Source: an uncultured Actinomycetota bacterium (GTDB lineage: Bacteria > Actinomycetota > Actinomycetes > Mycobacteriales > Pseudonocardiaceae). From it: 64,000 nucleotides of DNA. The notes beneath the pieces were generated by a model, which had not been told where the DNA came from, searched no databases, and worked only from the letters and a program-made list of their open reading frames with translations. The translations under genes and the position numbers were made by a program. Below are positions 1 to 64,000 of the stretch, piece after piece. The stretch is taken from assembly GCA_963841395.1 (NCBI GenBank), contig CAWJCX010000043.1, forward strand, positions 228,171-292,170, given 5' to 3'. How positions within the stretch are numbered: the first letter of the stretch is position 1; each line of letters opens with the position of its first letter.

Positions 1-269
1 CTGGCGAAGCTGCTGCCCGGCACGCCGCGGGTGGTGGACCTGTTCCTCTACCCGACCGTGCGCACGCTGTCCGCGTTCCTCGACGGCGGCAGACGGACCC
101 CGACGGTGCCGACGAGCTGCTGGCCGCGGCCCGGCGCAACCGGGGCAGGCGGCGGACCGCCGGACGCCGCCGCGCGGTCGCCGACCGCCGGGTCCGGCTG
201 GGCGCGGTCGAGGGCAACGGGGCTGGCAACGGGGATGCCGACGGGGACGTACTCAGTGGAGGGAACTGA
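1..269 (+). CDS. 3' end of an NRPS/carrier-protein gene (PCP C-terminus), partial and frameshifted
   Basis: [17 protein letters not shown] matches the PCP-terminal (D)LFxxPTVxxLA helix; a TGA at 267-269 precedes the MbtH start; the frame is broken by an indel, so the end is inferred. Confidence 0.5.
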
Positions 270-270
270 C

Positions 271-477
271 ATGGCAGCCGAGCAGGCGTTCCAGGTCGTG
301 GTCAACGACGAGGAGCAGTACTCGATCTGGCCCGCCGAGCAGGAGCCGCCCGCGGGCTGGCGCCCGGCCGGGTTCACCGGCGCCCGCGAGGACTGCGTGG
401 CCCACGTCGACCGGGTGTGGACCGACATGCGGCCGAAGAGCCTGCGGACCGCGATGGACGAGGCCGGCTCGCGGTGA
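271..477 (+). CDS. mbtH: MbtH-like NRPS accessory protein
   Basis: [32 protein letters not shown] signature; GGAGG upstream of ATG 271. Confidence 0.95.
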
Positions 478-3400
478 ACGAGGTCCTGACCGTCCGGGCG
501 TCGCACGCCCAGCAGCAGATGTGGTTCGTCGAGCAGCTGGTGCCCGGCGAACCCGTGCACAACCTCAGCTTCGAGCGTCGCTACGCGGGCCACCTCGACG
601 AGGCGATCATGCGTGCCGCGGTCGCCGACGTGGTCGCCCGGCACGAGTCGCTGCGCACCCGGTTCGTCACGCGGGACAACACGTTGTGGCAGGTCATCGA
701 GGAGCCGCCGCGAGGTAGCCGCCGGTCGAGTTCACCGACCTGAGCGGCGCGGCCGACCCGCGGGCGGCGTTCGGTGAGCTGTGCGCGCGGGCCGGCATGG
801 CGGTGTTCGACCTCGGCCGGGCGCCCTGCTGCGGATCGTGCACGTGCGGCTCGGCCCGGCCATCGACGGTCTCGTCATCGTGCTGCACCACGCCGATCGC
901 GGACGCCATGTCCACCGAGATCCTCGTCCGGGACCTGACCGCCGCCTACGAGCACCGCCTCGCCGGCCGCGCGCCGGACTGGCCCGAGCTGCCCGTGCAG
1001 TACGCCGACTTCACCGCCTGGCAGGAGGAGCGCGCCGACCGGCCCGGCCGTGCGCCGGGACCTCGACCACTGGCGCGCGCGCGCTCGCCGATCTGTCCAC
1101 CCTGGACCTGACGCACGGCAGGCCCCGGCCGGAGCCGCTGAGCCAGCGCGGCCGCATGCGCGAGCTTCACCCTCGACGACGACGTCGTGTCGGCGCTGGA
1201 CGCGTTCGTCCGGACCGAGCGCGCCACCGCGTTCATGGGCCTGCTCGCGGCGTACGCGGCGACGCTGGGCCGGGTGTTCGGCAGCGAGGACGTGGTGGTG
1301 GCGAGCCCCGTCGCCGGCCGGCCGCTGCCGGAGCTGTCGGACGTCATCGGCATGTTCGTCGACCAGGTCGTGCTGCGGCTCGACCTGTCCGAGGGGCCGA
1401 CGTTCCGCGAGCTGGTGCGGGCCGCACGCCGGGTCGGTCGGCGAGGCCCACGACCACGACTCGGTCACCTTCGACCAGATCGTCACGGCGGTCGCGCCGG
1501 AGCGGGTGGCCGGCGTGACCCCGCTGGCACAGGCGGCGATCAACCTGCAACCGCCGGTGCCGCCGCGCCCGCCGGCCGGGCGGATGCCGCGGGCCACCGA
1601 CGCGTCGCAGATCGACACCGGTACGGCCACCCACGACCTGCTGCTGGACCTGGTGGCGGCCCGGGCCCCGGAGCCGTTCACCGGCGTGCGTGCGCTACCG
1701 CGCGGACGTGGTCGACGACGCCGCGGCCGAGCTGGTGTGCACGGTGTTCCCGCGGCTGCTGCGCGCCGCGCTGGCGGAGCCCGACCGTCCGCTGTGGACA
1801 TTCCAGGACCTGTGGCCCGAACCCGCGCCGGCCGCGCCCGTGACGGTCCCGGACGCCACGCTGCACGAGCTGATCGGCGCCGGACTGTCCGACGGCGGAC
1901 GTGACTCCGGGCTCGCGCCGCTGCGAACCGGGTCGCGCACGCGCTGCGCGCTCGCGGCGTCGGGCCGGGTGACCCGTGCTGGTCGCGCTGCCCGCCTCGG
2001 CCGAGCTGGGGCGGCGTGCTGGGCGTGCTCGCCGCGGGTGCCGTCGTACGTCCCCGCCGATCCCGCCGCACCGACGGCCCCGTCGCCGAGCGCTGCGGCG
2101 CGCGGTGCCCGACCATGCACCGACCCCGCCGGACGCCGTCGGACTGCCCGACGCGGTCGCCGCGCCGCCGCCGGCGCGCCGTCGGCCCGGACGACGTCGC
2201 GTTCCTGTTGTTCGCCTCGGGGTCACCGGTCGTGGTCAGCCACCGGAACGCGGTGGCCGCAGCGCAGGCCCTGCTCGCCGTGCTCGACGGACCTTCGGTG
2301 ACCGGACGCTGCGCGCGCTGCTCGCCGTCGACTCCGCTGTGGACGGTTCGACGCTGTACGGCTTCGCGGAGACCGGCCCGGTGGCGCTGGGTGCCGATCC
2401 GCTGCCGGGGGTCCGGGCGTACGTGCTCGACCCGTGGGGCGCACCGGTGCCGCCGGGCTGCCTCGGTGAGCTGTGGGTCGGCGGCCCGCAGGTGGCCGTC
2501 GGCTACCTCGGCGCGCCCGGCGCGACGGCCGCCGCGTTCGGTCCGGACCCGCGCCGGCGGCGCGCCGGTTCCGGACCGGCGAGCAGGTGCGCCGGCTGGC
2601 CGACGGCCGGCTGGAGTTCCCCGGCGCGCACCGGCGAACCCGCCGCCGCGGACGGACGCCGCCGGTCCGCGAGGAGCCGGGCACGCCGGTCGAGGAGACG
2701 CTGCTGGACGGCTGGCAGTGGCTGCTGCCGAAGCCGCGAGTTCGGTGTCACCGACGACTTCTTCGACATCGGCGGCGACTCGATCCTCGCCATCCACGCC
2801 GTCGCCGAGGCACGGCGGCACGGGCTGACGGTGACCGTGCGCCAGATCCTCGACCTGCGCACGATCCGCGCGCTCGCCGCCGCACTCGACACCGCGGAAC
2901 CCGCCGGCCGCGTCGGCGCCGCTCGGCGATCACGGCCCGACGGTCCTCCGCCTCCCGGCTCCGCCGGCGCCCCGCCGACGATCCCCGGCATCACCGTCGA
3001 CGGCGACCTGCTCACCGCCGACCCGTCCCAGGTGGACGACTGGTCGCTCGCCCGGACCGTGCGGCGGCCTGGCCGGACAGTCCACAGTGGACGACGAGGT
3101 CCCGGTCTGCGCGGTGCCGCGGCGGACGATGGCCGCGCTGGCCGGCCCGGCCCACGAGGCGTACGCCACCACGACGCTCGACCTCGTGCGTGGCCGCGAC
3201 CCTCGCCGCCACCGGTGCGCAGGCCGTCGCGGTCGCCGACACCCGGCGCGAGGAACCGTCCGCGACCGGCGCCAACGCCGAGCCCGGCCTGCTGCGGGCC
3301 GGGCCCCGTGGCCACCGACACCGAGCTGATCCGGGCCGTCAAGGCCGCCCTGCGCGCACCGGAGGAGGACGACCCGGCCGCGCCCGGCGTGCGCGTGCTG

Positions 3401-3667
3401 TCCCTGCCGGACGGGGTCGGAGTCACCGCGGTCGGCGACGCGGGCCCGCGGGTGCTGGTGACCCTGGCCGGTGCGCCGGCTCATCGTCACCGGAGACGCC
3501 GCGGCGGGCCTGCCCGAGCGCGTCCGCGAGCGAGCTGACCCGGCTCGTCGAGCACTGCGCCACCGCCGAGACGGTGTACTCGGCGACCGACTTCCCCGAC
3601 GCGGGCCTCGACGAGGCTGCCATGGCGGGCCTGCTCGCGGAGCCTGGACTCGGAGACAGCGCCGTGA
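474..3667 (+). CDS. NRPS: C domain - degenerate A - PCP - E/TIGR01720-like tail (multiple frameshifts)
   Basis: [66 protein letters not shown] and [11 protein letters not shown] spread over several frames; GTGA overlaps at both ends. Confidence 0.75.
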
Positions 3668-5724
3668 CCAGCACGCTCGACACAGCTGACCTGCGCCCGG
3701 ACCTGGCCGTGGACCGTGCGGCGGACGAGGTCGCCGCCGAGGTGCGTGCCCTGCTGGCCGAGCCCCGCGCCCGGGACGCGCGCTCGAACCAGCGTACGCC
3801 AGCGCGGGCGGCGATCTCGATCCGCGGCCGGTCTACCGGCTGCTGGGCGAGCGCCGGCTGCTCGCCGTGTCCTGGCCGCGCGCCTACGGCGGCCGCGGAC
3901 TGCCCGCCCGCTGTGCCGCCGCCGTGGTCGGCGAGCTGATCGCGGGCGGCGTGCCCGAGGTACTGCACACCCTGTCCGTCCAGATCTGCGGGAACTTCCT
4001 CCTGACCGCCGGCACCGCCGAGCAGCGGGCCGCCGTGCTGCCGTGGCTCGCGACGGGCAGGCGGACCGCGACCGTGCTCTACTCCGAGCCCGGTGCCGGA
4101 TCCGACCTGTCCGCGCTGCGGACCACCGCGGCGGCGACCGCGGACGGGGCTGGCGCATCAGCGGCCACAAGGTCTACAGCGTCGGCACGACGGTCGCCGA
4201 CTACGGGCTGGTCGCCGCGCGGACCAGTGCCGAGCCGAGCCCCTACCGGGGCATCACGCTGTTCCTCGTACCGCTCGACCGGCCCGGCATCACCATCGGG
4301 CGGCTGGCGTCGCTGGCCGACGAGGACTTCGCCGACGTGCGGCTCGACGGCGTCGAGGTCCCGGCCGAGCGCGGTGATCGGCCCGGTCGGCGGCGCGTGG
4401 CCATTGATCACCGAGGCGCTGGCGCTGGAACGCACCGGCGTCGACTACGTGGCGAAGGCCCGGCGGTGGCTCGGCGCCGCACCCGCCGGGGCACGAGCCG
4501 GGCCGAGTACGGCAGGCTGCGCACGCACACTCGCCGCCGCCGACGCGCTCGCCACCCGCTGCGTCGACCAGCTCGACACCGGCCGGGTGGACACGGTCGC
4601 CGCCGCCGCGACGAAGCTCTGGTGCGCCGACACCGCCCGCGCGGTCGCCTGGTGGTGCGCCGAGCAGGCCGGACCGGCCGCCCTGTGGCACGACGGGCTG
4701 CTGGAGTCGGCCTACCGCGAGGCGCCCGGCCTGACCCTGTCGGCGGGGACCTCGGAGATGATGCTGGAGCTGGTGGCCTCCGCCGGGCTGCCGCTGCCCG
4801 AGAGCGGCGAGCCGCTCGCCGCCGAGCTGCGCGCCGCGTGCCGGGCCGTGGCGTCCGCGTACGACGAGCGGGACCCGGCCGGCGCGTGCTGGCCCGACCT
4901 GGCCCGGCTCGGCGTGTTCGGGTTGACCGTCCCGGTCGACCGGGGCGGCGCTGGACCTCGGCCTGCGCGCCGCGGTGGTCTGCTGCGCGGAGCTGGGCCG
5001 CGGCCTGCACGACGGCGGCCTGCTCGACACCCTCACCGCGCTCGACGTCCTCGCCCGGTCCGGCCGCGAACTGCCCACAATGGACGGCCGCTGGCGGGCA
5101 GTGCTCGCCGACCTCCGGCGGCCCGGCCGGCCGGTCCACGACCCGCACAGCGGCCGACGCCTGCCTCGCGGTCGTCGACGGCGCCATCGCGCTCGCCCCG
5201 GACCTGACGTTCACACCCGCAGGACACGGCCACGGGTCCATGTGGACCGCAGACGGCCAGGCCGGCGGAGATCCTCCTCGACGGCGCCGCGGCGGTCGAG
5301 GTGCTCGCCGCCGGCCGGGTGCGCCGCGCCGCCTGGCTGCTCGGGACTCGCCGCCGGTTGTCTCGAGCACACCTGCGAGCGGGCCCGCACCCGCGAGCAG
5401 TTCGGCCGGCCCCTGATCGCCAACCAGGACGTCGCGTTCCGCCTCGCCCGGCTCGCCGTGCGGCTCGACGCGCTCACCGCCCTCGTCACCGACCTGGCCG
5501 GTCGGTTCGACGACGGCGCACCCGATCCGGGCCCGCCGCGGGCGCGCTCGCCGAGGCGGGCACGCTCGCGCTGGACGCCGAGCCGGGAAGCCGTCCACCT
5601 GCACGGCGCGTTCGGCATGACCGACGCGTCGCCGGTCCGCCGGCACTACCTGGCCGCGCCGATCGCGGTCGCGGCCGACGCGCCGCCCGCCGCCCTGCGC
5701 ACCGAGGCGGCATCCCATGACTGA
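3664..5724 (+). CDS. Two-domain (fused) acyl-CoA dehydrogenase family protein, frameshifted
   Basis: SWPRAYGGRG, LYSEPGAGSDL, ISGHKVY, LALERTG, LSAGTSEMM, then a second ACAD half with REQFGRPL..NQDVAFRLA and VHLHGAFGMT. Confidence 0.8.
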
Positions 5725-7004
5725 GGCGACGGAAACCGACGCCACGGCGGCCGTTCTCCGCGGCGATCTGGCGCAACCGCGACTTCGTGAAGCTGTGGAC
5801 CGGCCAGACGTTCTCGCAGTTCGGCGCGTACGTCAGCACGATCGTCGTGCCGCTGCTGGCGATCGAGACGCTGCGACGCCGGGCGCCGACGACCTCGGCC
5901 TGCTCGGGTTGCTGAGCAAGCTGCCCGCGCTGCTCTACATCGTGGCCGGCGTGTGGGTCGACCGGATGCGCAAGCGGTCGACGATGATCGTCACCAACCT
6001 CGTGCGGGCCGCCCTGCTGCTGATGATCCCCGTCGAGGCGGCGTTCGGCGTGCTGTCGATCGGACTGCTCGGCGCCACGCTGCTTCGTCTCCGCGGTGCT
6101 CACCGTCTGGTTCGACACCGCGTACATGAGCTTCCTGCCCGGGCCTCGTCGGCCGCGAGCACCTGGTCGAGGCGAACAGCCGGATGGAGTCGGCGCGGGC
6201 CACCGCCCAGCTCACCGGCCCGACCATCGGCGGCCTGCTGGTGGCGGCGGTGACGGCGCCGATCGCGGTGATCCTGGACGGGCTGTCGCTGCTCGCGTCC
6301 GTGTTCACGCTCAGCCGACATCCGCCACCGGGAGCCGGCCCCCGAACCACCGCCGGACGGCGGCCGGGTGCGCCGCGGGTGGGCGGACCTCGGTGGAGGG
6401 GCTGCGGTTCCTGGCCCGCCACAAGGTGTTGCGTCCGCTGATGGCCGCCATCTCGATCAGCAACATCGCCTGGGCGGCGGAGACCACGCTGTACGTGATC
6501 TACCTCGTGAACGTGCTGCACATCGCCCCGTCGCTGGTCGGCCTCACGCTGATCGGCACCGGCCCGGGCGCGCTCATCGGCGCGCTGTTCGCCGGCCCGG
6601 CGGCCCGGCGGATCGGCGTCGGCGCCGCGATCTGCGCGGGCCTCGGCACGTTCTGCCTCGCCACCCTGCTGATCCCGCTGACCGCGCCGGCACTCGGCGT
6701 CGCGCTGCCGATGCTGATCGCCGCGGCGTTCCTGATGTCGGCGGGCGGCGCGGTGTCCGCGGTCAATGTCGAGAGCCTCTTCCAACGGTCCACACCGGAC
6801 CAGTTGCAGGGCCGGGTCATGGGCTCGTTCCGGTTCCTGACGGTCGGCCTCTGGCCGCTCGGCGCGCTCGCCGGCGGCCTGCTCGGCGGTGCGATCGGCC
6901 CGCGCGCGGCGCTGTACGCCGCGGTCGCCGCGCTGGCCGTCGCGCCGGTGCTGGTGTGGTTCTCGCCGGTGCGGCGGGGCGGCACGTCGGAGGGGGAGTC
7001 CTGA
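5717..7004 (+). CDS. MFS transporter, frameshifted
   Basis: RDFVKLWTGQTFS, AGVWVDRMRKR motif A, hydrophobic helices, LQGRVMGSFRF. Confidence 0.85.
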
Positions 7005-10000
7005 TGGCCACCGCGCCGCGTGCGCGACATCTACCCGCTGACCGCGATGCAGCAGGGCATGCTGGTGCACGCGCTGCGGACCGCCGGCGCGCCGGTGTAC
7101 CAGCAGCAGTTCGTGCTCGCGGTCACCGGCGTGGCGGACGAGGCCGTGCTGCGGGCGGGCGTGGCCGACCTCGTGGCCCGGCACACGGTGCTGCGCACCG
7201 GGTTCGTCTGGGAGAACGTGGACACGCCGGTGCAGGTGGTGTTCGCCGACGCCCCGCTCGACGTGCCGGTCGTGCCTGCCGAGTCCGATGTGGACTCCGC
7301 GGTCGTGGCCGCGCTGGCCGAGCAGTGGGCGCGGCCGTTCGATCTGAGGCGTCCGCCGCTGCTGCGGGCGCACGCGGTGCGGGCCGGCGCGGACGAGTGG
7401 CGGCTGGTCATGACGATCCACCACCTCGTGGTGGACGGCTGGAGCATGCCGACCGTGCAGGCCGAGCTGGAACAGTTGATCACGGCCCGCGTCACCGGCC
7501 GGCCGGCGGGGCTGGCGCCGGCCGCGCCGTTCCGGGAGTTCGTGACCTGGCTGCGCGACCACGACACCACCGACGCGGCGGCCACCCACTTCAAGCGGCT
7601 GCTCGGCGACCTGCGCCACCCGACACCGCTGGGCATCGACCGGGTGGGCCGGGTGAGCGCGTCGCCGGGCCCGTCGGGCCGGGTCGAGCTGTTCGTGCGC
7701 TGCGCGCCCGGACCGGCAGCCGGACGTGCTGGCACGCCGCCGCGGCCTGCTGCCGAGCACGATCGCGCATGCCGCGTGGGGGCTGCTGCTCGCGCGGTGC
7801 GCGGGCACCCCGGACGCGGTCTTCGGCACGACGGTGTCCGGCCGTCCCGCGGAGCTGGCGGGCGTGACCGAGCGGGTCGGCATGTTCGTCAACACGGTCC
7901 CGGTGCACGTGGCGGTGGACGGTGAGCTGCCGGTGGGCCCGTGGCTCGCGGCGGTGCAGGAGCAGCTGATCGCCGGCCGGGCGTTCGAACACCTCCCGGT
8001 GACGGCCGCGCAGCGGTGCAGCGCCGTGCCGATGGGGGAGCCGCTGTACGAGAGCGTGCTGGGCTTCCAGAACTACTTCATGGACGGGCCCGCCGCGGCG
8101 GGCGCCGCGCCGGTGACGGTCCGGATGCTGCGGCAGCAGGAGCAGACGGGCCTGCCCCTGGTGGTCTCGGTGGCGAACGTCCCCACCGCAACCTGGATCC
8201 GCGTGGAGTACGACGAACACCGCATCGACCGCCCCACGGCCGAGTGGCTGGCCGACCGCTACGGCCACCTCCTGACCGAACTGGCCGACGCCCCGGACAA
8301 CCTGCCGCTGAGCGACCTCCCAGCCCTCACACCACCGACCACCACACCACCCGCTGCCGCGACACCCGCGGCATCACCGGCGGCATCGCGCCCGGCCGCC
8401 ACGCCGCCTGCGGTACCGCCAGTGTTGATTCACCCGGCTGCGGAGCCACCGCCTTCCGCGACGTCCGCCGCACCACCAGCTGCCGCCATGCTGTCTGCGG
8501 AGCCGTCGCCGGTGTCCGGCTTGGCCGCAACGCCCGTGGCGCCATCGGCTTCCGCGCCCCTGCCCGCCACGCAACCGGCGGCGTCCGGCCAGGCCGCCAC
8601 GACCGCGCCGTCCGCCGCACCCCCAGCTGCCGTCAAGCCGCCCGCGGCACCACTGGCGGCGTTTCGCCAGGCCGCCACGTCGACCGCGGAATCACCGGTG
8701 GCATCGCGTCCGGTCGCCACGCTGCCCGCCGATGCGTCGGCCGTTGCCGTCCTGCGTGCCGCCGGTGTCGGTGCGGGGGATCGGGTGCTGCTCTGGTTGC
8801 CCGCCTCCCCGGAGCTGGTCGCGGCGGCGCTCGGCGGGCTTGCGCTCGGGGCGGACGTGCACCAGGTGCCCGCCGATGCTTCGCCCGCTGAACTGGCCGA
8901 CCACTGTCGCGGGGCCGCCGCGCTCGTGGTCCCGGCCGGCACGGAGGTCGCGGCGCCGGTTCCCGTTGTCCAGCTTGGACTGTCCGGATCGGACGAAAAC
9001 GTGGCGCTTACCGGGCGGTGGCGTGGGGCGGACGTCACCATGCTCGCCGAGGCGGTGGGGGTGGCGAGCGCGGTGCCGTTCACCGCCGGGGAGGCCGCCG
9101 TGTTGGCGGTCGCGGCGGACGATCCGGTGCTGTTGCCCGTGGCGCTGGCCGCGATCAACGCCGGTGCCCGCCTCGCGTTCCGCGATCCGCTCGATCCCGG
9201 GGCGGGCGTGACGGTCGGCCCGGGGGCGTGGCGGGTCCACGGCACCGACGCCACCGGCGCCTTCGCCTGCGTGGCACCGGGTGGCGCGGACCTCGGGCCC
9301 GTGCCCGGCGGCTGGGTCGCGGACAGCGCCGGACGCCCGGTGCCGGACGCCGTCGCCGGTGAGCTGGTCGTCTCCGGCGTGCCCACCGGGCTGTGGGTCC
9401 GGCGTCGCCTGGACGGGACGGTCGAGCGGCTGGGCGATCGGCCGCACAACGAAGACGTCTGGGTGGCCGCCCGCCTCCGCGAGGACGACACCGTGGCCGA
9501 CGCCGTCGTCCGGGGCGAGCGCGCCTGGATCGTGCCGGTGGGCGCGGTCGACCTGCCGGCCCTGCTGAGCCGTCTCCGCCGCCGGGTACCGGGCGCCCTG
9601 CTGCCCACCGACGTCCACGAGATCACCGAGCTGCCCCGCACCCCCATCGGCGACGTCGACATCGCGGCCCTCGCTCGGGGAGGCCGCGCCCGGCGCGCGC
9701 GAAGAGAGCCGCCCGCTGGCCGCGCGGCTCGCGGCGCTGCCGAACCGACAACGGGACGACTTCCTCACCGCCCTGCGCGCCGCCCAGCGCGTCACGCCGC
9801 CGCTCCGGCCCGGCCGCATCCGCGGCCCGGTCCCGCGCTCGGCGCAGCAGGAGTTCTACGCGACCGAACCGCTGCGGTCGCTCGAAGAGTCCACAGTGGA
9901 GGAACCGGCGACACCGCGGCCGGACGTGCTCACCTACGCCGACTACGCCGCCTGGCAGGCCGATCCCCGCCGCGCCGCCGACCTCGAGCGGCAGCACGCG

Positions 10001-13000
10001 CACTGGAAGGCCGTGCTCCGCGCCGCCCCCGCGTCCGGCATCCCGGCCGACCGCGTCCCGCCCGGCGCACCGCCGCGCGGTCACCTCCGCGTCACGGTCG
10101 CCCGGACCGCCACCGAGGAGGAGTGGCTCGCCGCCCTCGCCATCGTGCTCGCCCGCAGCGGGCGCGACGACGACGTCGTGCTCGGCGTCGTGACCGAACC
10201 GGTGCTGCCGGGCGAGCTGCGCGGCGTCCGCGGCCCGTTCGCCCGCATGCTCCCGGTCCGCCTCACCGTCGGGCCCGCGACCACGATCGGTGACCTGGCC
10301 AAGACCGCGCACCACGCGGTCGACGACGCCCGGCGCAACGCCGACCTGCCCTGGCCGCGGCTGCGCGCACTGCTCGCCGAGGACCCGCTCGTCAGCGTCG
10401 CCGTCCACGACCGGGCCGGCGCCCTCGCCGCGCACGCCGCCGCCACCGTCGGTCTCGACATCGCGGGGACCGAGATCACCGCCGTGTACGACGGCCGCGC
10501 GATCAGCGAACCGACCGTCGCCGCGCTGATCCGCCGGGCCGCCCGCGTGCTCGAGCTCGACGGCCCGGTCCGGGCCGCCGACCTGACCACCGGGGATGAG
10601 CTGGCCGAGCATGCTCCGCTCCGGCGACGGCGGCACGGTCGCCGACGAGCCGGCGACGGTCCCGGAGCTGGTCGCCCGCCAGGATCCCGCCGCCACGGCC
10701 GTCGTCGCGACCGACGGCGAGCTGACCTACGGGCAGCTGCTCGACCGGGCCCGCGCGCTCGCCGCCGAGCTGCGCGGTCGCGGTGTCGGCGCGGAGGACC
10801 GGGTGGCCGTGTGCCTGCCCCGCACCACCGCCACCGTGTGGGTGCCCCTCGGCGTCATGCTCGCCGGCGCCGCCTACGTGCCCGTCGACCCCAAGTACCC
10901 CGCGGCGCGCGTCGAGTACCTGTGCGCCGACGCGCAGGTGTCCACTGTGGTCACCGACGACCCCGCCCGGTTCCCCGAGGGCCTGACGACGATCAGCCCG
11001 GACGACGTCCCCGAAAAAGCCGCACAGGAGGCACGCGCCCGGCCGGACGGCGCCGCCTACGTCATCTACACCTCCGGCAGCACCGGCCGGCCGAAGGGCG
11101 TGCTCGTCGAGCACCGGTCCGTTGTGGACTTCTCCCGCCACATCGCGACGGCCTACCGGATCGGGCCGGACACCCGGCTGCTCGGCTTCGCCGCGCTCAC
11201 CTTCGACGTGTCCGTGTTCGATCTCTGGTCCGCGCTCTGCAACGGCGCCACGCTGGTCCTGGCCGGCGACGAGGAACGGGCCGACGTCGAGGCGCTGCGC
11301 CGGTTCCTGGTCGAGCGGCGCGTCACGGCTGCCGAGCTGCCACCGAGCCTGATGCCGTTGCTCGACCCGGCCGCGCTGCCGGACCTGCGGCTCGTGTCCG
11401 TCGGCGGCGAGGCCCCGGCCGGCGCGCTCGTCGACGCCTGGGCCACCGCCGGGCGGGTGTTCTGGAACGGCTACGGCCCCGCCGAGACCACCGTCGCCGT
11501 CACGCTCATGCGCTGCGAACCACCGTCGGGTGGGCGGATCCCGCCGATCGGCCGGCCGATGCCGAACCACCGTGCCTACGTGCTGGACGAGCGGCTGCGG
11601 CCGGTGCCGCCCGGCGTGCCGGGCGAGCTCTGCGTCGCCGGTGCCGGCCTCGCCCGCGGCTACCTCGGCCGGCCCGGCCACACGGCCGAACGGTTCGTGC
11701 CCGACCCGTTCGGCGAGCCAGGCGCGCGCCTCTACCGCACCGGCGACCTGGCCCGCTGGACCCGCGACACCGCCGGCGAACCCGTGCTGGAGTTCCTCGG
11801 CCGCGTCGACCGCCAGGTGAAGCTCCGCGGCTTCCGGGTCGAGCTCGGCGAGGTCGAGACGGTGCTGGCCGCCGACCCGCGGGTCCGCCAGGTCGCGGCC
11901 GAGGTGTGGGAGGGCGGCGACGCGGGCCGGCACCTGACCGCCTACGTCGTGCCGGCCGCGACCGCGCCGACGCTCGCGGAGGTCCGGGAGGTGGCCGCGG
12001 CCCGGCTGCCGGACTACATGCTCCCGACCCGGCTCGCCGTGCTGACCGAGCTGCCCCGCACGCCCAGTGGCAAGCTCGACCGGCGTGCACTGCCGGCGCC
12101 GCCCGCGCCGGCCGCGACCGGTGAGCCGGACGACGCCGGATGGACCGACCTGGAACGCACGATCGCCACCGACGTCCTCGGCCCGCTGCTCGCACTGTCC
12201 GATGTGGACCGGAGGACCGACTTCTTCGAGCTGGGCGGCAACTCGCTGCAGGCGACCCAGGTGACCTCGCGGGTGCGGGACAAGCTCGGCGTCGAGATCG
12301 GGCTGGCCGACTTCCTCGCCGAGCCGACCGTGACGCGCCTGGCCGCGCTGGTCGAGCAGGAACGTGGCCGCGCCGCCGCCCGCCAGGACCAGGTCTACGC
12401 GAGCCACCCGGTGCCGCGGATGACCCCGGGAACCGAGCTGGCGCAGTCGTTCCCGCAGGAGGCCCTGTTCCGCGCCGAGGAACGGTACGGGCACGACCCC
12501 CGCTACAACGCGCCGCTCGCGATCCGGATGCGCGGCCCGCTCGACCTCACGGCGCTGCGCCGGGCGTTCGCCGACCTGGTCCGCCGGCACGCCGCGCTGC
12601 GGGTGTCGCTGCACCGCGACGGCGACCGCTTCGTCCAGCGGGTGCTCGACCTCGACGAGCTTCCCGTCGAGGTGTCCGACGTGCCCGGCGCGGACCTCGA
12701 CGAACGCGTGCGGACGGTGCGCCGGCTCGTCCGGGAGGAGGGCTCACTGGCCTTCGACCTGGCCACCGGCCCGCTGATCCGCGTGCGGGTGCACCGGCTC
12801 GGCGAGCGGGACCACGTCGTCCAGTGGACGGCCCACCACGCGGCCATCGACGGCTGGTCGATCGGCGTCGTCCTGCACGAGGTCGGCACCGCCTACCACG
12901 CCTACGCGGACGGCACCGCGCCCGACCTGGCGCCCCTCGAGGGTGACTACGCCGAGTTCGTCCAGTGGCACCGCGACTACCTGGCGAGCCCGCGCTACGC

Positions 13001-13784
13001 CGACGACCTCGCCGCGTGGCGGGACCGGCTGCGCGGCTACGCGGGCGTCCGCCTGCCCACCACCGTCGAGCGGCGAGGCCACGAGTTCCGGCCCGGCTAC
13101 CTGAACCTGCCCGTCGAGCCGGGCCTCACCACCGCGTTGAACGACCTCGGCCGGCGCAGCGGCACGTCGCTGTACATGACGGGCCTCGCCGCCTACGCGA
13201 CCGTGCTCGCGGCCCACTCCGGTGCCGACGAGATCGCCGTCGTCACGCCGAACGCGCTGCGCATGCGGTCGCAGTGGGAGCGGCTCGTCGGCTGGTTCGT
13301 CAACCGGCTCGTGGTCCGGGTCCCGGTCGCCCGCACCGGCTCGTTCGCCGACCTGCTGCGGGTCACGCGCGAGGTCCACACCGCCGCGTTCAGCCGGCCG
13401 GCCGTGCCGTTCGAGTCGCTGCGGTCCGAGCTCGAGCTGCCCGACTCGGCCCTGTCGGTGTGCTTCTCCGTGCAGAACGCGCCGATGACGGGGCGGGCGT
13501 TCCGGGCGAGCGAGTTCGACATGGAGCTGGCCGGTGACGACACCGGCCTCGAGTTCGCCCCGATCGGCCCGGTGTACGCGCCGATCGGGCTCCGCTACGA
13601 GAGCGTGGTCTCGCTGACGCCGCAGGGTGGCGCCCTGGTCGGTGGCTGGGAGTACGACGCCGCGCTGTTCGACGAGGCCACCGTGAAGCGGTGGCGTGCC
13701 GGCCTGATGGCCGTGCTCGCCCGGGCTGCCGCGGCGCCCGACACCCCCGTCCGCGAGCTGTTCCGGATCGCGGGGGAGAGCTGA
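7004..13784 (+). CDS. Large NRPS: C - Pro/Ala linker - degenerate A - truncated C - A - PCP - terminal C (frameshifted before ~10620; may be two genes)
   Basis: DIYPLTAMQQGML and HHLVVDGWS; intact A domain (YTSGSTGRPKG, NGYGPAE, LYRTGDL, RVELGEVE, SGKLDR); FFELGGNSL; terminal HHAAIDGWS; no TE; 10596-13784 is one clean frame. Confidence 0.8.
8325..8730 (+). repeat. Imperfect repeats encoding a Pro/Ala/Thr/Ser-rich linker
   Basis: Recurrent ccgcgg(c/a)atcaccgg(c/t)ggcatcgcg(c/t)ccgg(c/t)cgccacgc near 8365 and 8684, and gtccgccgcacc(a/c)ccagctgccg near 8463 and 8610. Confidence 0.6.
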
Positions 13785-13818
13785 TGAGAGATTTCCGATT
13801 CGCCAGAAGGAGTGCCCG

Positions 13819-14832
13819 ATGACTCAGACGGATGTGCGGCTCGGCACGGTCGAGCTGTCCGACCTGGTCCGTTCCTGTGCGACCGAACCGTCGCCCGCGA
13901 CGGTCGAGGAGCTCGGCCGTCGCGCCGACGAGGTCAGTGCCCGCGCGTTCCGGGACGGCGACCCGGCCGCCGAGCTGGAGGCGCAGCGCTTCCTCTACGA
14001 GGTCTACGCGCACCGGATCCTGCCGCCCTGGTCCCCGCAGTGGCGCGACTACACCGCCCCGGAGATCGTGGACGCGCACCGGCGGGTCGCCGACGCGTGG
14101 CTGGCGCGCGACCGCGAGGTGTACGGCGCGGGCCTCGAGGTGCCGACCACCCCCGAGGGCTTCGGCACCTGGGCGACTGTGGTGTGCGAGGAGCACGCGT
14201 CCGGCGTGACCCACCCGCTGTTCGACTTCCTCGCCGAGAAGGCCACTTTCTCCCAGCTGCGCGACTTCCAGGCTCAGGAGACGCCGTTCGACATCCACTT
14301 CGGCGACCTGGTCGCGCTGCTGCTGCCGGGCATCCACGGCGGCCAGAAGATCGAGCTGGCCGGCAACTTCTGGGACGAGATGGGCAACGGGAAGCTCGCC
14401 GGCACGCACCGGCAGCTGCGCCTGGACATGATGAACCGCATCGGCGTGCCCGCCGGCGACTATCTGTCCAACGTGGACTTCTACTGGGTGGAAGAGCTGC
14501 GGATGGCCAACATGTACTTCCAGACCTCGTCGGACCGCAGCCTCGCACCGCAGTCGATCGGCATGCTGCAGGCCACCGAGCTGGTCGTGCCGGGCCGGTT
14601 GGAGCGCCAGATCGAGGGCTGGCGGCGGGTCGGCCTCACCGACGCGGAGATGCGCTACCTGCTGGAGCACGTCGTCGTCGACGTGGAACACGCCGAGGGC
14701 TGGCTGAACCACGTCATCGCGCCGCTCGCGGCCATGCGCCCGGACCTGCTGGGTGAGGTGGGGATCGGCATCCTGCGTCGCCTGGACTGCGCGCTGGCGG
14801 TCTGCGACCGCGCGATGCGCGAGCTCGCCTGA
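13819..14832 (+). CDS. Heme-oxygenase-like diiron (HDO / iron-containing redox) enzyme
   Basis: QE..FD, NFWDEMGNG....H, ATEL and EHVVVDVEH putative iron-ligand pattern; AAGGAG RBS. Confidence 0.85.
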   Translation: MTQTDVRLGTVELSDLVRSCATEPSPATVEELGRRADEVSARAFRDGDPAAELEAQRFLYEVYAHRILPPWSPQWRDYTAPEIVDAHRRVADAWLARDREVYGAGLEVPTTPEGFGTWATVVCEEHASGVTHPLFDFLAEKATFSQLRDFQAQETPFDIHFGDLVALLLPGIHGGQKIELAGNFWDEMGNGKLAGTHRQLRLDMMNRIGVPAGDYLSNVDFYWVEELRMANMYFQTSSDRSLAPQSIGMLQATELVVPGRLERQIEGWRRVGLTDAEMRYLLEHVVVDVEHAEGWLNHVIAPLAAMRPDLLGEVGIGILRRLDCALAVCDRAMRELA

Positions 14833-14836
14833 GCCC

Positions 14837-16354
14837 ATGACCTCGCTCTACGAGTGGTTCGCCGGATCCGCCGAGCGGTACCCGGACGAGCCCGCGCTCG
14901 ACCTCGCGGGGGAGGTGCTGACCTACCGCGAGCTGCGCGACCGCGCGGAGGCGGTGGCCACCACCATCCTCGCGGCGTACGGGTCCGCGCCGCCCCGGGT
15001 GGCGTTGCTGGCCGGGCGCGGCCTGGTCGCCTTCGCCGGCTACCTGGCCGCGTTGCGGCTCGGCGCGACGGTCGTGCCGCTCAACCCGACGCACCCCGTG
15101 CGGCGCAACGAGCTCGTCCTCGGCGCGCTCCCGTGCGACGTGCTGGTCGCCGACACCGCCGACGTCACGGACCTCGGCGGCCTCGCCGCGGCGGCGGGCA
15201 CGGTCGTCCTGCTCGACGCCGGGGCCGTGCGCGATGCCCGGCCCGGCCCGCTGCCCTCGCTCGCGGCGACCGCGGACGACGTGGCGTACGTGCTGTTCAC
15301 GTCCGGGTCGACCGGCCGGCCGAAGGGCGTGCCGATCACCCACGGGAACCTGGCGCCGTACCTGGCGCACAACGTCGAGCGGTTCGGGATCGGTCCGGGC
15401 GCCCGGGTGTCGCACACGTTCGACCTGACCTTCGACCCGTCGGTGTTCGACCTGTTCGTCACGTGGGGCGGCGGGGCCACGCTGGTGTCACCGAGCAGGA
15501 CGGACCTGCTGAACCCGGTCGACTTCCTGGTGGACCGGGCCGTCACGCACTGGTTCTCGGTGCCGTCGGTGGTGTCGGTGAGCGCGAACCTCGGCAACCT
15601 GCCGGCCGGGCGGGCGACCGGGCTGCGGCAGAGCATCTTCATCGGCGAGCAGCTGACGTACGCCCAGGCGGCGGCGTGGCGGGCGGTCGCCCCCGACACC
15701 CGCATCGACAACGTGTACGGCCCGACCGAGCTGACCGTCGCGTGCACGGAGTACCGCCTGCCCGCCGACCCGGACGAATGGCCCGCGACGTCGAACGACA
15801 CCGTCCCGATCGGCCCGGTGTACGACCACCTGGAGCACGTGATCGTCGACGAGGACGGCGTGCCGGCCGAGGAGGGTGAGCTGTGCGTGCGCGGCTCGCA
15901 GCGGTTCGGCGGCTACGTGAACCCCGACGACGACCAGGCCCGCTTCCTGGCCCGCCGCGACGACCGGTACGTGGTGACGGACGACCCGGGCGCGGAGTCG
16001 TACTACCGCACCGGCGACCGCGTGCGCCGGGAGGACGGCCGGCTTCTGCACCTGTCGCGCCTGGACGACCAGCTGAAGATCTGGGGCTACCGGGTGGAGC
16101 TGGGTGAGGTGGAGGCCGCGATCGCCCGCCACCCGTCGGTCACCCAGGCGGTGGTGATCGCCGAGCGGCTCGCCGACGGCCCGGAGCTGGTGGCGTTCTA
16201 CACCGGTACGCCGGTCGCGGATCGTCAGCTGGTCGCCTGGCTGCGGGACTACCTGCCCATTCACATGGTTCCGCGGCGGCTGAACCACCGCGCCACCCTC
16301 CCGCTGAACGTCAACGGCAAGATAGACCGCCAGGCACTACGCGCGGTGAGGTAG
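14837..16354 (+). CDS. Stand-alone amino acid adenylation domain (DltA-like)
   Basis: FTSGSTGRPKG, FDPSVFD, NVYGPTE, YRTGD, RVELGEVE, NGKIDR; no fused PCP. Confidence 0.9.
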   Translation: MTSLYEWFAGSAERYPDEPALDLAGEVLTYRELRDRAEAVATTILAAYGSAPPRVALLAGRGLVAFAGYLAALRLGATVVPLNPTHPVRRNELVLGALPCDVLVADTADVTDLGGLAAAAGTVVLLDAGAVRDARPGPLPSLAATADDVAYVLFTSGSTGRPKGVPITHGNLAPYLAHNVERFGIGPGARVSHTFDLTFDPSVFDLFVTWGGGATLVSPSRTDLLNPVDFLVDRAVTHWFSVPSVVSVSANLGNLPAGRATGLRQSIFIGEQLTYAQAAAWRAVAPDTRIDNVYGPTELTVACTEYRLPADPDEWPATSNDTVPIGPVYDHLEHVIVDEDGVPAEEGELCVRGSQRFGGYVNPDDDQARFLARRDDRYVVTDDPGAESYYRTGDRVRREDGRLLHLSRLDDQLKIWGYRVELGEVEAAIARHPSVTQAVVIAERLADGPELVAFYTGTPVADRQLVAWLRDYLPIHMVPRRLNHRATLPLNVNGKIDRQALRAVR

Positions 16355-16417
16355 CTGCCGCGGATCTTCACCCGCCCGGCGGGAATCGTCATGGCGCGCG
16401 GTGTGTTGGCCATGAAC

Positions 16418-16849
16418 ATGCCAGACGAGACCATAGAGCTCAGCCCCGCGGGCTGGGTCCACGACCAGACGAAGAAGATCCTCGAGACCGGGACCACCGA
16501 GGGCATCGAGGTCCTCGGGTCGCCGATCGTGCTGCTCACCCTGCGTGGCGCGAAGAGCGGCAAGCTGCGCTACACCCCCGTGATGCGGGTGGAGCACGAC
16601 GGCCGGTACGCGGTCGTGGCGTCCAAGGGCGGCTCTCCCACGCATCCCACCTGGTACCACAACATCAAGGCGCACCCGGAGTTCCCGCTGCAGGACGGGA
16701 CCGTGACGAAGGACTACGTCGCCCGCGAAGCCGAAGGCACCGAGCGGGCCGAGTGGTGGGAGCGCGCCGTCGCGGCCTACCCGTCCTACGCCGAGTACCA
16801 GGAGCGGACCGACCGGCAGATCCCGGTTTTCGTCCTCGACCCGAAATGA
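16418..16849 (+). CDS. F420-dependent nitroreductase (Ddn-like deazaflavin oxidoreductase)
   Basis: [22 protein letters not shown]...[24 protein letters not shown]; start could also be 16391 or 16412. Confidence 0.9.
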
Positions 16850-16889
16850 GCGTGGCCGTTTCGGCGGCGCGTCAATACACTCGCTAGGC

Positions 16890-17381
16890 GTGCAGAGTGA
16901 TCGGGTCGAAACGACGGAACGCATGCGATACGGGCCTCGGCCGCGGCGGGTCACCGCGGGTGCGACGGCATCGTGGGGGATCGGGATCTTTGTCGCCACG
17001 GTGTTGGTCCGCGGCATGATCAACGACTCGATCGCCGTCCCGGTATGTGCTGCGGGGCTTGTGCTGTTGGTGCTGTGGGCCGTGCTGTGGTGGCGGCACC
17101 GGCGGCGCGGCGTGTATGTCGACGACAGCCGGGTCTGGGTGAAGCGCGTGCTGCGCACGGACTCGGTCCCACTCACCGCGGTGACCGTTGTCGACTCGAT
17201 GCCGGCGAAGCCCGCCGGCGTCCGACGGCTGGTCTTCCACCTCGAGGACGGCCGGCACATCGCCACACCACTGCGCGGCTACAGCCACAAACGCGACGAC
17301 CCGTACGGGCCCTACGACGTGGCGTCCTCGGTCGAGTTCACCCGCGCGCTGAACGACCTGCAGCAGCGGGTCACGCGGTAG
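16890..17381 (+). CDS. Hypothetical membrane protein (two TM helices, possible bacterial PH-like domain)
   Basis: Two hydrophobic segments followed by RGVYVDD..VWV. Confidence 0.55.
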   Translation: MQSDRVETTERMRYGPRPRRVTAGATASWGIGIFVATVLVRGMINDSIAVPVCAAGLVLLVLWAVLWWRHRRRGVYVDDSRVWVKRVLRTDSVPLTAVTVVDSMPAKPAGVRRLVFHLEDGRHIATPLRGYSHKRDDPYGPYDVASSVEFTRALNDLQQRVTR

Positions 17382-17781
17382 GCCGGCCGAAGAAGAGTAC
17401 GTAGCCGTCGTTGTCGGTGAGCTCGAAGCCGCGCAGGCCGTCGTGGGTGTCGGTGAGTGGCGTGCTGAAGGTGACGCCCCGGCCGTGGAACTCGGCCGCC
17501 AGCGCGTCGGGGTCGGGCACGTGGACGTAGGCGTCCCAGCGGGCGTCGGGGTGGCGGGACGCGTTCGGTAGGGCGGCGACGTCCTCGGCGACGACCTTGA
17601 GCATCAACTGCACGCCGTCCCGGGCGATGATCGCGAAGAACGGGTCCGCTTCCGGCGCCTGGTGAGTCACCTCGAAGCCGAGGCGGTCGCGGTAGAACGT
17701 CAGTGCCCGCTGGAGGTCACCGACGACGAAGAAGGGCGAGATCGCGCCCAGGGTGGCGCGGACCGGGGTCTCGATGCGCAT
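17371..17781 (-). CDS. VOC / glyoxalase-bleomycin resistance family protein
   Basis: VGDLQRALTFYRDRLGF ... GLRGFELTDNDGYVLFFG; GGAGG RBS. Confidence 0.85.
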   Translation of the reverse strand: MRIETPVRATLGAISPFFVVGDLQRALTFYRDRLGFEVTHQAPEADPFFAIIARDGVQLMLKVVAEDVAALPNASRHPDARWDAYVHVPDPDALAAEFHGRGVTFSTPLTDTHDGLRGFELTDNDGYVLFFGRPTA

Positions 17782-17951
17782 TGCGCCTCCACTCGTCAAA
17801 GGGCCGGTCCAGGGTAGCCGGGAACGGCGAGATCCTGCTGGTTTACCGAATCCCTACCGGTGGTTGGGCGTTCCCGAACCCGGTCTTCCTACGGTTCGGC
17901 AGCAGTGGAGTGGTAGTCGACTCCGCGTCCAGCACACCGAAAGGGCACACC

Positions 17952-18077
17952 ATGCCGGACATCGAGGACAGGGACCCCAAGGAAAGCCCGGAAGAGGTCG
18001 AGGTCGTCGCGCACACCGACGAAGAGGACGAAGAGCTGAACGCCGGCTGCACGTTCAACTCGTCGGCGCAACTGTAA
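17952..18077 (+). CDS. Putative RiPP precursor peptide (41 aa)
   Basis: MPDIEDRDPKESPEEVEVVAHTDEEDEELNAGCTFNSSAQL; GAAAGGG RBS; GC-rich third positions; directly upstream of the radical SAM gene. Confidence 0.8.
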   Translation: MPDIEDRDPKESPEEVEVVAHTDEEDEELNAGCTFNSSAQL

Positions 18078-18209
18078 GGACGGGTGACCCGGGCATCCGG
18101 CCTTCCTGACGGAGTTCTCCTAGGTCGCCGGGAAAGCCGGATGGCCTGGCCCGGCATTCGTCGTTCACCACCGTTGTCATCGGGGATCTGGAACCCTGCG
18201 GAGGTTTGC

Positions 18210-19397
18210 GTGACTCTGGAACACATCGGACAGCGCAGCGGGGCACGGGTCCTCGCCGGAAAGAACAACTACTGGTTCCTCGGCCCCGGCGGCATCGCCC
18301 GGCTCAAGTCCTCGCAGGTGACCCCGGAGGGGGCACTGCTCCCGCGCGCGGACCAGAAGCTGCGCGAATCCGGGCTCTACGACCCGCCGCCGGGTCACCT
18401 GTACTCGTTGACCGTGCTGACCAGTACCGACTGCAACCTGGGGTGCGGGTACTGCTTCCAGAACATCGGGGCGGACACGACAGGCGGCAACCGCCCGCCG
18501 CGGATCAAGCACGCGCGGCTCACCTCCGAGGACATCACCACGATCCTCGACTTCGCCGGCCGCCAGATGGCCGCGGTCGACCTGGACAAGCTCAGCATCC
18601 TGCTGTTCGGCGGCGAGCCGTTGCTCAACCCCCGCGGCGCCATCGAACTGCTCACCCGCGCGGCCGACTACGGGCTGGCGTCGGCGTGGATGATCTCCAA
18701 CACCACCCTGCTCACCCCGGAGCTGGCCAAGAACCTGTGGGACGCCAGGCTTCGCTACATCCAGGTCACCTTCGACGGCGACAAGCCCGAGCACGACCAG
18801 ATCCGGGTCCGGCGCTCCAACGGCGGGACCTTCGACACGATCGTGCGCAACATGGTCCGCGCCTCCGACGCCTCCCCGATGTCCTGGGCGCTGCGGGTCA
18901 ACGTCTCCCACCGCAACCACCGGGGGATCGACAATCTGCTCGACCGGCTCGCGGGCGCGCTGGACACCTCGCGCTGCACCATCTCCTTCGACCAGATCAG
19001 GGACATGGGCGTCGGCTACGCCAACGACCTCGAGCACACCCGCAACCTGTCGGCCTCCTTCGCGCACTGGCAGCAGCAGGCGCTCGAGCTCGGCTTCCGC
19101 GTGCCCCGGCCGGCCGCCAGCACCCCGTGCCGCACCTGCGGCCACGGCGACGGCCGCTACGGCGCGGTCGTGAACGCCGACGGCACCCTGTCCAGTTGCT
19201 GGGAGACCGCCGGGAGACCCGGCTGGGAGGTCGGCACGGCCGCCACCGGCTACCTGTCTCCCGAGGTCACTCGCGACCGCTGGATCTCCTGCGGGGACAT
19301 GTACGACCCCGCACCGGACGACGTGGAGGTGGCGGCGTTCCACGACGCCGTGGACGCCGCGCTGCTGGACTACCTCGCCGATACCGGACGTCTGTAG
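18210..19397 (+). CDS. Radical SAM protein with SPASM/twitch-like C-terminus
   Basis: CNLGCGYC, LFGGEPLL, C-terminal CRTC..NADGTLSSCWE..WISC; GGAGG before GTG 18210. Confidence 0.92.
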   Translation: MTLEHIGQRSGARVLAGKNNYWFLGPGGIARLKSSQVTPEGALLPRADQKLRESGLYDPPPGHLYSLTVLTSTDCNLGCGYCFQNIGADTTGGNRPPRIKHARLTSEDITTILDFAGRQMAAVDLDKLSILLFGGEPLLNPRGAIELLTRAADYGLASAWMISNTTLLTPELAKNLWDARLRYIQVTFDGDKPEHDQIRVRRSNGGTFDTIVRNMVRASDASPMSWALRVNVSHRNHRGIDNLLDRLAGALDTSRCTISFDQIRDMGVGYANDLEHTRNLSASFAHWQQQALELGFRVPRPAASTPCRTCGHGDGRYGAVVNADGTLSSCWETAGRPGWEVGTAATGYLSPEVTRDRWISCGDMYDPAPDDVEVAAFHDAVDAALLDYLADTGRL

Positions 19398-19399
19398 CC

Positions 19400-21490
19400 G
19401 TGCCACCGCGCCAGTACCCGGCGGCCGACCGCGAGGATCCCGGCGACGATCCGGTGGCCGATCCGTACCGCTGGCTCGAGGACGCCACCACACCCCGGAC
19501 GCTGCGCTGGACCGCCGAGCAGGACGCCCTCTTCCAGGCGGAGCGGGCGTCCTGGCCGGACGCCGACCGGTGGCACGCCCAGCTCGCCGCGCTGAGCGGG
19601 CTGGACCGCACCGGGACGCCGAAGGTCCGCGGCGAGCTGGTCTTCGGCCTGCGGCAGCGAGCCGGGCACGAGCAGCCGGTGCTGGTGGTGCGCGACGGGG
19701 CGGCCGAGCGGGTCCTGCTCGATCCGCGCGCCCTGGACCCGCTCGGGCGCACCACGCTGGAGGCCTGGCAGCCCTCGGTCGCCGGTGACCGGGTGGCCTT
19801 CCAGGTCTCCCGGGACGGCACCGAGGACTCGCTGCTGTACGTGCTCGACGTGGCCACCGGGCAGGTCGTCGACGGGCCGGTCGACCGGATCCGGGGCCGG
19901 ACGGTCGGCTGGCTGCCCGACGGCGAGTCGCTCTTCTACATCCGGTGCCTGCCGCCCGGCCCGGACGGCGGCGGGTCGCGCTACCACCGCCGGGTCTGGC
20001 TGCACAAGATCGGCTCCGCTCCGGACACCGACATCCTGGTGTTCGGCGAGGACCGGCCGAAGGCCCAGTTCTACAGCGTGGCCGTGACCGCGGACGGGCG
20101 CTGGCTGACCGTCACGGCCACCGAGGGCACCGCCCCGGGCACCGACGTCTACCTGGCCGACCTGACCGCGGGCGCACCGGAGCGGCCCGTCCTGCGCCCG
20201 GTCCAGGAAGCCGCGACCTTCCGCACCCGCGCGCACCTCGCGGCCGGCACCGGCCCGGCCGACGTGATGTGGCTGCGCACCGACCGCGACGCCCCGTACG
20301 GCCACGTCGTCGCCTGCACGCCGGCGAACCCCGGCGTGGACACCTGGCGGCCGGTGGTCGCCGAGCGCCCGGGCGTGGTGCTCACCGACTTCGCCGTGCT
20401 CACCGGACCCGGGCTCGCCCGGCCGCTCGGGCTGGCGTCCTGGCTGCGGCACTCGGTCTCCGAGATCACCGTGCACGACCTCACCGACGGCCGCCGCGTC
20501 ACCACGGTGCCGCTGCCCGGGGCGGGCACGGTGGGCGACCTCTCGGTGCGGCCCGAGGGCGGGCACGAGGCCTGGTTCGCCTACACCGACTTCGCCACCC
20601 CGCCGCAGGTCATGCACTTCGACGCCCGCACCGGGCTGACCAGCGTGCTGGCGCGGGCCGGCGACCGCCCCGGGGGCTACGGACTCACCGCCCACCAGGA
20701 GACGTTCATCTCCCGGGACGGCACCGCGGTGCGGATGTTCGTCGTCTCCGCCGCGGGCGTCCCGGACCGCCCGCGGCCGACGATCCTCTACGGCTACGGC
20801 GGTTTCGGCACCCCGGTCTCCGCGAAGTTCTCCGCCGAGGCCGTCGCCTGGGTGCGCGCCGGCGGGGTCTTCGCCGCCGCGTGCGTGCGCGGGGGTGGCG
20901 ACGAGGGGGAGCGGTGGCACGCCGCCGGGCGGGGCGAGCACAAGCAGAACAGCATCGACGACTTCGTCGCGGCCGCCGAGCACCTGGTCGCGACCAGGTG
21001 GACCGAGCCCGGCCGGCTCGGGATCATGAGCATCTCCAACGGCGGGCTGCTGGTCGGCGCCGCGCTCACCCAGCGCCCGGACCTCTACGCCGCGGCCGTG
21101 AGCATGTCCCCGCTGCTGGACATGCTCCGCTTCGAGCTGTCCGGGCTGGGCCCGAGCTGGGTGCCCGAGTACGGCAGCGCCGCGGACCCCGGCCAGCGAC
21201 GCACCCTGCTGTCCTACTCGCCCTACCATTGCGTGCGCCCGGGCACGGCGTACCCGGCGGTGCTGCTCACCGCCGCGGACGGCGACACGCGCGTCGATCC
21301 CTTGCACGCCCGCAAGATGTGCGCCGCCCTGCAGCACGCCACCGCCGGGGCGGGGCCGGTGCTGTTCTGGCTGGAACGCGGGGTCGGCCACGGCAACCGG
21401 GGCGCCTCGCGTCGGGTGGACCTCTATGCGACGGCCCTGGCCTTCCTCGGCGACCAGCTCGGCCTGCCCGCGCGCGAGGACGGGCCGTGA
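19400..21490 (+). CDS. Prolyl oligopeptidase (S9A) family protein
   Basis: DPYRWLED, LYGYGGF, VRGGGDEG..WH, SNGGLL, DTRVDP, GHG. Confidence 0.92.
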   Translation: MPPRQYPAADREDPGDDPVADPYRWLEDATTPRTLRWTAEQDALFQAERASWPDADRWHAQLAALSGLDRTGTPKVRGELVFGLRQRAGHEQPVLVVRDGAAERVLLDPRALDPLGRTTLEAWQPSVAGDRVAFQVSRDGTEDSLLYVLDVATGQVVDGPVDRIRGRTVGWLPDGESLFYIRCLPPGPDGGGSRYHRRVWLHKIGSAPDTDILVFGEDRPKAQFYSVAVTADGRWLTVTATEGTAPGTDVYLADLTAGAPERPVLRPVQEAATFRTRAHLAAGTGPADVMWLRTDRDAPYGHVVACTPANPGVDTWRPVVAERPGVVLTDFAVLTGPGLARPLGLASWLRHSVSEITVHDLTDGRRVTTVPLPGAGTVGDLSVRPEGGHEAWFAYTDFATPPQVMHFDARTGLTSVLARAGDRPGGYGLTAHQETFISRDGTAVRMFVVSAAGVPDRPRPTILYGYGGFGTPVSAKFSAEAVAWVRAGGVFAAACVRGGGDEGERWHAAGRGEHKQNSIDDFVAAAEHLVATRWTEPGRLGIMSISNGGLLVGAALTQRPDLYAAAVSMSPLLDMLRFELSGLGPSWVPEYGSAADPGQRRTLLSYSPYHCVRPGTAYPAVLLTAADGDTRVDPLHARKMCAALQHATAGAGPVLFWLERGVGHGNRGASRRVDLYATALAFLGDQLGLPAREDGP

Positions 21491-22674
21491 ACGTCCTGCT
21501 GTGCCCGCTCAGCGACGGCGGGTACCTCTACCCGGCGATCGCGGCCGGACGCGAGCTGGCCCGCCGCGGTCACGCGGTCAGCGCCGTCGGCCGGGCTCGG
21601 GCCGCCACCGTGCTCGCCGAGGCCGGCCTGCCGTTCGCGGCGCTGGCGGACTTCGGCGAACGGGCGGGGTTCTCGGCGGCGCGCTGGGCCCTCACCGGCA
21701 TGGAGCAGTACCGGGTCGTCCTGCGCGCGGCCACCCAGGCGCGGGCCGACCTGATCGTCACCTCGGTGCTCTGCCCCGGCGCCCTGGTCGCCGCCGAGGT
21801 GCTGGACCTCCCGGTCGTCGTGGTCGGCTTCGCGGCCCACCTGTGGGACTACCGGGCGGGCGGGGACGGCGACGTCCTGCGCGAGGCCCGGCGCAGGCGG
21901 ACCCTCGACACCGCCGGGCACCACGCCGCCCTGCGGGAGCGGGTCGGCCTGGCGCCGCGGCGGCACGCGGACCCGCAGAGCCCGCTGCTGGGTGCCGCGC
22001 TGCTGCTGCGCGGCGCGCCCGCCCTCGAGCACCCGGGCGCGACGCTGCCCGCCCGGGTACGGCACGTGGGGCCGTTGAGCTGGGAGCCGGCGGCCGACCC
22101 CGGCGAGCTCGACGAGGTCCGGGATGTCCTGGACCGCAACGGCAAACCGGTCGTCTACGTCCACCTGGGACGGTTCTTCGAGGGCACCAACCAGTGGCCG
22201 ATGCTGAACGCGGCCTTCACCGGCGGCTCGTTCCAGGCCGTCGTCGAGCGGGGCCGGTCGCGGGATCCGCGGCCCGCCCCGGGCGCGGACGTCGTGCTCG
22301 TGCACAAGCCGTGGATGGGCCCGCTGCTCGACCGCGCGGGTCTGGTGCTGACCAGTGGCACGTCGGCACCCGTGCTGGCCGCGCTGGTCCGCGGCCGCCC
22401 GCTCGGGGTGTCGCCCAACGGGGCCGAGCAGCCGCTGCTCGCGGCGGCGTGCGAGCGGGCCGGGGTGGCCGTGCGGGTGCCGCCCGTGGTCACCGGCGAC
22501 CCGGCCGCCCTGCTCCGCTCCGCCTGGCACGACCCCCGCCTGCGGGCGCGCGCCGGCGGCCTCGGTCGCGACCTGGCCACCGCCGGCGGCGCCGGGCGCG
22601 CCGCCGACGTGATCGAGCAGGTGGCGTCCGGTCGGATCGAGACCGCGTCCGCGTTCGGGAAAGGACGACGATGA
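21487..22674 (+). CDS. GT1/MGT-type glycosyltransferase
   Basis: N-terminal PLSDGGYLYP..AGRELARRGH, RHVGPL, KPVVYVHLG, LVLTSGT, PNGAEQ. Confidence 0.85.
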   Translation: MNVLLCPLSDGGYLYPAIAAGRELARRGHAVSAVGRARAATVLAEAGLPFAALADFGERAGFSAARWALTGMEQYRVVLRAATQARADLIVTSVLCPGALVAAEVLDLPVVVVGFAAHLWDYRAGGDGDVLREARRRRTLDTAGHHAALRERVGLAPRRHADPQSPLLGAALLLRGAPALEHPGATLPARVRHVGPLSWEPAADPGELDEVRDVLDRNGKPVVYVHLGRFFEGTNQWPMLNAAFTGGSFQAVVERGRSRDPRPAPGADVVLVHKPWMGPLLDRAGLVLTSGTSAPVLAALVRGRPLGVSPNGAEQPLLAAACERAGVAVRVPPVVTGDPAALLRSAWHDPRLRARAGGLGRDLATAGGAGRAADVIEQVASGRIETASAFGKGRR

Positions 22675-23600
22675 GCGGCACCACCGACGCCGGAACGCTC
22701 GCCCCGGCCGGCGACCTGTCCACCTGCGATGTCCTCAGTGGACTGTCCGCCGGGGCAGTGGGCTGGGTCGGCCGCAACCTGCCGTTCTTCGACCCGTTCT
22801 CGCCTGCCTCACCGCTGCCGGCGGCCAGGCGGGCCAAGGCGGTGCTGGAGCTGGCGGTGTTCTGCCACCGCTGGGCGAAGCTGCGACCCACGAGCGACCT
22901 GTTCGACCGGGCCGGCGCGCTGCTGCGGGGGATCTGGCGGCGCCCGGAGTTCCCGGTGCTGCTGGACACCCACGGCGGGCCATACGCCGACTCGCAGCGG
23001 CTGGTGTACCTCGCGCTCGCCCCCGACGACCACCGCGACGCCGCCCTGGCCCGGCTGAGCGACGGCTACCTGTCCCCACCGGGCAAGTCGGCGTACCTGC
23101 GGCTGGAGACCCGTTACTACGCGGACAAGGCGAACCTCGCGCACGGCATGGAGTCCTACCGGGAGCTCGCGGCGGGGAGTCTGCTCGCCCGGCCTCCCAC
23201 GCCGCCGGTGTCCACGAGCGACGCGTACACGATGACCCACACCGCCTTCTACCTCAGCGACTACGGCCACCTGCCCGTCGACCTGCCCGACGACACCCGC
23301 GAGCGGGCGCTCCGGGCCGTCGCCGCGCTGGTCGTCTCCTCGGCCCGCGAGGACCTGTGGGACCTGACCGGCGAGCTGCTCATCACGCTCGCCTGCCTCG
23401 GCGGCGACGTCACCGGCACGCCCGCGGGGCAGGCCGGCCTCCGCTGCCTGGCCGGCGCCCAGCTGCCCGGCGGGGCGATCCCGGGACGGTCGGCCGCCAG
23501 CGGGGTGTCGCCCGAGCTGCCGCCGGGCCAGTTCTTCCGCCGGGCCTACCACACCACGCTCGTCGCGGCCCTGGTCGGCATCGTCGCCGGGACGGGCTGA
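22671..23600 (+). CDS. DUF6895-like helical protein, paralog A
   Basis: KAVLELA, YTMTHTAFYLSDYG, WDLTGELL, FRRAYHTTLVA; family label recalled, not searched. Confidence 0.7.
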   Translation: MSGTTDAGTLAPAGDLSTCDVLSGLSAGAVGWVGRNLPFFDPFSPASPLPAARRAKAVLELAVFCHRWAKLRPTSDLFDRAGALLRGIWRRPEFPVLLDTHGGPYADSQRLVYLALAPDDHRDAALARLSDGYLSPPGKSAYLRLETRYYADKANLAHGMESYRELAAGSLLARPPTPPVSTSDAYTMTHTAFYLSDYGHLPVDLPDDTRERALRAVAALVVSSAREDLWDLTGELLITLACLGGDVTGTPAGQAGLRCLAGAQLPGGAIPGRSAASGVSPELPPGQFFRRAYHTTLVAALVGIVAGTG

Positions 23601-24955
23601 TGTCGATCCGGCAGCGGCTGGTGCACGGGGCTTTGATCAGCCCCGACTACGCCCGGCTCTGGGCCGGGCAGGCCGTGTCCGTCCTGGGCGACATGGTCTT
23701 CCTCACCACGCTGGTGCTGTGGGTGGGCACCGTGCTGGCCGAGGGGCAGCCGTGGGCGCCGGCGGCGGTGAGCGGCATCGTGGTCGCGACCGGCGCGGCG
23801 ATCCTGGTCGGCCCGATCGCCGGCACGCTGGTCGACCGGTGGGACAGCCGGCGCACCGCGCTCGGCGCCGACGTCGTCCGTGGTGTCCTGGCCGGGCTGC
23901 TGACCGCGGTGGTGACGTTCGTCCCGGTCGACGCCCTGCCAGTCGCGGTCTGGCTCGGGCTGATCTACCTGATCGTCTTCGGGCTCTACCTGAACAGCCA
24001 GTTCTTCCAGCCGGCCCGGTTCACCCTGATCCGGGACATCGTGTCCGGCGAGGTCGACCGCGCCCGGGCGGCGGGCATCGCGCAGGCGACCGGCCAGACC
24101 GTGATGATTGTCGGCCCACCGCTCGCCGCACCACTGATGTTCGGCGCCGGGGTGCAGTGGGCACTGCTGTTCAACGCGCTGTCCTACGGCGTCTCCTTCG
24201 TCGCGATCCGCTCGGTGCGGGCCAGAGCACCCGAGCCCGCACCGGAACCGCGGGGCGAAGCTGCGTCGGGCGTGCGCGCGGAGTTCGTGGCGGGCCTGAA
24301 GTTCTTCCGCGGCAACAGAACCCTGGTCACCCTGCTGTCCATCGCGGTGATCGGCCAGCTCGGGATCGCCCCGCTGACCACGCTGAACGTGTTCTTCCTG
24401 ACCGACAACCTGCACGCCTCGACCCAGCTGTTCGGCTACCTCGGCATGGCGCTCGGCGTGGGCGGGGTCCTCGGCGCGCTGTGCACCGGCCGGATGGTGC
24501 GCCTGCTCGGCGCGCGCACGGTCACCTGGGCCGGCATCGTCCTGCTCGGCGTCCTGCTGATCGCCTACTCCCGCCAGACCGCCTTCGGCGCCGGGCTGGT
24601 CCTGCTGTTCCTGCTCGCGATCCCGATGACCATGGCGAACACCGCCGTGGCGCCGCTGTTGCTCGGCGCCGCCCCACGGGAGTACGTCGGCCGGACGACC
24701 GCGGTGTTCAACCCGGTCAACCAGCTCACCGGCATGCTGGGCACCCTGGTGGCGGGCTGGCTGCTCAGCTCGCTGCTGCGGGGCTTCAGCGTCTCGCTGC
24801 TCGGCCTGCGGCTCGGGCCGGTCGACCTGATCCTCATGGTGGCCGGTGGGTTGATCGTCCTTTCCGGACTGTACGCACGGGTCGCGCTGCGGCAGGCCGC
24901 GGCCGCGGAGACGGCGGCCCAGGTCGAGAAGCCCGTGCCCGACACGGCGTCCTGA
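23600..24955 (+). CDS. MFS transporter (likely product export)
   Basis: YARLWAGQAVS, AGTLVDRWDSRR, many TM segments; TGATG coupling to the upstream gene. Confidence 0.9.
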   Translation: MSIRQRLVHGALISPDYARLWAGQAVSVLGDMVFLTTLVLWVGTVLAEGQPWAPAAVSGIVVATGAAILVGPIAGTLVDRWDSRRTALGADVVRGVLAGLLTAVVTFVPVDALPVAVWLGLIYLIVFGLYLNSQFFQPARFTLIRDIVSGEVDRARAAGIAQATGQTVMIVGPPLAAPLMFGAGVQWALLFNALSYGVSFVAIRSVRARAPEPAPEPRGEAASGVRAEFVAGLKFFRGNRTLVTLLSIAVIGQLGIAPLTTLNVFFLTDNLHASTQLFGYLGMALGVGGVLGALCTGRMVRLLGARTVTWAGIVLLGVLLIAYSRQTAFGAGLVLLFLLAIPMTMANTAVAPLLLGAAPREYVGRTTAVFNPVNQLTGMLGTLVAGWLLSSLLRGFSVSLLGLRLGPVDLILMVAGGLIVLSGLYARVALRQAAAAETAAQVEKPVPDTAS

Positions 24956-24960
24956 CCGCG

Positions 24961-26029
24961 TCAGCGCGGGGTGAGGAAGCCCAGCAGGTCCACCGGCGGC
25001 CCGGCGGGAAGGGCGTTCCGGTGCAGCTCGGCGAGCATCGCCGCGACCCCGGCCGTGACCGCGTCCGTGCCGGCCGCCCGCTCCGCCCACCGCCAGTCGC
25101 CGTCCGGGTTCACCTCGAGGAACACCGGTGTACCGGCCCGGACGAGGAAGTCGAACGCCCCGTAGCGCAGCGACATCGCGGCGGCGAGCACCCGGGTGGC
25201 GTCGACGACCGCCGCGGGCGGCGGGCACACCCGGACCCCGACCCGCTCCGGCGCGAGCCACGGGTCGGCGGGGGAGGACTTGTCCACCGCGAACCCGTGC
25301 ACCCGTCCGTCCAAAAAGTAGACCCGCAGCTCGACGTCGTGCTCGACGTACTCCTGGACGACCACCGGCGCCCCGGCGGGGGAGACCGCCGGCAGGTCCC
25401 GTCGCGCCACGACCGCGGGGAACCGGCCGGTCAGCAGGCCGGGCGTGGCCTCGGTGAAGTGGCGGTGGACGGCCTTGACCACCAGCCGCCGGCAGCCGAG
25501 GACCTCGCCCGCTCCCGCCAGGTCGGTGGTGACGACCGTGCGCGGCACGGCCACCCCGTACTGCCCGCGCGGTGCGCAGCTGGGCGAGCAGCCCGCGCGG
25601 CGCCGGTGCGAGGTCGACGACCGCGGTCGCGGCCAGCGCGGCGGCCGCCGCCTGCCACGACTCGCGCAGGAACAGGTCGGCGTCGGGATCGCCGGTCCCC
25701 TCGACCGCCAGGCCGGAGAAGTGCCTGGTCCAGCTCACCGTCGGCGCCACCCAGCCGGCCCCCGCGCGCACGGCGCCGGAGTCGGCGTCGATCAGCAGGC
25801 CGTCGAGCGCGTCGGCGTCGAGGCGGACCACCGGGATCCCCACCCGGCCGAGCAGCGCCCGCACGCCGTCGACGTCCTCGTCGCAGGTGCGGCTGAGCAC
25901 CAGCACCGCCGGCACGGGCCGGTCGCGGGTACCGGCGGACCCGGCCGGTGCCGCGGTGCGCGTGGTGCGGGGCCGGACGTCGACGACCCGGCCGGGGAAG
26001 CGGAAGCCGCCGCCCGGTGGCCCGGTCAC
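24961..26029 (-). CDS. RimK/MvdC-MvdD-like ATP-grasp ligase (one frameshift near 25565)
   Basis: N-part VLVLSRTCD..VVRLDAD in one frame; VPRTVVT, VVKAV, VQEYV, ELRVY, YGAFDF, FLEVNPDGDWRW in another; one extra base joins them. Confidence 0.8.
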
Positions 26030-26694
26030 TCCGCCCGGCCGCGATCGGCGGCGCTGTCGGCCAGCAGCTCGTCCGCCATCAGCTCGTCGGCCATCAGCAG
26101 GAGCTTGGTCACGGTGGCCCGGACCGGCTCGGTCGCCGACGGCAGGCGGGCGGCGACCCGGTGCAGCAGCGGCTGGCCGGCCAGATTCTCGCCCGGCCGG
26201 TCCGCGCGCTCCCGCTCCAGCGCGCGCAGGCGCACCATCAGTGCCAGGACCGCCGCCGTCTCGGTGGCCAGCAGCCCGAGCGCGTCGAGGTCGTCGAGGT
26301 CGTTGCGTGGCCGGCTGTCCCGGTCCAGCACCTCGAGCACGCCGATGCAGTCGCCGTTCCGGAACAGCGGCGCGGCCATGATGCTCTGCGGCACGTAGCC
26401 GGTGGACTCGGCGGCGTCGCGGGCGAACTGCGGGCTGGCCGACACGTCGTCGATGAGCAGCGGCTGTCCACACGCGACGGTCCAGCCCGCGATCCCGGTG
26501 TCCATCGGGAAGCTCGTGCCGAGCAGCGAGTCCTCGCCCTCGCCCGCCACGGCCTCGAACACCAGCTCGCCGGTCTCCTGGTTCAGCAGGAACACCGAGG
26601 CGGCCGCCGCGCCGTAGACACCGCGGGCCACCTCCACGATCGACTGGAGCAGGTGGCGCTGGGCCAGTTCGGAGGAGTCGGTTCGCGCCATCAT
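26026..26694 (-). CDS. GAF domain protein
   Basis: AAASVFLL..ELVFEAVAG..GIAGW..SIMAAPL..IGVLEVLDR; ATGA overlap with the S8 gene. Confidence 0.85.
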   Translation of the reverse strand: MMARTDSSELAQRHLLQSIVEVARGVYGAAAASVFLLNQETGELVFEAVAGEGEDSLLGTSFPMDTGIAGWTVACGQPLLIDDVSASPQFARDAAESTGYVPQSIMAAPLFRNGDCIGVLEVLDRDSRPRNDLDDLDALGLLATETAAVLALMVRLRALERERADRPGENLAGQPLLHRVAARLPSATEPVRATVTKLLLMADELMADELLADSAADRGRAE

Positions 26695-27572
26695 GAACCT
26701 CCCGGTGCGGCGATGACGTTCTCGGCGGTCAGGTACAGCACGGACTTGAGCTGGAACGGCGTGAGCATGGGGTGCTTGCTGAGGATCAGCGCGCAGATCC
26801 CGGCGATGTGCGGGGTCGCCAGGCTGTTCCCGGTGGTGAGGATCTCCCGCCCGCCGCTCCACGCCACCCGCACCCGCACGCCGCGGGCGTAGAACTCCAC
26901 CGGTGGGGCCGGGTTGTAGTAGAAGGTCATCGGGTCGGGGTCGTCGTGGCTGGCCACCGAGATCAGCGACGTGAACGGCCACGGATAGCTCTGCACCGGC
27001 ATGTTGTGCGCCGAGGCGACGATCACGCAGCGGCGGAAGTAGGCGCGGTCGGTGAGCTCCCGCAGGGTGTCGCGGAACTTCTCCTTGGTCGTCGACAGGC
27101 TCATGTTGATCACGTCGAAGCCCTCGTCGACCGCCCACTCGAGCCCGGCCAGCAACGCCGCGCCGGTGCCGTGCTTTCCGTTGCCCAGCACGCGGACCGA
27201 GGTGAGCGAGACCTTCGGGGCGAGCCGGCGGATCACGCTCGCGCACGCCGTGCCGTGACCGGCCAGGTCGGTGGGCTCCACCGGCACCACGGCCATCCCG
27301 TCGTCACCGTCGACCACGTCCATGGCCTGTTCCACCCCACCCACCAGCGGGTGCGAGGCGTCCACGCCACTGTCCAGCACGCAGGCCCGGACACCGTCAC
27401 CGTCCGCGTCCCCCCACGCCCAGTCCCGGGTGACGGGGCCGAGCGGGCTGACGTCGAAGTGCTCGCGGGGCAGCTGGGTGGCGGGCATCCCCCAGGCCGG
27501 CACACCGGGGAAGTGACCGCGCGGCGGGCGCCGCCACGGCGGTGGCTCGATCGTCGGACGCGGGTCAGCCAT
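26691..27572 (-). CDS. Cytoplasmic S8 (subtilisin-like) serine peptidase
   Basis: VLDSG, GHGTACA and GNSLATP triad; no signal peptide. Confidence 0.9.
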   Translation of the reverse strand: MADPRPTIEPPPWRRPPRGHFPGVPAWGMPATQLPREHFDVSPLGPVTRDWAWGDADGDGVRACVLDSGVDASHPLVGGVEQAMDVVDGDDGMAVVPVEPTDLAGHGTACASVIRRLAPKVSLTSVRVLGNGKHGTGAALLAGLEWAVDEGFDVINMSLSTTKEKFRDTLRELTDRAYFRRCVIVASAHNMPVQSYPWPFTSLISVASHDDPDPMTFYYNPAPPVEFYARGVRVRVAWSGGREILTTGNSLATPHIAGICALILSKHPMLTPFQLKSVLYLTAENVIAAPGGS

Positions 27573-30500
27573 CGCGCGCCTCCGTTCCGGCGCCGGCCGC
27601 GAGCCACGCGCGGGTCCGTTCGGCGAAGAGCACGGCGCCCTTGGCCTCGAAGTCCCGCAGCGCGGCCGAGCCCGCGCGCTCCGCGTCCCCCGCCCGCCCG
27701 GCCGCGCGGAGCACGACCGCCAGGTCGAAGGTCGTCGCCCCGGCCAGGCGCGGGTCGTCGGTCCCGTCGCCGAGCGCCCGGGCGGCGGTCGCGGCGTCGA
27801 TCGCCGCGGGGTGCCGTCCCGTGGCCGAGGCGATCCGGCCGCGCAGCGCGGTCGCGGCTATCCGCGCCCGCGTGCTGCTGACCTCCCGGCCGGCGCCGGC
27901 CCGGTCCAGCGCCTCGGCGGCGTCGTCGAGCCGGCCCTGCTCGAAGAGCGACCTGGCGATGAGCACCTCCACGTTCTGGGTGTCCGGGGCGTCCGCGCCG
28001 TTGCGCAGGATCTCCAGCGCGCGGCGGTAGCGGCCCTCAGCCCGGTCGTGCCGCCCGGCCAGCGCCTCCAGGTCGCCGCCCACCTTCAACGCGGCGGCCA
28101 TCGGCAGGTCGAGGTGGATCTCGTCGACGGACTCCTCCAGCATCGCGAGCCTCGTCCGCGCGGCCGGGAGGTCGCCGGCCAGCGCGAGCAGCGTCGTCCA
28201 GGTCACCAGCACCGGCAGCAGCAGCATCCGGTTCGCGGCGAACTGGTCGGCCAGCGACTCGCACAGCGCCAGGCCGGCCTCGACCGGGGTCGGCGTCCAC
28301 TGCGCCAGCTCGCAGATCGCGCTCAGCAGCCAGTCCGCCTCGTGGCCGTCCGCCATGGCGCGGGCGCGGTCCAGCGCGAGCCGCAGCTCCGCGTCCGCCG
28401 CGGCGGTCCGCTCCTCGACGAGGTGCAGGTGGGCCTGGAGGCTGTGGAACCGGCACCAGCTCAGGTCGTCGCCAGGGTGGCGCTCGAGGTCCGCCCGGAT
28501 CGCGGCGGCCTCAGCGGCCACCCGGACCGGCGGCACCAGGCCGAGCCGCAGCGAGACGAGGCAGCGCTGGATCGCGCACACGGTGCGGTTGCGCCGGTCG
28601 TCCGGCAGCGCGGCCTCGGCGTGGGCCAGCGCGGCCAGGCACCGCGGCGCGTCCCGCAGCCACAGCCCCGCGTCGCAGACGTGCAGCGCGAGCGTGGTGT
28701 GCCGGGCGTCGCCGGACGCGACCAGCTCCCGGGCCCGCTCCAGCAGCTGGACCGCGGCCGGCAGGTCCTTGCGGTCCAGGGCGCGCATGCCCTCGGCGGT
28801 CAGCGCGTCGGCCGCCGCGGACGCCAGGCCGGGCAGCGTCGCGTCACCCGGCCGCAGGTCCTTGCTCAGCGCCCAGGCCTGCTCCACGTGGTAGGCGACG
28901 GCCATCCCGTCCCCGCTCTCGCCGTACCAGCGGGCCACGAACTCGTGCCACCGCTGCCGGCGGGTCTTCGGGGTGAACTCGTAGGCCGTCTCGCGCAGCA
29001 GCGGCTGGGCGAACCGGATCGTCCCGGAGCGACCGCGCGCCAGCACGCGGCGGCGGACCAGCATGGCGACCAGGTCGGCCGCCGCCGGCTCGCTGATCCC
29101 GGCCTCCGCCGCCATCGCGTGCAGTACCTCGCCGGTGAAGTCGCGCCCGATGATCGCCGCCAGCTCCACCACGGTGCGCTCCTGGCCGGGGAGCTGGTCC
29201 AGCCGGGCGCCGAGCAGCGCGTGGATCGTGGGCGGGGTCCGCACGTCCGGGTCGGCCTCGGTGACGACGTCCATGATCAGCTCGGCGAACAGCGGGTTCC
29301 CGTCGCACTGCGCCGCCACGCGGTCGAGGGTGTCGGTGTACTCGTGCGCGTACACCTCCTCCCGCAGGGCCAGGTGGGCCACCAGCTCGACGCTCTGCGC
29401 CCGCGTCATCGGCACCAGCTCGAGGGTCATCGCGGAGGTCTTGCCGCCGCCCCAGGTCGGCCTGGTCTCCAGCAGCTCGCCGCGGGCCACGCACAGCATC
29501 AGCACCGGGACGTCGGTCAGCCGGCTCGCCACGTCGTCGACGAGGTCGAGCAGCGTCTCCTCCGCCCAGTGCAGGTCCTCCCACACCATGACCACCGGGC
29601 GGCCCTGCCCGAGCGTGTCGAGCAGCGACCGGGCCGCCCACGCGATGTCGGCGGTGCCGACCGTCGCCGTGGCGGCGCCGGTCACCGTCGCCAGCGTGCG
29701 GGCGGCCAGCCCGTCGGCGCCCAGCAGCCCGGCCAGGGCGGGCCAGCCGCCGGGAAAGGCGGCGAGGATGTCGGCCAGCGGCTTGTAGGTGATGCCCCGC
29801 CCGTAGGGGGAGCAGCGGCCGGCCAGCACCAGCACCTCGCCGTCGGGCAGCGTGCCGAGGAACTCCTGGACCAGCCGCGACTTGCCGATCCCCGGTACGC
29901 CGAGCACGGTGACCAGGCACAGCTGCCGGTCGCGGATCATCCGCCGGTAGCTCTGCCGCAGGTCCAGCAGCTCGTCCTCGCGGCCGATGAACGGCGCGGG
30001 CGCGGTCCGCTCGTCGTCGACCGCGACGGTCTCGGCGACCCGGAACGCCGGAACGGGACTCGCCTTTCCCTTCAGCCGCAACGGCGCGACCGGCTCGATG
30101 CCGACCTGGTGCCGGATCATCGAAGCGGTGTCGGCGTCGAGGAGGATGCCGCCCGGCGGTGCGGCGTTCTGCAGCCGGCTCGCGGTGTTGCCCGCGTCGC
30201 CGACGACCCGGAAGTCGCCGTCGGCCGTGGTCAGCACGACCACGTCACCGGTGCACACCCCGCAGCGGGCGTCGAGCGTGATCCCGTAGCGGGCGGTGAA
30301 CTCGGCGCTGAGCCGGCGCACCGCGGCCAGTGCCGCCACGGCCGCGCGCACCGCCCGGACCGCGTCGTCCTCGTGCGCGACGAGGGCGCCGAACGCGGCC
30401 ATCACCGCGTCGCCGATGAACTTCTCCACCACCCCGCCGTGGTCGGTGATGGAGGCCGAGCAGGCCGCGAAGTACTGGTCCATGACCTCCCGCAGCGGCT

Positions 30501-30672
30501 CCGGGTCCAACCGCTCGGCGAGCTGGGTGGACCCCACCACGTCCACGAACAGGACCGACACCTTCTTGCGCGCCTCCCGCGGCGCCGGGAGGGCCTGCAG
30601 CGCGGCGCCGCAGTTGACGCAGAACCGGTCGGTCTCCGCGGTGCGGGCCGCGCACGCGGGGCACGTCAGCAC
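27565..30672 (-). CDS. Zn-ribbon - class III adenylate/guanylate cyclase - AAA/STAND ATPase - TPR-like protein
   Basis: CPAC..FCVNCG, LFVDVVGST, KFIGDAVM, GDAGNTASRLQ, GVPGIGKS, WEDLHWA, GNPLF; GGAGG before GTG 30672. Confidence 0.9.
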   Translation of the reverse strand: MLTCPACAARTAETDRFCVNCGAALQALPAPREARKKVSVLFVDVVGSTQLAERLDPEPLREVMDQYFAACSASITDHGGVVEKFIGDAVMAAFGALVAHEDDAVRAVRAAVAALAAVRRLSAEFTARYGITLDARCGVCTGDVVVLTTADGDFRVVGDAGNTASRLQNAAPPGGILLDADTASMIRHQVGIEPVAPLRLKGKASPVPAFRVAETVAVDDERTAPAPFIGREDELLDLRQSYRRMIRDRQLCLVTVLGVPGIGKSRLVQEFLGTLPDGEVLVLAGRCSPYGRGITYKPLADILAAFPGGWPALAGLLGADGLAARTLATVTGAATATVGTADIAWAARSLLDTLGQGRPVVMVWEDLHWAEETLLDLVDDVASRLTDVPVLMLCVARGELLETRPTWGGGKTSAMTLELVPMTRAQSVELVAHLALREEVYAHEYTDTLDRVAAQCDGNPLFAELIMDVVTEADPDVRTPPTIHALLGARLDQLPGQERTVVELAAIIGRDFTGEVLHAMAAEAGISEPAAADLVAMLVRRRVLARGRSGTIRFAQPLLRETAYEFTPKTRRQRWHEFVARWYGESGDGMAVAYHVEQAWALSKDLRPGDATLPGLASAAADALTAEGMRALDRKDLPAAVQLLERARELVASGDARHTTLALHVCDAGLWLRDAPRCLAALAHAEAALPDDRRNRTVCAIQRCLVSLRLGLVPPVRVAAEAAAIRADLERHPGDDLSWCRFHSLQAHLHLVEERTAAADAELRLALDRARAMADGHEADWLLSAICELAQWTPTPVEAGLALCESLADQFAANRMLLLPVLVTWTTLLALAGDLPAARTRLAMLEESVDEIHLDLPMAAALKVGGDLEALAGRHDRAEGRYRRALEILRNGADAPDTQNVEVLIARSLFEQGRLDDAAEALDRAGAGREVSSTRARIAATALRGRIASATGRHPAAIDAATAARALGDGTDDPRLAGATTFDLAVVLRAAGRAGDAERAGSAALRDFEAKGAVLFAERTRAWLAAGAGTEARDG

Positions 30673-30853
30673 TGTGACCTCCGCGTGTGCCCGTTCTCCG
30701 GTTGTGTCCCCAGAATCGATTTCCCGGGTTCTGAAATGTTCAACGGGCGGTTCGGCAACGGTTAAACGCCAGGACGCACGGCATCGACACGAGGCGGCGG
30801 GGAGATCACGCTTGTTCCCGAGCCGTCCCCCGCGACCCGTTGGGAGGCCATCG

Positions 30854-31978
30854 ATGCCGGAGGCCATCGCCTACCGCACCGGCACCTACCGTTCGGTCGA
30901 CCCGGCACGCACCTGGGAGCGGGTGGAGCCGATGCTCGGCCGCTTCGGCATCACCAGGGTCGCCGACCTCACCCGGCTCGACGACATCGGGCTGCCGGTC
31001 CACGCGGCCTACCGGCCGACCAGCCTCACCTACGCGGTCAGCATGGGCACCGGCGTGACCGTGGCGCAGTCCAGGGTCAGCGCGGTGATGGAGAGCATCG
31101 AGATCTGGCACGCCGAGAACCTCCGGCTGCCGGTCGCCGCCCGCGCTCCGGCGGCCGCCCTCGACCTCGGCTACGACGTGCGGGGCCTGAACCTGGCGCC
31201 GCGGTCGCCGCTGACCTCCCACGTCGTGCTGGACTGGGTGCGCGGGCACGGCCTGCTCACCGGCCGCGAGATGCTGGCCCCCGTCGACGCCATCCGGCTC
31301 GACGGCACCGCACCCCGCGACTGGGCCACCGTGCTCTTCCGGGCCACCAGCGAGGGCATGGCCACCGGCAACACCGAGGCCGAAGCCGTGCTGCACGGCC
31401 TTTTCGAGCTGATCGAGCGGGCGAGCCTGGCCGGCCACCGGGACCGCGAACGGCGCTACGTCGACCCGGCGACCTGCCGGGACCCGGTGACCACCCGTAT
31501 CCACGACGCGCTGGTCGCGGCGGACTGCACCGTGACCGTCCGCGACGTCACCGGGTCCACCGGGCTGCCCTCCTACGTGGCCACCGTCTGGTCGGTCGAC
31601 GTGCCGATGCGCTGCGCCGGGTTCGGCTGCCACGTCCAGGGGGAGATCGCGCTCGGCCGGGCGATGAGCGAAGCGGTCCTGACCCGGCTGGCGGCGATCT
31701 CCGGCGCCCGCGACGACATCGACGGCGTGGTGTACCGCGAGATGGCCGAGCCGGTCGTGCCCGCCGACCGGGCCGATCTGCGCGAGCGCGACGGCTGGGC
31801 CGGCTGGATCGACGACGGCGACCTGCGCTCGGTGATCCGCCACTGCGCGTCGCTCGTCGCGTCGGCCACCGGTTGCGAGCCGTTCATGGTCCGGCTGGGT
31901 CACGACGACATCGGCATCCCCGCGGTCAAGGTGTTCACCCCGGGCCTGCGGGCCCTCGGCCGGACGGGACCGTCATGA
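30854..31978 (+). CDS. ycaO: YcaO-like protein (TfuA-associated type)
   Basis: GITRVADLTRLDDIG, SAVMESIE..HAE, ELIER, ISGARDD, VKVFTPGL. Confidence 0.88.
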   Translation: MPEAIAYRTGTYRSVDPARTWERVEPMLGRFGITRVADLTRLDDIGLPVHAAYRPTSLTYAVSMGTGVTVAQSRVSAVMESIEIWHAENLRLPVAARAPAAALDLGYDVRGLNLAPRSPLTSHVVLDWVRGHGLLTGREMLAPVDAIRLDGTAPRDWATVLFRATSEGMATGNTEAEAVLHGLFELIERASLAGHRDRERRYVDPATCRDPVTTRIHDALVAADCTVTVRDVTGSTGLPSYVATVWSVDVPMRCAGFGCHVQGEIALGRAMSEAVLTRLAAISGARDDIDGVVYREMAEPVVPADRADLRERDGWAGWIDDGDLRSVIRHCASLVASATGCEPFMVRLGHDDIGIPAVKVFTPGLRALGRTGPS

Positions 31979-33291
31979 GCGCCTGCACCGTGTTCGTCGG
32001 GCCGACGCTGCCGCGCACCCGGGTCGCCGAGCTCCTGCCCGAGGCGCGGATCCGGCCACCGGTGCGCCACGGCGACCTGCTGCGGCTCGACGCCGGCCGC
32101 GGTGACACCGTCCTGATCATCGACGGGCTGTTCCTCCAGACCGCCTCGGTCCGCCACCGCGAGATCCTCTACCTGCTCGACCGCGGCGTCACGGTGGCCG
32201 GCAGCTCCAGCATGGGGGCGTTGCGCGCGGCGGAGCTGTGGCAGTACGGCATGCGCGGGTACGGGGAGGTGTTCCGGCTCTACCGCGACGGGGAGATCGA
32301 CGGCGACGACGAGGTGGCCATCGTGCACGGCACCGCCGAGGACGGCTACCGCGCCTACAGCGACCCGGCGGTCAGCATCCGCGTCGCGCTGCGGGACGCG
32401 ACCGCCGCCGGAGTGCTCGACCCTGGCGAGGCCGAGCAGCTGCTCGCCGACGTCATCGCCACGCCGTTCCGGTCGCGCAGCTTCCGGGCCCTGGAGCGGC
32501 GCATGCCGGCGGAGACCGCGCGACGGTTCCTGGCCTGGCGCTCGGCGCACGACACCGACGTGAAGGCGGCCGACGCCCGGGTGTTGCTGGCCGCGACCGC
32601 CGCCGGCCTTCTCCCGGCAGACCCTCGGGACGAGCCGGCCCACAACGTGCACACCTGGGTCTTCGACACCTGGGAGCACCAGTACCACGGCGGTTCCGGT
32701 CCCGATGTCGACGAGGATGTCGACGAGTGGGTGTCCGACGCCGACGCCGACACCGCGATCCGCCTGTTCCACCCGGGCTTCCGGGACAGCTACCGCCACC
32801 ACGTCCTGTCCAGGATCGCCGGGCTGTCCCCGGACCACCCCGCGGTCGTCGACCGCGCGCTCGCGGTCGCCCGGGCCAGGGGACTGCACACCGGGGCGCC
32901 CGGTGGCTGGCTCACCGCACGCGACCTCGCCGCGCCGCCGGAAGAGGCGCTGGCCCGCCTGCTCGTGCGGGCCTTCGGCCGCGCGCACCACTGGCCCCCG
33001 ACCAGGTGGGACCTGCCGCCGTCGCTGCGGACCGAGCGGGCAATGGCCGCCGGTCGCGCCCTCGTCCTAGCGGCGCGTCGCCACGCGGGACCGCCGGCCG
33101 ACGCCGCCGAGGAGACCGACCGCGCGCTCGCCGCCGCCTGGGGCTGCGACCCTGGCGAGCTGGAGGCGCAGGCCTGGGACCGCGGGATCCCCGACCTGGC
33201 CACGTTGCGCCGGATCGCCGCGCAGTTCGTCCGCTACGTGCGGGCCGAGGAGACCATCACCGCCATGAGGGCGGTCATGAGCGTCGTCTGA
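31975..33291 (+). CDS. tfuA: TfuA-like protein with C-terminal extension
   Basis: VFVGPTL, PPVRHGDL, IIDGLF, HREIL, SSMGALRAAEL, DDEVA, DVKAADA; ATGA overlap with ycaO. Confidence 0.88.
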   Translation: MSACTVFVGPTLPRTRVAELLPEARIRPPVRHGDLLRLDAGRGDTVLIIDGLFLQTASVRHREILYLLDRGVTVAGSSSMGALRAAELWQYGMRGYGEVFRLYRDGEIDGDDEVAIVHGTAEDGYRAYSDPAVSIRVALRDATAAGVLDPGEAEQLLADVIATPFRSRSFRALERRMPAETARRFLAWRSAHDTDVKAADARVLLAATAAGLLPADPRDEPAHNVHTWVFDTWEHQYHGGSGPDVDEDVDEWVSDADADTAIRLFHPGFRDSYRHHVLSRIAGLSPDHPAVVDRALAVARARGLHTGAPGGWLTARDLAAPPEEALARLLVRAFGRAHHWPPTRWDLPPSLRTERAMAAGRALVLAARRHAGPPADAAEETDRALAAAWGCDPGELEAQAWDRGIPDLATLRRIAAQFVRYVRAEETITAMRAVMSVV

Positions 33292-34127
33292 TACGCCTTG
33301 CGGAAGCGCTCGGTCGACGTCGCCGACGGGCCGGGCAGCAGCCGGCTCGCCGCACCCGGGATCGCCCCGGACGCGTCCTGGACCTCGGCGAGCATCCGGA
33401 TGGCCGCGGCCCCCGACGGCGTGGCGGCCGGGTCCAGGCCGAGGCAGAACTGCGCGAGCAGGAACTTGGCCACGTTGTCCCACTCGTCGAGCCGGACGTA
33501 GTGCGCGGTCAGCTCCACCACCAGCCGCCGCACCCGATCGACCTCGGCGTCGTCCAGGTCCGGGGCCCGCAGGCCGAAGTCGCTGAGGTAGAAGACGGTG
33601 TGCGCGATCGTGCACGCGTCGGCGTCGGTCACCGGCAGCGCCGTGCTCCGCCCGGCGAGCAGGCTCGCCGCGTACAGCTCGCGGTAGTCCCCGGCACAGT
33701 GCGCGGTCCCGGCCAGCTCCGCGTAGTAGGCGATCTCCAGGCGCAGGTAGGGCGACCCGGCGGCGGGGGAGAGGTAGCCGTCCTCGGTGAGCCCGGCGAG
33801 CACCGCGCGGCTCCGCTCGGCTGGCGCCGGCGCCAGGCCGCAGTACATGAGGCTGAACTGCCGGGCGTAGCGCCGGTCGGTGCCGATGACCGCAGGCAGG
33901 TCGGGCCGCGGCCACACGCGCCGGACGAGCGCGCCGACCTCGGCGGCGCCCGGGTCGTCCGGCCGGACCCGGTGCCAGCAGCGCAACAGCCCCGCCAGCT
34001 GGATGAACGCCTTCGCCCGGGGTACCGCGGGCAGCTCGGCCCGCCCCGCCGGGGAGTCGAGGTAACCGGCGTGGTTGCGCACCCAGCCGCAGCTGCCCGC
34101 GCGGAGCCGCTGGAGGTCAGTGGACAC
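33234..34127 (-). CDS. DUF6895-like helical protein, paralog B
   Basis: KAFIQLA, SPYLRLEIAYY, CTIAHTVFYLSDFG, WDNVAKFLL, FRKAYQTTL; clearly homologous to 22671-23600. Confidence 0.7.
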   Translation of the reverse strand: MSTDLQRLRAGSCGWVRNHAGYLDSPAGRAELPAVPRAKAFIQLAGLLRCWHRVRPDDPGAAEVGALVRRVWPRPDLPAVIGTDRRYARQFSLMYCGLAPAPAERSRAVLAGLTEDGYLSPAAGSPYLRLEIAYYAELAGTAHCAGDYRELYAASLLAGRSTALPVTDADACTIAHTVFYLSDFGLRAPDLDDAEVDRVRRLVVELTAHYVRLDEWDNVAKFLLAQFCLGLDPAATPSGAAAIRMLAEVQDASGAIPGAASRLLPGPSATSTERFRKAYQTTLMTALMAVMVSSART

Positions 34128-35922
34128 CGGTACCTCCCGGGAGGGCGGTCGCCGCGGCCATCTCCCGGGCGTAGGCGTAGGTGAGCGGCGGCAGCTCGTA
34201 GCGGACCGCGTGGGCGAGCATCTCGGTGCCCGGCACTGTGACGAGGCTGGCCTCGAGCAGGATCTCGAGGATCCGCACCGCCGTGTGCTCGTCGGTGTCG
34301 AGGACGGTGACCGCCTCGGTCAGCGTGAACACCGCCGCGGGCAGCCCGCCCAGCCGGGCTATCCCGGTGCGTGCGGGCGACGGCAGCTCGCTGATCGCCT
34401 CGGCCAGCCGCAACCGGACGGTCGTGTCGCTCGCGCTCAGCTCGTCGAGCAGGGACGGGATGTCGGTCATCCGCTCGGCGTACTCGCGCAGCGGCACGTG
34501 GTGCAGCAGCGCCAGCCGCTCGGCCACCAGGCGCAAACCCAGCGGCAGCAATCCGGTCGCCCGGACGATGCGCTCGGCCGACGTCGCGTCCGCGGCGACC
34601 CGGTCGAGGCCGATCGTCTGCCCGAGGAACTCGAGCGCCGCGGCGACCGTGAGCGGTGGGACCGCCAGCCGGCAGGCACCTTCCAGGCCGGCGAGCCGGG
34701 ACCGCGCGGTGATGACCACGACGCTGTCGCCGGACTCCGGCAGCAGCGGCCGGACGTCGGACTCGCGCCGCGCGTCGTCCAGGACGACCAGGGCGCGGTG
34801 CTGTGCCAGCCATTCCTGCCAGCTCGCCAGCCGGTCCTCCCGCCGCCCGGGCGGCACCGGGGCAGGCGGCACGACCTCCGCGACGACCTGCTCGAGCGGG
34901 CGTGGCCGCCCCTCGGCGCCGTGCAGCCGGACGAAGAAGCGGCCGCCGGGGAAGCGGTCGCCGAGCTGGTGCGCGGTGTGGACCGCGAGCGCCGTCTTGC
35001 CCGCACCCAACGGACCGTGCACGACGACCAGCCGGTGCCGCCCGTGGCCGACGGCGTCGGTCAGCTGCCGGGTGACCTCGACGCGCCCGGCGAAGTTCGG
35101 CGGTTCCCAGGGCAGCCGGCACGGCGGCCGCAGCGCCGACCGGATCGCGGGAACCTCGCCGCGCAGCACCGAACGGTAGAACTCCTCGAGCGCGTAGCTC
35201 GGCGACAGCCCGAGCTCACGGGCCAGCGAGCGGCGCAGCTCGTCGTAGACCGCCAGGGCCTCTGTCGGTCGGCCGGCCTGGCACAGCGCGGTCATCTGCA
35301 GGATGCGCAGCCGCTCCCGCAGCGCGTGGTGCTGGGCGACCTCGGTGAGCCGCTCCACCACGCTCGCCCCGCGACCCGTCTCGATCTCGGTCTCGGCCCA
35401 GTCCTCCACGGCGGCGAGGAACTGCCGGTCCAACCGCTCCGCGGCGGCGGCGAGCAGCGGCACGTCCCGCATGCCGTCGAGCGCCCGGCCCCGCCACAGG
35501 GTGAGCGCGCCCGCCAGCGCCTCGGCCGCGGCCGAGGCCGACTCGACCTGGCGCAGCCGGCCGGCGTCGCGCACCAGCTGCTCGAAGCGCAGGGCGTCCA
35601 GCGCGGCCGGGTCGAGGTGCAGCACGTACCCGCCGTTCTGGTGACTGATCCGGGGACCTTGTGCCGCACGGGTCATCCCGCGCAGGGTCGACAGGTAGAC
35701 CTGGATGTTCTTGCGCGCCGTCCGTGGTGGGGAGCCGAGCCAGAGCGCCTCGGTCAGCGCGTCGACCGAGACCAGGGAGTTCGCGTTGCACAGCAGGGCG
35801 GCGAGCACGACCTGTTGCTTGCGCGGTCCGGCGTCCACGGAGTTGCCGTGCGCTTCGACCCGCATGGGTCCGAGGATCCGGAAACGTAGACCTGGCTGGC
35901 TGCCCGTGTACTGGCCGACCAC
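34117..35922 (-). CDS. SARP/AfsR-family regulator (wHTH-BTAD-NB-ARC, no TPR tail)
   Basis: FRILGPM, LWRGRAL, ELGLSPS, GPLGAGKT, VVLDDA, GLLPLGL. Confidence 0.9.
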   Translation of the reverse strand: MVGQYTGSQPGLRFRILGPMRVEAHGNSVDAGPRKQQVVLAALLCNANSLVSVDALTEALWLGSPPRTARKNIQVYLSTLRGMTRAAQGPRISHQNGGYVLHLDPAALDALRFEQLVRDAGRLRQVESASAAAEALAGALTLWRGRALDGMRDVPLLAAAAERLDRQFLAAVEDWAETEIETGRGASVVERLTEVAQHHALRERLRILQMTALCQAGRPTEALAVYDELRRSLARELGLSPSYALEEFYRSVLRGEVPAIRSALRPPCRLPWEPPNFAGRVEVTRQLTDAVGHGRHRLVVVHGPLGAGKTALAVHTAHQLGDRFPGGRFFVRLHGAEGRPRPLEQVVAEVVPPAPVPPGRREDRLASWQEWLAQHRALVVLDDARRESDVRPLLPESGDSVVVITARSRLAGLEGACRLAVPPLTVAAALEFLGQTIGLDRVAADATSAERIVRATGLLPLGLRLVAERLALLHHVPLREYAERMTDIPSLLDELSASDTTVRLRLAEAISELPSPARTGIARLGGLPAAVFTLTEAVTVLDTDEHTAVRILEILLEASLVTVPGTEMLAHAVRYELPPLTYAYAREMAAATALPGGTGVH

Positions 35923-35923
35923 G

Positions 35924-36112
35924 CTAGGCGAGTTTGACGTCGACGTGCCCCTCGACCTCGGGATCGGACACAGCGTCCAGCCGCCGCTTCACCGAGTTGA
36001 GCACCGCAACCTCGTCCGCGGTGAGCCGCGCGAGCACCCCGCGCTGTTCCGAGGAGAGCAGATCGACCGGATTCCCCGCCGCACGCAGCGCGGAAAGCGC
36101 GTCGAAATTCAT
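35924..36112 (-). CDS. Small RiPP-associated protein resembling the 'aroma-sacti cluster domain' (62 aa)
   Basis: MNFDALSALRAAGNPVDLLS.EQR.VL..L..DEV.VLNSVK.RLD....EVEGH; AAGGAG RBS; family label recalled. Confidence 0.75.
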   Translation of the reverse strand: MNFDALSALRAAGNPVDLLSSEQRGVLARLTADEVAVLNSVKRRLDAVSDPEVEGHVDVKLA

Positions 36113-36302
36113 GTTGGGCTCCTTTGTCGTCAGGCCGAGCGCCCCAGGAATCAGATACCCACCAGACATCGACGTCGAGTGCGAGTTTGCCCAACTCGCA
36201 GCTAACGCCGGACAAGCTTCTCTCCGCGGTATCTGCCCAGTCAATCGGCCGAATGGCCGGACCCGTGACGCGCCAATGGCTCCGCGCGCGGGACCAACAT
36301 CA

Positions 36303-36530
36303 TTACCGGGCTGCACCATTTGTCGCCCACGTAATTGGTGAACAATTGACGATCGCTTTCGGTTGGTCGGCCGGTGCCGTGGGCTCCGCCGGCATCTCGG
36401 CGCGGTCTTCGGCCTCCCCGAGCTCCTCCTCGACGGTGGCGTCGACCCGCGACGAGCGCCGGTCGCCGCGTTGCGATGCCTTCTCAGCGTCCTGCAACAC
36501 GGTGAACGTCACGACCATCTCTTGGACCAT
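36303..36530 (-). CDS. Small acidic peptide, possible second precursor (75 aa)
   Basis: GGGAGGG RBS just upstream of ATG; acidic middle and C-terminal AIVNCSPITWATNGAAR. Confidence 0.5.
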   Translation of the reverse strand: MVQEMVVTFTVLQDAEKASQRGDRRSSRVDATVEEELGEAEDRAEMPAEPTAPADQPKAIVNCSPITWATNGAAR

Positions 36531-36756
36531 TTGCCCTCCCCGGCCGTACCAGTCGATTCCCCCCGAGCCCGACTATTCGGACGAGTCGCGCAGCCGCAAT
36601 TGTCAGAAATGGCCGTGTTCTGTGGTTCCAACCGAAATTGAATTGCCACAACGTGCACTGGGCGGTTCGGACGCACCTGGTTGGGCAATTCGGTGCTGGT
36701 TGCCGTGGCTGCCTGAGGGTAATTTCCTCCTGAGGCGACAAATCCGGAGGTCAATC

Positions 36757-37101
36757 TTGAGAATTCGAAGACCATGGGCCGCGGCGTCGGCCATTGTGGC
36801 TGCGGCCGCTGCCACGGTCATCGCGCCGGCCGCGGCGTCGGCGACGACTCTGCAGGTGAGCGCCACGTGCGAGTCCGGTGCATCCCAGTACTTCTGCTCG
36901 AAAGTCATCACCGGCGGCACCGCGCCGTACACCGTGAAGTGGAAGCCCATCGCGAACGCCTACCCGATCCCACCAAGCGCGTTCCACGGAACCTGCACCA
37001 GCCCCGGGGTCGTGCAGGTGTTGGTGAAAGTCGTGGACGCGACGGGCGCCGTCGCCAAGGACACCGGAACTGTTGCCTGCAACGCCGGGCCATGGCCGTG
37101 A
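36757..37101 (+). CDS. Small secreted protein with four Cys
   Basis: GGAGG then TTG; basic N-terminus, hydrophobic stretch and ASA cleavage site; ends CNAGPWP. Confidence 0.7.
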   Translation: MRIRRPWAAASAIVAAAAATVIAPAAASATTLQVSATCESGASQYFCSKVITGGTAPYTVKWKPIANAYPIPPSAFHGTCTSPGVVQVLVKVVDATGAVAKDTGTVACNAGPWP

Positions 37102-37133
37102 CAGAGCCGGCTTGTCCGATTTTCGGTCGGTGA

Positions 37134-37173
37134 AATGAAGGGGTGGGACCGCATGCGGTCCCACCCCTTCATT
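37134..37173. terminator. Perfect 40-bp palindrome, likely bidirectional terminator
   Basis: aatgaaggggtgggaccgca|tgcggtcccaccccttcatt between convergent genes. Confidence 0.85.
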
Positions 37174-37178
37174 GTCGT

Positions 37179-39361
37179 CGGTCAGGTGAGTTTGGTGAAG
37201 TTGTCGAAGCCGGTGCCGATCTGGATGCCGACGCCGGCGAAGGGGAGTCCGCCGGGGTTGCTGGCGCGGTTGTTGGGGTAGTAGTACAGCGTTCCGTCGG
37301 GCTTGCGGGCGAAGAGGTCGGCGCTGCCGTCACCGGAGAGGTCGGCGGCGTTGATGATGTCGAAGTTGTTGAAGCTGCTGGCGATCTGCGTGCCGCTCCC
37401 GACGAAGGGCAGGCCGCCGGGGTTGCTGGAGCGGTTGTTCGGGTAGTACCAGAGGCTGCCGTCCGGCTTGCGTGCCAGCAGGTCCGCGCTGCCGTCGCCG
37501 GAGATGTCGGCGCCGTCGATCCAGTCGAACCCGCCCCACCCGGTGCCGATCTGGGTGCCGGAGCCGTTGATCGGGTCACCGTCGGCGGTGCCGTCGTTGC
37601 GGTAGTACCACAGCGAACCGTCTGGCTTGCGTGCCAAAAGGTCCGCCCTGCCGTCACCGTCGATGTCGGCGGCGTCGACACGGTCGAAGGCGTTGAAGCC
37701 GGTGCCGATCTGGGTTCCGCTGCCCGCGAAGGGCAGGCCGCCCGGGTTGGAGCCACGGTTGTTCGGGTAGTACCAGAGCGTGCCGTCCGGCTTGCGGGCG
37801 TAGAGGTCCGCGCTGCCGTCGCCGGAGATGTCGGCGCCGTCGATCCAGTCGAACCCACCCCACCCGGTACCGATCTGGGCGCCCGACCCGTTGATCGGGT
37901 CGCCGTCGGCGGTGCCGTCGTTGCGGTAGTACCAGAGCGTGCCGTCCGCCTTGCCACCCAGTAGATCCGCGGCACCGTCACCATCGATGTCCGAACCGTC
38001 GCCGTGGTGGTGGGCCGCGGGCGCGGCCTCCGCCATGAGTTGCCGCGCCTTCGTCTCAGCGTCGCGGTACCGCAGCGGGCAGCACGAGTTCTGGACGTCG
38101 TCCGCGACCTGCCAGGCCGCGAACTCGGGATGTTCCCCCGCGCTGTTGATCGCTCTGCTGAAGAACTGGGTAGCGGCGTAGTCGACGTTCATGATCTGTT
38201 CGGGAGTGCCCCACCCCTGAGAAGGCCGCTGCTGGAACACGCCGAGCGAGTCCCGGTCCCCGCAGCTCAGGTTGTTCATGTGGGACTCGACCCACCCGGT
38301 CTCGAAGCCCGCGAGCATCACCTTGTCGGAGACGTGCAGGCGCTCGCCGACCCGGTACACGATGTTGATCACATTCGGGTCATGCTGTGCCGGAGGGTTG
38401 CACGATACTTTCAGGTCGTCCCGGGTCGGTGCGTCACCTGGCCGGGCGGCGGCTGGTCCCGCGGCGAGAACTCCGCCCGCGAGCGCGCCGGCGAGAAGGC
38501 TCGCCACGATTGCGATTGTGCGCATGGTGTTCTGTTCCTCGCGATGCCGGTCAGGTGAGTTTGGTGAAGTTGTCGAAGCCGGTGCCGATCTGGATGCCGA
38601 CGCCGGCGAAGGGGAGTCCGCCGGGGTTGCTGGCGCGGTTGTTGGGGTAGTAGTAGAGCGACCCGTCGGGCTTGCGGGCGAAGAGGTCGGCGCTGCCGTC
38701 ACCGGAGAGGTCGGCGGCGTTGATGATGTCGAAGTTGTTGAAGCTGCTGGCGATCTGGCTTCCGCTGCCGACGAAGGGCAGGCCGCCGGGGTTGCTGGAG
38801 CGGTTGTTCGGGTAGTACCAGAGCGTGCCGTCCGGCTTGCGTGCCAGCAGGTCCGCGCTGCCGTCGCCGGAGATGTCGGCGCCGTCGATCCAGTCGAATG
38901 CGCCGAAGCCGGTGCCGATCTGGGTGCCGGAGCCGTTGATCGGGTCGCCGTCTGCGGTGCCGTCGTTGCGGTAGTACCACAGCGAACCGTCTGGCTTGCG
39001 TGCCAGCAGGTCCGCCCTGCCGTCACCGTCGATGTCCGCGGCGTCGAGGCGGTTGAAGGCGTTGAAGCCGGTCCCGATCTGGGTTCCGCTGCCGACGAAG
39101 GGGAGTCCGCCGGGGTTGGAGCCACGGTTGTTCGGGTAGTACCACAGGGTTCCGTCTGGCTTGCGGGCGTAGAGGTCCGCGCTGCCGTCGCCGGAGATGT
39201 CGGCGCCATCGACCCAGTCGAACCCACCCCACCCGGAGCCGACCTGCGTGCCGGTCCCGTTGAACGGGTCACCGTCGGCGGTGCCGTCGTTCATGTAGTA
39301 CAGGAGCGAGCCGTCCGCCTTGAGGCCCAGCAGGTCCGCCTCGCTGTCACCGTTGATGTCC
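37179..39361. repeat. Near-identical direct repeat of ~0.8 kb (37179-37992 and 38548-39361) with an internal 324-bp period
   Basis: Both copies begin cggtcaggtgagtttggtgaagttgtcgaagccggtg (offset 1369); shadow ORFs recur at 324-bp spacing. Confidence 0.9.
37182..38525 (-). CDS. Secreted protein: putative peptidoglycan-hydrolase-like domain plus FG-GAP/VCBS repeats
   Basis: Signal peptide; ETGWVES..NL..GDRDSLGVFQQRPSQGWG; repeated ADI(S/D)GDG.ADL.ARK.DG.L.YY. Confidence 0.85.
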   Translation of the reverse strand: MRTIAIVASLLAGALAGGVLAAGPAAARPGDAPTRDDLKVSCNPPAQHDPNVINIVYRVGERLHVSDKVMLAGFETGWVESHMNNLSCGDRDSLGVFQQRPSQGWGTPEQIMNVDYAATQFFSRAINSAGEHPEFAAWQVADDVQNSCCPLRYRDAETKARQLMAEAAPAAHHHGDGSDIDGDGAADLLGGKADGTLWYYRNDGTADGDPINGSGAQIGTGWGGFDWIDGADISGDGSADLYARKPDGTLWYYPNNRGSNPGGLPFAGSGTQIGTGFNAFDRVDAADIDGDGRADLLARKPDGSLWYYRNDGTADGDPINGSGTQIGTGWGGFDWIDGADISGDGSADLLARKPDGSLWYYPNNRSSNPGGLPFVGSGTQIASSFNNFDIINAADLSGDGSADLFARKPDGTLYYYPNNRASNPGGLPFAGVGIQIGTGFDNFTKLT

Positions 39362-39930
39362 GTGCCATCCGGAGCGTGGGTCGGTCCGGTGTTCTCGACG
39401 ATCTTGTCGTACCGGATCGGCGTGTAGATCGAGGCGGTCGCCTGGCTCCAGGTCCGCTCGATGGTCGGGGCGCCGTTCGGGCCGGCCTGCTCGCGGACTC
39501 GCGGCTTGGTCTTCGTCGTGTCCGACCAGCCGATGAACATCGCGACGTGGCTGCCCGCGTCCAGTAACGCGTCACCGGGCCGCAGGTCCGCCCTGGCGAT
39601 AGTGTGCGACACCTGGTCGAGGGTGTCCGTCGTGTAGGAGATCCGCAGGCCCCAGATCATCGACAGGTACCCGGAACAGTCCGTGCGGTACTTGCCGTAC
39701 TGGTTCTCGTGGCAGTTCGACTGGCTGTACGGGACCCGCTCCTGCACCCACGTCGACGACCGGGCGAGGGCGGCGGTCCGCGTCATGGACTGGTTCGCGG
39801 CGTAGGTGTCGCAGTTGAACATGATGTGCACGTCGCCGGGCGACTGTTCCTGCGCCACCGCGGGAGTGGACAGCATCGCGGTGGCCGCGGCGGTGACGGC
39901 GGCACCCACCACAAGTCTTCGAATGATCAC
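38551..39930 (-). CDS. Secreted NlpC/P60-like protein plus FG-GAP/VCBS repeats
   Basis: VPYSQ..YRTDCSGYLSMIW, LRPGDALL..SHVAMF; same repeat tail as 37182-38525. Confidence 0.85.
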   Translation of the reverse strand: MIIRRLVVGAAVTAAATAMLSTPAVAQEQSPGDVHIMFNCDTYAANQSMTRTAALARSSTWVQERVPYSQSNCHENQYGKYRTDCSGYLSMIWGLRISYTTDTLDQVSHTIARADLRPGDALLDAGSHVAMFIGWSDTTKTKPRVREQAGPNGAPTIERTWSQATASIYTPIRYDKIVENTGPTHAPDGTDINGDSEADLLGLKADGSLLYYMNDGTADGDPFNGTGTQVGSGWGGFDWVDGADISGDGSADLYARKPDGTLWYYPNNRGSNPGGLPFVGSGTQIGTGFNAFNRLDAADIDGDGRADLLARKPDGSLWYYRNDGTADGDPINGSGTQIGTGFGAFDWIDGADISGDGSADLLARKPDGTLWYYPNNRSSNPGGLPFVGSGSQIASSFNNFDIINAADLSGDGSADLFARKPDGSLYYYPNNRASNPGGLPFAGVGIQIGTGFDNFTKLT

Positions 39931-40018
39931 TTTTCGGCTCTTTCCTCACTGGGACCTGGCAGCGAACAGGCTGCAGGGGCGGGCTGAAGAACTTCTGAAA
40001 GTCGCCCGCGAGGAAGTT

Positions 40019-42985
40019 TCAGACCGTGGGTGACGGCCGGCTTCGCGCCGCGTCGAAGGCAGGCCTCGGCTCCCGGGCTTCGTGGGTGCCGTACCGGGCG
40101 AAGAGGTCTCGCGCCTGCGCCCAGGCGTCGTCCGCCGCCCTGCCCTCGCCGAGACCGGTGAGCACAAGGGACAGATCCCGCAGGGTGCGAGCCCGCCACA
40201 CGGGCAGGGCAAGCGCCGCCCACCACTCCAGTGCGCGGTCGAGGAAGCGCCGCGCCTCGGCCGTCCTGCCCGACGCGAGCTCCAGCTCGCCGAGGGTGCG
40301 CAGCATCAGCGCCTGCCCGAACCCGTCCTGCATGTCGTTGCACACCGCGAGGCAGTCCAGGAGATCGTCGCGTACGGCATCGCCGAGCTGCTGACGGATG
40401 TGGACCTTCCCCAGCGACTGCTTGGCGTAGGCGAGAAGCAACCGCTCGCCGCTCGCGTGGAGCAGCTCCACCGCGCGGGCCGAGTACCGGGCGGCACAGG
40501 TCAGCCCGCCCGCGGCCCGGTGCACGATGCCGGTCGACCGCAGGACCATCGCCTCGCCGGCTCGGTCGCCGAGCTCGCGGTACACAGCGGCGGCACGCTC
40601 GCACTCGGCGAGCGCGGTCGCGAACTCACCCAGCTCCGTGGACACCCGCGCCAGCTCGTGGGCGGCCCGCGCGATGTCGCGCGGTTCGGTCAGGTCCACA
40701 GTGGCCAGCGCCAACACCTCGCGGGCCCGGGGGAGCAGGCCCTGCTCACGGAGCACGGTGCTCAGCGCGAGCCGCGTCCTGGCCTGGTGACGCCGGTCGT
40801 CCACCGAGGCGTACCCGGTGATCGCCTGCTCGTAGTAGGTCACGGCCTCGTCGAAGCGATCCTGTTCGTAGCGCAGCCAGCCCAGACCCGCCAGCAGCCG
40901 GGCCTCGCCCGCTCGGTCGCCGGCGGCTCCGGCGGCGGCCAGCGCTGCGGAGTGGGTTCGCCACCACTGGCTGAACTGGTTGCGGACCGCGAACCGCGAC
41001 GCGCACAGCGCGGACGCCAGCCGGGTCGCGACCCCCGTCAGCCCCAGCTCACTGACCCGCTCGACCACCCGGACCAACCCGGCCTGCTCACCCTCGAACC
41101 AGCCGTCGGAGTCCGCGAGCAGCTCGGCGACCACCTCCGGCCCCAGGTACGGATCGTCCGGCGGTGCCGCGTCGCCGCCCGCGGCCTCCACGAGCGTGAG
41201 CATGCTCTCGGCGGTCCTCGCCAGCGCCGCCCCCGCTTCGCCACCGGGTTCCTCGGCTTCGCCCCGTTCCCTGGCGAAGGCGCGGATCAGGTCGTGGACG
41301 TGGAACCGGAGCGGGCCGCCCTCCGCGGTCACCTCGAGCAGCTGCGCGTCGGCCAGCCGCTCGATCAGGTCCTCGGCCTCGTCGACCGAGCAGTCCAGCA
41401 GTGGCGCGATCACCCACCCGCCGCAGCTCGCCACGTCCATGAGCCCCAGCCTGCGCAGGGCGACCCGCTCGCGTTCGCCGAGCCCGTGGTAGCTGAGCGC
41501 GACGCTGCCGCGTACCTCGAGGTCGCCGACGGCCAGCTCGCTGAGGATGCCCCGCTGTGCTCGCAGCCGCTCCACCAGGCGGCCAAGTGTCCAATGTGGC
41601 CGGATGGCCAGCCGGGCGCCCGCGATGCGTAACGCCAGCGGCAGCCGGCCGCAGAGCCGGACGATCTCGCCGGCCTGCTCCCGTTCGGCGCGGACCCGGT
41701 CCGCGCCGACGACGACCTCCAGCAGCCGCATCGCCTCGGCGTCGTCGAGCAGGGTCAGGCGGAGGTGCGCGGCGCCGTCGAGCGCGCCGAGCCGTTCGCG
41801 GCTGGTGACCAGCACGGCGCAGTCCCCGCTGCCGGGCAGCAATGGGCGAACCTGCCGCTCGTCGGCGGCGTCGTCGAGGACCACGAGCACCCTGCGCTGG
41901 GCGAGCAGGGTGCGGTAGAGCCGGGTGCGTTCGTCCACATCGGACGGGATGGCGGCGGACGCCACGCCCAACGCCCGCAGGAACGTGGCGAGCACGTCAC
42001 CCGGATCCGCCGGGGTGGCCTGCACCCCGCGCAGCGACGCGTAGAGCTGCCCGTCGGGGAACTCCTCGCGCACCTGGTGAGCGATGTGGACGGCGAGCGC
42101 GCTCTTGCCCGCGCCCGGCGTGCCGAAGACGGCGCACAGTCGCCGGCCTTCGACGAGCGCCGGAACCAGCATGGCGGTCTCGGTGGCGCGACCGGTGAAG
42201 TCGGACACGTCCCACGGAAGCTGGTGTGGCCGCCGAACATCCGGTTCCTGATCGCCGCGGGCGACGTGCTCGAACGCGGCCCGCAAGGCCGGTCCCGGTT
42301 CCAGCCCGAGCTCGTCGCGCAGGACGGCGCACGCCTGCCGGTACTCGGCGAACGCGTCCGCCTGCCGGCCCGCCTGGTGCAGGGCGGTGACCAGCTGGCC
42401 GCGCAGCCGTTCCCGAAACGGGTTCTCGGCCGTCGCCGCCCGCAGGTCGGCGACGACCTCCGCGCCCCGCTCGGTCGCCAGGTAGGCGTCGGCCCGGTCC
42501 TCGATGGCGGCGAGCCGGAGCTCGTGCAGTCTCGCCCGCTCGCTCTCCGCCCACCAGCCCTGCGCCCCGCCGAGCGCGACCCCGCGCCACAACCCCAGCG
42601 CGTCGGTGAGTCCGGCCGCCGCCTCGCTGGGCCTGCCGTCGGCGAACGCGGCCCTGCCAAACGCGGCGTCCCGCTCGAACCGAAGGACGTCCACCTGCTC
42701 GGGATCGACCGCGAGGACGTAACCGCCGCCCGAGCGCACGATCACGTCCTCGCCACGCGCACCCGCGATCGACCGGCGAAGCGACGAGACGTACGTGTGC
42801 ACGGCCGCGCGGGCCTGGTTCGGCGGACCCGCACCCCAGATCGACTCCACGATCTCGTCGAACGAGACCCGCCGACCGGCGCGGACGGCAAGCAGCGCCA
42901 GCAACGTCGTGGGCTTCGGCCCCCCGATCGCTCCGGCCCGCCCGTCCCGGGCACACTCGACCGGCCCGAGCACCCGGAACTCCAT
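40019..42985 (-). CDS. AfsR-like SARP regulator (wHTH-BTAD-NB-ARC-TPR)
   Basis: MEFRVLGPV, LWRGVAL, ELGLEPG, GTPGAGKS, VVLDDA, CGRLPLAL, HDLIR, TPR-like tail. Confidence 0.92.
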   Translation of the reverse strand: MEFRVLGPVECARDGRAGAIGGPKPTTLLALLAVRAGRRVSFDEIVESIWGAGPPNQARAAVHTYVSSLRRSIAGARGEDVIVRSGGGYVLAVDPEQVDVLRFERDAAFGRAAFADGRPSEAAAGLTDALGLWRGVALGGAQGWWAESERARLHELRLAAIEDRADAYLATERGAEVVADLRAATAENPFRERLRGQLVTALHQAGRQADAFAEYRQACAVLRDELGLEPGPALRAAFEHVARGDQEPDVRRPHQLPWDVSDFTGRATETAMLVPALVEGRRLCAVFGTPGAGKSALAVHIAHQVREEFPDGQLYASLRGVQATPADPGDVLATFLRALGVASAAIPSDVDERTRLYRTLLAQRRVLVVLDDAADERQVRPLLPGSGDCAVLVTSRERLGALDGAAHLRLTLLDDAEAMRLLEVVVGADRVRAEREQAGEIVRLCGRLPLALRIAGARLAIRPHWTLGRLVERLRAQRGILSELAVGDLEVRGSVALSYHGLGERERVALRRLGLMDVASCGGWVIAPLLDCSVDEAEDLIERLADAQLLEVTAEGGPLRFHVHDLIRAFARERGEAEEPGGEAGAALARTAESMLTLVEAAGGDAAPPDDPYLGPEVVAELLADSDGWFEGEQAGLVRVVERVSELGLTGVATRLASALCASRFAVRNQFSQWWRTHSAALAAAGAAGDRAGEARLLAGLGWLRYEQDRFDEAVTYYEQAITGYASVDDRRHQARTRLALSTVLREQGLLPRAREVLALATVDLTEPRDIARAAHELARVSTELGEFATALAECERAAAVYRELGDRAGEAMVLRSTGIVHRAAGGLTCAARYSARAVELLHASGERLLLAYAKQSLGKVHIRQQLGDAVRDDLLDCLAVCNDMQDGFGQALMLRTLGELELASGRTAEARRFLDRALEWWAALALPVWRARTLRDLSLVLTGLGEGRAADDAWAQARDLFARYGTHEAREPRPAFDAARSRPSPTV

Positions 42986-43060
42986 CTGCGCTACCCCGGT
43001 ATCCCCCCGTCCTGGTGATCACGGACGCCGCAGATCCCAGCACCGCGCGCTGGCACATCT

Positions 43061-43099
43061 CTGTCAGACCGCTGTCAAAGCCACCGGCCGCACGCGTCA
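43061..43099 (+). promoter_or_regulatory. Possible SARP/wHTH direct-repeat site
   Basis: ctgtca at 43061 and 43072, gcgtca at 43094 (11- and 22-bp spacing) upstream of the SARP. Confidence 0.4.
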
Positions 43100-43201
43100 G
43101 CATCAGAAACGCACTGTTCCTGGATGGGCGCGACCAGCCGGTTGCCGCCCGCCTGACGTCTCGGCGACGATGGCTGCGAGGCGACACGGTCTGGGGGACT
43201 C

Positions 43202-43897
43202 ATGGGTCGGCGAATCGGTGGTGCGGGTGGTGGGTCCGATCCAGGCCCACGCAAGGGTGCGGGTCTGGTCGCCACGGGCGCAGCGCTGGCGATCTTCGCC
43301 GGCGGGGCGGCCGACGTGGGGATCGGCGTCGGTGTCGGCGGCGAGGCGATCGGTGGGAGCGCAGCGTCGGATTCCGTCGTCGAGTCGTTGACACCACGGG
43401 ACCTACCGGCGCGGACGAGCCGTGCGTCGCGGTCGGCGAGGAAGGGCCGGGCCGACGAGGCGTGGACACGCATGGGCCTCAAGCGCCTCAAGAAATCAGC
43501 CGTACGGTACGCCGAGTGCGTGGCCGTCTCCACGGGCCGGGTTCGCCAGTTCCTGGCACGCACGCCGTGCAGGTCGTTGCACAGGATGCTCTTCGTCGTC
43601 GGGACCGGGCACGCGTCCGTGCTCGTCTCGGTGGTGTGGATCGGCTTCCGGACCCGTCGTCAGGCGACCGCGTTCAAGGACGTCGAAGACATTCCCGGTA
43701 GCGGCGACATTCGACCTCTCGCGGCCACCATTCTCGGCATCGGCCACATCGAATTCACCGCCCAGCACTATCACGCCAGACCACGAGGCAGCACGGTCAC
43801 GATTGCCGAGGCGGAGCCCCTCAGCGGCCGCCCGAGCGGCCAGGCACTGGACGCCATAGCCGATGTCGCCGCCTACCTGCCGCGCCCGACACGGTGA
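43202..43897 (+). CDS. Hypothetical membrane-anchored/secreted actinobacterial protein
   Basis: N-terminal hydrophobic segment; C...S.G.V..FL...PC.SL.R pattern. Confidence 0.6.
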   Translation: MGRRIGGAGGGSDPGPRKGAGLVATGAALAIFAGGAADVGIGVGVGGEAIGGSAASDSVVESLTPRDLPARTSRASRSARKGRADEAWTRMGLKRLKKSAVRYAECVAVSTGRVRQFLARTPCRSLHRMLFVVGTGHASVLVSVVWIGFRTRRQATAFKDVEDIPGSGDIRPLAATILGIGHIEFTAQHYHARPRGSTVTIAEAEPLSGRPSGQALDAIADVAAYLPRPTR

Positions 43898-43939
43898 ACA
43901 CCAGGTACTCGACCATGACTGCCACCTCGCCTGGCCGTG

Positions 43940-44476
43940 TCACCGTCCGAACTGGACCGACGACCTCAGCGGGGGCGGCGTGATGCCGAGCAGGCTTTCG
44001 GTGGTGCCGGAGTCGGCGGGCAGTGAGTTCAGCGCGTCCACGATCCGCCGCTCCTCGAAGGAGAAGTGCGACTCCAGGATGGCGTTGAGGCCACCGAGCT
44101 CGGCGCGGATGCGCCGCGCGCCGGCCTCGTCCGGTTCGGCGGGAATGCCGTCGACGACGCGCTGAAGGCTGTGCAGGAGCCCGCTCACCAGCACGTGGTC
44201 CTGCCGCAGCTTCTCGACGATCGGGCGGAGCTCTGGAAAGTCCCTGTCCAGGAGGCCGAAGGCGCCGTTGTCCTCGCCCTGGTGATGGTCGGTCACCGCG
44301 GAGCAGAACGAGAGGCAGTGCGCTTTGAGGTTCTTCGGGCGTTCGCCGCGGCCGTCCAGGTGGGCGTCGACCTCGTCGCCGAGCCGTGCGAGTTCCTCGC
44401 GCAGCCACTCGTGGATACGGACCATCTCGTTCCCGAAAGCGGCCAGCCGAACATGTGCTTCCCCGCGGCTCCCCAT
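43940..44476 (-). CDS. Hemerythrin-domain protein
   Basis: H..LR, HCLSFC....HHQGED, LRQDH, ESHFSFEE. Confidence 0.85.
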   Translation of the reverse strand: MGSRGEAHVRLAAFGNEMVRIHEWLREELARLGDEVDAHLDGRGERPKNLKAHCLSFCSAVTDHHQGEDNGAFGLLDRDFPELRPIVEKLRQDHVLVSGLLHSLQRVVDGIPAEPDEAGARRIRAELGGLNAILESHFSFEERRIVDALNSLPADSGTTESLLGITPPPLRSSVQFGR

Positions 44477-44592
44477 GCCACGAGCATACGGGCGGCCCTG
44501 TGTCACGGTGCTGGTTGGCGCGGTCACACTTGGCTACCATGGTCGGCTGTGCGTGGTCGGCCGCGAGAGCCGCGAGCAAGGGGAGTCTTGTT

Positions 44593-45468
44593 GTGACGGA
44601 AAGCAAGAAGACGGTCGGCATCGTCGGCCTCGGTCTCATGGGCGCCTCGTTGGCGAGAGCGTTCCGGGACACGGGCGACTTTCAGGCGGTCGTCGGATAT
44701 GACGAGGCCCCGGCGGCAGTGCGCCGCGCACGTGACGAAGAATGCGTCGACGACGTGCTCGACACCGCCGCGGACGTCGCCCGCACTGCCGACCTGCTCG
44801 TCCTGTGCACACCCGTCCAGCAGATCATCACCTACCTCGAGGAACTGGCCCAGGAAATCCGCCCGGGCACGATCGTCATGGATATCGGGAGCACCAAGGT
44901 CGCCGTCACGGAGGCCATGACAAAGGTGCTGCCCGACGGCGTGATCCCGATCGGCGGGCACCCGATGACGGGGCCCGCGACCGCGGGGGTGCGGGGTCCC
45001 AGCGGGGAGATGTACAAAGGGCGTGTCTTCGTCCTGACCCCCACGGACAAGACGAGCTCCGAAACGGTCGCCTGGTGCACCGAGGCACTGACCAGGATTG
45101 GTGCGCGCGTGGAAGTCCTCGAGGCGGAACGCCACGATCGACTCGTCTCCATCGTCAGCCATCTGCCTCGGATGATCCCCGTGCCATTGCTCAGCCTGGC
45201 GATCGACGATCCGGATCCCATGGTGACGACACTGCCGGCAGGCGGATTTCGGGAGAGCACCCGCAAGGCCACCGGCAACCTCGACATGTGGGTGGACGTG
45301 CTGGCGACCAACAACACGCACATCGTCGAGACGATGCGGCGCTTCGCGCGGGAGGTCGATGCTGTCGCCGACAAGATCTCGGCGGCCGACCCCGCCGCTT
45401 TGCGGGAGATCTTGACCGACGCCGCCGATCGTTGGCACGGGCTATTCGGTTCCGAGGGTGTCAGTTGA
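44593..45468 (+). CDS. tyrA: Prephenate/arogenate dehydrogenase (no ACT domain)
   Basis: GLGLMGASL, DIGSTK, GGHPMTG, HD..VS..SHLP, GGFRESTR. Confidence 0.9.
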   Translation: MTESKKTVGIVGLGLMGASLARAFRDTGDFQAVVGYDEAPAAVRRARDEECVDDVLDTAADVARTADLLVLCTPVQQIITYLEELAQEIRPGTIVMDIGSTKVAVTEAMTKVLPDGVIPIGGHPMTGPATAGVRGPSGEMYKGRVFVLTPTDKTSSETVAWCTEALTRIGARVEVLEAERHDRLVSIVSHLPRMIPVPLLSLAIDDPDPMVTTLPAGGFRESTRKATGNLDMWVDVLATNNTHIVETMRRFAREVDAVADKISAADPAALREILTDAADRWHGLFGSEGVS

Positions 45469-48400
45469 CGATAAGGATATTCATCTCGTACCGACGAGCC
45501 GATTCCCGCGATGAGTGCTCCACGTTCAAGAAATATCTCGAAAGACATTACGGCTCGGTCTTCCTCGACACCGACACCATCCCGCCGGGAGCCAACTTTC
45601 CGGAGGAGATCAGGCAGTCGATCCGCTCGTCCGATGTCGTCCTGGTGGTGATCGGCCCGGCGTGGGACGGCGGTGGGTGCGTCCACGACGAGGGGGACTT
45701 CGTCCGGCAGGAGATCGAGTACGCGCTCGATCAGCGGAAACCGATCCTTCCCGTGCTCATCAAGGGCACGAGGATGCCGAACGCGACGGAGCTCCCCCCG
45801 ACGCTGGAGCGGCTCGCCTGGCTCAACGCGGTTGAGTCCCCAGGCGCGGCGGACCTGGGCTGGCTCCGGTCCGCGATCGACCAGACGGTGGACCCCGCCG
45901 AGTGGGACAGCGCCGCGGTGCAGTTCGCGGATCGAGTCCGGTCGTTGCTCGTTGCCGCGGGCGCACAGGCCACGTCCGCTCTGCAGGGCGAAGGGTCGGA
46001 AGACCCGTGGTTCACGGTCCGGACGTCCGAGGCGTACGGCGCGCTGGAGGTCGGCACCACCGTCGTGGCCTGCACGACCCGCGAGCCGACGCGGACTCGC
46101 GTGCAGCGTGTGCGGGACGCCGTGAGATCGCTGGGGGCGGATCACGGAACACTTGTCGTCGACGATCGGGTCGACTTCGACGGTGCCAAGTCGGATATCG
46201 ACTTCGCCGAAGTTCGCGTCCTCTCCTACCGCGACCTCATCGGCATGCTGGTCTCGCTCGGCGGATATTTCGTCAAACTCGAACGCGAGTACCGACGCTT
46301 TCTCAGATCGGGTTCCCAGTACGTCGATCTCGAAGCGGCCACGTCGGAGAGGCAGGACAGTGGCGAAGAGATCGCGCAGCGATCGCGGTCGTCGCTTCTC
46401 GAGTACGTCGACCGTTGGCAGGAGGACGAGAGCGGGACGCAGCTCGCCATCCTCGGCGACTTCGGCAGTGGCAAGAGCCTGTTCTCGCTGCGATACGCAA
46501 ATGGTCAACGGCAGCGCTACGAGCACGCCCCGGTGGGCTCCGCGTCGCCTCGCATCCCGATCCTGATCCGACTCGGTCAGGCAGCGGGCGCCAACACCAA
46601 CGAGGTCGGTGCCGCGGCATCGGTGCAGCATGCCTTCCTGGCCATGTTCTGCGCACAGAACGATCTCGACGGCAAGGCCGCCGACATCCTCGTCGAGCTG
46701 AACCGGCAGGGCCGGCTGCTGATCATCTGTGACGGCTTCGACGAGTTCCCACGTGCTTCGCACGAGTCGGTTGTCGCCGCGTTCAACCGCCTGCGGCAGC
46801 TCGCGGACCGCGAAAGCAAGCTGATCGTGACCTCCCGGACGCTCTACTTCCGTGATGTCCGGGAGGAGGCCGCCGCGATCCTCAGCGGTCGGGGGCGCCG
46901 GTTCGACATCCTCTATCTGCGAGAGTTCAGGCGCGCGCAGATCTGGGAGGTGCTCAAGGTCCGGTACGGCGAAGGCGCGGAACGGCGCTGGGAGATCATC
47001 GAGAACACGTACGGTCTGCTCGACCTGGTCCGCCGGCCCTTCGTCCTCGACCTCGCGTTATCGGTCCTCCCATCGCTCAAGGGGCGTTCGCGGACAACTC
47101 TCACGGAGCTCTACAACCTCTTCACGAGTCGTTGGATCGCGGATGTCGGCGGATCGCGTCCGCACGTCCTCAAGCCCGCTGCGCGCAAATACCTGATGCA
47201 GCGGCTCGCGTGGACGATGTTCTTGGCAGACACGCTCGAGGTTCGCCCCGAAGCTGTGTCCGCGATCGTGGCAGAGGCGCGGATCTCGAGCCCCGGTGAT
47301 GTGGCGACCGCCGAGGAAGAGCTCAAGACCCAGAGCTACCTGGCACGCAATGGTGTCGGCAAGTACTACTTCGCACACAAGTCGTTCCTGGAGTACTTCG
47401 TCGCGACGCACCTCGTGGACGAGCTCGCGGCCGGCCGGTTCGAAGCACTCGGGATGCGAACGCTGTCGCCGGAGATTCTCGCGTTCATGGCGGACAGCGA
47501 GGTCGACAGCAACGGCCTCTACGACGTGCTTTCGGACATCCGTGGCGATCGCGGGGACCGGTTCTCGGCCGGGAACGTCCTGTCGCTGCTGAACGCCCTG
47601 CCGTATTCGCTCCGGCGACTGGACTTCTCCGATCTGACCATCGTCGGGGCGAACCTCGCCGGTGCGGATCTGCGCGGATCGCGCTTCACGGGCTCGGAGC
47701 TCAAGTCCATGAACGTGATAGACGCGAACCTGAGTCGGACGGACTTCACCAACGCGCGGTTCACCGATCTGATTCTGGGCGTGCGCTCGGCCGGAAAGGG
47801 TGTGGCGACGAACAACGCCGGCGACAGTGCAGTCACCGTTGGTGACAACAGTGTCAAGGTACTGAGCGCGAACGGCGCCGAGTTGGCCTCGTTCTACGGA
47901 CCGAAAGACTCGCTGACAAGCGTGCAGTTCAGCCGGGACTCGCGATGGGTCGCTGCTGGGAGTTTTGACTCGACCGCGACGGTGTGGGCGACCGACCAGG
48001 TGCGTGACGACTTCTCCTACGTAGTTCTCCATGGCCACACCTCGACGGTTTTCGACGTCGCCTTCGATGCGAGTGGCGAGTATCTGTTCACCGCCGGGAA
48101 TGACTGGATGGTGAAGGCCTGGCGAATCAAGGACGGCGCGGAGTTCTGGTCGTCGCGAGAGCACGAGGCCACCGTCTACTCGATCAACTCCTCGCCCGAC
48201 GGTCATCGGCTCGCGACCGGGAGCTTCGACGCGACCGTCGGGCTGTGGCAGCTCGCCGTGGACCGGGTGCACGGCCCGGGGCTCCGCGACGTGGAGCGCA
48301 TGGAGGGTCACGAGGACCTGGTGAACGGCGTGGCCTGGAGCCCGAGCGGCGACGTCGTGGCGTCGGCCAGCAACGACGGGACCGTCCGGCTCTGGGACCT

Positions 48401-48815
48401 CGGCCGACGGGTTTCGCGCATCGTTCTCACCGGGCACAGGACGATCGTGTGGTCGGTGGCGTTCAGCCACGACGGACGGCTTCTCGCCAGCGGCGACTCG
48501 AACGGGGTCATCCGGGTGTGGGACGTCTCGGACCCGCGTAGCAGTCGTAGCATCCCGTGCCTTCGGGTCATACCCGCGCACGAGGCGGCCGTCTGGAGCC
48601 TGGCCTTCCTCCATGACGACAGCGGCATCGTCAGCGGGAGTTTCGACGGCACCATGCGTTGCTGGAGCACCACCGGCGCTACCCGTTGGGACATCATGGC
48701 CCTCGAAGAAGACAAGAACCAACGGATCAATTGTTCGAGCATGCGAATCACCGGCGCGGAAGGGCTGAGTCCCTTGCAGGAACGGTTCCTCAAGCAGAAG
48801 GGCGCTAGAAGGTAG
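45465..48815 (+). CDS. TIR - REase-like - NACHT - pentapeptide - WD40 (NLR-like STAND) protein
   Basis: IFISYRR..VFLD..VRQEIEYA; GDFGSGKS; LIICDGFDE; IVTSR; FAHKSFLEYF; ANLAGADLRG; ~7 GH..WD-type repeats; TTGA overlap with tyrA. Confidence 0.92.
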   Translation: MTIRIFISYRRADSRDECSTFKKYLERHYGSVFLDTDTIPPGANFPEEIRQSIRSSDVVLVVIGPAWDGGGCVHDEGDFVRQEIEYALDQRKPILPVLIKGTRMPNATELPPTLERLAWLNAVESPGAADLGWLRSAIDQTVDPAEWDSAAVQFADRVRSLLVAAGAQATSALQGEGSEDPWFTVRTSEAYGALEVGTTVVACTTREPTRTRVQRVRDAVRSLGADHGTLVVDDRVDFDGAKSDIDFAEVRVLSYRDLIGMLVSLGGYFVKLEREYRRFLRSGSQYVDLEAATSERQDSGEEIAQRSRSSLLEYVDRWQEDESGTQLAILGDFGSGKSLFSLRYANGQRQRYEHAPVGSASPRIPILIRLGQAAGANTNEVGAAASVQHAFLAMFCAQNDLDGKAADILVELNRQGRLLIICDGFDEFPRASHESVVAAFNRLRQLADRESKLIVTSRTLYFRDVREEAAAILSGRGRRFDILYLREFRRAQIWEVLKVRYGEGAERRWEIIENTYGLLDLVRRPFVLDLALSVLPSLKGRSRTTLTELYNLFTSRWIADVGGSRPHVLKPAARKYLMQRLAWTMFLADTLEVRPEAVSAIVAEARISSPGDVATAEEELKTQSYLARNGVGKYYFAHKSFLEYFVATHLVDELAAGRFEALGMRTLSPEILAFMADSEVDSNGLYDVLSDIRGDRGDRFSAGNVLSLLNALPYSLRRLDFSDLTIVGANLAGADLRGSRFTGSELKSMNVIDANLSRTDFTNARFTDLILGVRSAGKGVATNNAGDSAVTVGDNSVKVLSANGAELASFYGPKDSLTSVQFSRDSRWVAAGSFDSTATVWATDQVRDDFSYVVLHGHTSTVFDVAFDASGEYLFTAGNDWMVKAWRIKDGAEFWSSREHEATVYSINSSPDGHRLATGSFDATVGLWQLAVDRVHGPGLRDVERMEGHEDLVNGVAWSPSGDVVASASNDGTVRLWDLGRRVSRIVLTGHRTIVWSVAFSHDGRLLASGDSNGVIRVWDVSDPRSSRSIPCLRVIPAHEAAVWSLAFLHDDSGIVSGSFDGTMRCWSTTGATRWDIMALEEDKNQRINCSSMRITGAEGLSPLQERFLKQKGARR

Positions 48816-48896
48816 CAAAGATCTCGCCGGTCGGCCGGGTCACGCCAGATGCGCACCGTGGGATATCGTGACCAGGCGTCCAGCAGTGGAGGAATC

Positions 48897-49748
48897 GTGG
48901 CGATTGGTTATCTCGGTCCGGAAGGGACATTCACGCACTCGGCGGCGCGTGAACTGTGCCCAGGTGCCGATCTCATTCCGGTGCCGACGCAGGGTCAGGC
49001 AATCGAGCAGGTCGAAGCCGGCCTCCTCGACGGAGCCGTCGTGCCGGTCGACAACTCGGTCAACGGAGTTGTCCTGCCGACCTGGGACGCGCTGCTCGGC
49101 ACCACGCAGAGCAAGATCGTCGCGGACACCCTTACCCCGGTGACCTTCAACGCCTACACCCTCACGCCCGACGAAGCCCCGACGGCCGTCGTGAGCCACC
49201 CGCACGCGTTGGCTCAATGCGCGGGCTACGTCGCGTCCCTGGGAGTGCCGACGCGCACGGCGTCGTCGACCGCGGAGGCGTGCGCCAACCTCGCTCCGGG
49301 CGAGGTCGCGATCGCGGCACCGGTATGTGCGGAGCTCTACCCCGTGACGACCATCGCGGAGAAGGTCGAGGACGGGGCAGGGGCGATCACCCACTTCGGA
49401 CTCGTGTCGCGCGACGAGCAGTCACCGGCGGCGGAGCGCTGGGCGAGTGTCATCGCCGCTCTGCCGATGCGGAACGCGCCCGGCAGCCTTGCCGCCTTGC
49501 TGGCACCGCTTGCCGATCTGGGTTGCAACCTGTCGAACATCGTTCCGCGTCCGCTGCGCGGCACTGCCGACTACGCGTTCCTGCTCTTCCTCACCGACGT
49601 CGACCACCATCGGGAGGAGCAGGCCCTCGGCGGGCTCGACGCCCAGTGTTCGGCGGTGTCGTTGCTCGGGCGCTTTTCCGCGACCAAGATCTGGAACACC
49701 GACGCCGCGCCGCAGATCCCGGCCCGACTCCAAGTCGCGAGGGCCTGA
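48897..49748 (+). CDS. pheA: Prephenate dehydratase with ACT domain (divergent)
   Basis: YLGPEGTFT, VVPVDNSVNG, SHPHALAQC, STAEA, ITHF, NAPGSL..L...GCNLSNI; GGAGG RBS. Confidence 0.85.
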   Translation: MAIGYLGPEGTFTHSAARELCPGADLIPVPTQGQAIEQVEAGLLDGAVVPVDNSVNGVVLPTWDALLGTTQSKIVADTLTPVTFNAYTLTPDEAPTAVVSHPHALAQCAGYVASLGVPTRTASSTAEACANLAPGEVAIAAPVCAELYPVTTIAEKVEDGAGAITHFGLVSRDEQSPAAERWASVIAALPMRNAPGSLAALLAPLADLGCNLSNIVPRPLRGTADYAFLLFLTDVDHHREEQALGGLDAQCSAVSLLGRFSATKIWNTDAAPQIPARLQVARA

Positions 49749-49805
49749 GGCGCACCGAGCGAATATCGATAGCCGGCCGAGCGGCGCCGACCTAGGGTTC
49801 GCCGA

Positions 49806-50627
49806 ATGGTGGACGCGGAGATCTTGGCGTTCTACGAACGCGGTCTGGAACAGGGGCGGTTGGCCGCCGGCGGGCAGCGGATCGAGTTCCTGCGGGTGTG
49901 GGACTTGTTGCAGCGGCAGCTGCCGAAGTCGCCGGCGCGGATCTTGGACGTGGGAGGCGGCGCGGGCGTCTACGCCTTGCCGTTGGCTGCGGCCGGATAC
50001 GAGGTCCACCTGGTCGATCCGGTGCCGCTGCACGTCGAGCAGGCCGCAGCGGCGTCTCGAGCCGCCGCCGTTCCGTTGGCCGGCGTGGCTGTCGGCGACG
50101 CGAGGGAACTGGACGCCTCGGCGGACAGCATGGACGCCGCACTGCTTCTCGGACCGCTGTATCACCTGACGGTGCGCGACGACCGTATCGCGGCCCTTCG
50201 GGAGGCGCGGCGGGTCGTGCGACCGGGCGGCGTCGTCGTGGCGAAGGCGTTGTCCCGGTTCTATCCGTTGTTCGAGAACATCGCCCGAGGCACCCCGGTC
50301 CAGCGCGACGACGCGGAGTGGACCGCGACCTTCCTCGGCGACGGGCAATACCGCAACCACGGGGGTGACCCGGAGCTGTTCACCACGTCCTACTTCCACC
50401 TGCCCGACGAGTTCGCGGACGAGGTGAGGGCTGCAGGTCTGGTACTCAATGATCTCGTCGCCGCCAGCGGCGTGACGAAGCTGCTGCCCGAGTTCACCGA
50501 GCGGCTGGACGAGCCAGCACAGCGCGCGCGGGTTCTGACGGTGCTGCGCCTACTCGAGTCCGAGCCCTCGCTGCTCGGCATGAGCCAGAACTTCGTCGCC
50601 ATCGCCCACGTACCCGCCGAGGACTGA
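49806..50627 (+). CDS. Class I SAM-dependent methyltransferase
   Basis: ILDVGGGAG, LVDPV, GDAREL, LLLGPLYHL, RVVRPGG. Confidence 0.9.
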   Translation: MVDAEILAFYERGLEQGRLAAGGQRIEFLRVWDLLQRQLPKSPARILDVGGGAGVYALPLAAAGYEVHLVDPVPLHVEQAAAASRAAAVPLAGVAVGDARELDASADSMDAALLLGPLYHLTVRDDRIAALREARRVVRPGGVVVAKALSRFYPLFENIARGTPVQRDDAEWTATFLGDGQYRNHGGDPELFTTSYFHLPDEFADEVRAAGLVLNDLVAASGVTKLLPEFTERLDEPAQRARVLTVLRLLESEPSLLGMSQNFVAIAHVPAED

Positions 50628-50644
50628 CCCTCTGGGCGTCAAGT

Positions 50645-51874
50645 TCAGTGCTGTTCGAGCAGCGTCGTGGTTCGGGCTATTACTTCCGAAGGGAGCTCGT
50701 CGTCGGTGAAGGCGTTGTGGCGCCAGGAAAGCGTCCAGTGCTGCCCGGTCCGGCGGACGGTGAGGCGGAACGGCGTGAACGGGTAGCGTGGCGGCCGGGA
50801 ATGCGACGGTCGCACGGGGGAGAGTGCGAACGGGGGCACGACATAACGCGTCGCGTCGAGTGAGCCGTGGAAGTTGACGAACGCGTGCGCGCCGAGCTGT
50901 TTGTCGACCGAAACCGTCGGCAACCGCCGCACCGCGGGAAACGCGGCGTCCCACGATTGTTCGCGTGCCTTCACCTCGCCGAGCTGGCGAGTCACGTCGG
51001 CCGGTGAGGGACTGCCTTTCCAGTCGACGAAATACGGCACGACCCGGGCGATACAGCCGATCGCCGTCCACCTGGGTCGGGTCAGCCGGCCGTGGCTGGC
51101 GACGTCGACGCGTGTGCGGGTCAGTCCGCAGACGTCCCGCAGGCTTCGGCTCACCGCCGCGACGACGTCGAGTTCGGTCAGTTGGCCGGTGTGGGGGATC
51201 GACTCGATCCGCTCGGTCCAGTCCTGCTCGGCCACCGGGTCGCCGCTGAGTCCGGGCACGGCGGACAGCTCGGTCCAGGGCTGGTGCAGCCACCAGGTCA
51301 CGTTCGAGTTCGGGGAGGACGACCGGCGCGCCGTCGCGATCTCGCCGAGGTAGGTGTCGTACCCGTCGTCGTCGGAACCGGCAACGGTGTGGCCGTTGTA
51401 CAGGTGCGCGAACTCGCGCCCCATCATCATCACCGACAGCAGATCGGAGACGAAATGGGTGAACGCGAGCACCAGGTAGCTGGTGACGGCGATCCGCGCG
51501 CTGACCACGCCCCAGGTTCGACCCTCGACGACATCGAAGTCGCGCGCGAGATCGGCGAGGCCGCCGGTGAGCAGTTCCGCCACACGGCCAGCATCTGACT
51601 CGGCGATCTCGTGGATCGCGACCTCGCCCGTGCCGCGGTCGGCAGGGTCGACGATCTGCCGGCAGTTCTCCGCCTCGCCGAACTCATTGAGACGCGCGCG
51701 CAACGCGGGATGGCGCCGGCGCAGCTCGACGACGGCTTGCGCCAGACGGCGACGGTCGACCGGTTCGTCGACGACCAGGGTCACGGCGAGAACGTGAGCA
51801 TTGATGAATACCGGACCATAAGGACCAAACACCGAATCGAACTGTCCCGGAGTCAGCGGATAAACCGTGGATAT
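50645..51874 (-). CDS. Stand-alone condensation-domain protein
   Basis: YPLTPGQ, RRHPALRARL, THFVSDLLS, HGR, AIGCIARVVP, FVNFHG; first canonical start 51832, RBS-supported ATA at 51874. Confidence 0.75.
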   Translation of the reverse strand: MSTVYPLTPGQFDSVFGPYGPVFINAHVLAVTLVVDEPVDRRRLAQAVVELRRRHPALRARLNEFGEAENCRQIVDPADRGTGEVAIHEIAESDAGRVAELLTGGLADLARDFDVVEGRTWGVVSARIAVTSYLVLAFTHFVSDLLSVMMMGREFAHLYNGHTVAGSDDDGYDTYLGEIATARRSSSPNSNVTWWLHQPWTELSAVPGLSGDPVAEQDWTERIESIPHTGQLTELDVVAAVSRSLRDVCGLTRTRVDVASHGRLTRPRWTAIGCIARVVPYFVDWKGSPSPADVTRQLGEVKAREQSWDAAFPAVRRLPTVSVDKQLGAHAFVNFHGSLDATRYVVPPFALSPVRPSHSRPPRYPFTPFRLTVRRTGQHWTLSWRHNAFTDDELPSEVIARTTTLLEQH

Positions 51875-51940
51875 GATGATCCTCCGAGTTCGACCGGCGG
51901 GGACGCGACGCTAACACTATGCGCGCCCACGACTTGCCGG

Positions 51941-52330
51941 TCAGCCGAGTTCCTCGAAGAGTGTCAGCTGCAGGCCGTCGGGCGCGGTGAGGCGTGAGTT
52001 GAGCGAGTTCCACGGGGTCCGAACCGGCTCGGCGATGACCGCGGCGCCGGCCCCGGCGAGGGTCGCGGTGGTGGCCGCCGCGTCCGCGACCTCGAACGCC
52101 ACGCGAACATGGCCGGCGACGCGCCGGCCGACCTCGACCCGGTCGATGAACCCGGCCTGCCGTCCGTCGACGACCTCGATGGTCGCGCGGCCGGCGTCCA
52201 GCAGGACCACGTTGCCATCGGCCGAGGAGAAGTCGGCCAGTTCCGGCAGGCCGAGGACGTCGCGGTAGAACCGCACCGCCTCGGCGTGGTCTTCGACGGT
52301 GACGACCAGGCGAAGCTCGCGAACGCTCAT
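51941..52330 (-). CDS. VOC / glyoxalase family protein
   Basis: AVRFYRDVLGL, RVAFEVAD, TPWNSLNSRLTAPDGLQLTLF. Confidence 0.88.
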   Translation of the reverse strand: MSVRELRLVVTVEDHAEAVRFYRDVLGLPELADFSSADGNVVLLDAGRATIEVVDGRQAGFIDRVEVGRRVAGHVRVAFEVADAAATTATLAGAGAAVIAEPVRTPWNSLNSRLTAPDGLQLTLFEELG

Positions 52331-52370
52331 GACATGGCAAAGGAACTCCGCGCGCGGCTTATTCCGCTGA

Positions 52371-53316
52371 TCAGCTCGTGACGAGTGACTTGTGGATCAT
52401 GCTTTCGGCGGCGGCGACGATGGCTTGCTCGGGATCGCGGGGTGCCAGGCCGAGCAGGTCACGGGCCTTGTCCCCGGAGACCTTCTGGCGTAGCCGAGGT
52501 CGGGGGCGATCGGGCGGAACTCCGCGTTGAACCGGGCGGCGAGGCGGACGACGAAGTCCGGGATGCCGCGGGTGGGTACCCGCTTGGCCGGCGTCGCCGA
52601 GGTGTTCCTTGAGGATGGCGCCGATCCGTTTCATGGGGATCGCGGGCCCGCCGGAGATCAGGATGCGCTGCCCGGCGGCCCGCGGTGCGGTCATGGCCAG
52701 CACGTGGGCGCGGGCGACGTCGCGGACGTCGACTATCGGGAGCCACAGGTCGGGGAAGCCGGGCAGCCGGCCGGCGAGCATGCGCTGGACGATGTGGTTC
52801 GAGCCGGAGATGTCCTTGCCCATGACCGGGCCCATGACGGCCACCGGCAGGATCGTGGTCAGCCCGATGTGCCCGCCCTCGGCCTCGACGAAGTCCCACG
52901 CGGCGCGCTCGGCGAGGACCTTGCTGCGCCCGTAGGCGTCCATGCCGGGGCCGTCGAGCACCGACCAGTCCTCCTCGCAGCATGCGCAGGGCACCGTCGC
53001 GGGCCAGTGCGATCACCTCGTCCTCGTCGGCGACGTGCCCGGGGACCACGGGGGAGGCGACGTGCAGGACGTGGTCACAGCCGCCGACCGCCTCGGCCCA
53101 CCCGGCGTCGCCGGTCAGGTCCGCCTCGACGAAGGCCAGGTCGTCGCCGCGGGTCATCCCCGCGTCGGTGAGCACCGCCCGCACCGCGGCCTCCCGCCCC
53201 AGCGACCGAACGGTGGTGCGAACCCGGTAACCCTGGTCGAGGAGTTGCAGCACACAGTGCCCGGCGATGAAACCGGACCCACCGGTCACGAGGACGAGCT
53301 GCTGGTTGTCGCTCAT
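52371..53316 (-). pseudogene. NAD-dependent epimerase/aldehyde reductase (extended SDR) with internal deletion and frameshifts
   Basis: VTGGSGFIA, LHVASP and YGRSK are present, but GALRMLR is joined out of frame to EEDWS at ~52977, so the usual RVVLTSS segment is missing. Confidence 0.7.
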
Positions 53317-53394
53317 GGACCTTCCCGGTGCGCGGGCTACGTGGCGGTGACCATTGTCCGCGCACCGCGGCCCGGCGCCACCGAGACGGTCCGG

Positions 53395-55177
<1,783 letters not shown>

Positions 55178-55178
<1 letters not shown>

Positions 55179-56932
55179 CACGCGGCCTCCTCGACGGTCA
55201 GCTGTGAGTCGACGATCTGCGCGTAGGTGGGGCTGGCGGCAAGGAGTTCCTCGTGGGTGCCGACGGCCTCGACCTGGCCCGCCTCGAGCACCACGATCGT
55301 GTCCGCGGTGCGGATGGTGGACACCCGCTGCGCGACGATCACCTGGGTGGCGTCGGCGATCTCGCGAGCGAGCGCGGTACGCAACGACAGCTCGGTGGCG
55401 TTGTCCAGCGCGGAGAACGCGTCGTCGAACAGGTAGATCCGCGGCCGCGCCAGCAACGCCCTGGCGATCGCCAGCCGCTGGCGCTGACCGCCGGACACCG
55501 TGCCGCCGCCCTGCCCGATTGCCGTGTCCAGCCCGTCCGGCATCGCCTTGACGAACCCGGCCGCCTGGGCGACCTCCAGCGCGTGCCACAACTGCTCGTC
55601 GTCGGCGGAGGGGCTGCCGTAGCGCAGGTTGTCCGCGACCGTGCCGGCGAACAGGTAGGCCCGCTGGGGCACCAGCCCGACGTGCGCGGCCAGGTCGCGC
55701 CTGGCCAGGTCCCGCACGTCGGCGCCGTCGATGCGGATCGCGCCGTGGTCGACGTCGAGCAGTCGGGCGACGAGGTTGACCAGGGTCGTCTTGCCGCTAC
55801 CGGTCGAGCCGGTGATCGCGGTCGTCCGGCCGGGCCGGGCGGACAGGCTCACCCCGCGCAGGACGGGACGTTCGGCACCCGGATAGCCGAACGTGACGTC
55901 GGCGATCGCAAGGTCACCCCGCCAGTTCGCGACGCTGACCGGTTCGACCGGGTCGCCGATGCTCGGCTCGGTCGTCAGCACCTCGGCGATCCGGCCGGCG
56001 CTGACCTTCGCGCGTGGCGCCAGCATGAACGCGCCCATCGCAGCCATGACCGCGCCCAGGATCTGGGTCAGGTAGGTCAGGAACGCGATCAGTTCCCCCA
56101 CCCGCAGGTCGCCGTCCACGATCCGCTGCCCGCCGATCGCCAGCACCGCGACCGCCGCCAGGTTGGAGATCACCAGCGACGCGGCGCCGAAGAACGCCTG
56201 CACCCGGCCCAACCGGATGCCCACCGCCATCAGGTCGGTGTTCGCCTCGGCGAACCGGCGTCGCTCGTGCGCGTCGCGGACGAAAGCCCGGATCACGCGG
56301 ATGCCGGTGATCTGCTCGCGCATCACCCGGTTGACCGCGTCCACGTACCGCTGCAGCAGCCGCGACGCGGGCACCATCCGCCGGATGAGCAAACCGATCG
56401 TCACCATCCCGACCGGCACCGCCACCAGCAGCACCAGCGACGCCGTCACGTCCTGCCGCACGGCGAGGAAGACCCCGCCCACCGCCACGAACGGCGCGGG
56501 CAGCAGCAGGGTCACGATGGTGAACACCAGCAGCTGCACCTGCTGGACGTCGTTGGTGCTGCGGGTCAGCAACGACGAGGCGCCGAACCGGCCCAGCTCC
56601 CGGCCGGAGAAGCCCGACACCCGGTCGAACAGCGCCACCCGCAGGTCCGCACCCAGCCCCATCGCGACCCGCGCGCCCAGATACACCGCGGCGCCCGTGC
56701 ACCCGACCTGTGCCAGCGTGGCCGCGAGCATGATCCCACCGTGTCCGATGACATATCCGGTATTGCCGGTGAGTACGCCGTAGTCGACCACGTCGGCATT
56801 GAGAGTCGGCAAATACAGCATCGCCAGCGCCTGCACGGCCTGGAGCACGGCGACCGCGACAATCGGCCGACGGTAGGGACCCAACCGGGGACGCAGCAAG
56901 GACAACACCGACGATTCGGTGGGTGAGGTCAT
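55178..56932 (-). CDS. ABC exporter, permease plus ATPase (heterodimer partner)
   Basis: SLLTRSTNDVQQVQ, GSTGSGKTT, VSGGQRQRL, LFDDAFSALD, VAQRVSTI. Confidence 0.92.
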
Positions 56933-56981
56933 GGCGCGACAATAGCTCAAAGAATGCCAAAGAATTCCCGTTGGCCCCCGG

Positions 56982-57006
56982 TCAAATGTATTCCAAATAC
57001 ATTTGA
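56982..57006. promoter_or_regulatory. Perfect inverted repeat, probable repressor operator
   Basis: tcaaatgtatt-cca-aatacatttga in an AT-rich region about 50 bp upstream of the ABC start. Confidence 0.65.
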
Positions 57007-57119
57007 TAGGTTATGAGTAGAGGGGTTGGCCGGGTCCGGAATTCATCGACGCGGGTGAGTCAGCCCGCCGACCGCGTTCGCTGCGGCGAGTCGGTTCCCG
57101 CTGCCACAGGCGTCGCCAG

Positions 57120-57623
57120 GTCGGCCAATGCCGCGTCGTCGCGCTCACCGCACCGAGTGGCTCCGGCAAGTCGACGCTGCTGCACCTCATTGGCGCGATC
57201 GACAAGCCGGACAGCGGCACGGTCGAGGTCGACGGGCTGGCCGTCGAGTCGTTGAACCGCAGGCGGCTCGTGGCCTACCGGCGCACGGTGGGGTTCGTGT
57301 TCCAGCGTTACCACCTGCTGCCGGCGCTCACCGCCGCCGACAACGTGCTCGCACCCGTGCTGCCGTACAAGGTGGACTTCGACAAGGCGGCGCGGGCGCG
57401 GGAGCTGCTGTTCGCGGTCGGCCTGGGCCACCGGGCGGACACCGTCCCGTCCCGCCTCTCCGGCGGCGAGCAGCAGCGGGTCGCCATCGCACGGGCACTG
57501 ATCGGCCGACCGGCCGTGCTGCTCGCCGACGAACCGACCGGCAAGCTCGTCGACGACGTCGACCTCACCGCCGGTCACTCACCCGAGCACGCCCTCGCCC
57601 GGATCAACGGGCTCGGCGCGTAG
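57120..57623 (+). pseudogene. Truncated LolD-like ABC ATP-binding protein
   Basis: [24 protein letters not shown]; DEPTG runs directly into KLVDD (H-loop region missing); no start codon upstream of Walker A. Confidence 0.7.
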
Positions 57624-57666
57624 CACGCGTTTGTGTTTCCGAGTTGGAAACTCTAGAGTTGCCGGC

Positions 57667-58104
57667 ATGGAAACGAGTGGTTCGATCAGTGCCGCCGAGG
57701 CGTCCTCGGCGTTGGCGTCCGCGCGGGAGAGCCGGGCGCGGGTGGCGTGGGCGGGGTATCCGACGTGGTACTGGTTCGCCACGGCGGCGGTGCTGGCGAT
57801 GCTGCCGTTCGCGACGGTGCTGCCGGACCTGTTCGGTATCGGTCTCACCGCGGTGGCCGCGGTCGCCGCCATCTGGCTGGCCGTCGCCGCGGGTCGGGTG
57901 CGCGGGGTGTGCGAGGGCTGGACCAGCACCGCCATGCGGTGGCAGGAGATCGTGCTGCTGTACGGCCCTTCGATCGTCGTGCTGTTCGCTGGTGCGGTCG
58001 TCGCCCGGTTCGCGTGGTGGGCGCCGATCGCGGCCGCGGTGCTCACGTTCGTGCTGTTCGCCGGTACCGGGCTGGCGTTGAGCGCGCGGGCCGCCCGCCG
58101 ATGA
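57667..58104 (+). CDS. Small multi-TM membrane protein
   Basis: Hydrophobic helices; ATGA coupling to the wHTH gene. Confidence 0.7.
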   Translation: METSGSISAAEASSALASARESRARVAWAGYPTWYWFATAAVLAMLPFATVLPDLFGIGLTAVAAVAAIWLAVAAGRVRGVCEGWTSTAMRWQEIVLLYGPSIVVLFAGAVVARFAWWAPIAAAVLTFVLFAGTGLALSARAARR

Positions 58105-58424
58105 GCTCAGCGCCGGACACCGAGTCACAGGTCGAGGACGGCTTCGACCAGGTCGTGCACGCCCCGATGCGGCTGCGGATCTGTGCGGCACTGGAACCGG
58201 TGCAGGAGGTCGAGTTCGGCACCCTGCTGACCATGCTCGGCATCAGCAAGTCCGCGCTGAGCAAGCACATCTCGGTCCTGGCGGACGCCGGCTACGTCAG
58301 CCAGCGACGCGCCGTCCGCGACACCCGTCAGCGGGTCTGGCTCGGTCTCACCGGCCCCGGCCGCACCGCCTATCGGGGCCACGTGGCCGCACTACGCAAG
58401 ATAGTCGGCGACGCCGAGGGATAG
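58101..58424 (+). CDS. Winged-helix (MarR/ArsR-like) transcriptional regulator
   Basis: HAPMRLRICAAL..EF..L...LGISKSALSKH..L..AGYV..LT..GR. Confidence 0.88.
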   Translation: MSSAPDTESQVEDGFDQVVHAPMRLRICAALEPVQEVEFGTLLTMLGISKSALSKHISVLADAGYVSQRRAVRDTRQRVWLGLTGPGRTAYRGHVAALRKIVGDAEG

Positions 58425-59495
58425 GCGACGCCGCGCGCGGTGGCTGGTGAGGGCGGTGTCGACCAGGACGTCGAGGAGTTCTCCGTAGTCGAGGCCGGCG
58501 GCCTGCCACATCTTGGGGTACTGGGAGACGCTGGTGAAGCCGGGGAAGGTGTTGACCTCGTTGATGATCCTCGTGCCGTCGGGGCGGAGGAAGAGGTCGA
58601 CCCGCAGGAGACCGGAGCAGCCCAACTCGCGGAACAGGTGCAGGGCGTCCTGGCCGATGGCGTGGGTGGTCGCCGGGTCGAGCCTGGCGGGGACGTCGAA
58701 CACGGTGGCGGAGTCGGCGTACTTGGCCTGGTAGTCGAAGAAGGTGTGCTCGGTGGACGGCAGGATTTCCATCGGTGGGCTGACCTCGAGGTCGCCGCTC
58801 GGCCGTTCGAGCACCCCGATGTCGATCTCCCGGCCGGGGACCGCCGCCTCCACCAGTACCTTGTCGTCGCTCTTGCGGGCCCGGTCGAGAGCTGCCGGCA
58901 GCTCGGCCCAGTCCTCCACTTTGGACACACCGATGCTCGAGCCCTCGCGGGCAGGCTTGACGAACACCGGGAGTCCCAGCCGGTCGCGGTCCTCCGGGGC
59001 GACGTCGTGCTGCCCCTCGCGGAGGACGACGCCCTCGGCCACCGCGAGGCCGGCGCAGGCGATGATCTTCTTCGTGTACTCCTTGTCCATGCTCAGCGCA
59101 CTGGCCGCGACGCCGTTGCCGACGTACGGAATCCCGAAGCCCTCCAGCATCGCCTGTACCGCGCCGTCCTCCCCGTAGCGGCCGTGAAACGCCGGGAACA
59201 CCACGTCACACCACATGAGCTCCTGCGCGGCGGCGAGGATGCTGCGCGCCGGCGGGGTGTCGCCGGTCTCGGGGAAGCCGTTCTGCTGCCACCGCAGGAC
59301 GTCCTCGACGGTCGGCAGGTCGGGCATCGCCGGAACACTGGCCCAGACACCGTCCCTGCCGATCCGGACCGGCAGGATCTCGTACCGTTTCCGGTCGAGG
59401 CCGGCGAGGATGCTCGCCGCCGACTCGCATGACACCTCGTGCTCGCCGCTGCGGCCACCGAACAGGACGGCGACTCGGATCTTCGGCTCAGACAC
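58392..59495 (-). CDS. ddl: D-alanine--D-alanine (or D-Ala-D-X) ligase
   Basis: VLFGGRSGEHEVS, FHGRYGEDG, FVKPAREGSSIGV, FFDYQAKY, NEVNTFPGFT..SQYP. Confidence 0.92.
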   Translation of the reverse strand: MSEPKIRVAVLFGGRSGEHEVSCESAASILAGLDRKRYEILPVRIGRDGVWASVPAMPDLPTVEDVLRWQQNGFPETGDTPPARSILAAAQELMWCDVVFPAFHGRYGEDGAVQAMLEGFGIPYVGNGVAASALSMDKEYTKKIIACAGLAVAEGVVLREGQHDVAPEDRDRLGLPVFVKPAREGSSIGVSKVEDWAELPAALDRARKSDDKVLVEAAVPGREIDIGVLERPSGDLEVSPPMEILPSTEHTFFDYQAKYADSATVFDVPARLDPATTHAIGQDALHLFRELGCSGLLRVDLFLRPDGTRIINEVNTFPGFTSVSQYPKMWQAAGLDYGELLDVLVDTALTSHRARRRLSLGVADYLA

Positions 59496-60625
59496 GTAAC
59501 GACTCCTCGGAATGGGCGTAGTGTGCGGGCTACCCGGGGGCCGATGCCGGTGATGATCTCGTGTGGGACGGTGTTCGCCCACCCGGCCCAGTCGGCCACC
59601 GTCGGCTCTCCGTCGGTACCGGGTCCGAAAAGGACGACCTCGTCGCCGATCCGGGGTTCGGCGTCGCCGACGTCGACGACGAGCTGGTCCATCGCGATCC
59701 TGCCGGCCACCGGATGCCTGCGGCCGGCGATCGAGACCTCGGCGTGCCTGGCCGCGGTCCAGGGCACACCGTCCGCGTAGCCCAGGGGCACCAGCGCGAG
59801 CGTGGTGTCGCGGGCGGTGACGTAGTCGTGCTCGTAGGACACGCCGCTGCCGGCCGGTACCCGCTTGACGAGGATCAACCGCGCGCGCAACGTCATGGCG
59901 CCGCGCAACCCGTAGACCCGCCGCGGATCCGGCTCCACCCCGTAGAGCCCGATGCCGGGACGGACGAGCTCGTAGTGGGTCTCCGGTGCGCCGAGGGTCG
60001 CCGCGGAGTTCGCCAGGTGACGGAGCTCCGGTCGCAGCCCGGCGCCCCGCGCGAGTTCGACCGCCTCGTCGAAGCGCGTGACCTGTGATCGGGTCGTGGT
60101 GTCGGCCGCCGTGCCGCTGACCAGGTGCGACCAGACGCCCCGCACCCGCACGTGCCCGGCGGTCTCCAGGTCGCGGGCCAGGCGCACCAGGTCTCGCCAT
60201 TCCTGGGGTGGCGCGCCGTTGCGGTGCAGTCCGGTGTCCGCCTTCAGGTGCACCTCGGCGGTGACGCCCAGCTCCGCAGCGCTCGCGGCGACCGCACGCA
60301 GTTGGTCCAGTGTGGACACCGACAGGTCCACATCGGCCAGCAGTGCGGCGCCGAAGTCCTCCAGCGGGCTGTGCAGCCAGCTGAGGATCGGCGCGGTGAT
60401 GCCCCCGGCGCGCAGGTGCAATGCCTCGGCGCAGGTCGTCACGCCCAGCCAGGTCGCGCCCGAGCAGAGTGCGGCGCTCGCCACCCGCACGGCCCCGTGA
60501 CCGAAGCCGTCGGCCTTGACGACCGCCATCACGGCCGCCTGCGTACCGGCGGCGAGCAGCGCCGTGTTGTGCGCCACCGCGTCCAGGTGCACGACGGCGT
60601 GCGCGTGCGGCGACGGAGTACGCAT
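59488..60625 (-). CDS. alr: Alanine racemase (probable 1-bp insertion near 3' end)
   Basis: AVVKADGFGHG, HLKADTG, HLANSA, VRPGIGLYG, VSYEH, GYADG, GRIAMDQ; a one-base shift gives ..RHYAHSEESLRV* overlapping the ddl start. Confidence 0.88.
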
Positions 60626-60670
60626 ACGTTCACCGTGGCCGAACGACATCCGCGCGCCGCGATCAACGTG

Positions 60671-61213
60671 TCACAGCTGTGCTACAGCACCGGGGTGCGG
60701 GTGGCGAGGTGGTGCCTGCCCGGCGCACTCGGGCCGGTACTCGAAGTGCCACCATTCGTTGTCGTAGCGGCGGTACAGGTGGTAGCGGTGACCGTGCCGC
60801 TCGAGCCAGCGTGCCCCGTCTGCCGGCCGCACGTCGATGGCGATGCCCGCGACGTGGGCGGACTCCTCGGGCGGAAGCACCCGGCGGCGGGCCGCCGACC
60901 TCGAGCCGGCGCGGCGGACCTCCGCGGCAAACAGCCGATGCTGCTCAGCGGCGTCCCGGTGGCCGGAGGTGAGGCCGAGCAGCTGACCGTGCCGCCAGAA
61001 CGCCTCGGCGCGGGCCGAGGTGAACGCGGCACGCGCGGTAGGGGACAGCCCGTCGAGATCCTCGACCGGAAACCGGATGCCCAGTGCCCACTGGCAGGCG
61101 AGCCAGCGGGCGCGACCGGGTGCGCGAAGCGCGGCCAGGGGCAGCAGACATCGGGCGATCAGTTTGGTGGCGAGGGCACGCAGCCGCACGGAGCGGGACT
61201 CGGTTTCGACCAT
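60671..61213 (-). CDS. vanY: M15B D,D-carboxypeptidase (VanY/VanXY-like)
   Basis: TSGHR...Q, SAHVAGIAIDV, EWWHFEY zinc motifs. Confidence 0.85.
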   Translation of the reverse strand: MVETESRSVRLRALATKLIARCLLPLAALRAPGRARWLACQWALGIRFPVEDLDGLSPTARAAFTSARAEAFWRHGQLLGLTSGHRDAAEQHRLFAAEVRRAGSRSAARRRVLPPEESAHVAGIAIDVRPADGARWLERHGHRYHLYRRYDNEWWHFEYRPECAGQAPPRHPHPGAVAQL

Positions 61214-61317
61214 GACGCCCACTGTCGGCAGCGAATGCGCGCACCCGATCCGCGTTGTGTAATGAGGACGCCACAGCCGGGGCATGGTCCGACACGAACC
61301 GCCGGGGCCGGTGGTTC

Positions 61318-61356
61318 GTGACAGAACCAGAACAGTCCGCGAACATCGCCGGGACA
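61318..61356. promoter_or_regulatory. Four 11-bp-spaced direct repeats, probable OmpR-family binding site
   Basis: gtgaca 61318, agaaca 61329, cgaaca 61340, gggaca 61351 between divergent vanY and the response regulator. Confidence 0.6.
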
Positions 61357-61399
61357 AAACCCGCCGATCATGAAGTCGAACGCTGCGATAGTGAGGCCC

Positions 61400-62089
61400 A
61401 TGTCCCGAGTGCTGTTGATCGAGGATGACCGCGCGGTACGTACCGGTCTTGAGCTGGCGTTGACCCGGCAGGGACATGCCGTCGACGCCGCCGAGACCGG
61501 CGAGCAGGGGCTGGAGTTACTGCGCGCCACGCCACCCGACGTCGTGGTGCTGGATCTCATGTTGCCGGGGATGGACGGGTTCGAGATCTGCCGCCGGATC
61601 CGTACCGACGGCGACCTGCCGATCATCATGCTGACCGCCCGCGACGACGACATGGACGTGGTGGCCGGGCTGGAGGCCGGCGCCGACGACTACGTGGTCA
61701 AGCCGGTGCAGCCGAGGGTGCTCGAGGCGCGCATCCGGGCCGTGCTGCGGCGCAGCGGTGGTGGCCTGGCGAACGCCGGACCTCCGCCGGTGGAGCGACA
61801 TGGTGACCTCACCGTCGACCGGGTCGCGCTGGTGGTGGGCAAACGCGGCGAGCCGGTTCGTCTCGCGCCGACCGAGCTGCGCCTACTGCTGGAGCTGTCG
61901 GCGACACCGGGCCGCGTGCTGAGCCGGCGGCAGCTGCTCGAACTGGTGTGGGAACACGACTACCTCGGCGACTCCCGGCTGGTGGACGCCTGCGTGCAGC
62001 GGCTGCGCGCGAAGATCGAGGACGACTCCGCGGCACCGGCGTACATCCAGACCGTACGGGGGTTCGGTTACCGGTTCGGTCCACTGTGA
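61400..62089 (+). CDS. afsQ1: OmpR-family response regulator, AfsQ1-like
   Basis: LLIEDD, LDLMLPG, GADDYVVKP, VWEHDYLGDSRLVDACVQRLRAKIED (recalled as AfsQ1-typical). Confidence 0.85.
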   Translation: MSRVLLIEDDRAVRTGLELALTRQGHAVDAAETGEQGLELLRATPPDVVVLDLMLPGMDGFEICRRIRTDGDLPIIMLTARDDDMDVVAGLEAGADDYVVKPVQPRVLEARIRAVLRRSGGGLANAGPPPVERHGDLTVDRVALVVGKRGEPVRLAPTELRLLLELSATPGRVLSRRQLLELVWEHDYLGDSRLVDACVQRLRAKIEDDSAAPAYIQTVRGFGYRFGPL

Positions 62090-63528
62090 ACCTGGCAGAC
62101 CGGTTCCTCGGTGGGGCCAGGAGCCTGCGCACCCGCCTGCTCATGGCCTTCGTGCTGCTCGGCGTGAGCACCGCCGTGCTCGTCGCCGGCGTCGACTACG
62201 TCCTGGCGCGCGACGTCATCCTGCAGAAGACACAGGACACCGCGGTGCTGACGATGACCGAACGGATCGAGACCCTGTTCCCACTCGGCGAAATGCCGCT
62301 CAGCCAAGCCACGCTCGACGAGATCGCCGGCCGGTTGTCCGACCGCGAGGACACCGCGGTCGCCGTCTTCCGGGACCTCCGGTCGGCGGGCAACCCGGGC
62401 CCGGAAGCGCTGCCACCGGAGCTGCGGCACGCGGTACGCGGGGGACATGTCGCGTGGCAACGGGTGTCGGTGGACGGTCACCCCGTCCTGGTCATCGGCA
62501 CCCAGGTGAGACTCGTCCAGCCGGGCGGGGCCACGCAGTCGGCGGAGCTGGAGGTCTACTCCGTGCGCAGCCTGGAACCCGAGCAGGAGAGCATCGGCCG
62601 GCTCGCCACCCAGGCATGGCTCACCGGCGCGATGGCCCTGATGTTCGCCGTGCTGCTGGCGCTGCTGGCCGGCCGCGGTGTACTCGGCCCGGTGCGCGAG
62701 CTGCGCCGGGCGACCAACCGGCTGGGGGAGGGGGACCTGACTGCTCGCGCACGGGTCAGCGGCACCGACGAGCTGGCCGACGTCGCACGCACGTTCAACA
62801 ACACCGCGGAGACGCTGGAGCGGCAGTTCGGCGAACTGCGCCGGATGGAGGCCGAGGCGCGGCGGTTCGTGGCCGACGTGTCCCACGAGCTGCGCACCCC
62901 GCTGGCCGCGATGACCGCGGTCACCGACATCCTCGACGACGAGGCGCAACGCCTGCCGGGTGACGCCGGCCGGGCCGCCCGCCTGGTCGGCGAGGAGACC
63001 GGCAAGCTCACCCGGCTGGTCAACGACCTCATCGAGGTCAGCCGGTTCGACGCCGGCACCGCGACCCTCGCGCTCGACGACGTCGACGTCGCCGAGGCGA
63101 TCCGCGCGACCCTGCGCGCCCGTGGCTGGTCCGACCGCGTGGAGACCGACCTGCCGCTCGACGTCGTGGCACGCCTGGACCCCCGCCGGCTGGACGTGAT
63201 CGTCGCGAACCTGGTCGGCAACGCGCTCCGGCACGGCGCGCCCCCGGTGTCCGTGCGGACGCACGTCCGGCCGGACCGGCTGGACATCGAGGTCGGCGAC
63301 GGCGGACCGGGGCTCGCCGCGGACGTGCTGCCGCACGTGTTCGACCGGTTCTACAAGGCCGACACCGCCAGGGCCCGCTCCGAGGGAAGCGGCCTCGGCC
63401 TGGCGATCGCGCGGGAGAACGCCCGGTTGCACGGCGGCGACCTGACCGCCGAGAACCGTCCCGCCGCCGGGGCGCTGTTCACCGTCCACCTGCCGCGGCC
63501 GGCCGGCGAACCCGGAGACAGCCGATGA
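62086..63528 (+). CDS. afsQ2: HAMP sensor histidine kinase, AfsQ2-like
   Basis: Two TM segments, HAMP, DVSHELRTPL, NLVGNALRHG, DGGPG, GSGLGLAI. Confidence 0.88.
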   Translation: MNLADRFLGGARSLRTRLLMAFVLLGVSTAVLVAGVDYVLARDVILQKTQDTAVLTMTERIETLFPLGEMPLSQATLDEIAGRLSDREDTAVAVFRDLRSAGNPGPEALPPELRHAVRGGHVAWQRVSVDGHPVLVIGTQVRLVQPGGATQSAELEVYSVRSLEPEQESIGRLATQAWLTGAMALMFAVLLALLAGRGVLGPVRELRRATNRLGEGDLTARARVSGTDELADVARTFNNTAETLERQFGELRRMEAEARRFVADVSHELRTPLAAMTAVTDILDDEAQRLPGDAGRAARLVGEETGKLTRLVNDLIEVSRFDAGTATLALDDVDVAEAIRATLRARGWSDRVETDLPLDVVARLDPRRLDVIVANLVGNALRHGAPPVSVRTHVRPDRLDIEVGDGGPGLAADVLPHVFDRFYKADTARARSEGSGLGLAIARENARLHGGDLTAENRPAAGALFTVHLPRPAGEPGDSR

Positions 63529-64000
63529 CGCGACGACACCTGCTCGCCTGGGTGGTGCTGACCGCCGTGCTCAGCGCCGGCTGCGGGGTGCGGCCGAGCG
63601 GAGTGATCACCGGTGGGCCCGCACCCACCGGACCGGCGCTCGTCCAGCCTGGCTCGCCGCCGGTACGGGGGGAGGGCGCGGACATCTACCTCCTCGCCGG
63701 CTCCGCGCTGAAGCCGGTGCATCGCCCGACGCGCCTGCGTCCGTCGCCCACGCAGACTCTGGCGTTGCTCCAGGAGGGGCCCGACGACGACGAGCGGGCC
63801 GCGAAGCTGACGAGCGAGGTTCCCACCGGACTCGACCCGGTCACCGTCACCACCGATGGGTCCGGCAAGGTCGAGGTCGTCGTGACGGCCGACGTCACGA
63901 CGCTCTCCGCCGCGGCCGTTGACCAGATCGTGTGCACGGTCCGCGACGCGCTGTCCACCACCGCGCCGATCACCCTCACCAGCGGCGCGGCGACCCGAGG
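63525..64000 (+). CDS. Accessory lipoprotein (AfsQ3-like), runs off the window
   Basis: MTRRHLLAWVVLTAVLSAGCGVRPSGVI lipobox; ATGA overlap with the kinase. Confidence 0.75.
   Translation, partial: MTRRHLLAWVVLTAVLSAGCGVRPSGVITGGPAPTGPALVQPGSPPVRGEGADIYLLAGSALKPVHRPTRLRPSPTQTLALLQEGPDDDERAAKLTSEVPTGLDPVTVTTDGSGKVEVVVTADVTTLSAAAVDQIVCTVRDALSTTAPITLTSGAATR

Follow-up and report, generated by a model that had tools for sequence, protein, structure and literature searches.

A tentatively proposed portable peptide-signalling cassette and candidate glycosylated thioether-ring RiPPs in an uncultured Actinomycetota bacterium

NxxcB, PapB, and QhpD are thioether-forming radical SAM (rSAM) enzymes, and QhpE is the partner of QhpD. 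Several papers describe further components close to those discussed here: ATP-grasp ligases of branch 6 lie beside SPASM rSAM enzymes, adenylate cyclases, and YcaO-TfuA, with an unknown product (Makarova 2022, PMC8939145); glycosyltransferases and some rSAM enzymes are found near YcaO-TfuA pairs (PMC8120280); the AmyP-type S8 leader peptidase of class III lanthipeptides is associated with a (T/S/A)EVE motif (PMC10885120); and SARP promoters follow a rule of 11- or 22-bp repeat spacing with an 8-bp gap to the -10 box (PMC10936776). In addition, a DUF6895 protein is a lasso-peptide epimerase according to the title of Shi et al. (ACS Catal 2026). The locus compared with these systems occupies positions 17952..36530 of the window, i.e., the whole 64,000-nucleotide stretch of DNA that was analyzed, which derives from an 8.3-Mb genome assembly that is 74% complete.

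A preliminary description had proposed that this region is a RiPP cluster, and that claim was supported. Profile and gene analysis confirmed the gene order, strands, and families (Table 1). The plus-strand operon encodes, in order, peptide A, the rSAM enzyme, a prolyl oligopeptidase (POP), a GT-B glycosyltransferase (GT), DUF6895, and an MFS protein, and the minus-strand operon encodes the cyclase/AAA/TPR protein, S8, GAF, and ATP-grasp. They are followed by YcaO and TfuA on the plus strand, and by the second DUF6895, the SARP, and peptide B, all on the minus strand. Adjacent genes overlap or abut. The genes are genuine and make up a single cluster, all 15 recurring in identical order, with 65-81% identity, in the relative G401. 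Of the two small peptides announced at its distal end, peptide B stands, its 80.8 bits clearing the NF045560 cut-off of 30, while the 75-aa ORF does not: it lacks the EVxAH motif and any match in the relatives' loci compared, its sole match in one further comparison (E=0.007) lies in an unrelated locus, its similarity to two close relatives ends at 36357, it is a singleton in clustering, and it had no usable match in the Atlas.

Table 1. Positions of the features in the window
Feature	Position	Strand	Remarks
SARP-type operator and -10 box, precursor operon	17844..17895	+	TACCG, TACCG, AACCC at 0, +11, +33
Precursor peptide A, 41 aa	17952..18077	+	EVVAH leader, acidic spacer, Cys-Thr-Phe-Asn core
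Radical SAM maturase	18210..19397	+	CxxxCxxC (C75, C79, C82) and C307, C310, C330, C361
Prolyl oligopeptidase (S9)	19400..21490	+	PF02897 and PF00326; S546, D629, H664 conserved
GT-B glycosyltransferase, macrolide-family-like	21487..22674	+	TIGR01426, below cut-off
DUF6895 copy 1	22671..23600	+	PF21836 212.6 bits against 23.8; (alpha/alpha)6 barrel
Putative MFS exporter	23600..24955	+	profile match
ATP-grasp ligase	24961..26029	-	frameshifted near 25563; start inferred from relatives
Stand-alone GAF protein	26026..26691	-	profile match
Short S8 protease	26691..27572	-	D67, H106, S250, N190 conserved
Zinc ribbon-class III nucleotide cyclase-AAA-TPR protein	27565..30672	-	start inferred
Second SARP-type operator	30712..30763	-	precedes cyclase-S8-GAF-ATP-grasp operon; also in L019
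YcaO	30854..31978	+	PF02624 188.1 bits
TfuA-like protein	31975..33291	+	PF07812 137.7 bits
DUF6895 copy 2	33234..34127	-	PF21836 216.8 bits against 23.8; 41% identical to copy 1
SARP activator	34117..35922	-	BTAD and NB-ARC-like domains
Peptide B, 62 aa	35924..36112	-	aroma-sacti domain, EVEGH, six-residue Lys-containing tail; no Cys
75-aa ORF	36303..36530	-	included in the preliminary description; not conserved, probably outside the system

The two halves of the cluster, which had been said to belong together, are indeed connected by the synteny in G401, by DUF6895 orthology, and by a shared operator. Operator scores of at least 16 occur at only two sites in the 8.3-Mb genome, ahead of the precursor and cyclase operons, and upstream of the precursor the score is 15-18 of 18 in all 24 two-DUF loci compared, the window included. 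At both sites, direct repeats lie 11 or 22 bp apart and the last is 8 bp from a -10 box inferred from sequence, which is TACGGT in the precursor operator; this agrees with the SARP promoter rule (PMC10936776). Both operons are therefore predicted to share one SARP-controlled promoter type, which we consider likely. The preliminary description had overlooked both operators.

Peptide A represents a family of about 70 loci whose precursors have in common a leader with EVxAH and a core of the form Cys-x-x-(Asn/His/aromatic). One precursor search used Cys as a filter, but in an unfiltered search every family precursor still had Cys, and the conserved Cys is present in the co-located precursor core. 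Among 101 distinct Cys-centred sequence windows, the residue at +3 is N/H/F/Y/W in 81%, against 3%, 5%, and 3% at +1, +2, and +5, and is other than N/H/F/Y/W/D/Q in 11; Trp at -1 is also frequent (46 of 101). Three cores terminate exactly at +3, several two-Cys precursors repeat the unit, and Gly-Ala replaces Ser-Ser after Asn in a near-identical precursor. None of twelve family precursors hit an NCBIfam model of relevance, and a hairpin 3' of the peptide A gene was no better than shuffles (z -1.34). The rSAM enzyme matches PF04055 with 52.2 bits (cut-off 29.5). Its C75, C79, and C82 are invariant in 30 of 30 sequences, and four invariant C-terminal Cys would suffice as ligands of one auxiliary Fe-S cluster (SPASM/Twitch), with no Pfam SPASM match at E 0.01. 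Its top NCBIfam score is 115.3 bits against a cut-off of 525, and none of the best 25 models reaches its cut-off. The nearest solved structure is that of a thioether-forming rSAM enzyme (5WGG/5WHY), solved thioether enzymes being 16-17% identical, and anaerobic sulfatase maturase and TigE also rank high in Foldseek. These features lead us to predict that the Cys sulfur is joined to the +3 residue, probably via its beta carbon, to form a four-residue thioether ring.

As for the other enzymes of peptide A, the GT has Tyr/Phe at the position usually held by a catalytic His in its family, and its C-terminal Glu-Gln is invariant. The YcaO matches the thioamide-forming model (E 1e-46) better than the azoline one (E 1.6e-21), and its gene overlaps that of TfuA by 4 bp. 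The pair is a rare add-on, occurring next to the rSAM gene in one of 80 rSAM-bearing genomes searched, plus the source genome and G401. No core feature sets three TfuA-bearing loci apart from the others, and no core residue could be linked to the GT or to YcaO-TfuA. DUF6895 copy 1 keeps the family-invariant E60, Y186, H190, E235, and H294, which are held by 93, 95, 102, 95, and 93 of 102 full-length, single-domain representatives, respectively, while copy 2, like all 25 members of its clade, has Gln, Cys, Lys, and Gln at four of these five positions. A DUF6895 model resembles the (alpha/alpha)6 barrel of cellobiose 2-epimerase (Z 14.2, rmsd 4.6, 270 residues aligned), and terpene cyclases rank highest among its fold matches (Z 15.5), helical barrels reaching high fold scores through architecture alone; no solved relatives were found by sequence. 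Copy 1 is likely an active epimerase and copy 2 likely its degenerate partner, judging from the residues and the model. Covariation of the DUF with Asn-Asn-Ser amounts to only two independent pairs in a tree test, and the match is therefore not statistically significant. DUF6895 homologues of approximately 600 residues were considered as tandem fusions and rejected, their second halves scoring only 1.5-6.4 bits. In all 25 two-DUF loci, the two copies fall into different clades that mirror each other, and the distant copy 2 of the window is the orthologue of a copy located inside the operon elsewhere. The DUF pair therefore does link the two halves, as had been suggested.

The second half centers on a cassette of cyclase, S8, GAF, SARP, and peptide B. 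The start of the cyclase was placed from the operator, the ribosome site, and the L019 orthologue. The catalytic triad of S8 is conserved across 59 aligned proteins, and the enzyme resembles QhpE (94.7 bits, cut-off 165). Peptide B, which fails NF045559 (30.3 bits against 75) and has no Cys, consists largely of a well-conserved, 52-residue helical domain, and in most loci its gene abuts that of the cyclase or SARP; true Cys-core precursors (L085, L086, and L121) also have the aroma-sacti domain as their leader. The EV..H motif takes the form EVVAH in peptide A and EVEGH in peptide B and is found family-wide; as to (T/S/A)EVE, the peptides of the window have E-EVE and P-EVE and many homologues A-EVE. 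In 49-51 of 60 loci, the rSAM gene has cyclase, S8, GAF, and SARP genes at distances of no more than 10 kb. Separate occurrence of the two halves, named beforehand as evidence against a single pathway, was found in part: of 15 loci taken from genomes negative for this rSAM, 14 contain the cyclase-S8-GAF-peptide B block, its neighbors being EVEAH-leader precursors and enzymes of lanthipeptide or azole type or rSAM enzymes of other kinds, and in four genomes the cassette and rSAM operon are on different contigs. The block is thus a portable cassette.

The ATP-grasp gene is broken in the assembly by a one-base frameshift near 25563, and the base is absent from related-strain contigs in four of four soil runs; intact relatives have 355 aa. 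Its assignment to the MvdC/D type does not hold, since an intact orthologue falls under the MvdC, MvdD, and SAV_5884 cut-offs (65.1, 39.8, and 79.5 bits against 425, 475, and 350). Peptide B ends in a Lys tail in all 38 scored cassettes with ATP-grasp and in a Gly-Gly-aromatic tail in all 27 without it. On the S8 tree, this association traces back to one change, hence one independent pair, and is not statistically significant. Judged from sequence, the ATP-grasp tracks the Lys of peptide B, and not peptide A. Because the cassette occurs without the rSAM enzyme and the ATP-grasp follows the peptide B tail, the EV..H motif, present in both peptides and once read as the link within one pathway, rather appears to mark substrates of the portable cassette.

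With moderate confidence, we favor reading the locus as a single cluster built from two modules that can be exchanged, each of which likely has a peptide of its own as substrate, with one likely SARP-controlled promoter type for both. The chemical steps, cleavage sites, and signalling links that we infer are as follows. In module 1, the rSAM enzyme would bond the sulfur of the core Cys to the +3 residue, here Asn, likely at the beta carbon. Conversion of one core residue to the D form would fall to DUF6895 copy 1, probably partnered by a non-catalytic copy 2, while glycosylation would be the task of the GT, and a thioamide would be installed by YcaO-TfuA only in the few clusters having the pair. 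S8 would cut after EVxAH, POP trim the remaining leader, and the MFS protein export the product, likely a small, sulfur-bridged, sugar-bearing peptide. In module 2, S8 would also cleave peptide B after EVEGH to release its short hydrophobic tail, whose Lys might be acylated or cyclized by the ATP-grasp, and the tail would likely serve as a signal to the cyclase-AAA-TPR sensor, the GAF protein, and the SARP, the last of which would turn both operons on.

The preliminary description had instead inferred one hybrid pathway making a crosslinked, possibly glycosylated or thioamidated peptide. Read as a pathway in which all maturases, including ATP-grasp and YcaO-TfuA, modify peptide A, with peptide B as a helper only, this now seems unlikely. 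The genes do all co-occur here, in G401, and in L070 (where the order differs, YcaO-TfuA being placed between the GT/DUF and rSAM genes, and peptide B lies outside the stretch fetched), the ATP-grasp is the last gene of one co-directional run with rSAM in 16 loci, and it could join Ser and Asp/Glu of peptide A. Near-identical peptide A cores, however, occur with and without ATP-grasp (L040 and L045), the ATP-grasp remains with the cassette on other contigs or beside unrelated maturases, and cassette type changes three times on the rSAM tree against once on the S8 tree; the separable cassette, the rare YcaO-TfuA, and an ATP-grasp following the peptide B tail all argue against the hybrid. Chance juxtaposition or mis-assembly of two unrelated clusters might be suspected from the incomplete assembly, the frameshift, and the modules that do occur apart, but it is largely refuted and very improbable given the identical order in G401, a 6.7-kb contig from a separate soil run that covers cyclase through peptide B, the recurrent proximity of the cassette to rSAM, the common operator, and DUF copies orthologous to paired copies elsewhere.

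Two further alternatives, each rather doubtful in our view yet with more weight than those above, would alter parts of the two-module reading. The architecture may be the same and the rSAM chemistry another, such as an alpha-carbon sactionine, an aromatic-ring link, or Cys oxidation, as the low NCBIfam score, the Foldseek ranks of anaerobic sulfatase maturase and TigE, and the wide variation at +3 would allow; the favored Asn, His, Tyr, and Phe, however, all carry an sp2 carbon beside the beta carbon, a feature that chemistry directed at the backbone would not require, and Asn lacks a ring. Peptide B, for its part, may be a small regulatory protein mimicking the leader, i.e., an S8 inhibitor, a decoy, or a cyclase/SARP adaptor, as its conserved helical domain and gene position suggest, along with the same domain leading true Cys-core precursors. 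Its post-EVxxH tail is nevertheless short and hydrophobic and of two types matching ATP-grasp presence, so a processed core fits better than a decoy.

More broadly, and only tentatively, it is possible that a portable peptide-signalling cassette of actinomycetes, comprising a leader-mimicking peptide, a cytoplasmic S8 protease, the cyclase-AAA-TPR sensor, the GAF protein, the SARP, and optionally the ATP-grasp, serves as leader peptidase and on-switch, read through an EVxAH code across RiPP classes, and drives here a new, very common class with glycosylated four-residue thioether rings and a D-residue from a catalytic/pseudo-enzyme DUF6895 pair. The rSAM family, which is frequent among soil actinomycetes and present in 67 of 401 genomes (about 1 in 6) of one streptomycete-family sample, has no curated model or close solved structure, and no description of it or of the cassette was found in the open literature, most subscription journals lying outside the search; a common class of natural products may thus go unseen. 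Should the cassette act as a switch in general, EVxAH plus the operator could locate RiPP precursors across classes, and SARP expression or addition of a short peptide might activate silent clusters. In the same literature, DUF6895 appeared in reference lists only and aroma-sacti/EVVAH gave irrelevant matches only. The earlier statement that no characterized cluster matches holds within that scope, and the dehydrazole system (PMC10676384), considered as a match, is a different one.

Compared with the known systems, the rSAM enzyme shares with those of ranthipeptides and sactipeptides (5WGG/5WHY) the rSAM core, the C-terminal Cys cluster, a Cys-containing peptide core, and the nearest fold, but it lies below the cut-offs of all 25 best family models at the low identity given above, and no counterpart of the Cys-x-x-(Asn/His/aromatic) unit, EVxAH leader, GT, DUF6895 pair, or POP was found among them. 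Precursors related to StsA of Streptomyces sparsogenes begin, like peptide B, with an aroma-sacti domain, but StsA has three Cys-Gly hairpin sactionines (PMC10288494), whereas peptide A has one Cys and peptide B none. Branch 6 loci, whose likeness to the present ATP-grasp is by locus description, are mostly without an identified precursor (PMC8939145). The adjacent YcaO and TfuA are alike in thioamitides and other YcaO-TfuA RiPPs, of which the accessible survey text (PMC8120280) does not describe the present cluster; in the present family, the pair is accessory and seldom found. The AmyP-type S8 leader motif contains EVE (PMC10885120), where EVxAH is found here, and in different RiPP classes the present S8 occurs together with the cyclase, the GAF protein, the SARP, and peptide B. 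Finally, the lasso-peptide epimerase titled by Shi et al. belongs to the same Pfam family and likewise to a RiPP cluster, whereas the present cluster has no lasso enzymes and carries two DUF6895 paralogues, one of which has lost four family-invariant residues.

The gene list of the preliminary description was borne out by frame analysis and family scans, except for its second small peptide, a 75-aa ORF that is a singleton, has no leader motif and is unconserved even in close relatives. The ATP-grasp gene bears a one-base frameshift in this assembly, which may be an assembly error or a recent loss; the base concerned is absent from related contigs in four of four soil runs, none of them a run of the same strain, and the ATP-grasp of relatives has 355 residues. 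The first part of the flanking NRPS region is decayed or poorly assembled, because its coding phase switches so often.

Features of the window: the cluster and its flanking regions
Feature	Position	Strand	Remarks
NRPS region	1-16354		Condensation domains, 1062-aa A-T-C protein, iron-containing redox enzyme, stand-alone adenylation protein
First part of NRPS region	1 to about 10600		Coding phase switches very often
Peptide A (putative precursor)	17952-18077	plus	Frame analysis, family scans
Radical SAM enzyme (rSAM), prolyl oligopeptidase (POP), glycosyltransferase (GT), DUF6895 (copy 1), MFS		plus	Follow peptide A; mostly overlapping genes
GT site	21487-21540	plus	Tyr or Phe in 51 of 52 homologues
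Cyclase-AAA-TPR, S8, GAF, ATP-grasp		minus	Convergent with the rSAM operon; family scans
ATP-grasp frameshift	near 25563		
YcaO-TfuA		plus	Beyond the cyclase operon
Peptide B, SARP, DUF6895 (copy 2)		minus	Beyond YcaO-TfuA
75-aa ORF	36303-36530		
Far flank	36757-42985		Small secreted-looking protein; lower GC
FG-GAP repeat protein(s)	37169-39930		Apparently in pieces
Second large SARP-NB-ARC-TPR regulator	40019-42985		

The proposal that the two halves form one cluster is supported by synteny, a bridging contig, DUF6895 orthology and a common operator. In the relative genome G401, all 15 genes recur in unchanged order, with 65-81% identity to the window, and one contig from another soil sample covers 30401-36357. 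WACCG repeats are located 5' of peptide A at 0, +11, and +33, followed 8 bp further by a -10-like box, a layout that PMC10936776 describes for SARP promoters. The operator pattern was built from 11 upstream regions, and its match before peptide A is circular because that very region was among them; the second site, ahead of the cyclase operon, was recovered independently. All 24 two-DUF loci score 15-18 of 18, and the only two sites scoring at least 16 in the 8.26-Mb genome, among positions starting with WACC, are the two operators of the window.

Co-occurrence was counted in 60 loci of ~20 kb each around rSAM homologues, picked from genome-search matches. MFS was found in 54 of these, with many only 25-31% identical, cyclase and S8 in 51 each, SARP in 50, GAF in 49, GT in 47, peptide B in 41, POP in 36, ATP-grasp in 29, and DUF6895 in 23, of which 22 have two copies. 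YcaO occurred with TfuA in a single locus. Among 80 rSAM-bearing genomes, TfuA is present in 19 and adjoins rSAM only in G1074, where YcaO and TfuA, 72% and 61% identical to the window pair, are placed between the GT/DUF and rSAM genes. G401 and the window genome bring the cases to three, with two different gene orders, and YcaO-TfuA is a real but rare accessory. One locus (L070:1456-18645) is richly equipped, with three different precursors, each having its own operator, as well as POP, GT, both DUFs, YcaO-TfuA, and an intact ATP-grasp. The Tyr or Phe at the GT site stands where GT-B family 1 enzymes usually have the catalytic His, which may point to an unusual acceptor.

About 70 loci yielded precursors that combine an EVxAH-type leader, an acidic spacer and a Cys core, that of L003 being identified by eye; some are tandemly repeated or encoded by more than one gene. 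Multi-core precursors, with three to six repeats of leader motif and core, occur in L049, L052, L054, L057-L059, L005, L087, and L088, and eight separate precursor genes follow one another in L076. Asn, His, Tyr, Phe, or Trp fills position +3 from Cys in 81% of the 101 distinct Cys-centred windows that remained after the removal of six entries judged spurious or secondary; the same residues account for 3-5% at +1, +2, and +5 and for 34% at +4, and Trp occupies -1 in 46%. Three cores terminate at +3, and the Cys-to-(+3) unit is repeated in several two-Cys cores. From these sequences we infer a thioether between Cys and the +3 residue, which rSAM would form. The attachment is most likely at the beta carbon, because the +3 side chains would stabilize a radical there; the sulfur may instead be linked to the alpha carbon.

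When 56 DUF6895 proteins were placed on a quick maximum-likelihood tree, two mirror clades of 25 members each were obtained, and the loci with two copies all contribute one to each clade; copy 2 of the window is the orthologue of the copy located between GT and rSAM in other loci. The predicted structure of copy 1 (pLDDT 92.6) is an (alpha/alpha)6 barrel that resembles squalene-hopene cyclase (Z 15.5, rmsd 3.7, 248 aligned) and cellobiose 2-epimerase (Z 14.2, rmsd 4.6, 270 aligned), although fold likeness alone shows no function. A DUF6895 protein is termed a lasso-peptide epimerase in the title of a 2026 paper. Copy 1, like each of the six single-copy proteins, keeps E60, Y186, H190, E235, and H294, and these residues recur in 93-102 of 102 distant representatives. 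In all 25 members of the copy 2 clade, four of the five are replaced, by Gln, Cys, Lys, and Gln. Many distant DUF6895 proteins (P0261-P0377, about 600 aa) have an extra 300-residue C-terminal region. The simplest reading is an active enzyme, copy 1, with a retained degenerate partner, copy 2. The core C-x-x-N-(N/S/H)-(S/A/R) occurs in 27 of 29 DUF-bearing loci versus 0 of 36 without DUF, an association based on only two independent pairs.

The preliminary description regarded the whole set as one rare hybrid pathway, which is probably wrong because the family is common, the cassette (peptide B, cyclase, S8, GAF, SARP, and optional ATP-grasp) is also found without this rSAM, and the modules are reshuffled. 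Among 8000 scored proteins, 650 are related to rSAM at E 1e-60 or better; their names include Streptomyces, Kitasatospora, Actinoallomurus, and Microbispora. In the family of a Streptomyces record, rSAM was detected in 67 of 401 genomes, and in the order of a Thermocatellispora record it was detected in 19 of 301; the counts for the order and the family of the window, both including its own genome, are 8 of 401 and 9 of 301, respectively. The absence of rSAM from all 13 genomes of the window's own genus suggests patchy transfer. Of 80 genomes sampled at regular intervals from those without this rSAM, 17 had the aroma-sacti domain above the cut-off, and 14 of the 15 aroma-sacti loci fetched contained cyclase, S8, and GAF. 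The 26 neighboring proteins scanned included RamC-type lanthipeptide synthetases (two loci), other rSAMs (four), and YcaO enzymes (two); nearby precursors have EVEAH leaders, several with the window-type operator. Two such cassettes, L123 and L128, have three tandem aroma-sacti peptides with Gly-Gly/Ala-x-x-Trp/Phe tails, and no maturase was recognized among the proteins scanned. In four genomes, cassette and rSAM operon lie on separate contigs. When tails were assigned by hand, excluding loci without a visible one, peptide B had a Lys-containing tail in 38 of 38 scored cassettes with ATP-grasp and a Gly-Gly-aromatic tail in 27 of 27 without; because a single change on the S8 tree accounts for it, this match is suggestive only. 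On the rSAM tree, cassette type switches three times, and the presence or absence of DUF and of ATP-grasp is seen in all four combinations; the modules have therefore been reshuffled.

Membership of rSAM in a curated maturase family was rejected, since it falls below every cut-off; the closest solved structures share 16-17% identity with it. The preliminary description was right to view the cluster as an uncharacterized RiPP system; no description of this rSAM/precursor family was found in the open literature searched, which takes in few of the subscription chemistry journals. Makarova and colleagues (PMC8939145) report ATP-grasps with SPASM enzymes, adenylate cyclases, and YcaO-TfuA, with products unassigned, and their supplements may list such loci. 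The cluster is neither a graspetide of the MvdC/D kind, to which its ATP-grasp had been compared, nor an StsA-type sactipeptide. It combines a portable cassette with a well-equipped member of a common, undescribed family, and it would work like the radical SAM thioether RiPPs, with a predicted leader removal similar to that by QhpE/AmyP.

Follow-up and report, generated by a model that had tools for sequence, protein, structure and literature searches.

Precursor 1, a 41-residue peptide encoded at positions 17952 to 18077 of the 64,000-nucleotide stretch of DNA analysed here (the window), is a RiPP precursor of a widespread, uncharacterised peptide family of soil actinobacteria. We put at about 60% the probability that the radical SAM (rSAM) enzyme encoded 3' of it joins Cys33 to Asn36 in a four-residue thioether, that an S8 subtilase cuts after the EVVAH motif of the leader, and that the product is tailored and exported. 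We infer the Cys33-Asn36 link from a rule governing the residue three positions after the cysteine (Cys+3), from the controls to this rule, from the ranking of CteB among the solved relatives of the enzyme and from the precedent of SycC. The following features make up the precursor gene:

17939..17945, plus strand: Shine-Dalgarno-like GAAAGGG, 6 nt 5' of the precursor 1 ATG
17952..18077, plus strand: precursor peptide 1, the ORF studied here, 41 aa
17997..18014, plus strand: V-E-V-V-A-H motif, ending at His21 of precursor 1
18015..18047, plus strand: acidic spacer T22-G32 of precursor 1, 11 residues
18048..18074, plus strand: core C33-L41, with Cys33 as predicted donor, Asn36 as predicted acceptor and Ser38 as candidate glycosylation site

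The translation of 17952-18077 on the plus strand (MPDIEDRDPKESPEEVEVVAHTDEEDEELNAGCTFNSSAQL*, 41 codons) contains a single Cys, a Phe at Cys+2, no acidic residue in the core and no Pro before it; its monoisotopic mass, unmodified, comes to 4573.99 (2171.88 for T22-L41). The earlier note had described a 41-aa frame with its own ribosome binding site, GC-rich third positions and a single Cys, hidden inside a longer frame, and all of this is borne out. G+C by codon position is 0.68/0.34/0.88 in the precursor and flat (0.63/0.67/0.69) in the in-frame extension 17703-17951 on its 5' side, which conceals the gene within a 124-aa ORF. This long frame is not conserved, since a stop lies 3-5 codons 5' of the precursor Met in three of the nine relatives checked (L002, L004 and L007); at the position equivalent to GAAAGGG, the precursors of relatives have GGAGG or AGGAG. 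Contigs of four soil-metagenome runs from three studies differ within precursor 1 by seven single bases, six of them synonymous third positions and the seventh R7K, and by one frame-keeping change of Ser37-Ser38 to Gly-Ala, a variant also recorded as the 41-aa protein P0124. The third-position G+C, the ribosome binding site and the mostly synonymous strain variation confirm that the ORF is real. No sigma-70-like promoter was found for precursor 1, and the spacer between it and the rSAM gene folds no better than its shuffles (z -0.13).

Precursor 1 heads a RiPP cluster in which genes for the rSAM, a prolyl oligopeptidase, a glycosyltransferase, a DUF6895 protein and an MFS exporter follow on the same strand in that order. 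The ATP-grasp, GAF, S8 and cyclase/AAA/TPR genes converge on these genes, and YcaO, TfuA, a second DUF6895 gene and a SARP regulator lie beyond them, together with a second precursor gene (35924-36112) missing from the earlier note:

18210..19397, plus strand: rSAM maturase, 395 aa, with an N-terminal three-strand/one-helix element, CxxxCxxC and four C-terminal Cys
19394..21490, plus strand: prolyl oligopeptidase (POP, S9), triad motifs present
21487..22674, plus strand: macrolide/YjiC-like glycosyltransferase (GT), cleanly missing in strain X3
22671..23600, plus strand: DUF6895 protein a, alpha/alpha toroid
23597..24955, plus strand: MFS exporter
24961..25915, minus strand: ATP-grasp ligase, interrupted in this assembly by a one-base frameshift near 25563
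26026..26694, minus strand: GAF-domain protein
26691..27572, minus strand: S8 subtilase, triad motifs present, no signal peptide by eye, candidate VxAH/VxGH protease
27565..30675, minus strand: Zn-ribbon/cyclase/AAA/TPR regulator, start approximate
30866..31978, plus strand: YcaO, start approximate
31972..33291, plus strand: TfuA
33234..34127, minus strand: DUF6895 protein b
34117..35922, minus strand: SARP-type regulator with BTAD and NB-ARC
35924..36112, minus strand: precursor peptide 2, 62 aa, aroma-sacti domain leader, ending EVEGH-VDVKLA

In a second genome (G792) the cluster is fully syntenic, with the genes from the rSAM to the SARP regulator in the same order at 65-82% identity. The window also holds, at 417-16354, an NRPS-like region that combines condensation, adenylation and carrier domains with a heme-oxygenase-like protein and a stand-alone adenylation domain; the first 10 kb of this region look fragmented. 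At 38551-42985 on the minus strand lies a secreted-looking FG-GAP repeat protein adjoining a SARP/NB-ARC/TPR regulator.

Relatives of the rSAM at E <= 1e-40 form at least 593 protein clusters (7999 candidates scored). Within the phylum, 4 of 401 genomes had a match, and for one related family the figure was 66 of 401 sampled genomes at E <= 1e-60; a metagenome scan mostly returned distant rSAMs, with 9 of 80 loci belonging to the family. Among 89 family loci, 50 with long flanks were used in a scan for precursors, the other 39 being short or duplicate stretches. The earlier note had proposed looking for a conserved peptide upstream of rSAM homologues, and such a peptide exists: the scan found matching peptides in 45 of the 50 loci, and those of the remaining five were found by eye. 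Of the 59 peptides returned, 3 were discarded as non-coding matches and 56 kept, including one in L004 that lies 7.5 kb downstream and may belong to another system. As background, the motif filter gave 22 matches in the organism's own 8.26-Mb genome (0.053 per 20 kb, precursor 1 included) and 4 in 71 rSAM loci outside the family. The rSAM is present in every locus by design, as it served to choose them, and related loci are not independent of each other; no weight is therefore given to p-values. The unit common to the family consists of [ED]-V-x-[AG]-H, an acidic spacer (mode 11 residues, 7-12 in 65 of 72 units), one Cys and a tail of about eight residues, and is repeated two to eight times in many relatives, whose precursors are called genes annotated 'hypothetical protein'. 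Six different precursor genes with variable cores surround a single rSAM in L131. Gln at Cys+3 is accompanied by a JmjC oxygenase in the L142-L148 clade, and a methyltransferase takes the place of this oxygenase in the C-G-x-Y-D-K clade (L150, L152-L159).

The rSAM matches PF04055 with 52 bits (cut-off 29.5). Cys75, Cys79 and Cys82 of the CxxxCxxC motif are invariant in 31 sequences. Invariant, too, are the C-terminal Cys307, Cys310, Cys330 and Cys361, which resemble a twitch arrangement with G-x4-C; the second SPASM cluster motif is missing and there is no Pfam SPASM match. The enzyme stays below every NCBIfam cut-off, including those of TIGR04463, CefB, PapB and SCIFF (best score 115 versus 525 bits; PapB 69 versus 340, SCIFF 38 versus 425), and StsB is not among its best 25 NCBIfam matches. 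Its nearest solved relative is CteB, a thioether former, which leads by profile (E 9e-12) and by fold (rank 1, TM 0.61, 16% identity). The structural model (pLDDT 82.7) has an N-terminal element of three strands and a single helix, short of a full three-helix RRE. Mapped via the CteB alignment, the six catalytic-site residues read F,F,I,T,W,E and share two with CteB (F,F,T,S,H,Q) and one with StsB (Y,T,I,S,K,L), a mixed profile that favours neither C-alpha nor C-beta as the site of attack. A predicted complex of the rSAM with precursor 1 scored 0.56, versus 0.02 for the best control, with contacts agreeing between runs by at least 56% and a partner pLDDT of at least 49; it lends weak support to the pairing. 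Among solved pairs, 116 of 157 reached the mark, as did 2 of 215 mismatched ones; 18 of the solved pairs and both mismatches lay at or below 0.60.

The Cys is invariant in the family and the residue at Cys+3 is restricted, being N in 21, Y in 21, H in 10, F in 8, Q in 8, C in 2, M in 1 and S in 1 of the 72 distinct units. When every Cys is counted, N, Y, H, F or Q stands at Cys+3 in 46 of 52 distinct words and Gly in none of the 52, as compared to 82 of 587 (14%) for the same five residues at other core positions. VxAH peptides of S8 loci without this rSAM, which served as a control, have one of the five at Cys+3 in 3 of 15 cases. The second cysteines in L042, L043 and L134 also follow the rule, which is broken in 6 of the 52 words, with misfits in L045, L048 and L141. 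Of 14 further words, which lie outside the training set and were read by eye, ten follow the rule, those of three loci with no S8 gene in the locus DNA included; one carries Asp, and three (L045, L048) deviate. Three distant relatives whose locus DNA holds no S8 gene (L149, L151 and L160) have short precursors directly before the rSAM, in which VxAH is absent and C-x-x-Y/F/N follows 7-10 residues after IEIF, IEVF or FEVV. From these relatives and the S8-only control peptides it follows that the Cys+3 rule is separable from the leader motif. The suggestion of the earlier note that the Cys suits an rSAM thioether remains the best reading, since the Cys and the restricted residue at Cys+3 follow the rSAM family.

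The same observations bear on a non-thioether chemistry of the rSAM, such as cyclopropanation at a beta-branched Cys+1 or Cys+2, desaturation or epimerisation, with the Cys used otherwise. We consider this quite improbable. A V, I or T occupies Cys+2 in 56 of 72 units, TigE, a non-thioether enzyme, is the second solved match of the rSAM by sequence, and the active-site profile of the rSAM fully matches no thioether enzyme. However, precursor 1 itself carries Phe at Cys+2, the Cys is invariant, Cys+3 is more tightly restricted than Cys+2, and CteB ranks first.

If the rSAM does form the Cys33-Asn36 thioether, the carbon attacked is more likely C-beta than C-alpha. On chemical grounds, N, Y, H and F have in common a CH2 beside an sp2 carbon, which would suit radical attack at C-beta. 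The same ring linked to the alpha carbon, i.e. a four-residue sactionine, appears unlikely to us, albeit with a real chance: the acceptor position is confined to side chains that have an activated CH2, and Gly, the acceptor of StsA and BlaA, never occurs there. In favour of such a link, PMC10288494 describes sactisynthases scattered among ranthisynthase-like sequences and non-hairpin sactionines made by GggB and QmpB, whose profiles are ranthisynthase-like; the rSAM matches also include SkfB, a twitch sactisynthase according to PMC10114670.

The leader motif has a different distribution from the Cys+3 rule. The S8 subtilase of the window has matches in 139 of 401 genomes. At 40 S8 places hand-picked for lacking this rSAM family, motif peptides were found at 30 by motif scan, at 34 by the aroma-sacti profile and at 39 by both combined, with the motif directly followed by a tail of 5-12 residues or by another leader. 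StsA-family precursors carry EVVAH/VVAH too, though the RRE site of StsA is WxxP. Conversely, eight loci of the rSAM family keep the motif with no S8 gene in the locus DNA; one of these genomes (G722) has S8 elsewhere. EVVAH tracks the cytoplasmic S8 module and is not specific to this rSAM. EVVAH as an rSAM recognition sequence only was rejected, because the motif tracks S8 in places without the rSAM and S8-less relatives lack VxAH. The motif is likely a protease site, at which S8 would cut after His or Gln (His21 in precursor 1), in keeping with the cleavage preferences of subtilases. Its x-E-V-V part is likely also a docking strand for the rSAM, because the S8-less relatives keep IEIF, IEVF or FEVV. 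In a further set of loci (L175, L176, L178, L183-L189, L194, L195, L199 and L202), EVEAH precedes an LDLQ leader with cores rich in Cys and Ser: here a different RiPP class carries the same tag in front.

Since the motif is common to many unrelated peptides beside the same module, precursor 1 might serve only as a regulatory substrate of the S8/GAF/cyclase module, with the rSAM leaving the peptide unmodified. We hold this to be extremely improbable, as S8-less relatives keep C-x-x-Y/F/N peptides before the rSAM and the Cys+3 rule is absent from S8 loci that have no such rSAM.

Precursor 2 contains the aroma-sacti domain NF045560 (79.8 bits, cut-off 30), and aroma-sacti peptides occur in 60 of 89 stretches scanned. 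The S8 protease is likely shared by precursors 1 and 2 and would cut precursor 1 at EVVAH. The ATP-grasp ligase belongs with precursor 2, its likely substrate, because a Lys third from the end of the aroma-sacti peptide is found in 16 of 16 loci with ATP-grasp and in none of 44 others; D/E-x-K in precursor 2 was tried as the requirement of the ligase and failed (9 of 16). The extra base near 25563 is missing from the related strains of all four soil-metagenome runs, and the ATP-grasp frame is open over the whole gene in eight of nine homologues, the ninth (L003) being cut by the locus edge. The frameshift is private to this assembly and is either an assembly error or a recent loss.

In some loci, a second radical SAM and a heme-oxygenase-like protein (HDO) accompany aroma-sacti peptides ending in GGALF, GGLFF or GGxxW (L172-L202 and family loci such as L002, L005 and L125-L133); a motif search of the literature found no paper on GGALF-type endings. 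A Trp before the Cys was tried as a correlate of the second rSAM/HDO pair and dropped (7 loci with both, 8 and 3 with one only), the pair going with the GGALF-type peptides. Five loci (L165, L168-L171) each have two divergent aroma-sacti peptides, one ending xKLL and the other an N-rich ...C, adjoining ATP-grasp and a distant rSAM.

Within 8-10 kb, 46 loci contained the other genes as follows: S8 in 35, GAF, the cyclase and SARP in 31 each, GT in 25, POP in 24, DUF6895 in 13, ATP-grasp in 9, and YcaO and TfuA in none. The earlier note had taken the Cys to suit S-glycosylation as well, and Thr/Ser with Asp/Glu to suit ATP-grasp ester links; ATP-grasp and GT genes are both present in the cluster. 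That precursor 1 is a graspetide or carries a glycocin-like sugar on Cys33 now seems very unlikely, even with the ATP-grasp gene intact in related strains. The ligase is found in only nine of the 46 loci and tracks the Lys of precursor 2, the acidic run lies upstream of the core in the spacer, the core itself has no acid, and in ATP-grasp loci the cores of the precursor 1 type have no conserved Asp/Glu after Thr/Ser. Glycocins are defined by a dedicated GT2-type peptide glycosyltransferase and a multi-Cys core; here the GT is macrolide/YjiC-like and occurs in 25 of 46 loci while the Cys is invariant, and the core has one Cys. S-glycosylation of Cys33 is therefore unlikely.

The GT may instead act on Ser38. 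Ser is present at Cys+5 in all 12 GT loci of the clade of the window. L007, whose genome gave no match to the GT, has Ala at Cys+5. On a contig of run X3, POP is followed directly by DUF6895 without the GT, and the precursor has neither Ser; precursor and GT gap are on different contigs of like depth (11.9 and 12.6). The GT-Ser link rests on these two losses, in L007 and X3. L003 keeps Ser at Cys+5 in a locus lacking the GT, and this Ser is missing from most of the 13 GT loci that belong to other clades. Pro before the core was loosely associated with POP (14 loci with both, 8 with POP only, 4 with Pro only, 15 with neither).

Both DUF6895 proteins are members of the Pfam family (213 and 217 bits, cut-off 23.8), with no PDB sequence match and no Foldseek match at E <= 0.001. 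The model (pLDDT 94) is an alpha/alpha toroid common to terpene cyclases (Z 15.0, rmsd 4.0, 250 residues aligned), sugar 2-epimerases (Z 13.3) and lanthipeptide synthetases (Z 11.1). The window falls in a clade of 15 rows (99/99), and DUF6895 coincides with a C-x-x-N-[NS]-S core (13 loci with both, 28 with neither), a coincidence that counts as one clade and not as 13 events. A DUF6895 family member is said to have been described as a lasso-peptide epimerase by Shi et al. in ACS Catal in 2026. By analogy with this paper title, DUF6895 may epimerise residues here. Membership of the same Pfam family is what the cluster shares with the lasso system; here there are two paralogues, and no lasso cyclase was seen in the cluster. 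The YcaO/TfuA pair typical of thioamitides is present in the cluster but not conserved with the precursor family: TfuA is cluster-linked only here and in G792 and in none of 58 other genomes searched (1 of 5 and 0 of 54). The pair may thioamidate either peptide, in the sub-clade of the window only.

When compared to characterised systems, the pathway works like that of the ranthipeptides, of which precursor 1 is a putative member. As in NxxcB/SycC, PapB and CteB, an rSAM, here with a putative auxiliary-cluster domain, is combined with a Cys donor. According to PMC10989515, SycC joins Cys to the C-beta of Asn (Asn19/Cys22, three residues apart as here), in the order N-x-x-C, and is said to act like NxxcB. 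In contrast, the order here is reversed (C-x-x-N), the acceptor varies between N, Y, H, F and Q, and the enzyme has a twitch-like four-Cys tail. Moreover, each unit of the family has one Cys, many precursors being multi-core with units in tandem, and the family is actinobacterial with S8, POP, GT and DUF6895 tailoring. With the StsA/BlaA sactipeptides (NF045559, NF045560), precursor 1 shares the VVAH of StsA precursors and precursor 2 the aroma-sacti domain, whereas precursor 1 lacks this domain, the CxCxC...GxGxG core and Gly acceptors. In cyanobactin-type multi-core precursors, a recognition motif stands before each core and an S8 protease makes the cut. The motif repeat and the cytoplasmic S8 are alike here, and a PatA/PatG model matches weakly (E 3e-4), but there is no heterocyclase, precursor 1 has no follower, and the chemistry is radical. 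What is new is a RiPP family with a radical SAM enzyme and a single Cys, set in a cluster that has two precursors and is predicted to be gated by S8.

No curated family in Pfam or NCBIfam covers precursor 1; searches with it and with the precursors of four relatives gave no match except one chance match to ClpS. We found no characterisation of the precursor/rSAM family in the searchable literature, outside which subscription papers, figure-only supplements and bioRxiv supplements could still contain it; among the papers listed for its motifs, all were unrelated. No core of the family occurs in the accessible supplement material of PMC6511847 (rows listed), PMC8939145, PMC10288494 and PMC12710340; the EVVAH rows of the PMC6511847 supplement are StsA-like peptides, and the six predicted sactipeptide groups of PMC10288494, shown in a figure-only supplement, could include this family. 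A decRiPPter candidate from Streptomyces sp. NTK 937 (supplementary file 2 of PMC7794033) has EVEAH, an acidic spacer and a CGVYDK core, and by sequence falls in the methyltransferase clade of the precursor 1 family, with different core and tailoring. It is an example entry only, and a search of the main text of PMC7794033 gave no passage that deals with it.

Taken together, we propose the following steps, all inferred and in falling order of support. The rSAM would dock on the leader, abstract a hydrogen from residue 36 and couple the sulfur of Cys33 (-2 Da). S8 would then remove residues 1-21, and the prolyl oligopeptidase would trim the acidic spacer. The glycosyltransferase would glycosylate Ser38 or a site close to it, core residues would be epimerised by one or both DUF6895 proteins, and ATP-grasp would work on the Lys of precursor 2, not on Ser/Thr of precursor 1. 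YcaO/TfuA may add a thioamide to either peptide in the sub-clade, and the MFS protein would export the product. A wider reading, which taken as a whole is a long shot, sees in these clusters a shared actinobacterial platform in which S8, wired to a GAF/cyclase/SARP sensor, would free V-x-(A/G)-(H/Q)-tagged peptides, and in which every cluster would encode two peptides, a short one of the aroma-sacti type and a payload that can be exchanged. The payload would carry a reversed-order Cys-Asn C-beta ring, a sugar and D-residues, and ATP-grasp would ligate its C-terminus to the Lys of peptide 2, giving a branched two-gene product.

The co-variation described here bears on the S8 site in VxAH-tagged precursors, on the Lys substrate of this ATP-grasp group and on DUF6895 beyond lasso peptides; the cleavage site of StsA is stated as unknown in the literature. 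If one family couples Cys to Asn, Tyr, His, Phe and Gln at +3, its rSAM would be a promiscuous four-residue macrocyclase. The product is predicted to be a new peptide antibiotic or signal.

What the first reader, a model, noticed from the sequence alone, without database searches (positions are those of the whole stretch)
44593..50627. NLR-like TIR-NACHT-WD40 gene placed between tyrA and pheA
Seen: the tyrA stop overlaps the NLR start (TTGA), pheA begins about 80 bp after the NLR stop, then a methyltransferase; all are co-oriented in a region with more A/T than its flanks. The TIR Glu (VRQEIEYA) and Walker A/B are intact. Known: bacterial NACHT and TIR-STAND proteins are anti-phage NADase effectors; TyrA and PheA compete for prephenate and TyrA uses NAD(P)+. 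Inference: an undescribed defence or stress module in which the aromatic amino acid enzymes are guarded decoys, signal makers or effectors.
Basis: partly seen in the sequence, partly recalled or inferred. Interest (0 to 1): 0.82.

Follow-up and report, generated by a model that had tools for sequence, protein, structure and literature searches.

The report
NLR receptor with dedicated prephenate enzymes
A rare bacterial immune-type receptor gene sits beside its own extra copy of a tyrosine-pathway enzyme at every locus found, and usually beside a phenylalanine-pathway enzyme too, in both actinomycetes and alphaproteobacteria; the enzymes likely control a small molecule that the receptor reads before it would destroy NAD+, a link between amino-acid metabolism and immunity that my searches did not find described.

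Summary
tyrA (44593-45468) overlaps a 1,116-aa TIR–inactive REase–NACHT–pentapeptide–WD40 gene (45465-48815), followed by pheA (48897-49748). The genome has separate housekeeping tyrA and pheA.

The receptors form one clade (SH-aLRT 100) spanning actinomycetes and alphaproteobacteria. tyrA is adjacent on 10 of 10 contigs, in both gene orders; pheA is present on 8 of 9 that can be judged. None of 59 other NACHT loci has either gene, though only 20 have 1 kb on both sides.

TyrA and PheA were each taken from more than one donor (AU p=0.005 and 0.001), keep most catalytic residues and carry changes at feedback sites. Two of six Promicromonospora genomes lost the receptor secondarily; in one complete chromosome the module's PheA is the only dehydratase, so it is probably active. 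The methyltransferase is not a conserved part.

Best reading (0.4): an abortive NADase receptor tuned by a prephenate-branch metabolite. Main rival (0.25): TyrA is a bound cofactor or guardee. No phage, biochemical or structural evidence was obtained. No description was found in the paper searches.

The parts
44593..45468 (+). TyrA, prephenate dehydrogenase (291 aa, no ACT domain); found beside the receptor at every locus
   Evidence: Pfam PDH_N and PDH_C. GxGxxG, D37, S100, K102, H123 and H181-D182 kept; SHLPR in place of SHxPH. Adjacent to the receptor on 10 of 10 contigs.
45465..48815 (+). NLR-like STAND receptor, 1,116 aa: TIR – inactive REase – NACHT – pentapeptide – WD40
   Evidence: Own clade with alphaproteobacterial members, SH-aLRT 100.
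45477..45833 (+). TIR domain (residues 5-123), predicted NADase; E83 at 45711-45713
   Evidence: Pfam TIR_2 6.8e-17. Best PDB sequence match is SARM1 TIR, 1.7e-9. E83 invariant in 9 of 9 aligned homologues.
45891..46268 (+). Inactive restriction-endonuclease-like domain (NA-iREase1 type, residues 143-268)
   Evidence: HHalign probability 96.6, E 5e-10, against the sister receptors' region that Pfam calls PF22722.
46443..46940 (+). NACHT/STAND ATPase core (Walker A GDFGSGKS, Walker B LIICDGFDE, TSR sensor)
   Evidence: Pfam NACHT 3.4e-5, below its cut-off. Motifs conserved in 17 of 17 aligned rows.
47610..48710 (+). Pentapeptide repeat (716-769) followed by WD40 propeller (about 779-1082); presumed sensor
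   Evidence: Pfam PF00805 3.4e-8 and PF00400 9.4e-51.
48897..49748 (+). PheA, prephenate dehydratase (283 aa) with THF for TRF and no ESRP motif; usual but dispensable partner
   Evidence: Pfam PDT 3e-37; closest solved chain 3LUY. Present on 8 of 9 contigs that can be judged. An orthologue is the only PDT in G239.
49806..50627 (+). Class I SAM methyltransferase; co-oriented passenger, not a conserved part of the module
   Evidence: Pfam Methyltransf_25. No tblastn hit in 11 of 11 related loci. Linked to pheA in close soil relatives X2 and X3.

Best explanation
This is a mobile receptor module whose TIR domain is predicted to destroy NAD+ once the NACHT ATPase oligomerises, likely to abort a phage infection, and whose own TyrA (always present) and PheA (usually present) are likely working, feedback-relaxed enzymes that would hold a prephenate-branch metabolite at the level that keeps the receptor off. 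Shown: the gene set, its co-inheritance, intact motifs, repeated replacement of both enzymes from different donors, and loss of the receptor but never of tyrA. Inferred: (1) NADase output, from family membership; (2) a defence role, about 0.7, from sister clades; (3) TyrA is functionally required by the receptor, about 0.75; (4) the link runs through a metabolite (prephenate, 4-hydroxyphenylpyruvate/Tyr or NADH) and not only through contact; (5) PheA balances the branch so that an unregulated TyrA does not starve Phe synthesis, which would explain why several kinds of PDT serve, why one locus lacks it and why one TyrA of the same clade is fused to it. The phage trigger is not identified.
For: Clade and synteny: the receptors form one clade, SH-aLRT 100. 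tyrA is adjacent on 10 of 10 contigs and pheA on 8 of 9; neither occurs at 0 of 59 other NACHT loci, 20 of which have 1 kb or more on both sides by my count of the table. Gene order varies: tyrA-NLR-pheA, NLR-tyrA-pheA, pheA-NLR-tyrA. Activity is what seems to be kept: monophyly is rejected for the module TyrAs (AU p=0.0046) and PheAs (p=0.0013). Feedback sites: module TyrA has no ACT domain, and in the actinomycete clade Arg replaces the His that follows SHxP. His217 is required for Tyr inhibition (PMC2954222, passages); equating the two positions rests on alignment plus recall. Actinomycete PheA lacks ESRP, and L121, L126 and P0341 lack the ACT domain (motif roles from PMC13217925, passages). 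PheA works: 24 of 30 Promicromonospora genomes have one PDT, the 4 with the receptor have two, and the 2 without it have only the module copy; in G239 the housekeeping pheA is cleanly deleted. Selection: dN/dS is 0.1-0.65 in all three genes with similar dS per genome pair. Defence context: sister receptors carry ThsA-like SIR2 and lie beside DpdJ, NERD-helicase and DinG.
Against: No experiment and no structure supports any step. The module itself is not in a defence island at the loci inspected, and PADLOC has no model for its TyrA or PheA. tyrA and pheA stay under unchanged purifying selection after receptor loss (G239 dN/dS 0.21-0.34), so they have value on their own. The alphaproteobacterial TyrAs lack the Arg of the TRxA motif, which in E. 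coli lowers substrate affinity; this fits a scavenger poorly. L038 PheA keeps TRF and a full-length C-terminal region. The ESRP and TRF changes are shared with 3LUY, so they may be inherited from the donor and not selected here. Start-stop overlap of tyrA with the receptor at 5 of 9 loci fits a protein complex equally well. The sample is small and partly redundant (L126/L127, L028/L030). I know of no phage process that disturbs prephenate flux (recalled).
Confidence: 0.4

Rival explanations
1. TyrA is a bound subunit or guardee. It docks on the WD40 or inactive REase domain, as EF-Tu does in Avs7 or DnaJ for bNACHT25, and a phage protein that binds or displaces it switches the TIR on. PheA only offsets TyrA's drain on prephenate.
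For: tyrA and the receptor overlap at start/stop in 5 of 9 loci, in both orders, whereas pheA never overlaps the receptor. No receptor was found without tyrA; two losses of the receptor alone. All module TyrAs fall in one 48-row clade (SH-aLRT 99). Precedents: PMC13581612 (abstract and Discussion); PMC12169576 (passages).
Against: Module TyrAs are not monophyletic (AU p=0.0046) and are only about 38% identical between phyla, so one interface would have to survive a swap. Catalytic residues are kept, which a pure decoy does not need.
Confidence: 0.25
2. Cargo. tyrA and pheA are metabolically useful passengers that favour retention of the island; the receptor senses a phage protein directly, like other Avs/bNACHT proteins, and does not need them.
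For: The enzymes persist, stay under selection and replace a housekeeping gene after the receptor is lost. Most Avs families sense phage proteins directly (PMC13581612, abstract).
Against: It does not explain tyrA on 10 of 10 contigs across two phyla, three gene orders and repeated re-acquisition from different donors, against 0 of 59 for other NACHT loci. The hosts checked that carry the receptor already have housekeeping copies.
Confidence: 0.15
3. The module is a non-viral stress or developmental switch. The STAND reads aromatic amino-acid status, or an antimetabolite of the pathway, and triggers NAD+ signalling or dormancy.
For: No defence-island context at the module's own loci. G000 holds several other TIR and WD40 genes. 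Defence and non-defence STAND clades are interspersed (PMC13581612 section 5).
Against: Very patchy distribution: 0 of 23 congeners, 0 of 400 genomes of the order, 4 of 30 Promicromonospora, at different sites in different genomes. Sister receptors are defence-linked.
Confidence: 0.12
4. The TIR makes an aromatic-amino-acid–ADP-ribose conjugate, analogous to His-ADPR of type II Thoeris. TyrA and PheA supply the acceptor, or TyrA, which binds NAD and Tyr side by side, is the receiver.
For: His-ADPR precedent (10.64898/2025.12.03.692087, passage). TyrA binds Tyr next to NAD+ (PMC2954222). Altered side-chain-binding residues.
Against: No Macro, SLOG or membrane effector is conserved in the module. 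The effector differs between phyla: TIR_2 here, DUF4062-like in L038 (weak hit), and DUF4062 proteins are reported as plain NADases (10.64898/2026.05.01.722283, listing and passages). The Thoeris ThcB4 model scores 49 bits against a cut-off of 220.
Confidence: 0.08

Closest known systems
Bacterial NLR-related NACHT proteins (bNACHT; 10.1101/2022.07.19.500537, passages) and Avs STAND receptors (PMC13581612, abstract and sections 5 and 13)
   Same: Effector–NACHT–repeat sensor layout; TIR or SIR2 NAD+-targeting effectors, REase, pentapeptide and WD40 parts; patchy distribution.
   Different: Those tested are mostly single genes that sense phage proteins directly. 'Prephenate' occurs 0 times in both main texts and in the 7 supplements held for PMC13581612. 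Here a biosynthetic enzyme is encoded beside the receptor at every locus found.
bNACHT25–DnaJ (PMC12169576, passages) and Avs7–EF-Tu (PMC13581612)
   Same: A STAND receptor that depends on a housekeeping-type protein; guard or cofactor logic.
   Different: They borrow the host's own protein. This module carries its own divergent copy of a metabolic enzyme, and usually a second one.
Clover CloA/CloB (PMC12265719, abstract and start of text); Hailong is named there
   Same: An accessory enzyme makes a small molecule that restrains a toxic effector; this is the logic proposed here.
   Different: There the signal is a nucleotide from a nucleotidyltransferase and the effector is a dGTPase. Here the enzymes act on prephenate and the effector is a STAND-linked TIR.
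Sister clade SIR2–iREase–NACHT–pentapeptide–WD40 beside DUF6884 (L112, L114, L119, L128, L166)
   Same: Same iREase–NACHT–pentapeptide–WD40 body, also preceded by a small dedicated gene.
   Different: SIR2 or other effector, DUF6884 partner, defence-island setting; no tyrA or pheA.
Housekeeping TyrA and PheA of aromatic amino-acid operons
   Same: Same folds and most catalytic residues; the module PheA is the only PDT in G239.
   Different: Second copies, 28-36% identical to the host's own; no aro genes beside them; feedback sites altered.

Membership tests
Bacterial NACHT/STAND receptor (bNACHT/Avs type) | STAND ATPase with intact Walker A, Walker B and sensor motifs | tested here: met
   GDFGSGKS, LIICDGFDE and TSR conserved in 17 rows; Pfam NACHT 3.4e-5, below its cut-off
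Bacterial NACHT/STAND receptor (bNACHT/Avs type) | N-terminal effector with catalytic residue | tested here: met
   TIR_2; E83 aligned to the SARM1 Glu and invariant in 9 of 9
Bacterial NACHT/STAND receptor (bNACHT/Avs type) | C-terminal repeat sensor | tested here: met
   WD40 9.4e-51 and pentapeptide 3.4e-8
Bacterial NACHT/STAND receptor (bNACHT/Avs type) | Location in or near defence islands | tested here: not met
   Flanks are unrelated metabolic genes at the module loci inspected; met only for the sister clade
Bacterial NACHT/STAND receptor (bNACHT/Avs type) | Protects against phage; NAD+ loss on activation | not testable with these tools
   Needs phage challenge and NAD+ assay
Named Avs1-21 or bNACHT family | Match to a curated full-length model or solved Avs structure | tested here: not met
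   PADLOC 2023 gives only TIR and WD40 fragments; NCBIfam gives nothing over cut-off; no Avs chain among 30 PDB matches to residues 1-780. The 589 clades of PMC13581612 could not be matched by sequence.
Thoeris (TIR signalling) | TIR gene plus a separate signal-binding effector (ThsA type) | tested here: not met
   No conserved effector gene; ThcB4 model 49 bits against cut-off 220
Prephenate dehydrogenase (TyrA) | Rossmann motif, catalytic His/Ser, His-Asp relay, substrate-binding Arg | tested here: met
   G12/G14/G17, D37, S100, H123, H181-D182 and R224 kept in the window's protein; the Arg is absent in the alphaproteobacterial members; substrate not assayed
Prephenate dehydratase (PheA) | TRF catalytic triad and ESRP regulatory motif | tested here: inconclusive
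   THF/TQF and NIVPRP instead; 3LUY has TDF and SFISRP; activity is supported indirectly by replacement of the housekeeping gene in G239
Housekeeping aro/phe/tyr operon interrupted by an insertion | Sole copies, vertical inheritance, empty site in relatives | tested here: not met
   Second copies exist in G000; the block is not found in 40 relatives; receptor-less pairs are derived

The most novel reading that the evidence does not exclude
A bacterial NLR that guards the prephenate branch point. It carries its own feedback-relaxed tyrosine and phenylalanine enzymes to fix the level of an aromatic metabolite, and fires its TIR NADase when infection shifts that level. Among the papers I saw, this would be the first bacterial NLR gated by an amino-acid-pathway small molecule, and it would imply an unrecognised phage attack on aromatic amino-acid metabolism.
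Probability: 0.3. Interest if true: 0.92.

Novelty: new variant of a known kind. Interest (0 to 1): 0.74.

Why it matters
The STAND receptors characterised so far sense phage proteins directly or through a borrowed host protein; PMC13581612 (Discussion) lists sensing of non-protein molecules as an open possibility. This module is a compact, three-gene candidate for that, or for a self-encoded guardee. It is present in named Promicromonospora genome records (L027, L028, L030, L031), and natural variants exist without pheA and without the receptor, so the design of the test is already given. It also documents a passenger enzyme of a probable defence module displacing a housekeeping gene.

Tried and rejected
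Searches with no result. Single-sequence scan of genome contigs with TyrA: 0 of 82 candidates; the alignment scan worked. Viral contigs: 0 of 102 candidates encode the receptor. Plasmids: 8 records with distant cyanobacterial NACHT-WD40 and 37 with TyrA at 36% identity or less; neighbourhoods not opened. Chloroflexota sample: 1 of 401 genomes matched, a sister-clade receptor with no tyrA on its 11.6-kb contig. Alphaproteobacteria sample: 1 of 401, the seed genome itself. No Rfam match in 7 loci; no promoter-like site and no excess of terminators; no terminal repeats bounding the module. No RNA holder listed. Earlier scan findings: nothing on this module. ESM Atlas gave only a lead for the middle domain (Mrr_cat cluster, 0.86).

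Not available. Complex prediction never ran, and the single-chain fold job did not finish, so there is no model, no fold search and no binding test.

Rejected ideas. Chance insertion into a housekeeping operon. Methyltransferase as a member. L030 receptor as broken: the gap is a run of N. Receptor-less pairs as the ancestral state. Relaxed selection after receptor loss: not seen. The whole 48-row TyrA clade as receptor-linked: the 9 other loci inspected (L032-L035, L037, L039-L041, L043) have no such receptor nearby; no receptor was found in 3 of those genomes, and L034, L035 and L039 are the only TyrA found in their genomes. Dead-decoy and toxic-effector readings of PheA.

Paper searches. Searches (6 papers hold both terms, 5 listed, none relevant by title; 0; 0; 0; none listed holds 'prephenate dehydrogenase'). 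bioRxiv supplements were closed and most subscription papers are not held, so a table entry could have been missed.
Full report
Observation. tyrA runs 44593-45468, and its TGA overlaps the TTG of a 1,116-codon gene ending at 48815. pheA starts 81 bp later at 48897, and a methyltransferase follows at 49806-50627. The large protein has a TIR_2 domain (5-123), a NACHT core with intact Walker A and B, a pentapeptide repeat and a WD40 propeller. Its best PDB sequence match is SARM1 TIR, with E83 on the SARM1 Glu. Residues 143-268 match the NACHT-associated inactive REase region of sister proteins (HHalign 96.6). The block is 66.5% G+C in a 71.4% genome. Contigs from two other soil studies cover both junctions.

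Not housekeeping. G000 has a second PDH and a second PDT elsewhere, 28-36% identical to the window's proteins. The tyrA-receptor-pheA block has no DNA match in 40 relatives. The TyrA was not found in 23 congeners, nor the receptor in 400 genomes of the order.

A conserved module. Homologue searches gave tight clades for all three proteins. Loci show tyrA-NLR-pheA in four Promicromonospora genomes (L027, L028, L030, L031), at three or more different chromosomal sites. They also show tyrA-NLR without pheA (L107), NLR-tyrA-pheA in an alphaproteobacterial MAG (L038) and pheA-NLR-tyrA in metagenome contigs L121 and L126; L127 starts inside the receptor. On a tree of the ATPase core these receptors form one clade (SH-aLRT 100, quick tree). 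tyrA is adjacent on 10 of 10 contigs of this clade and pheA on 8 of the 9 that can be judged. Neither is present at any of 59 other NACHT loci, though only 20 of those have 1 kb on both sides. L126/L127 and L028/L030 are close relatives, so the independent count is lower. tyrA and the receptor overlap at start and stop in 5 of 9 loci, in both orders. All three genes are under purifying selection with similar dS per genome pair. The methyltransferase is absent from 11 of 11 related loci.

Repeated recruitment. While the receptor is one clade, its partners are not. The module TyrAs lie among Chloroflexota- and Acidobacteriota-type TyrAs, and holding them together is rejected (AU p=0.0046). The module PheAs fall in three places, and their monophyly is rejected too (p=0.0013; long branches are involved). 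One TyrA of the alphaproteobacterial subclade, P0341, is fused to an ACT-less PDT; its genomic context is unknown. The simplest reading is that the receptor has kept the two activities while swapping the proteins.

Enzyme state. The window's TyrA keeps the NAD-binding motif, S100, H123, H181-D182 and R224, has no ACT domain, and has Arg where solved TyrAs have His after SHxP. His217 of Aquifex PDH is needed for tyrosine inhibition (PMC2954222, passages); that this is the same position is from alignment and recall. The alphaproteobacterial TyrAs keep that His but lack the Arg. PheA has THF for TRF and lacks ESRP (motif roles: PMC13217925, passages), as does solved chain 3LUY. L121 and L126 PheA lack the ACT domain, while L038 keeps a full-length protein.

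Natural deletions. Six of 30 Promicromonospora genomes carry the enzyme pair; four have the receptor. G042 (L029) keeps only its last ~40 codons, and G239, a single 5.2-Mb contig, has lost it cleanly. Both are nested among receptor-bearing strains. In both, the module PheA is the only PDT; in G239 the housekeeping pheA is deleted from an otherwise collinear locus. G042 is a MAG, so its missing housekeeping pair may be an assembly gap. PheA is therefore probably an active, non-toxic dehydratase. Selection on both enzymes is unchanged in G239.

Defence. PADLOC and NCBIfam hold no model for the module, and its own loci are not defence islands. Sister receptors with the same body carry ThsA-like SIR2 domains and lie next to DUF6884, NERD-helicase, DinG and DpdJ. 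L038 has a weak DUF4062 hit at its N-terminus, a family reported as TIR-like NADases (10.64898/2026.05.01.722283, listing and passages). An abortive NADase role is therefore likely (about 0.7) but inferred.

Mechanism. I put 0.4 on metabolite gating: feedback-relaxed TyrA, balanced by PheA, would set a prephenate-branch metabolite that keeps the receptor off, on the logic of Clover (PMC12265719, abstract). I put 0.25 on TyrA as a bound cofactor or guardee, as in Avs7–EF-Tu (PMC13581612, abstract and sections 5 and 13) or bNACHT25–DnaJ (PMC12169576, passages). Cargo gets 0.15, a non-viral switch 0.12 and an amino-acid–ADPR signal 0.08. No structure or complex model was obtained, so contact versus metabolite is open.

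Novelty. The receptor is a known kind; a dedicated prephenate-enzyme partner was not found described. Searches listed nothing relevant. 'Prephenate' is absent from the main texts of five papers searched for it and from the 7 supplements held for PMC13581612. bioRxiv supplements and most subscription papers were not visible. Verdict: new variant of a known kind, interest 0.74.

Noticed in passing
L166:7763-19592; also L112, L114, L119, L128: A sister receptor clade (SIR2 or other effector–iREase–NACHT–pentapeptide–WD40) sits directly behind a DUF6884 gene (weak PADLOC PDC-M57A match; L114 also has a Vut_1 transporter), followed by NERD-helicase, TPR-cold-shock and RNase HII–DinG genes. It may be a second receptor-plus-dedicated-partner pair.
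   Followed up: partly
L210:8075-8139 (G239): Clean deletion of the housekeeping pheA, leaving the module's pheA as the only dehydratase; that pheA carries a short tandem-repeat insertion before the ACT domain.
   Followed up: yes
protein P0341: TyrA of the alphaproteobacterial module subclade fused to an ACT-less prephenate dehydratase; genomic context unknown.
   Followed up: partly
L038:3395-5860: An 821-aa protein with hydrophobic segments upstream of the alphaproteobacterial module; no Pfam or PADLOC match. It resembles SLOG/SLATT-type proteins from recall only.
   Followed up: partly
L033:8484-10253; L037:8682-10490: A two-gene pheA-tyrA unit in two Chloroflexota MAGs that each have a second TyrA. 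Its TyrA is close to the actinomycete module TyrA, and no receptor was found in either genome; a possible donor or a receptor-less derivative.
   Followed up: partly
window 52371-55589: An epimerase and an ABC-transporter gene appear split across reading frames, suggesting indel errors or decay.
   Followed up: no
window 37182-42985: Two adjacent, probably secreted proteins with near-identical FG-GAP-like repeat tails and different N-terminal domains, beside an AfsR-like SARP regulator; a second low-G+C stretch.
   Followed up: no
window 50645-51832: A free-standing condensation-domain gene convergent with the module; 76-84% identical copies lie in other contexts in two congeners.
   Followed up: partly
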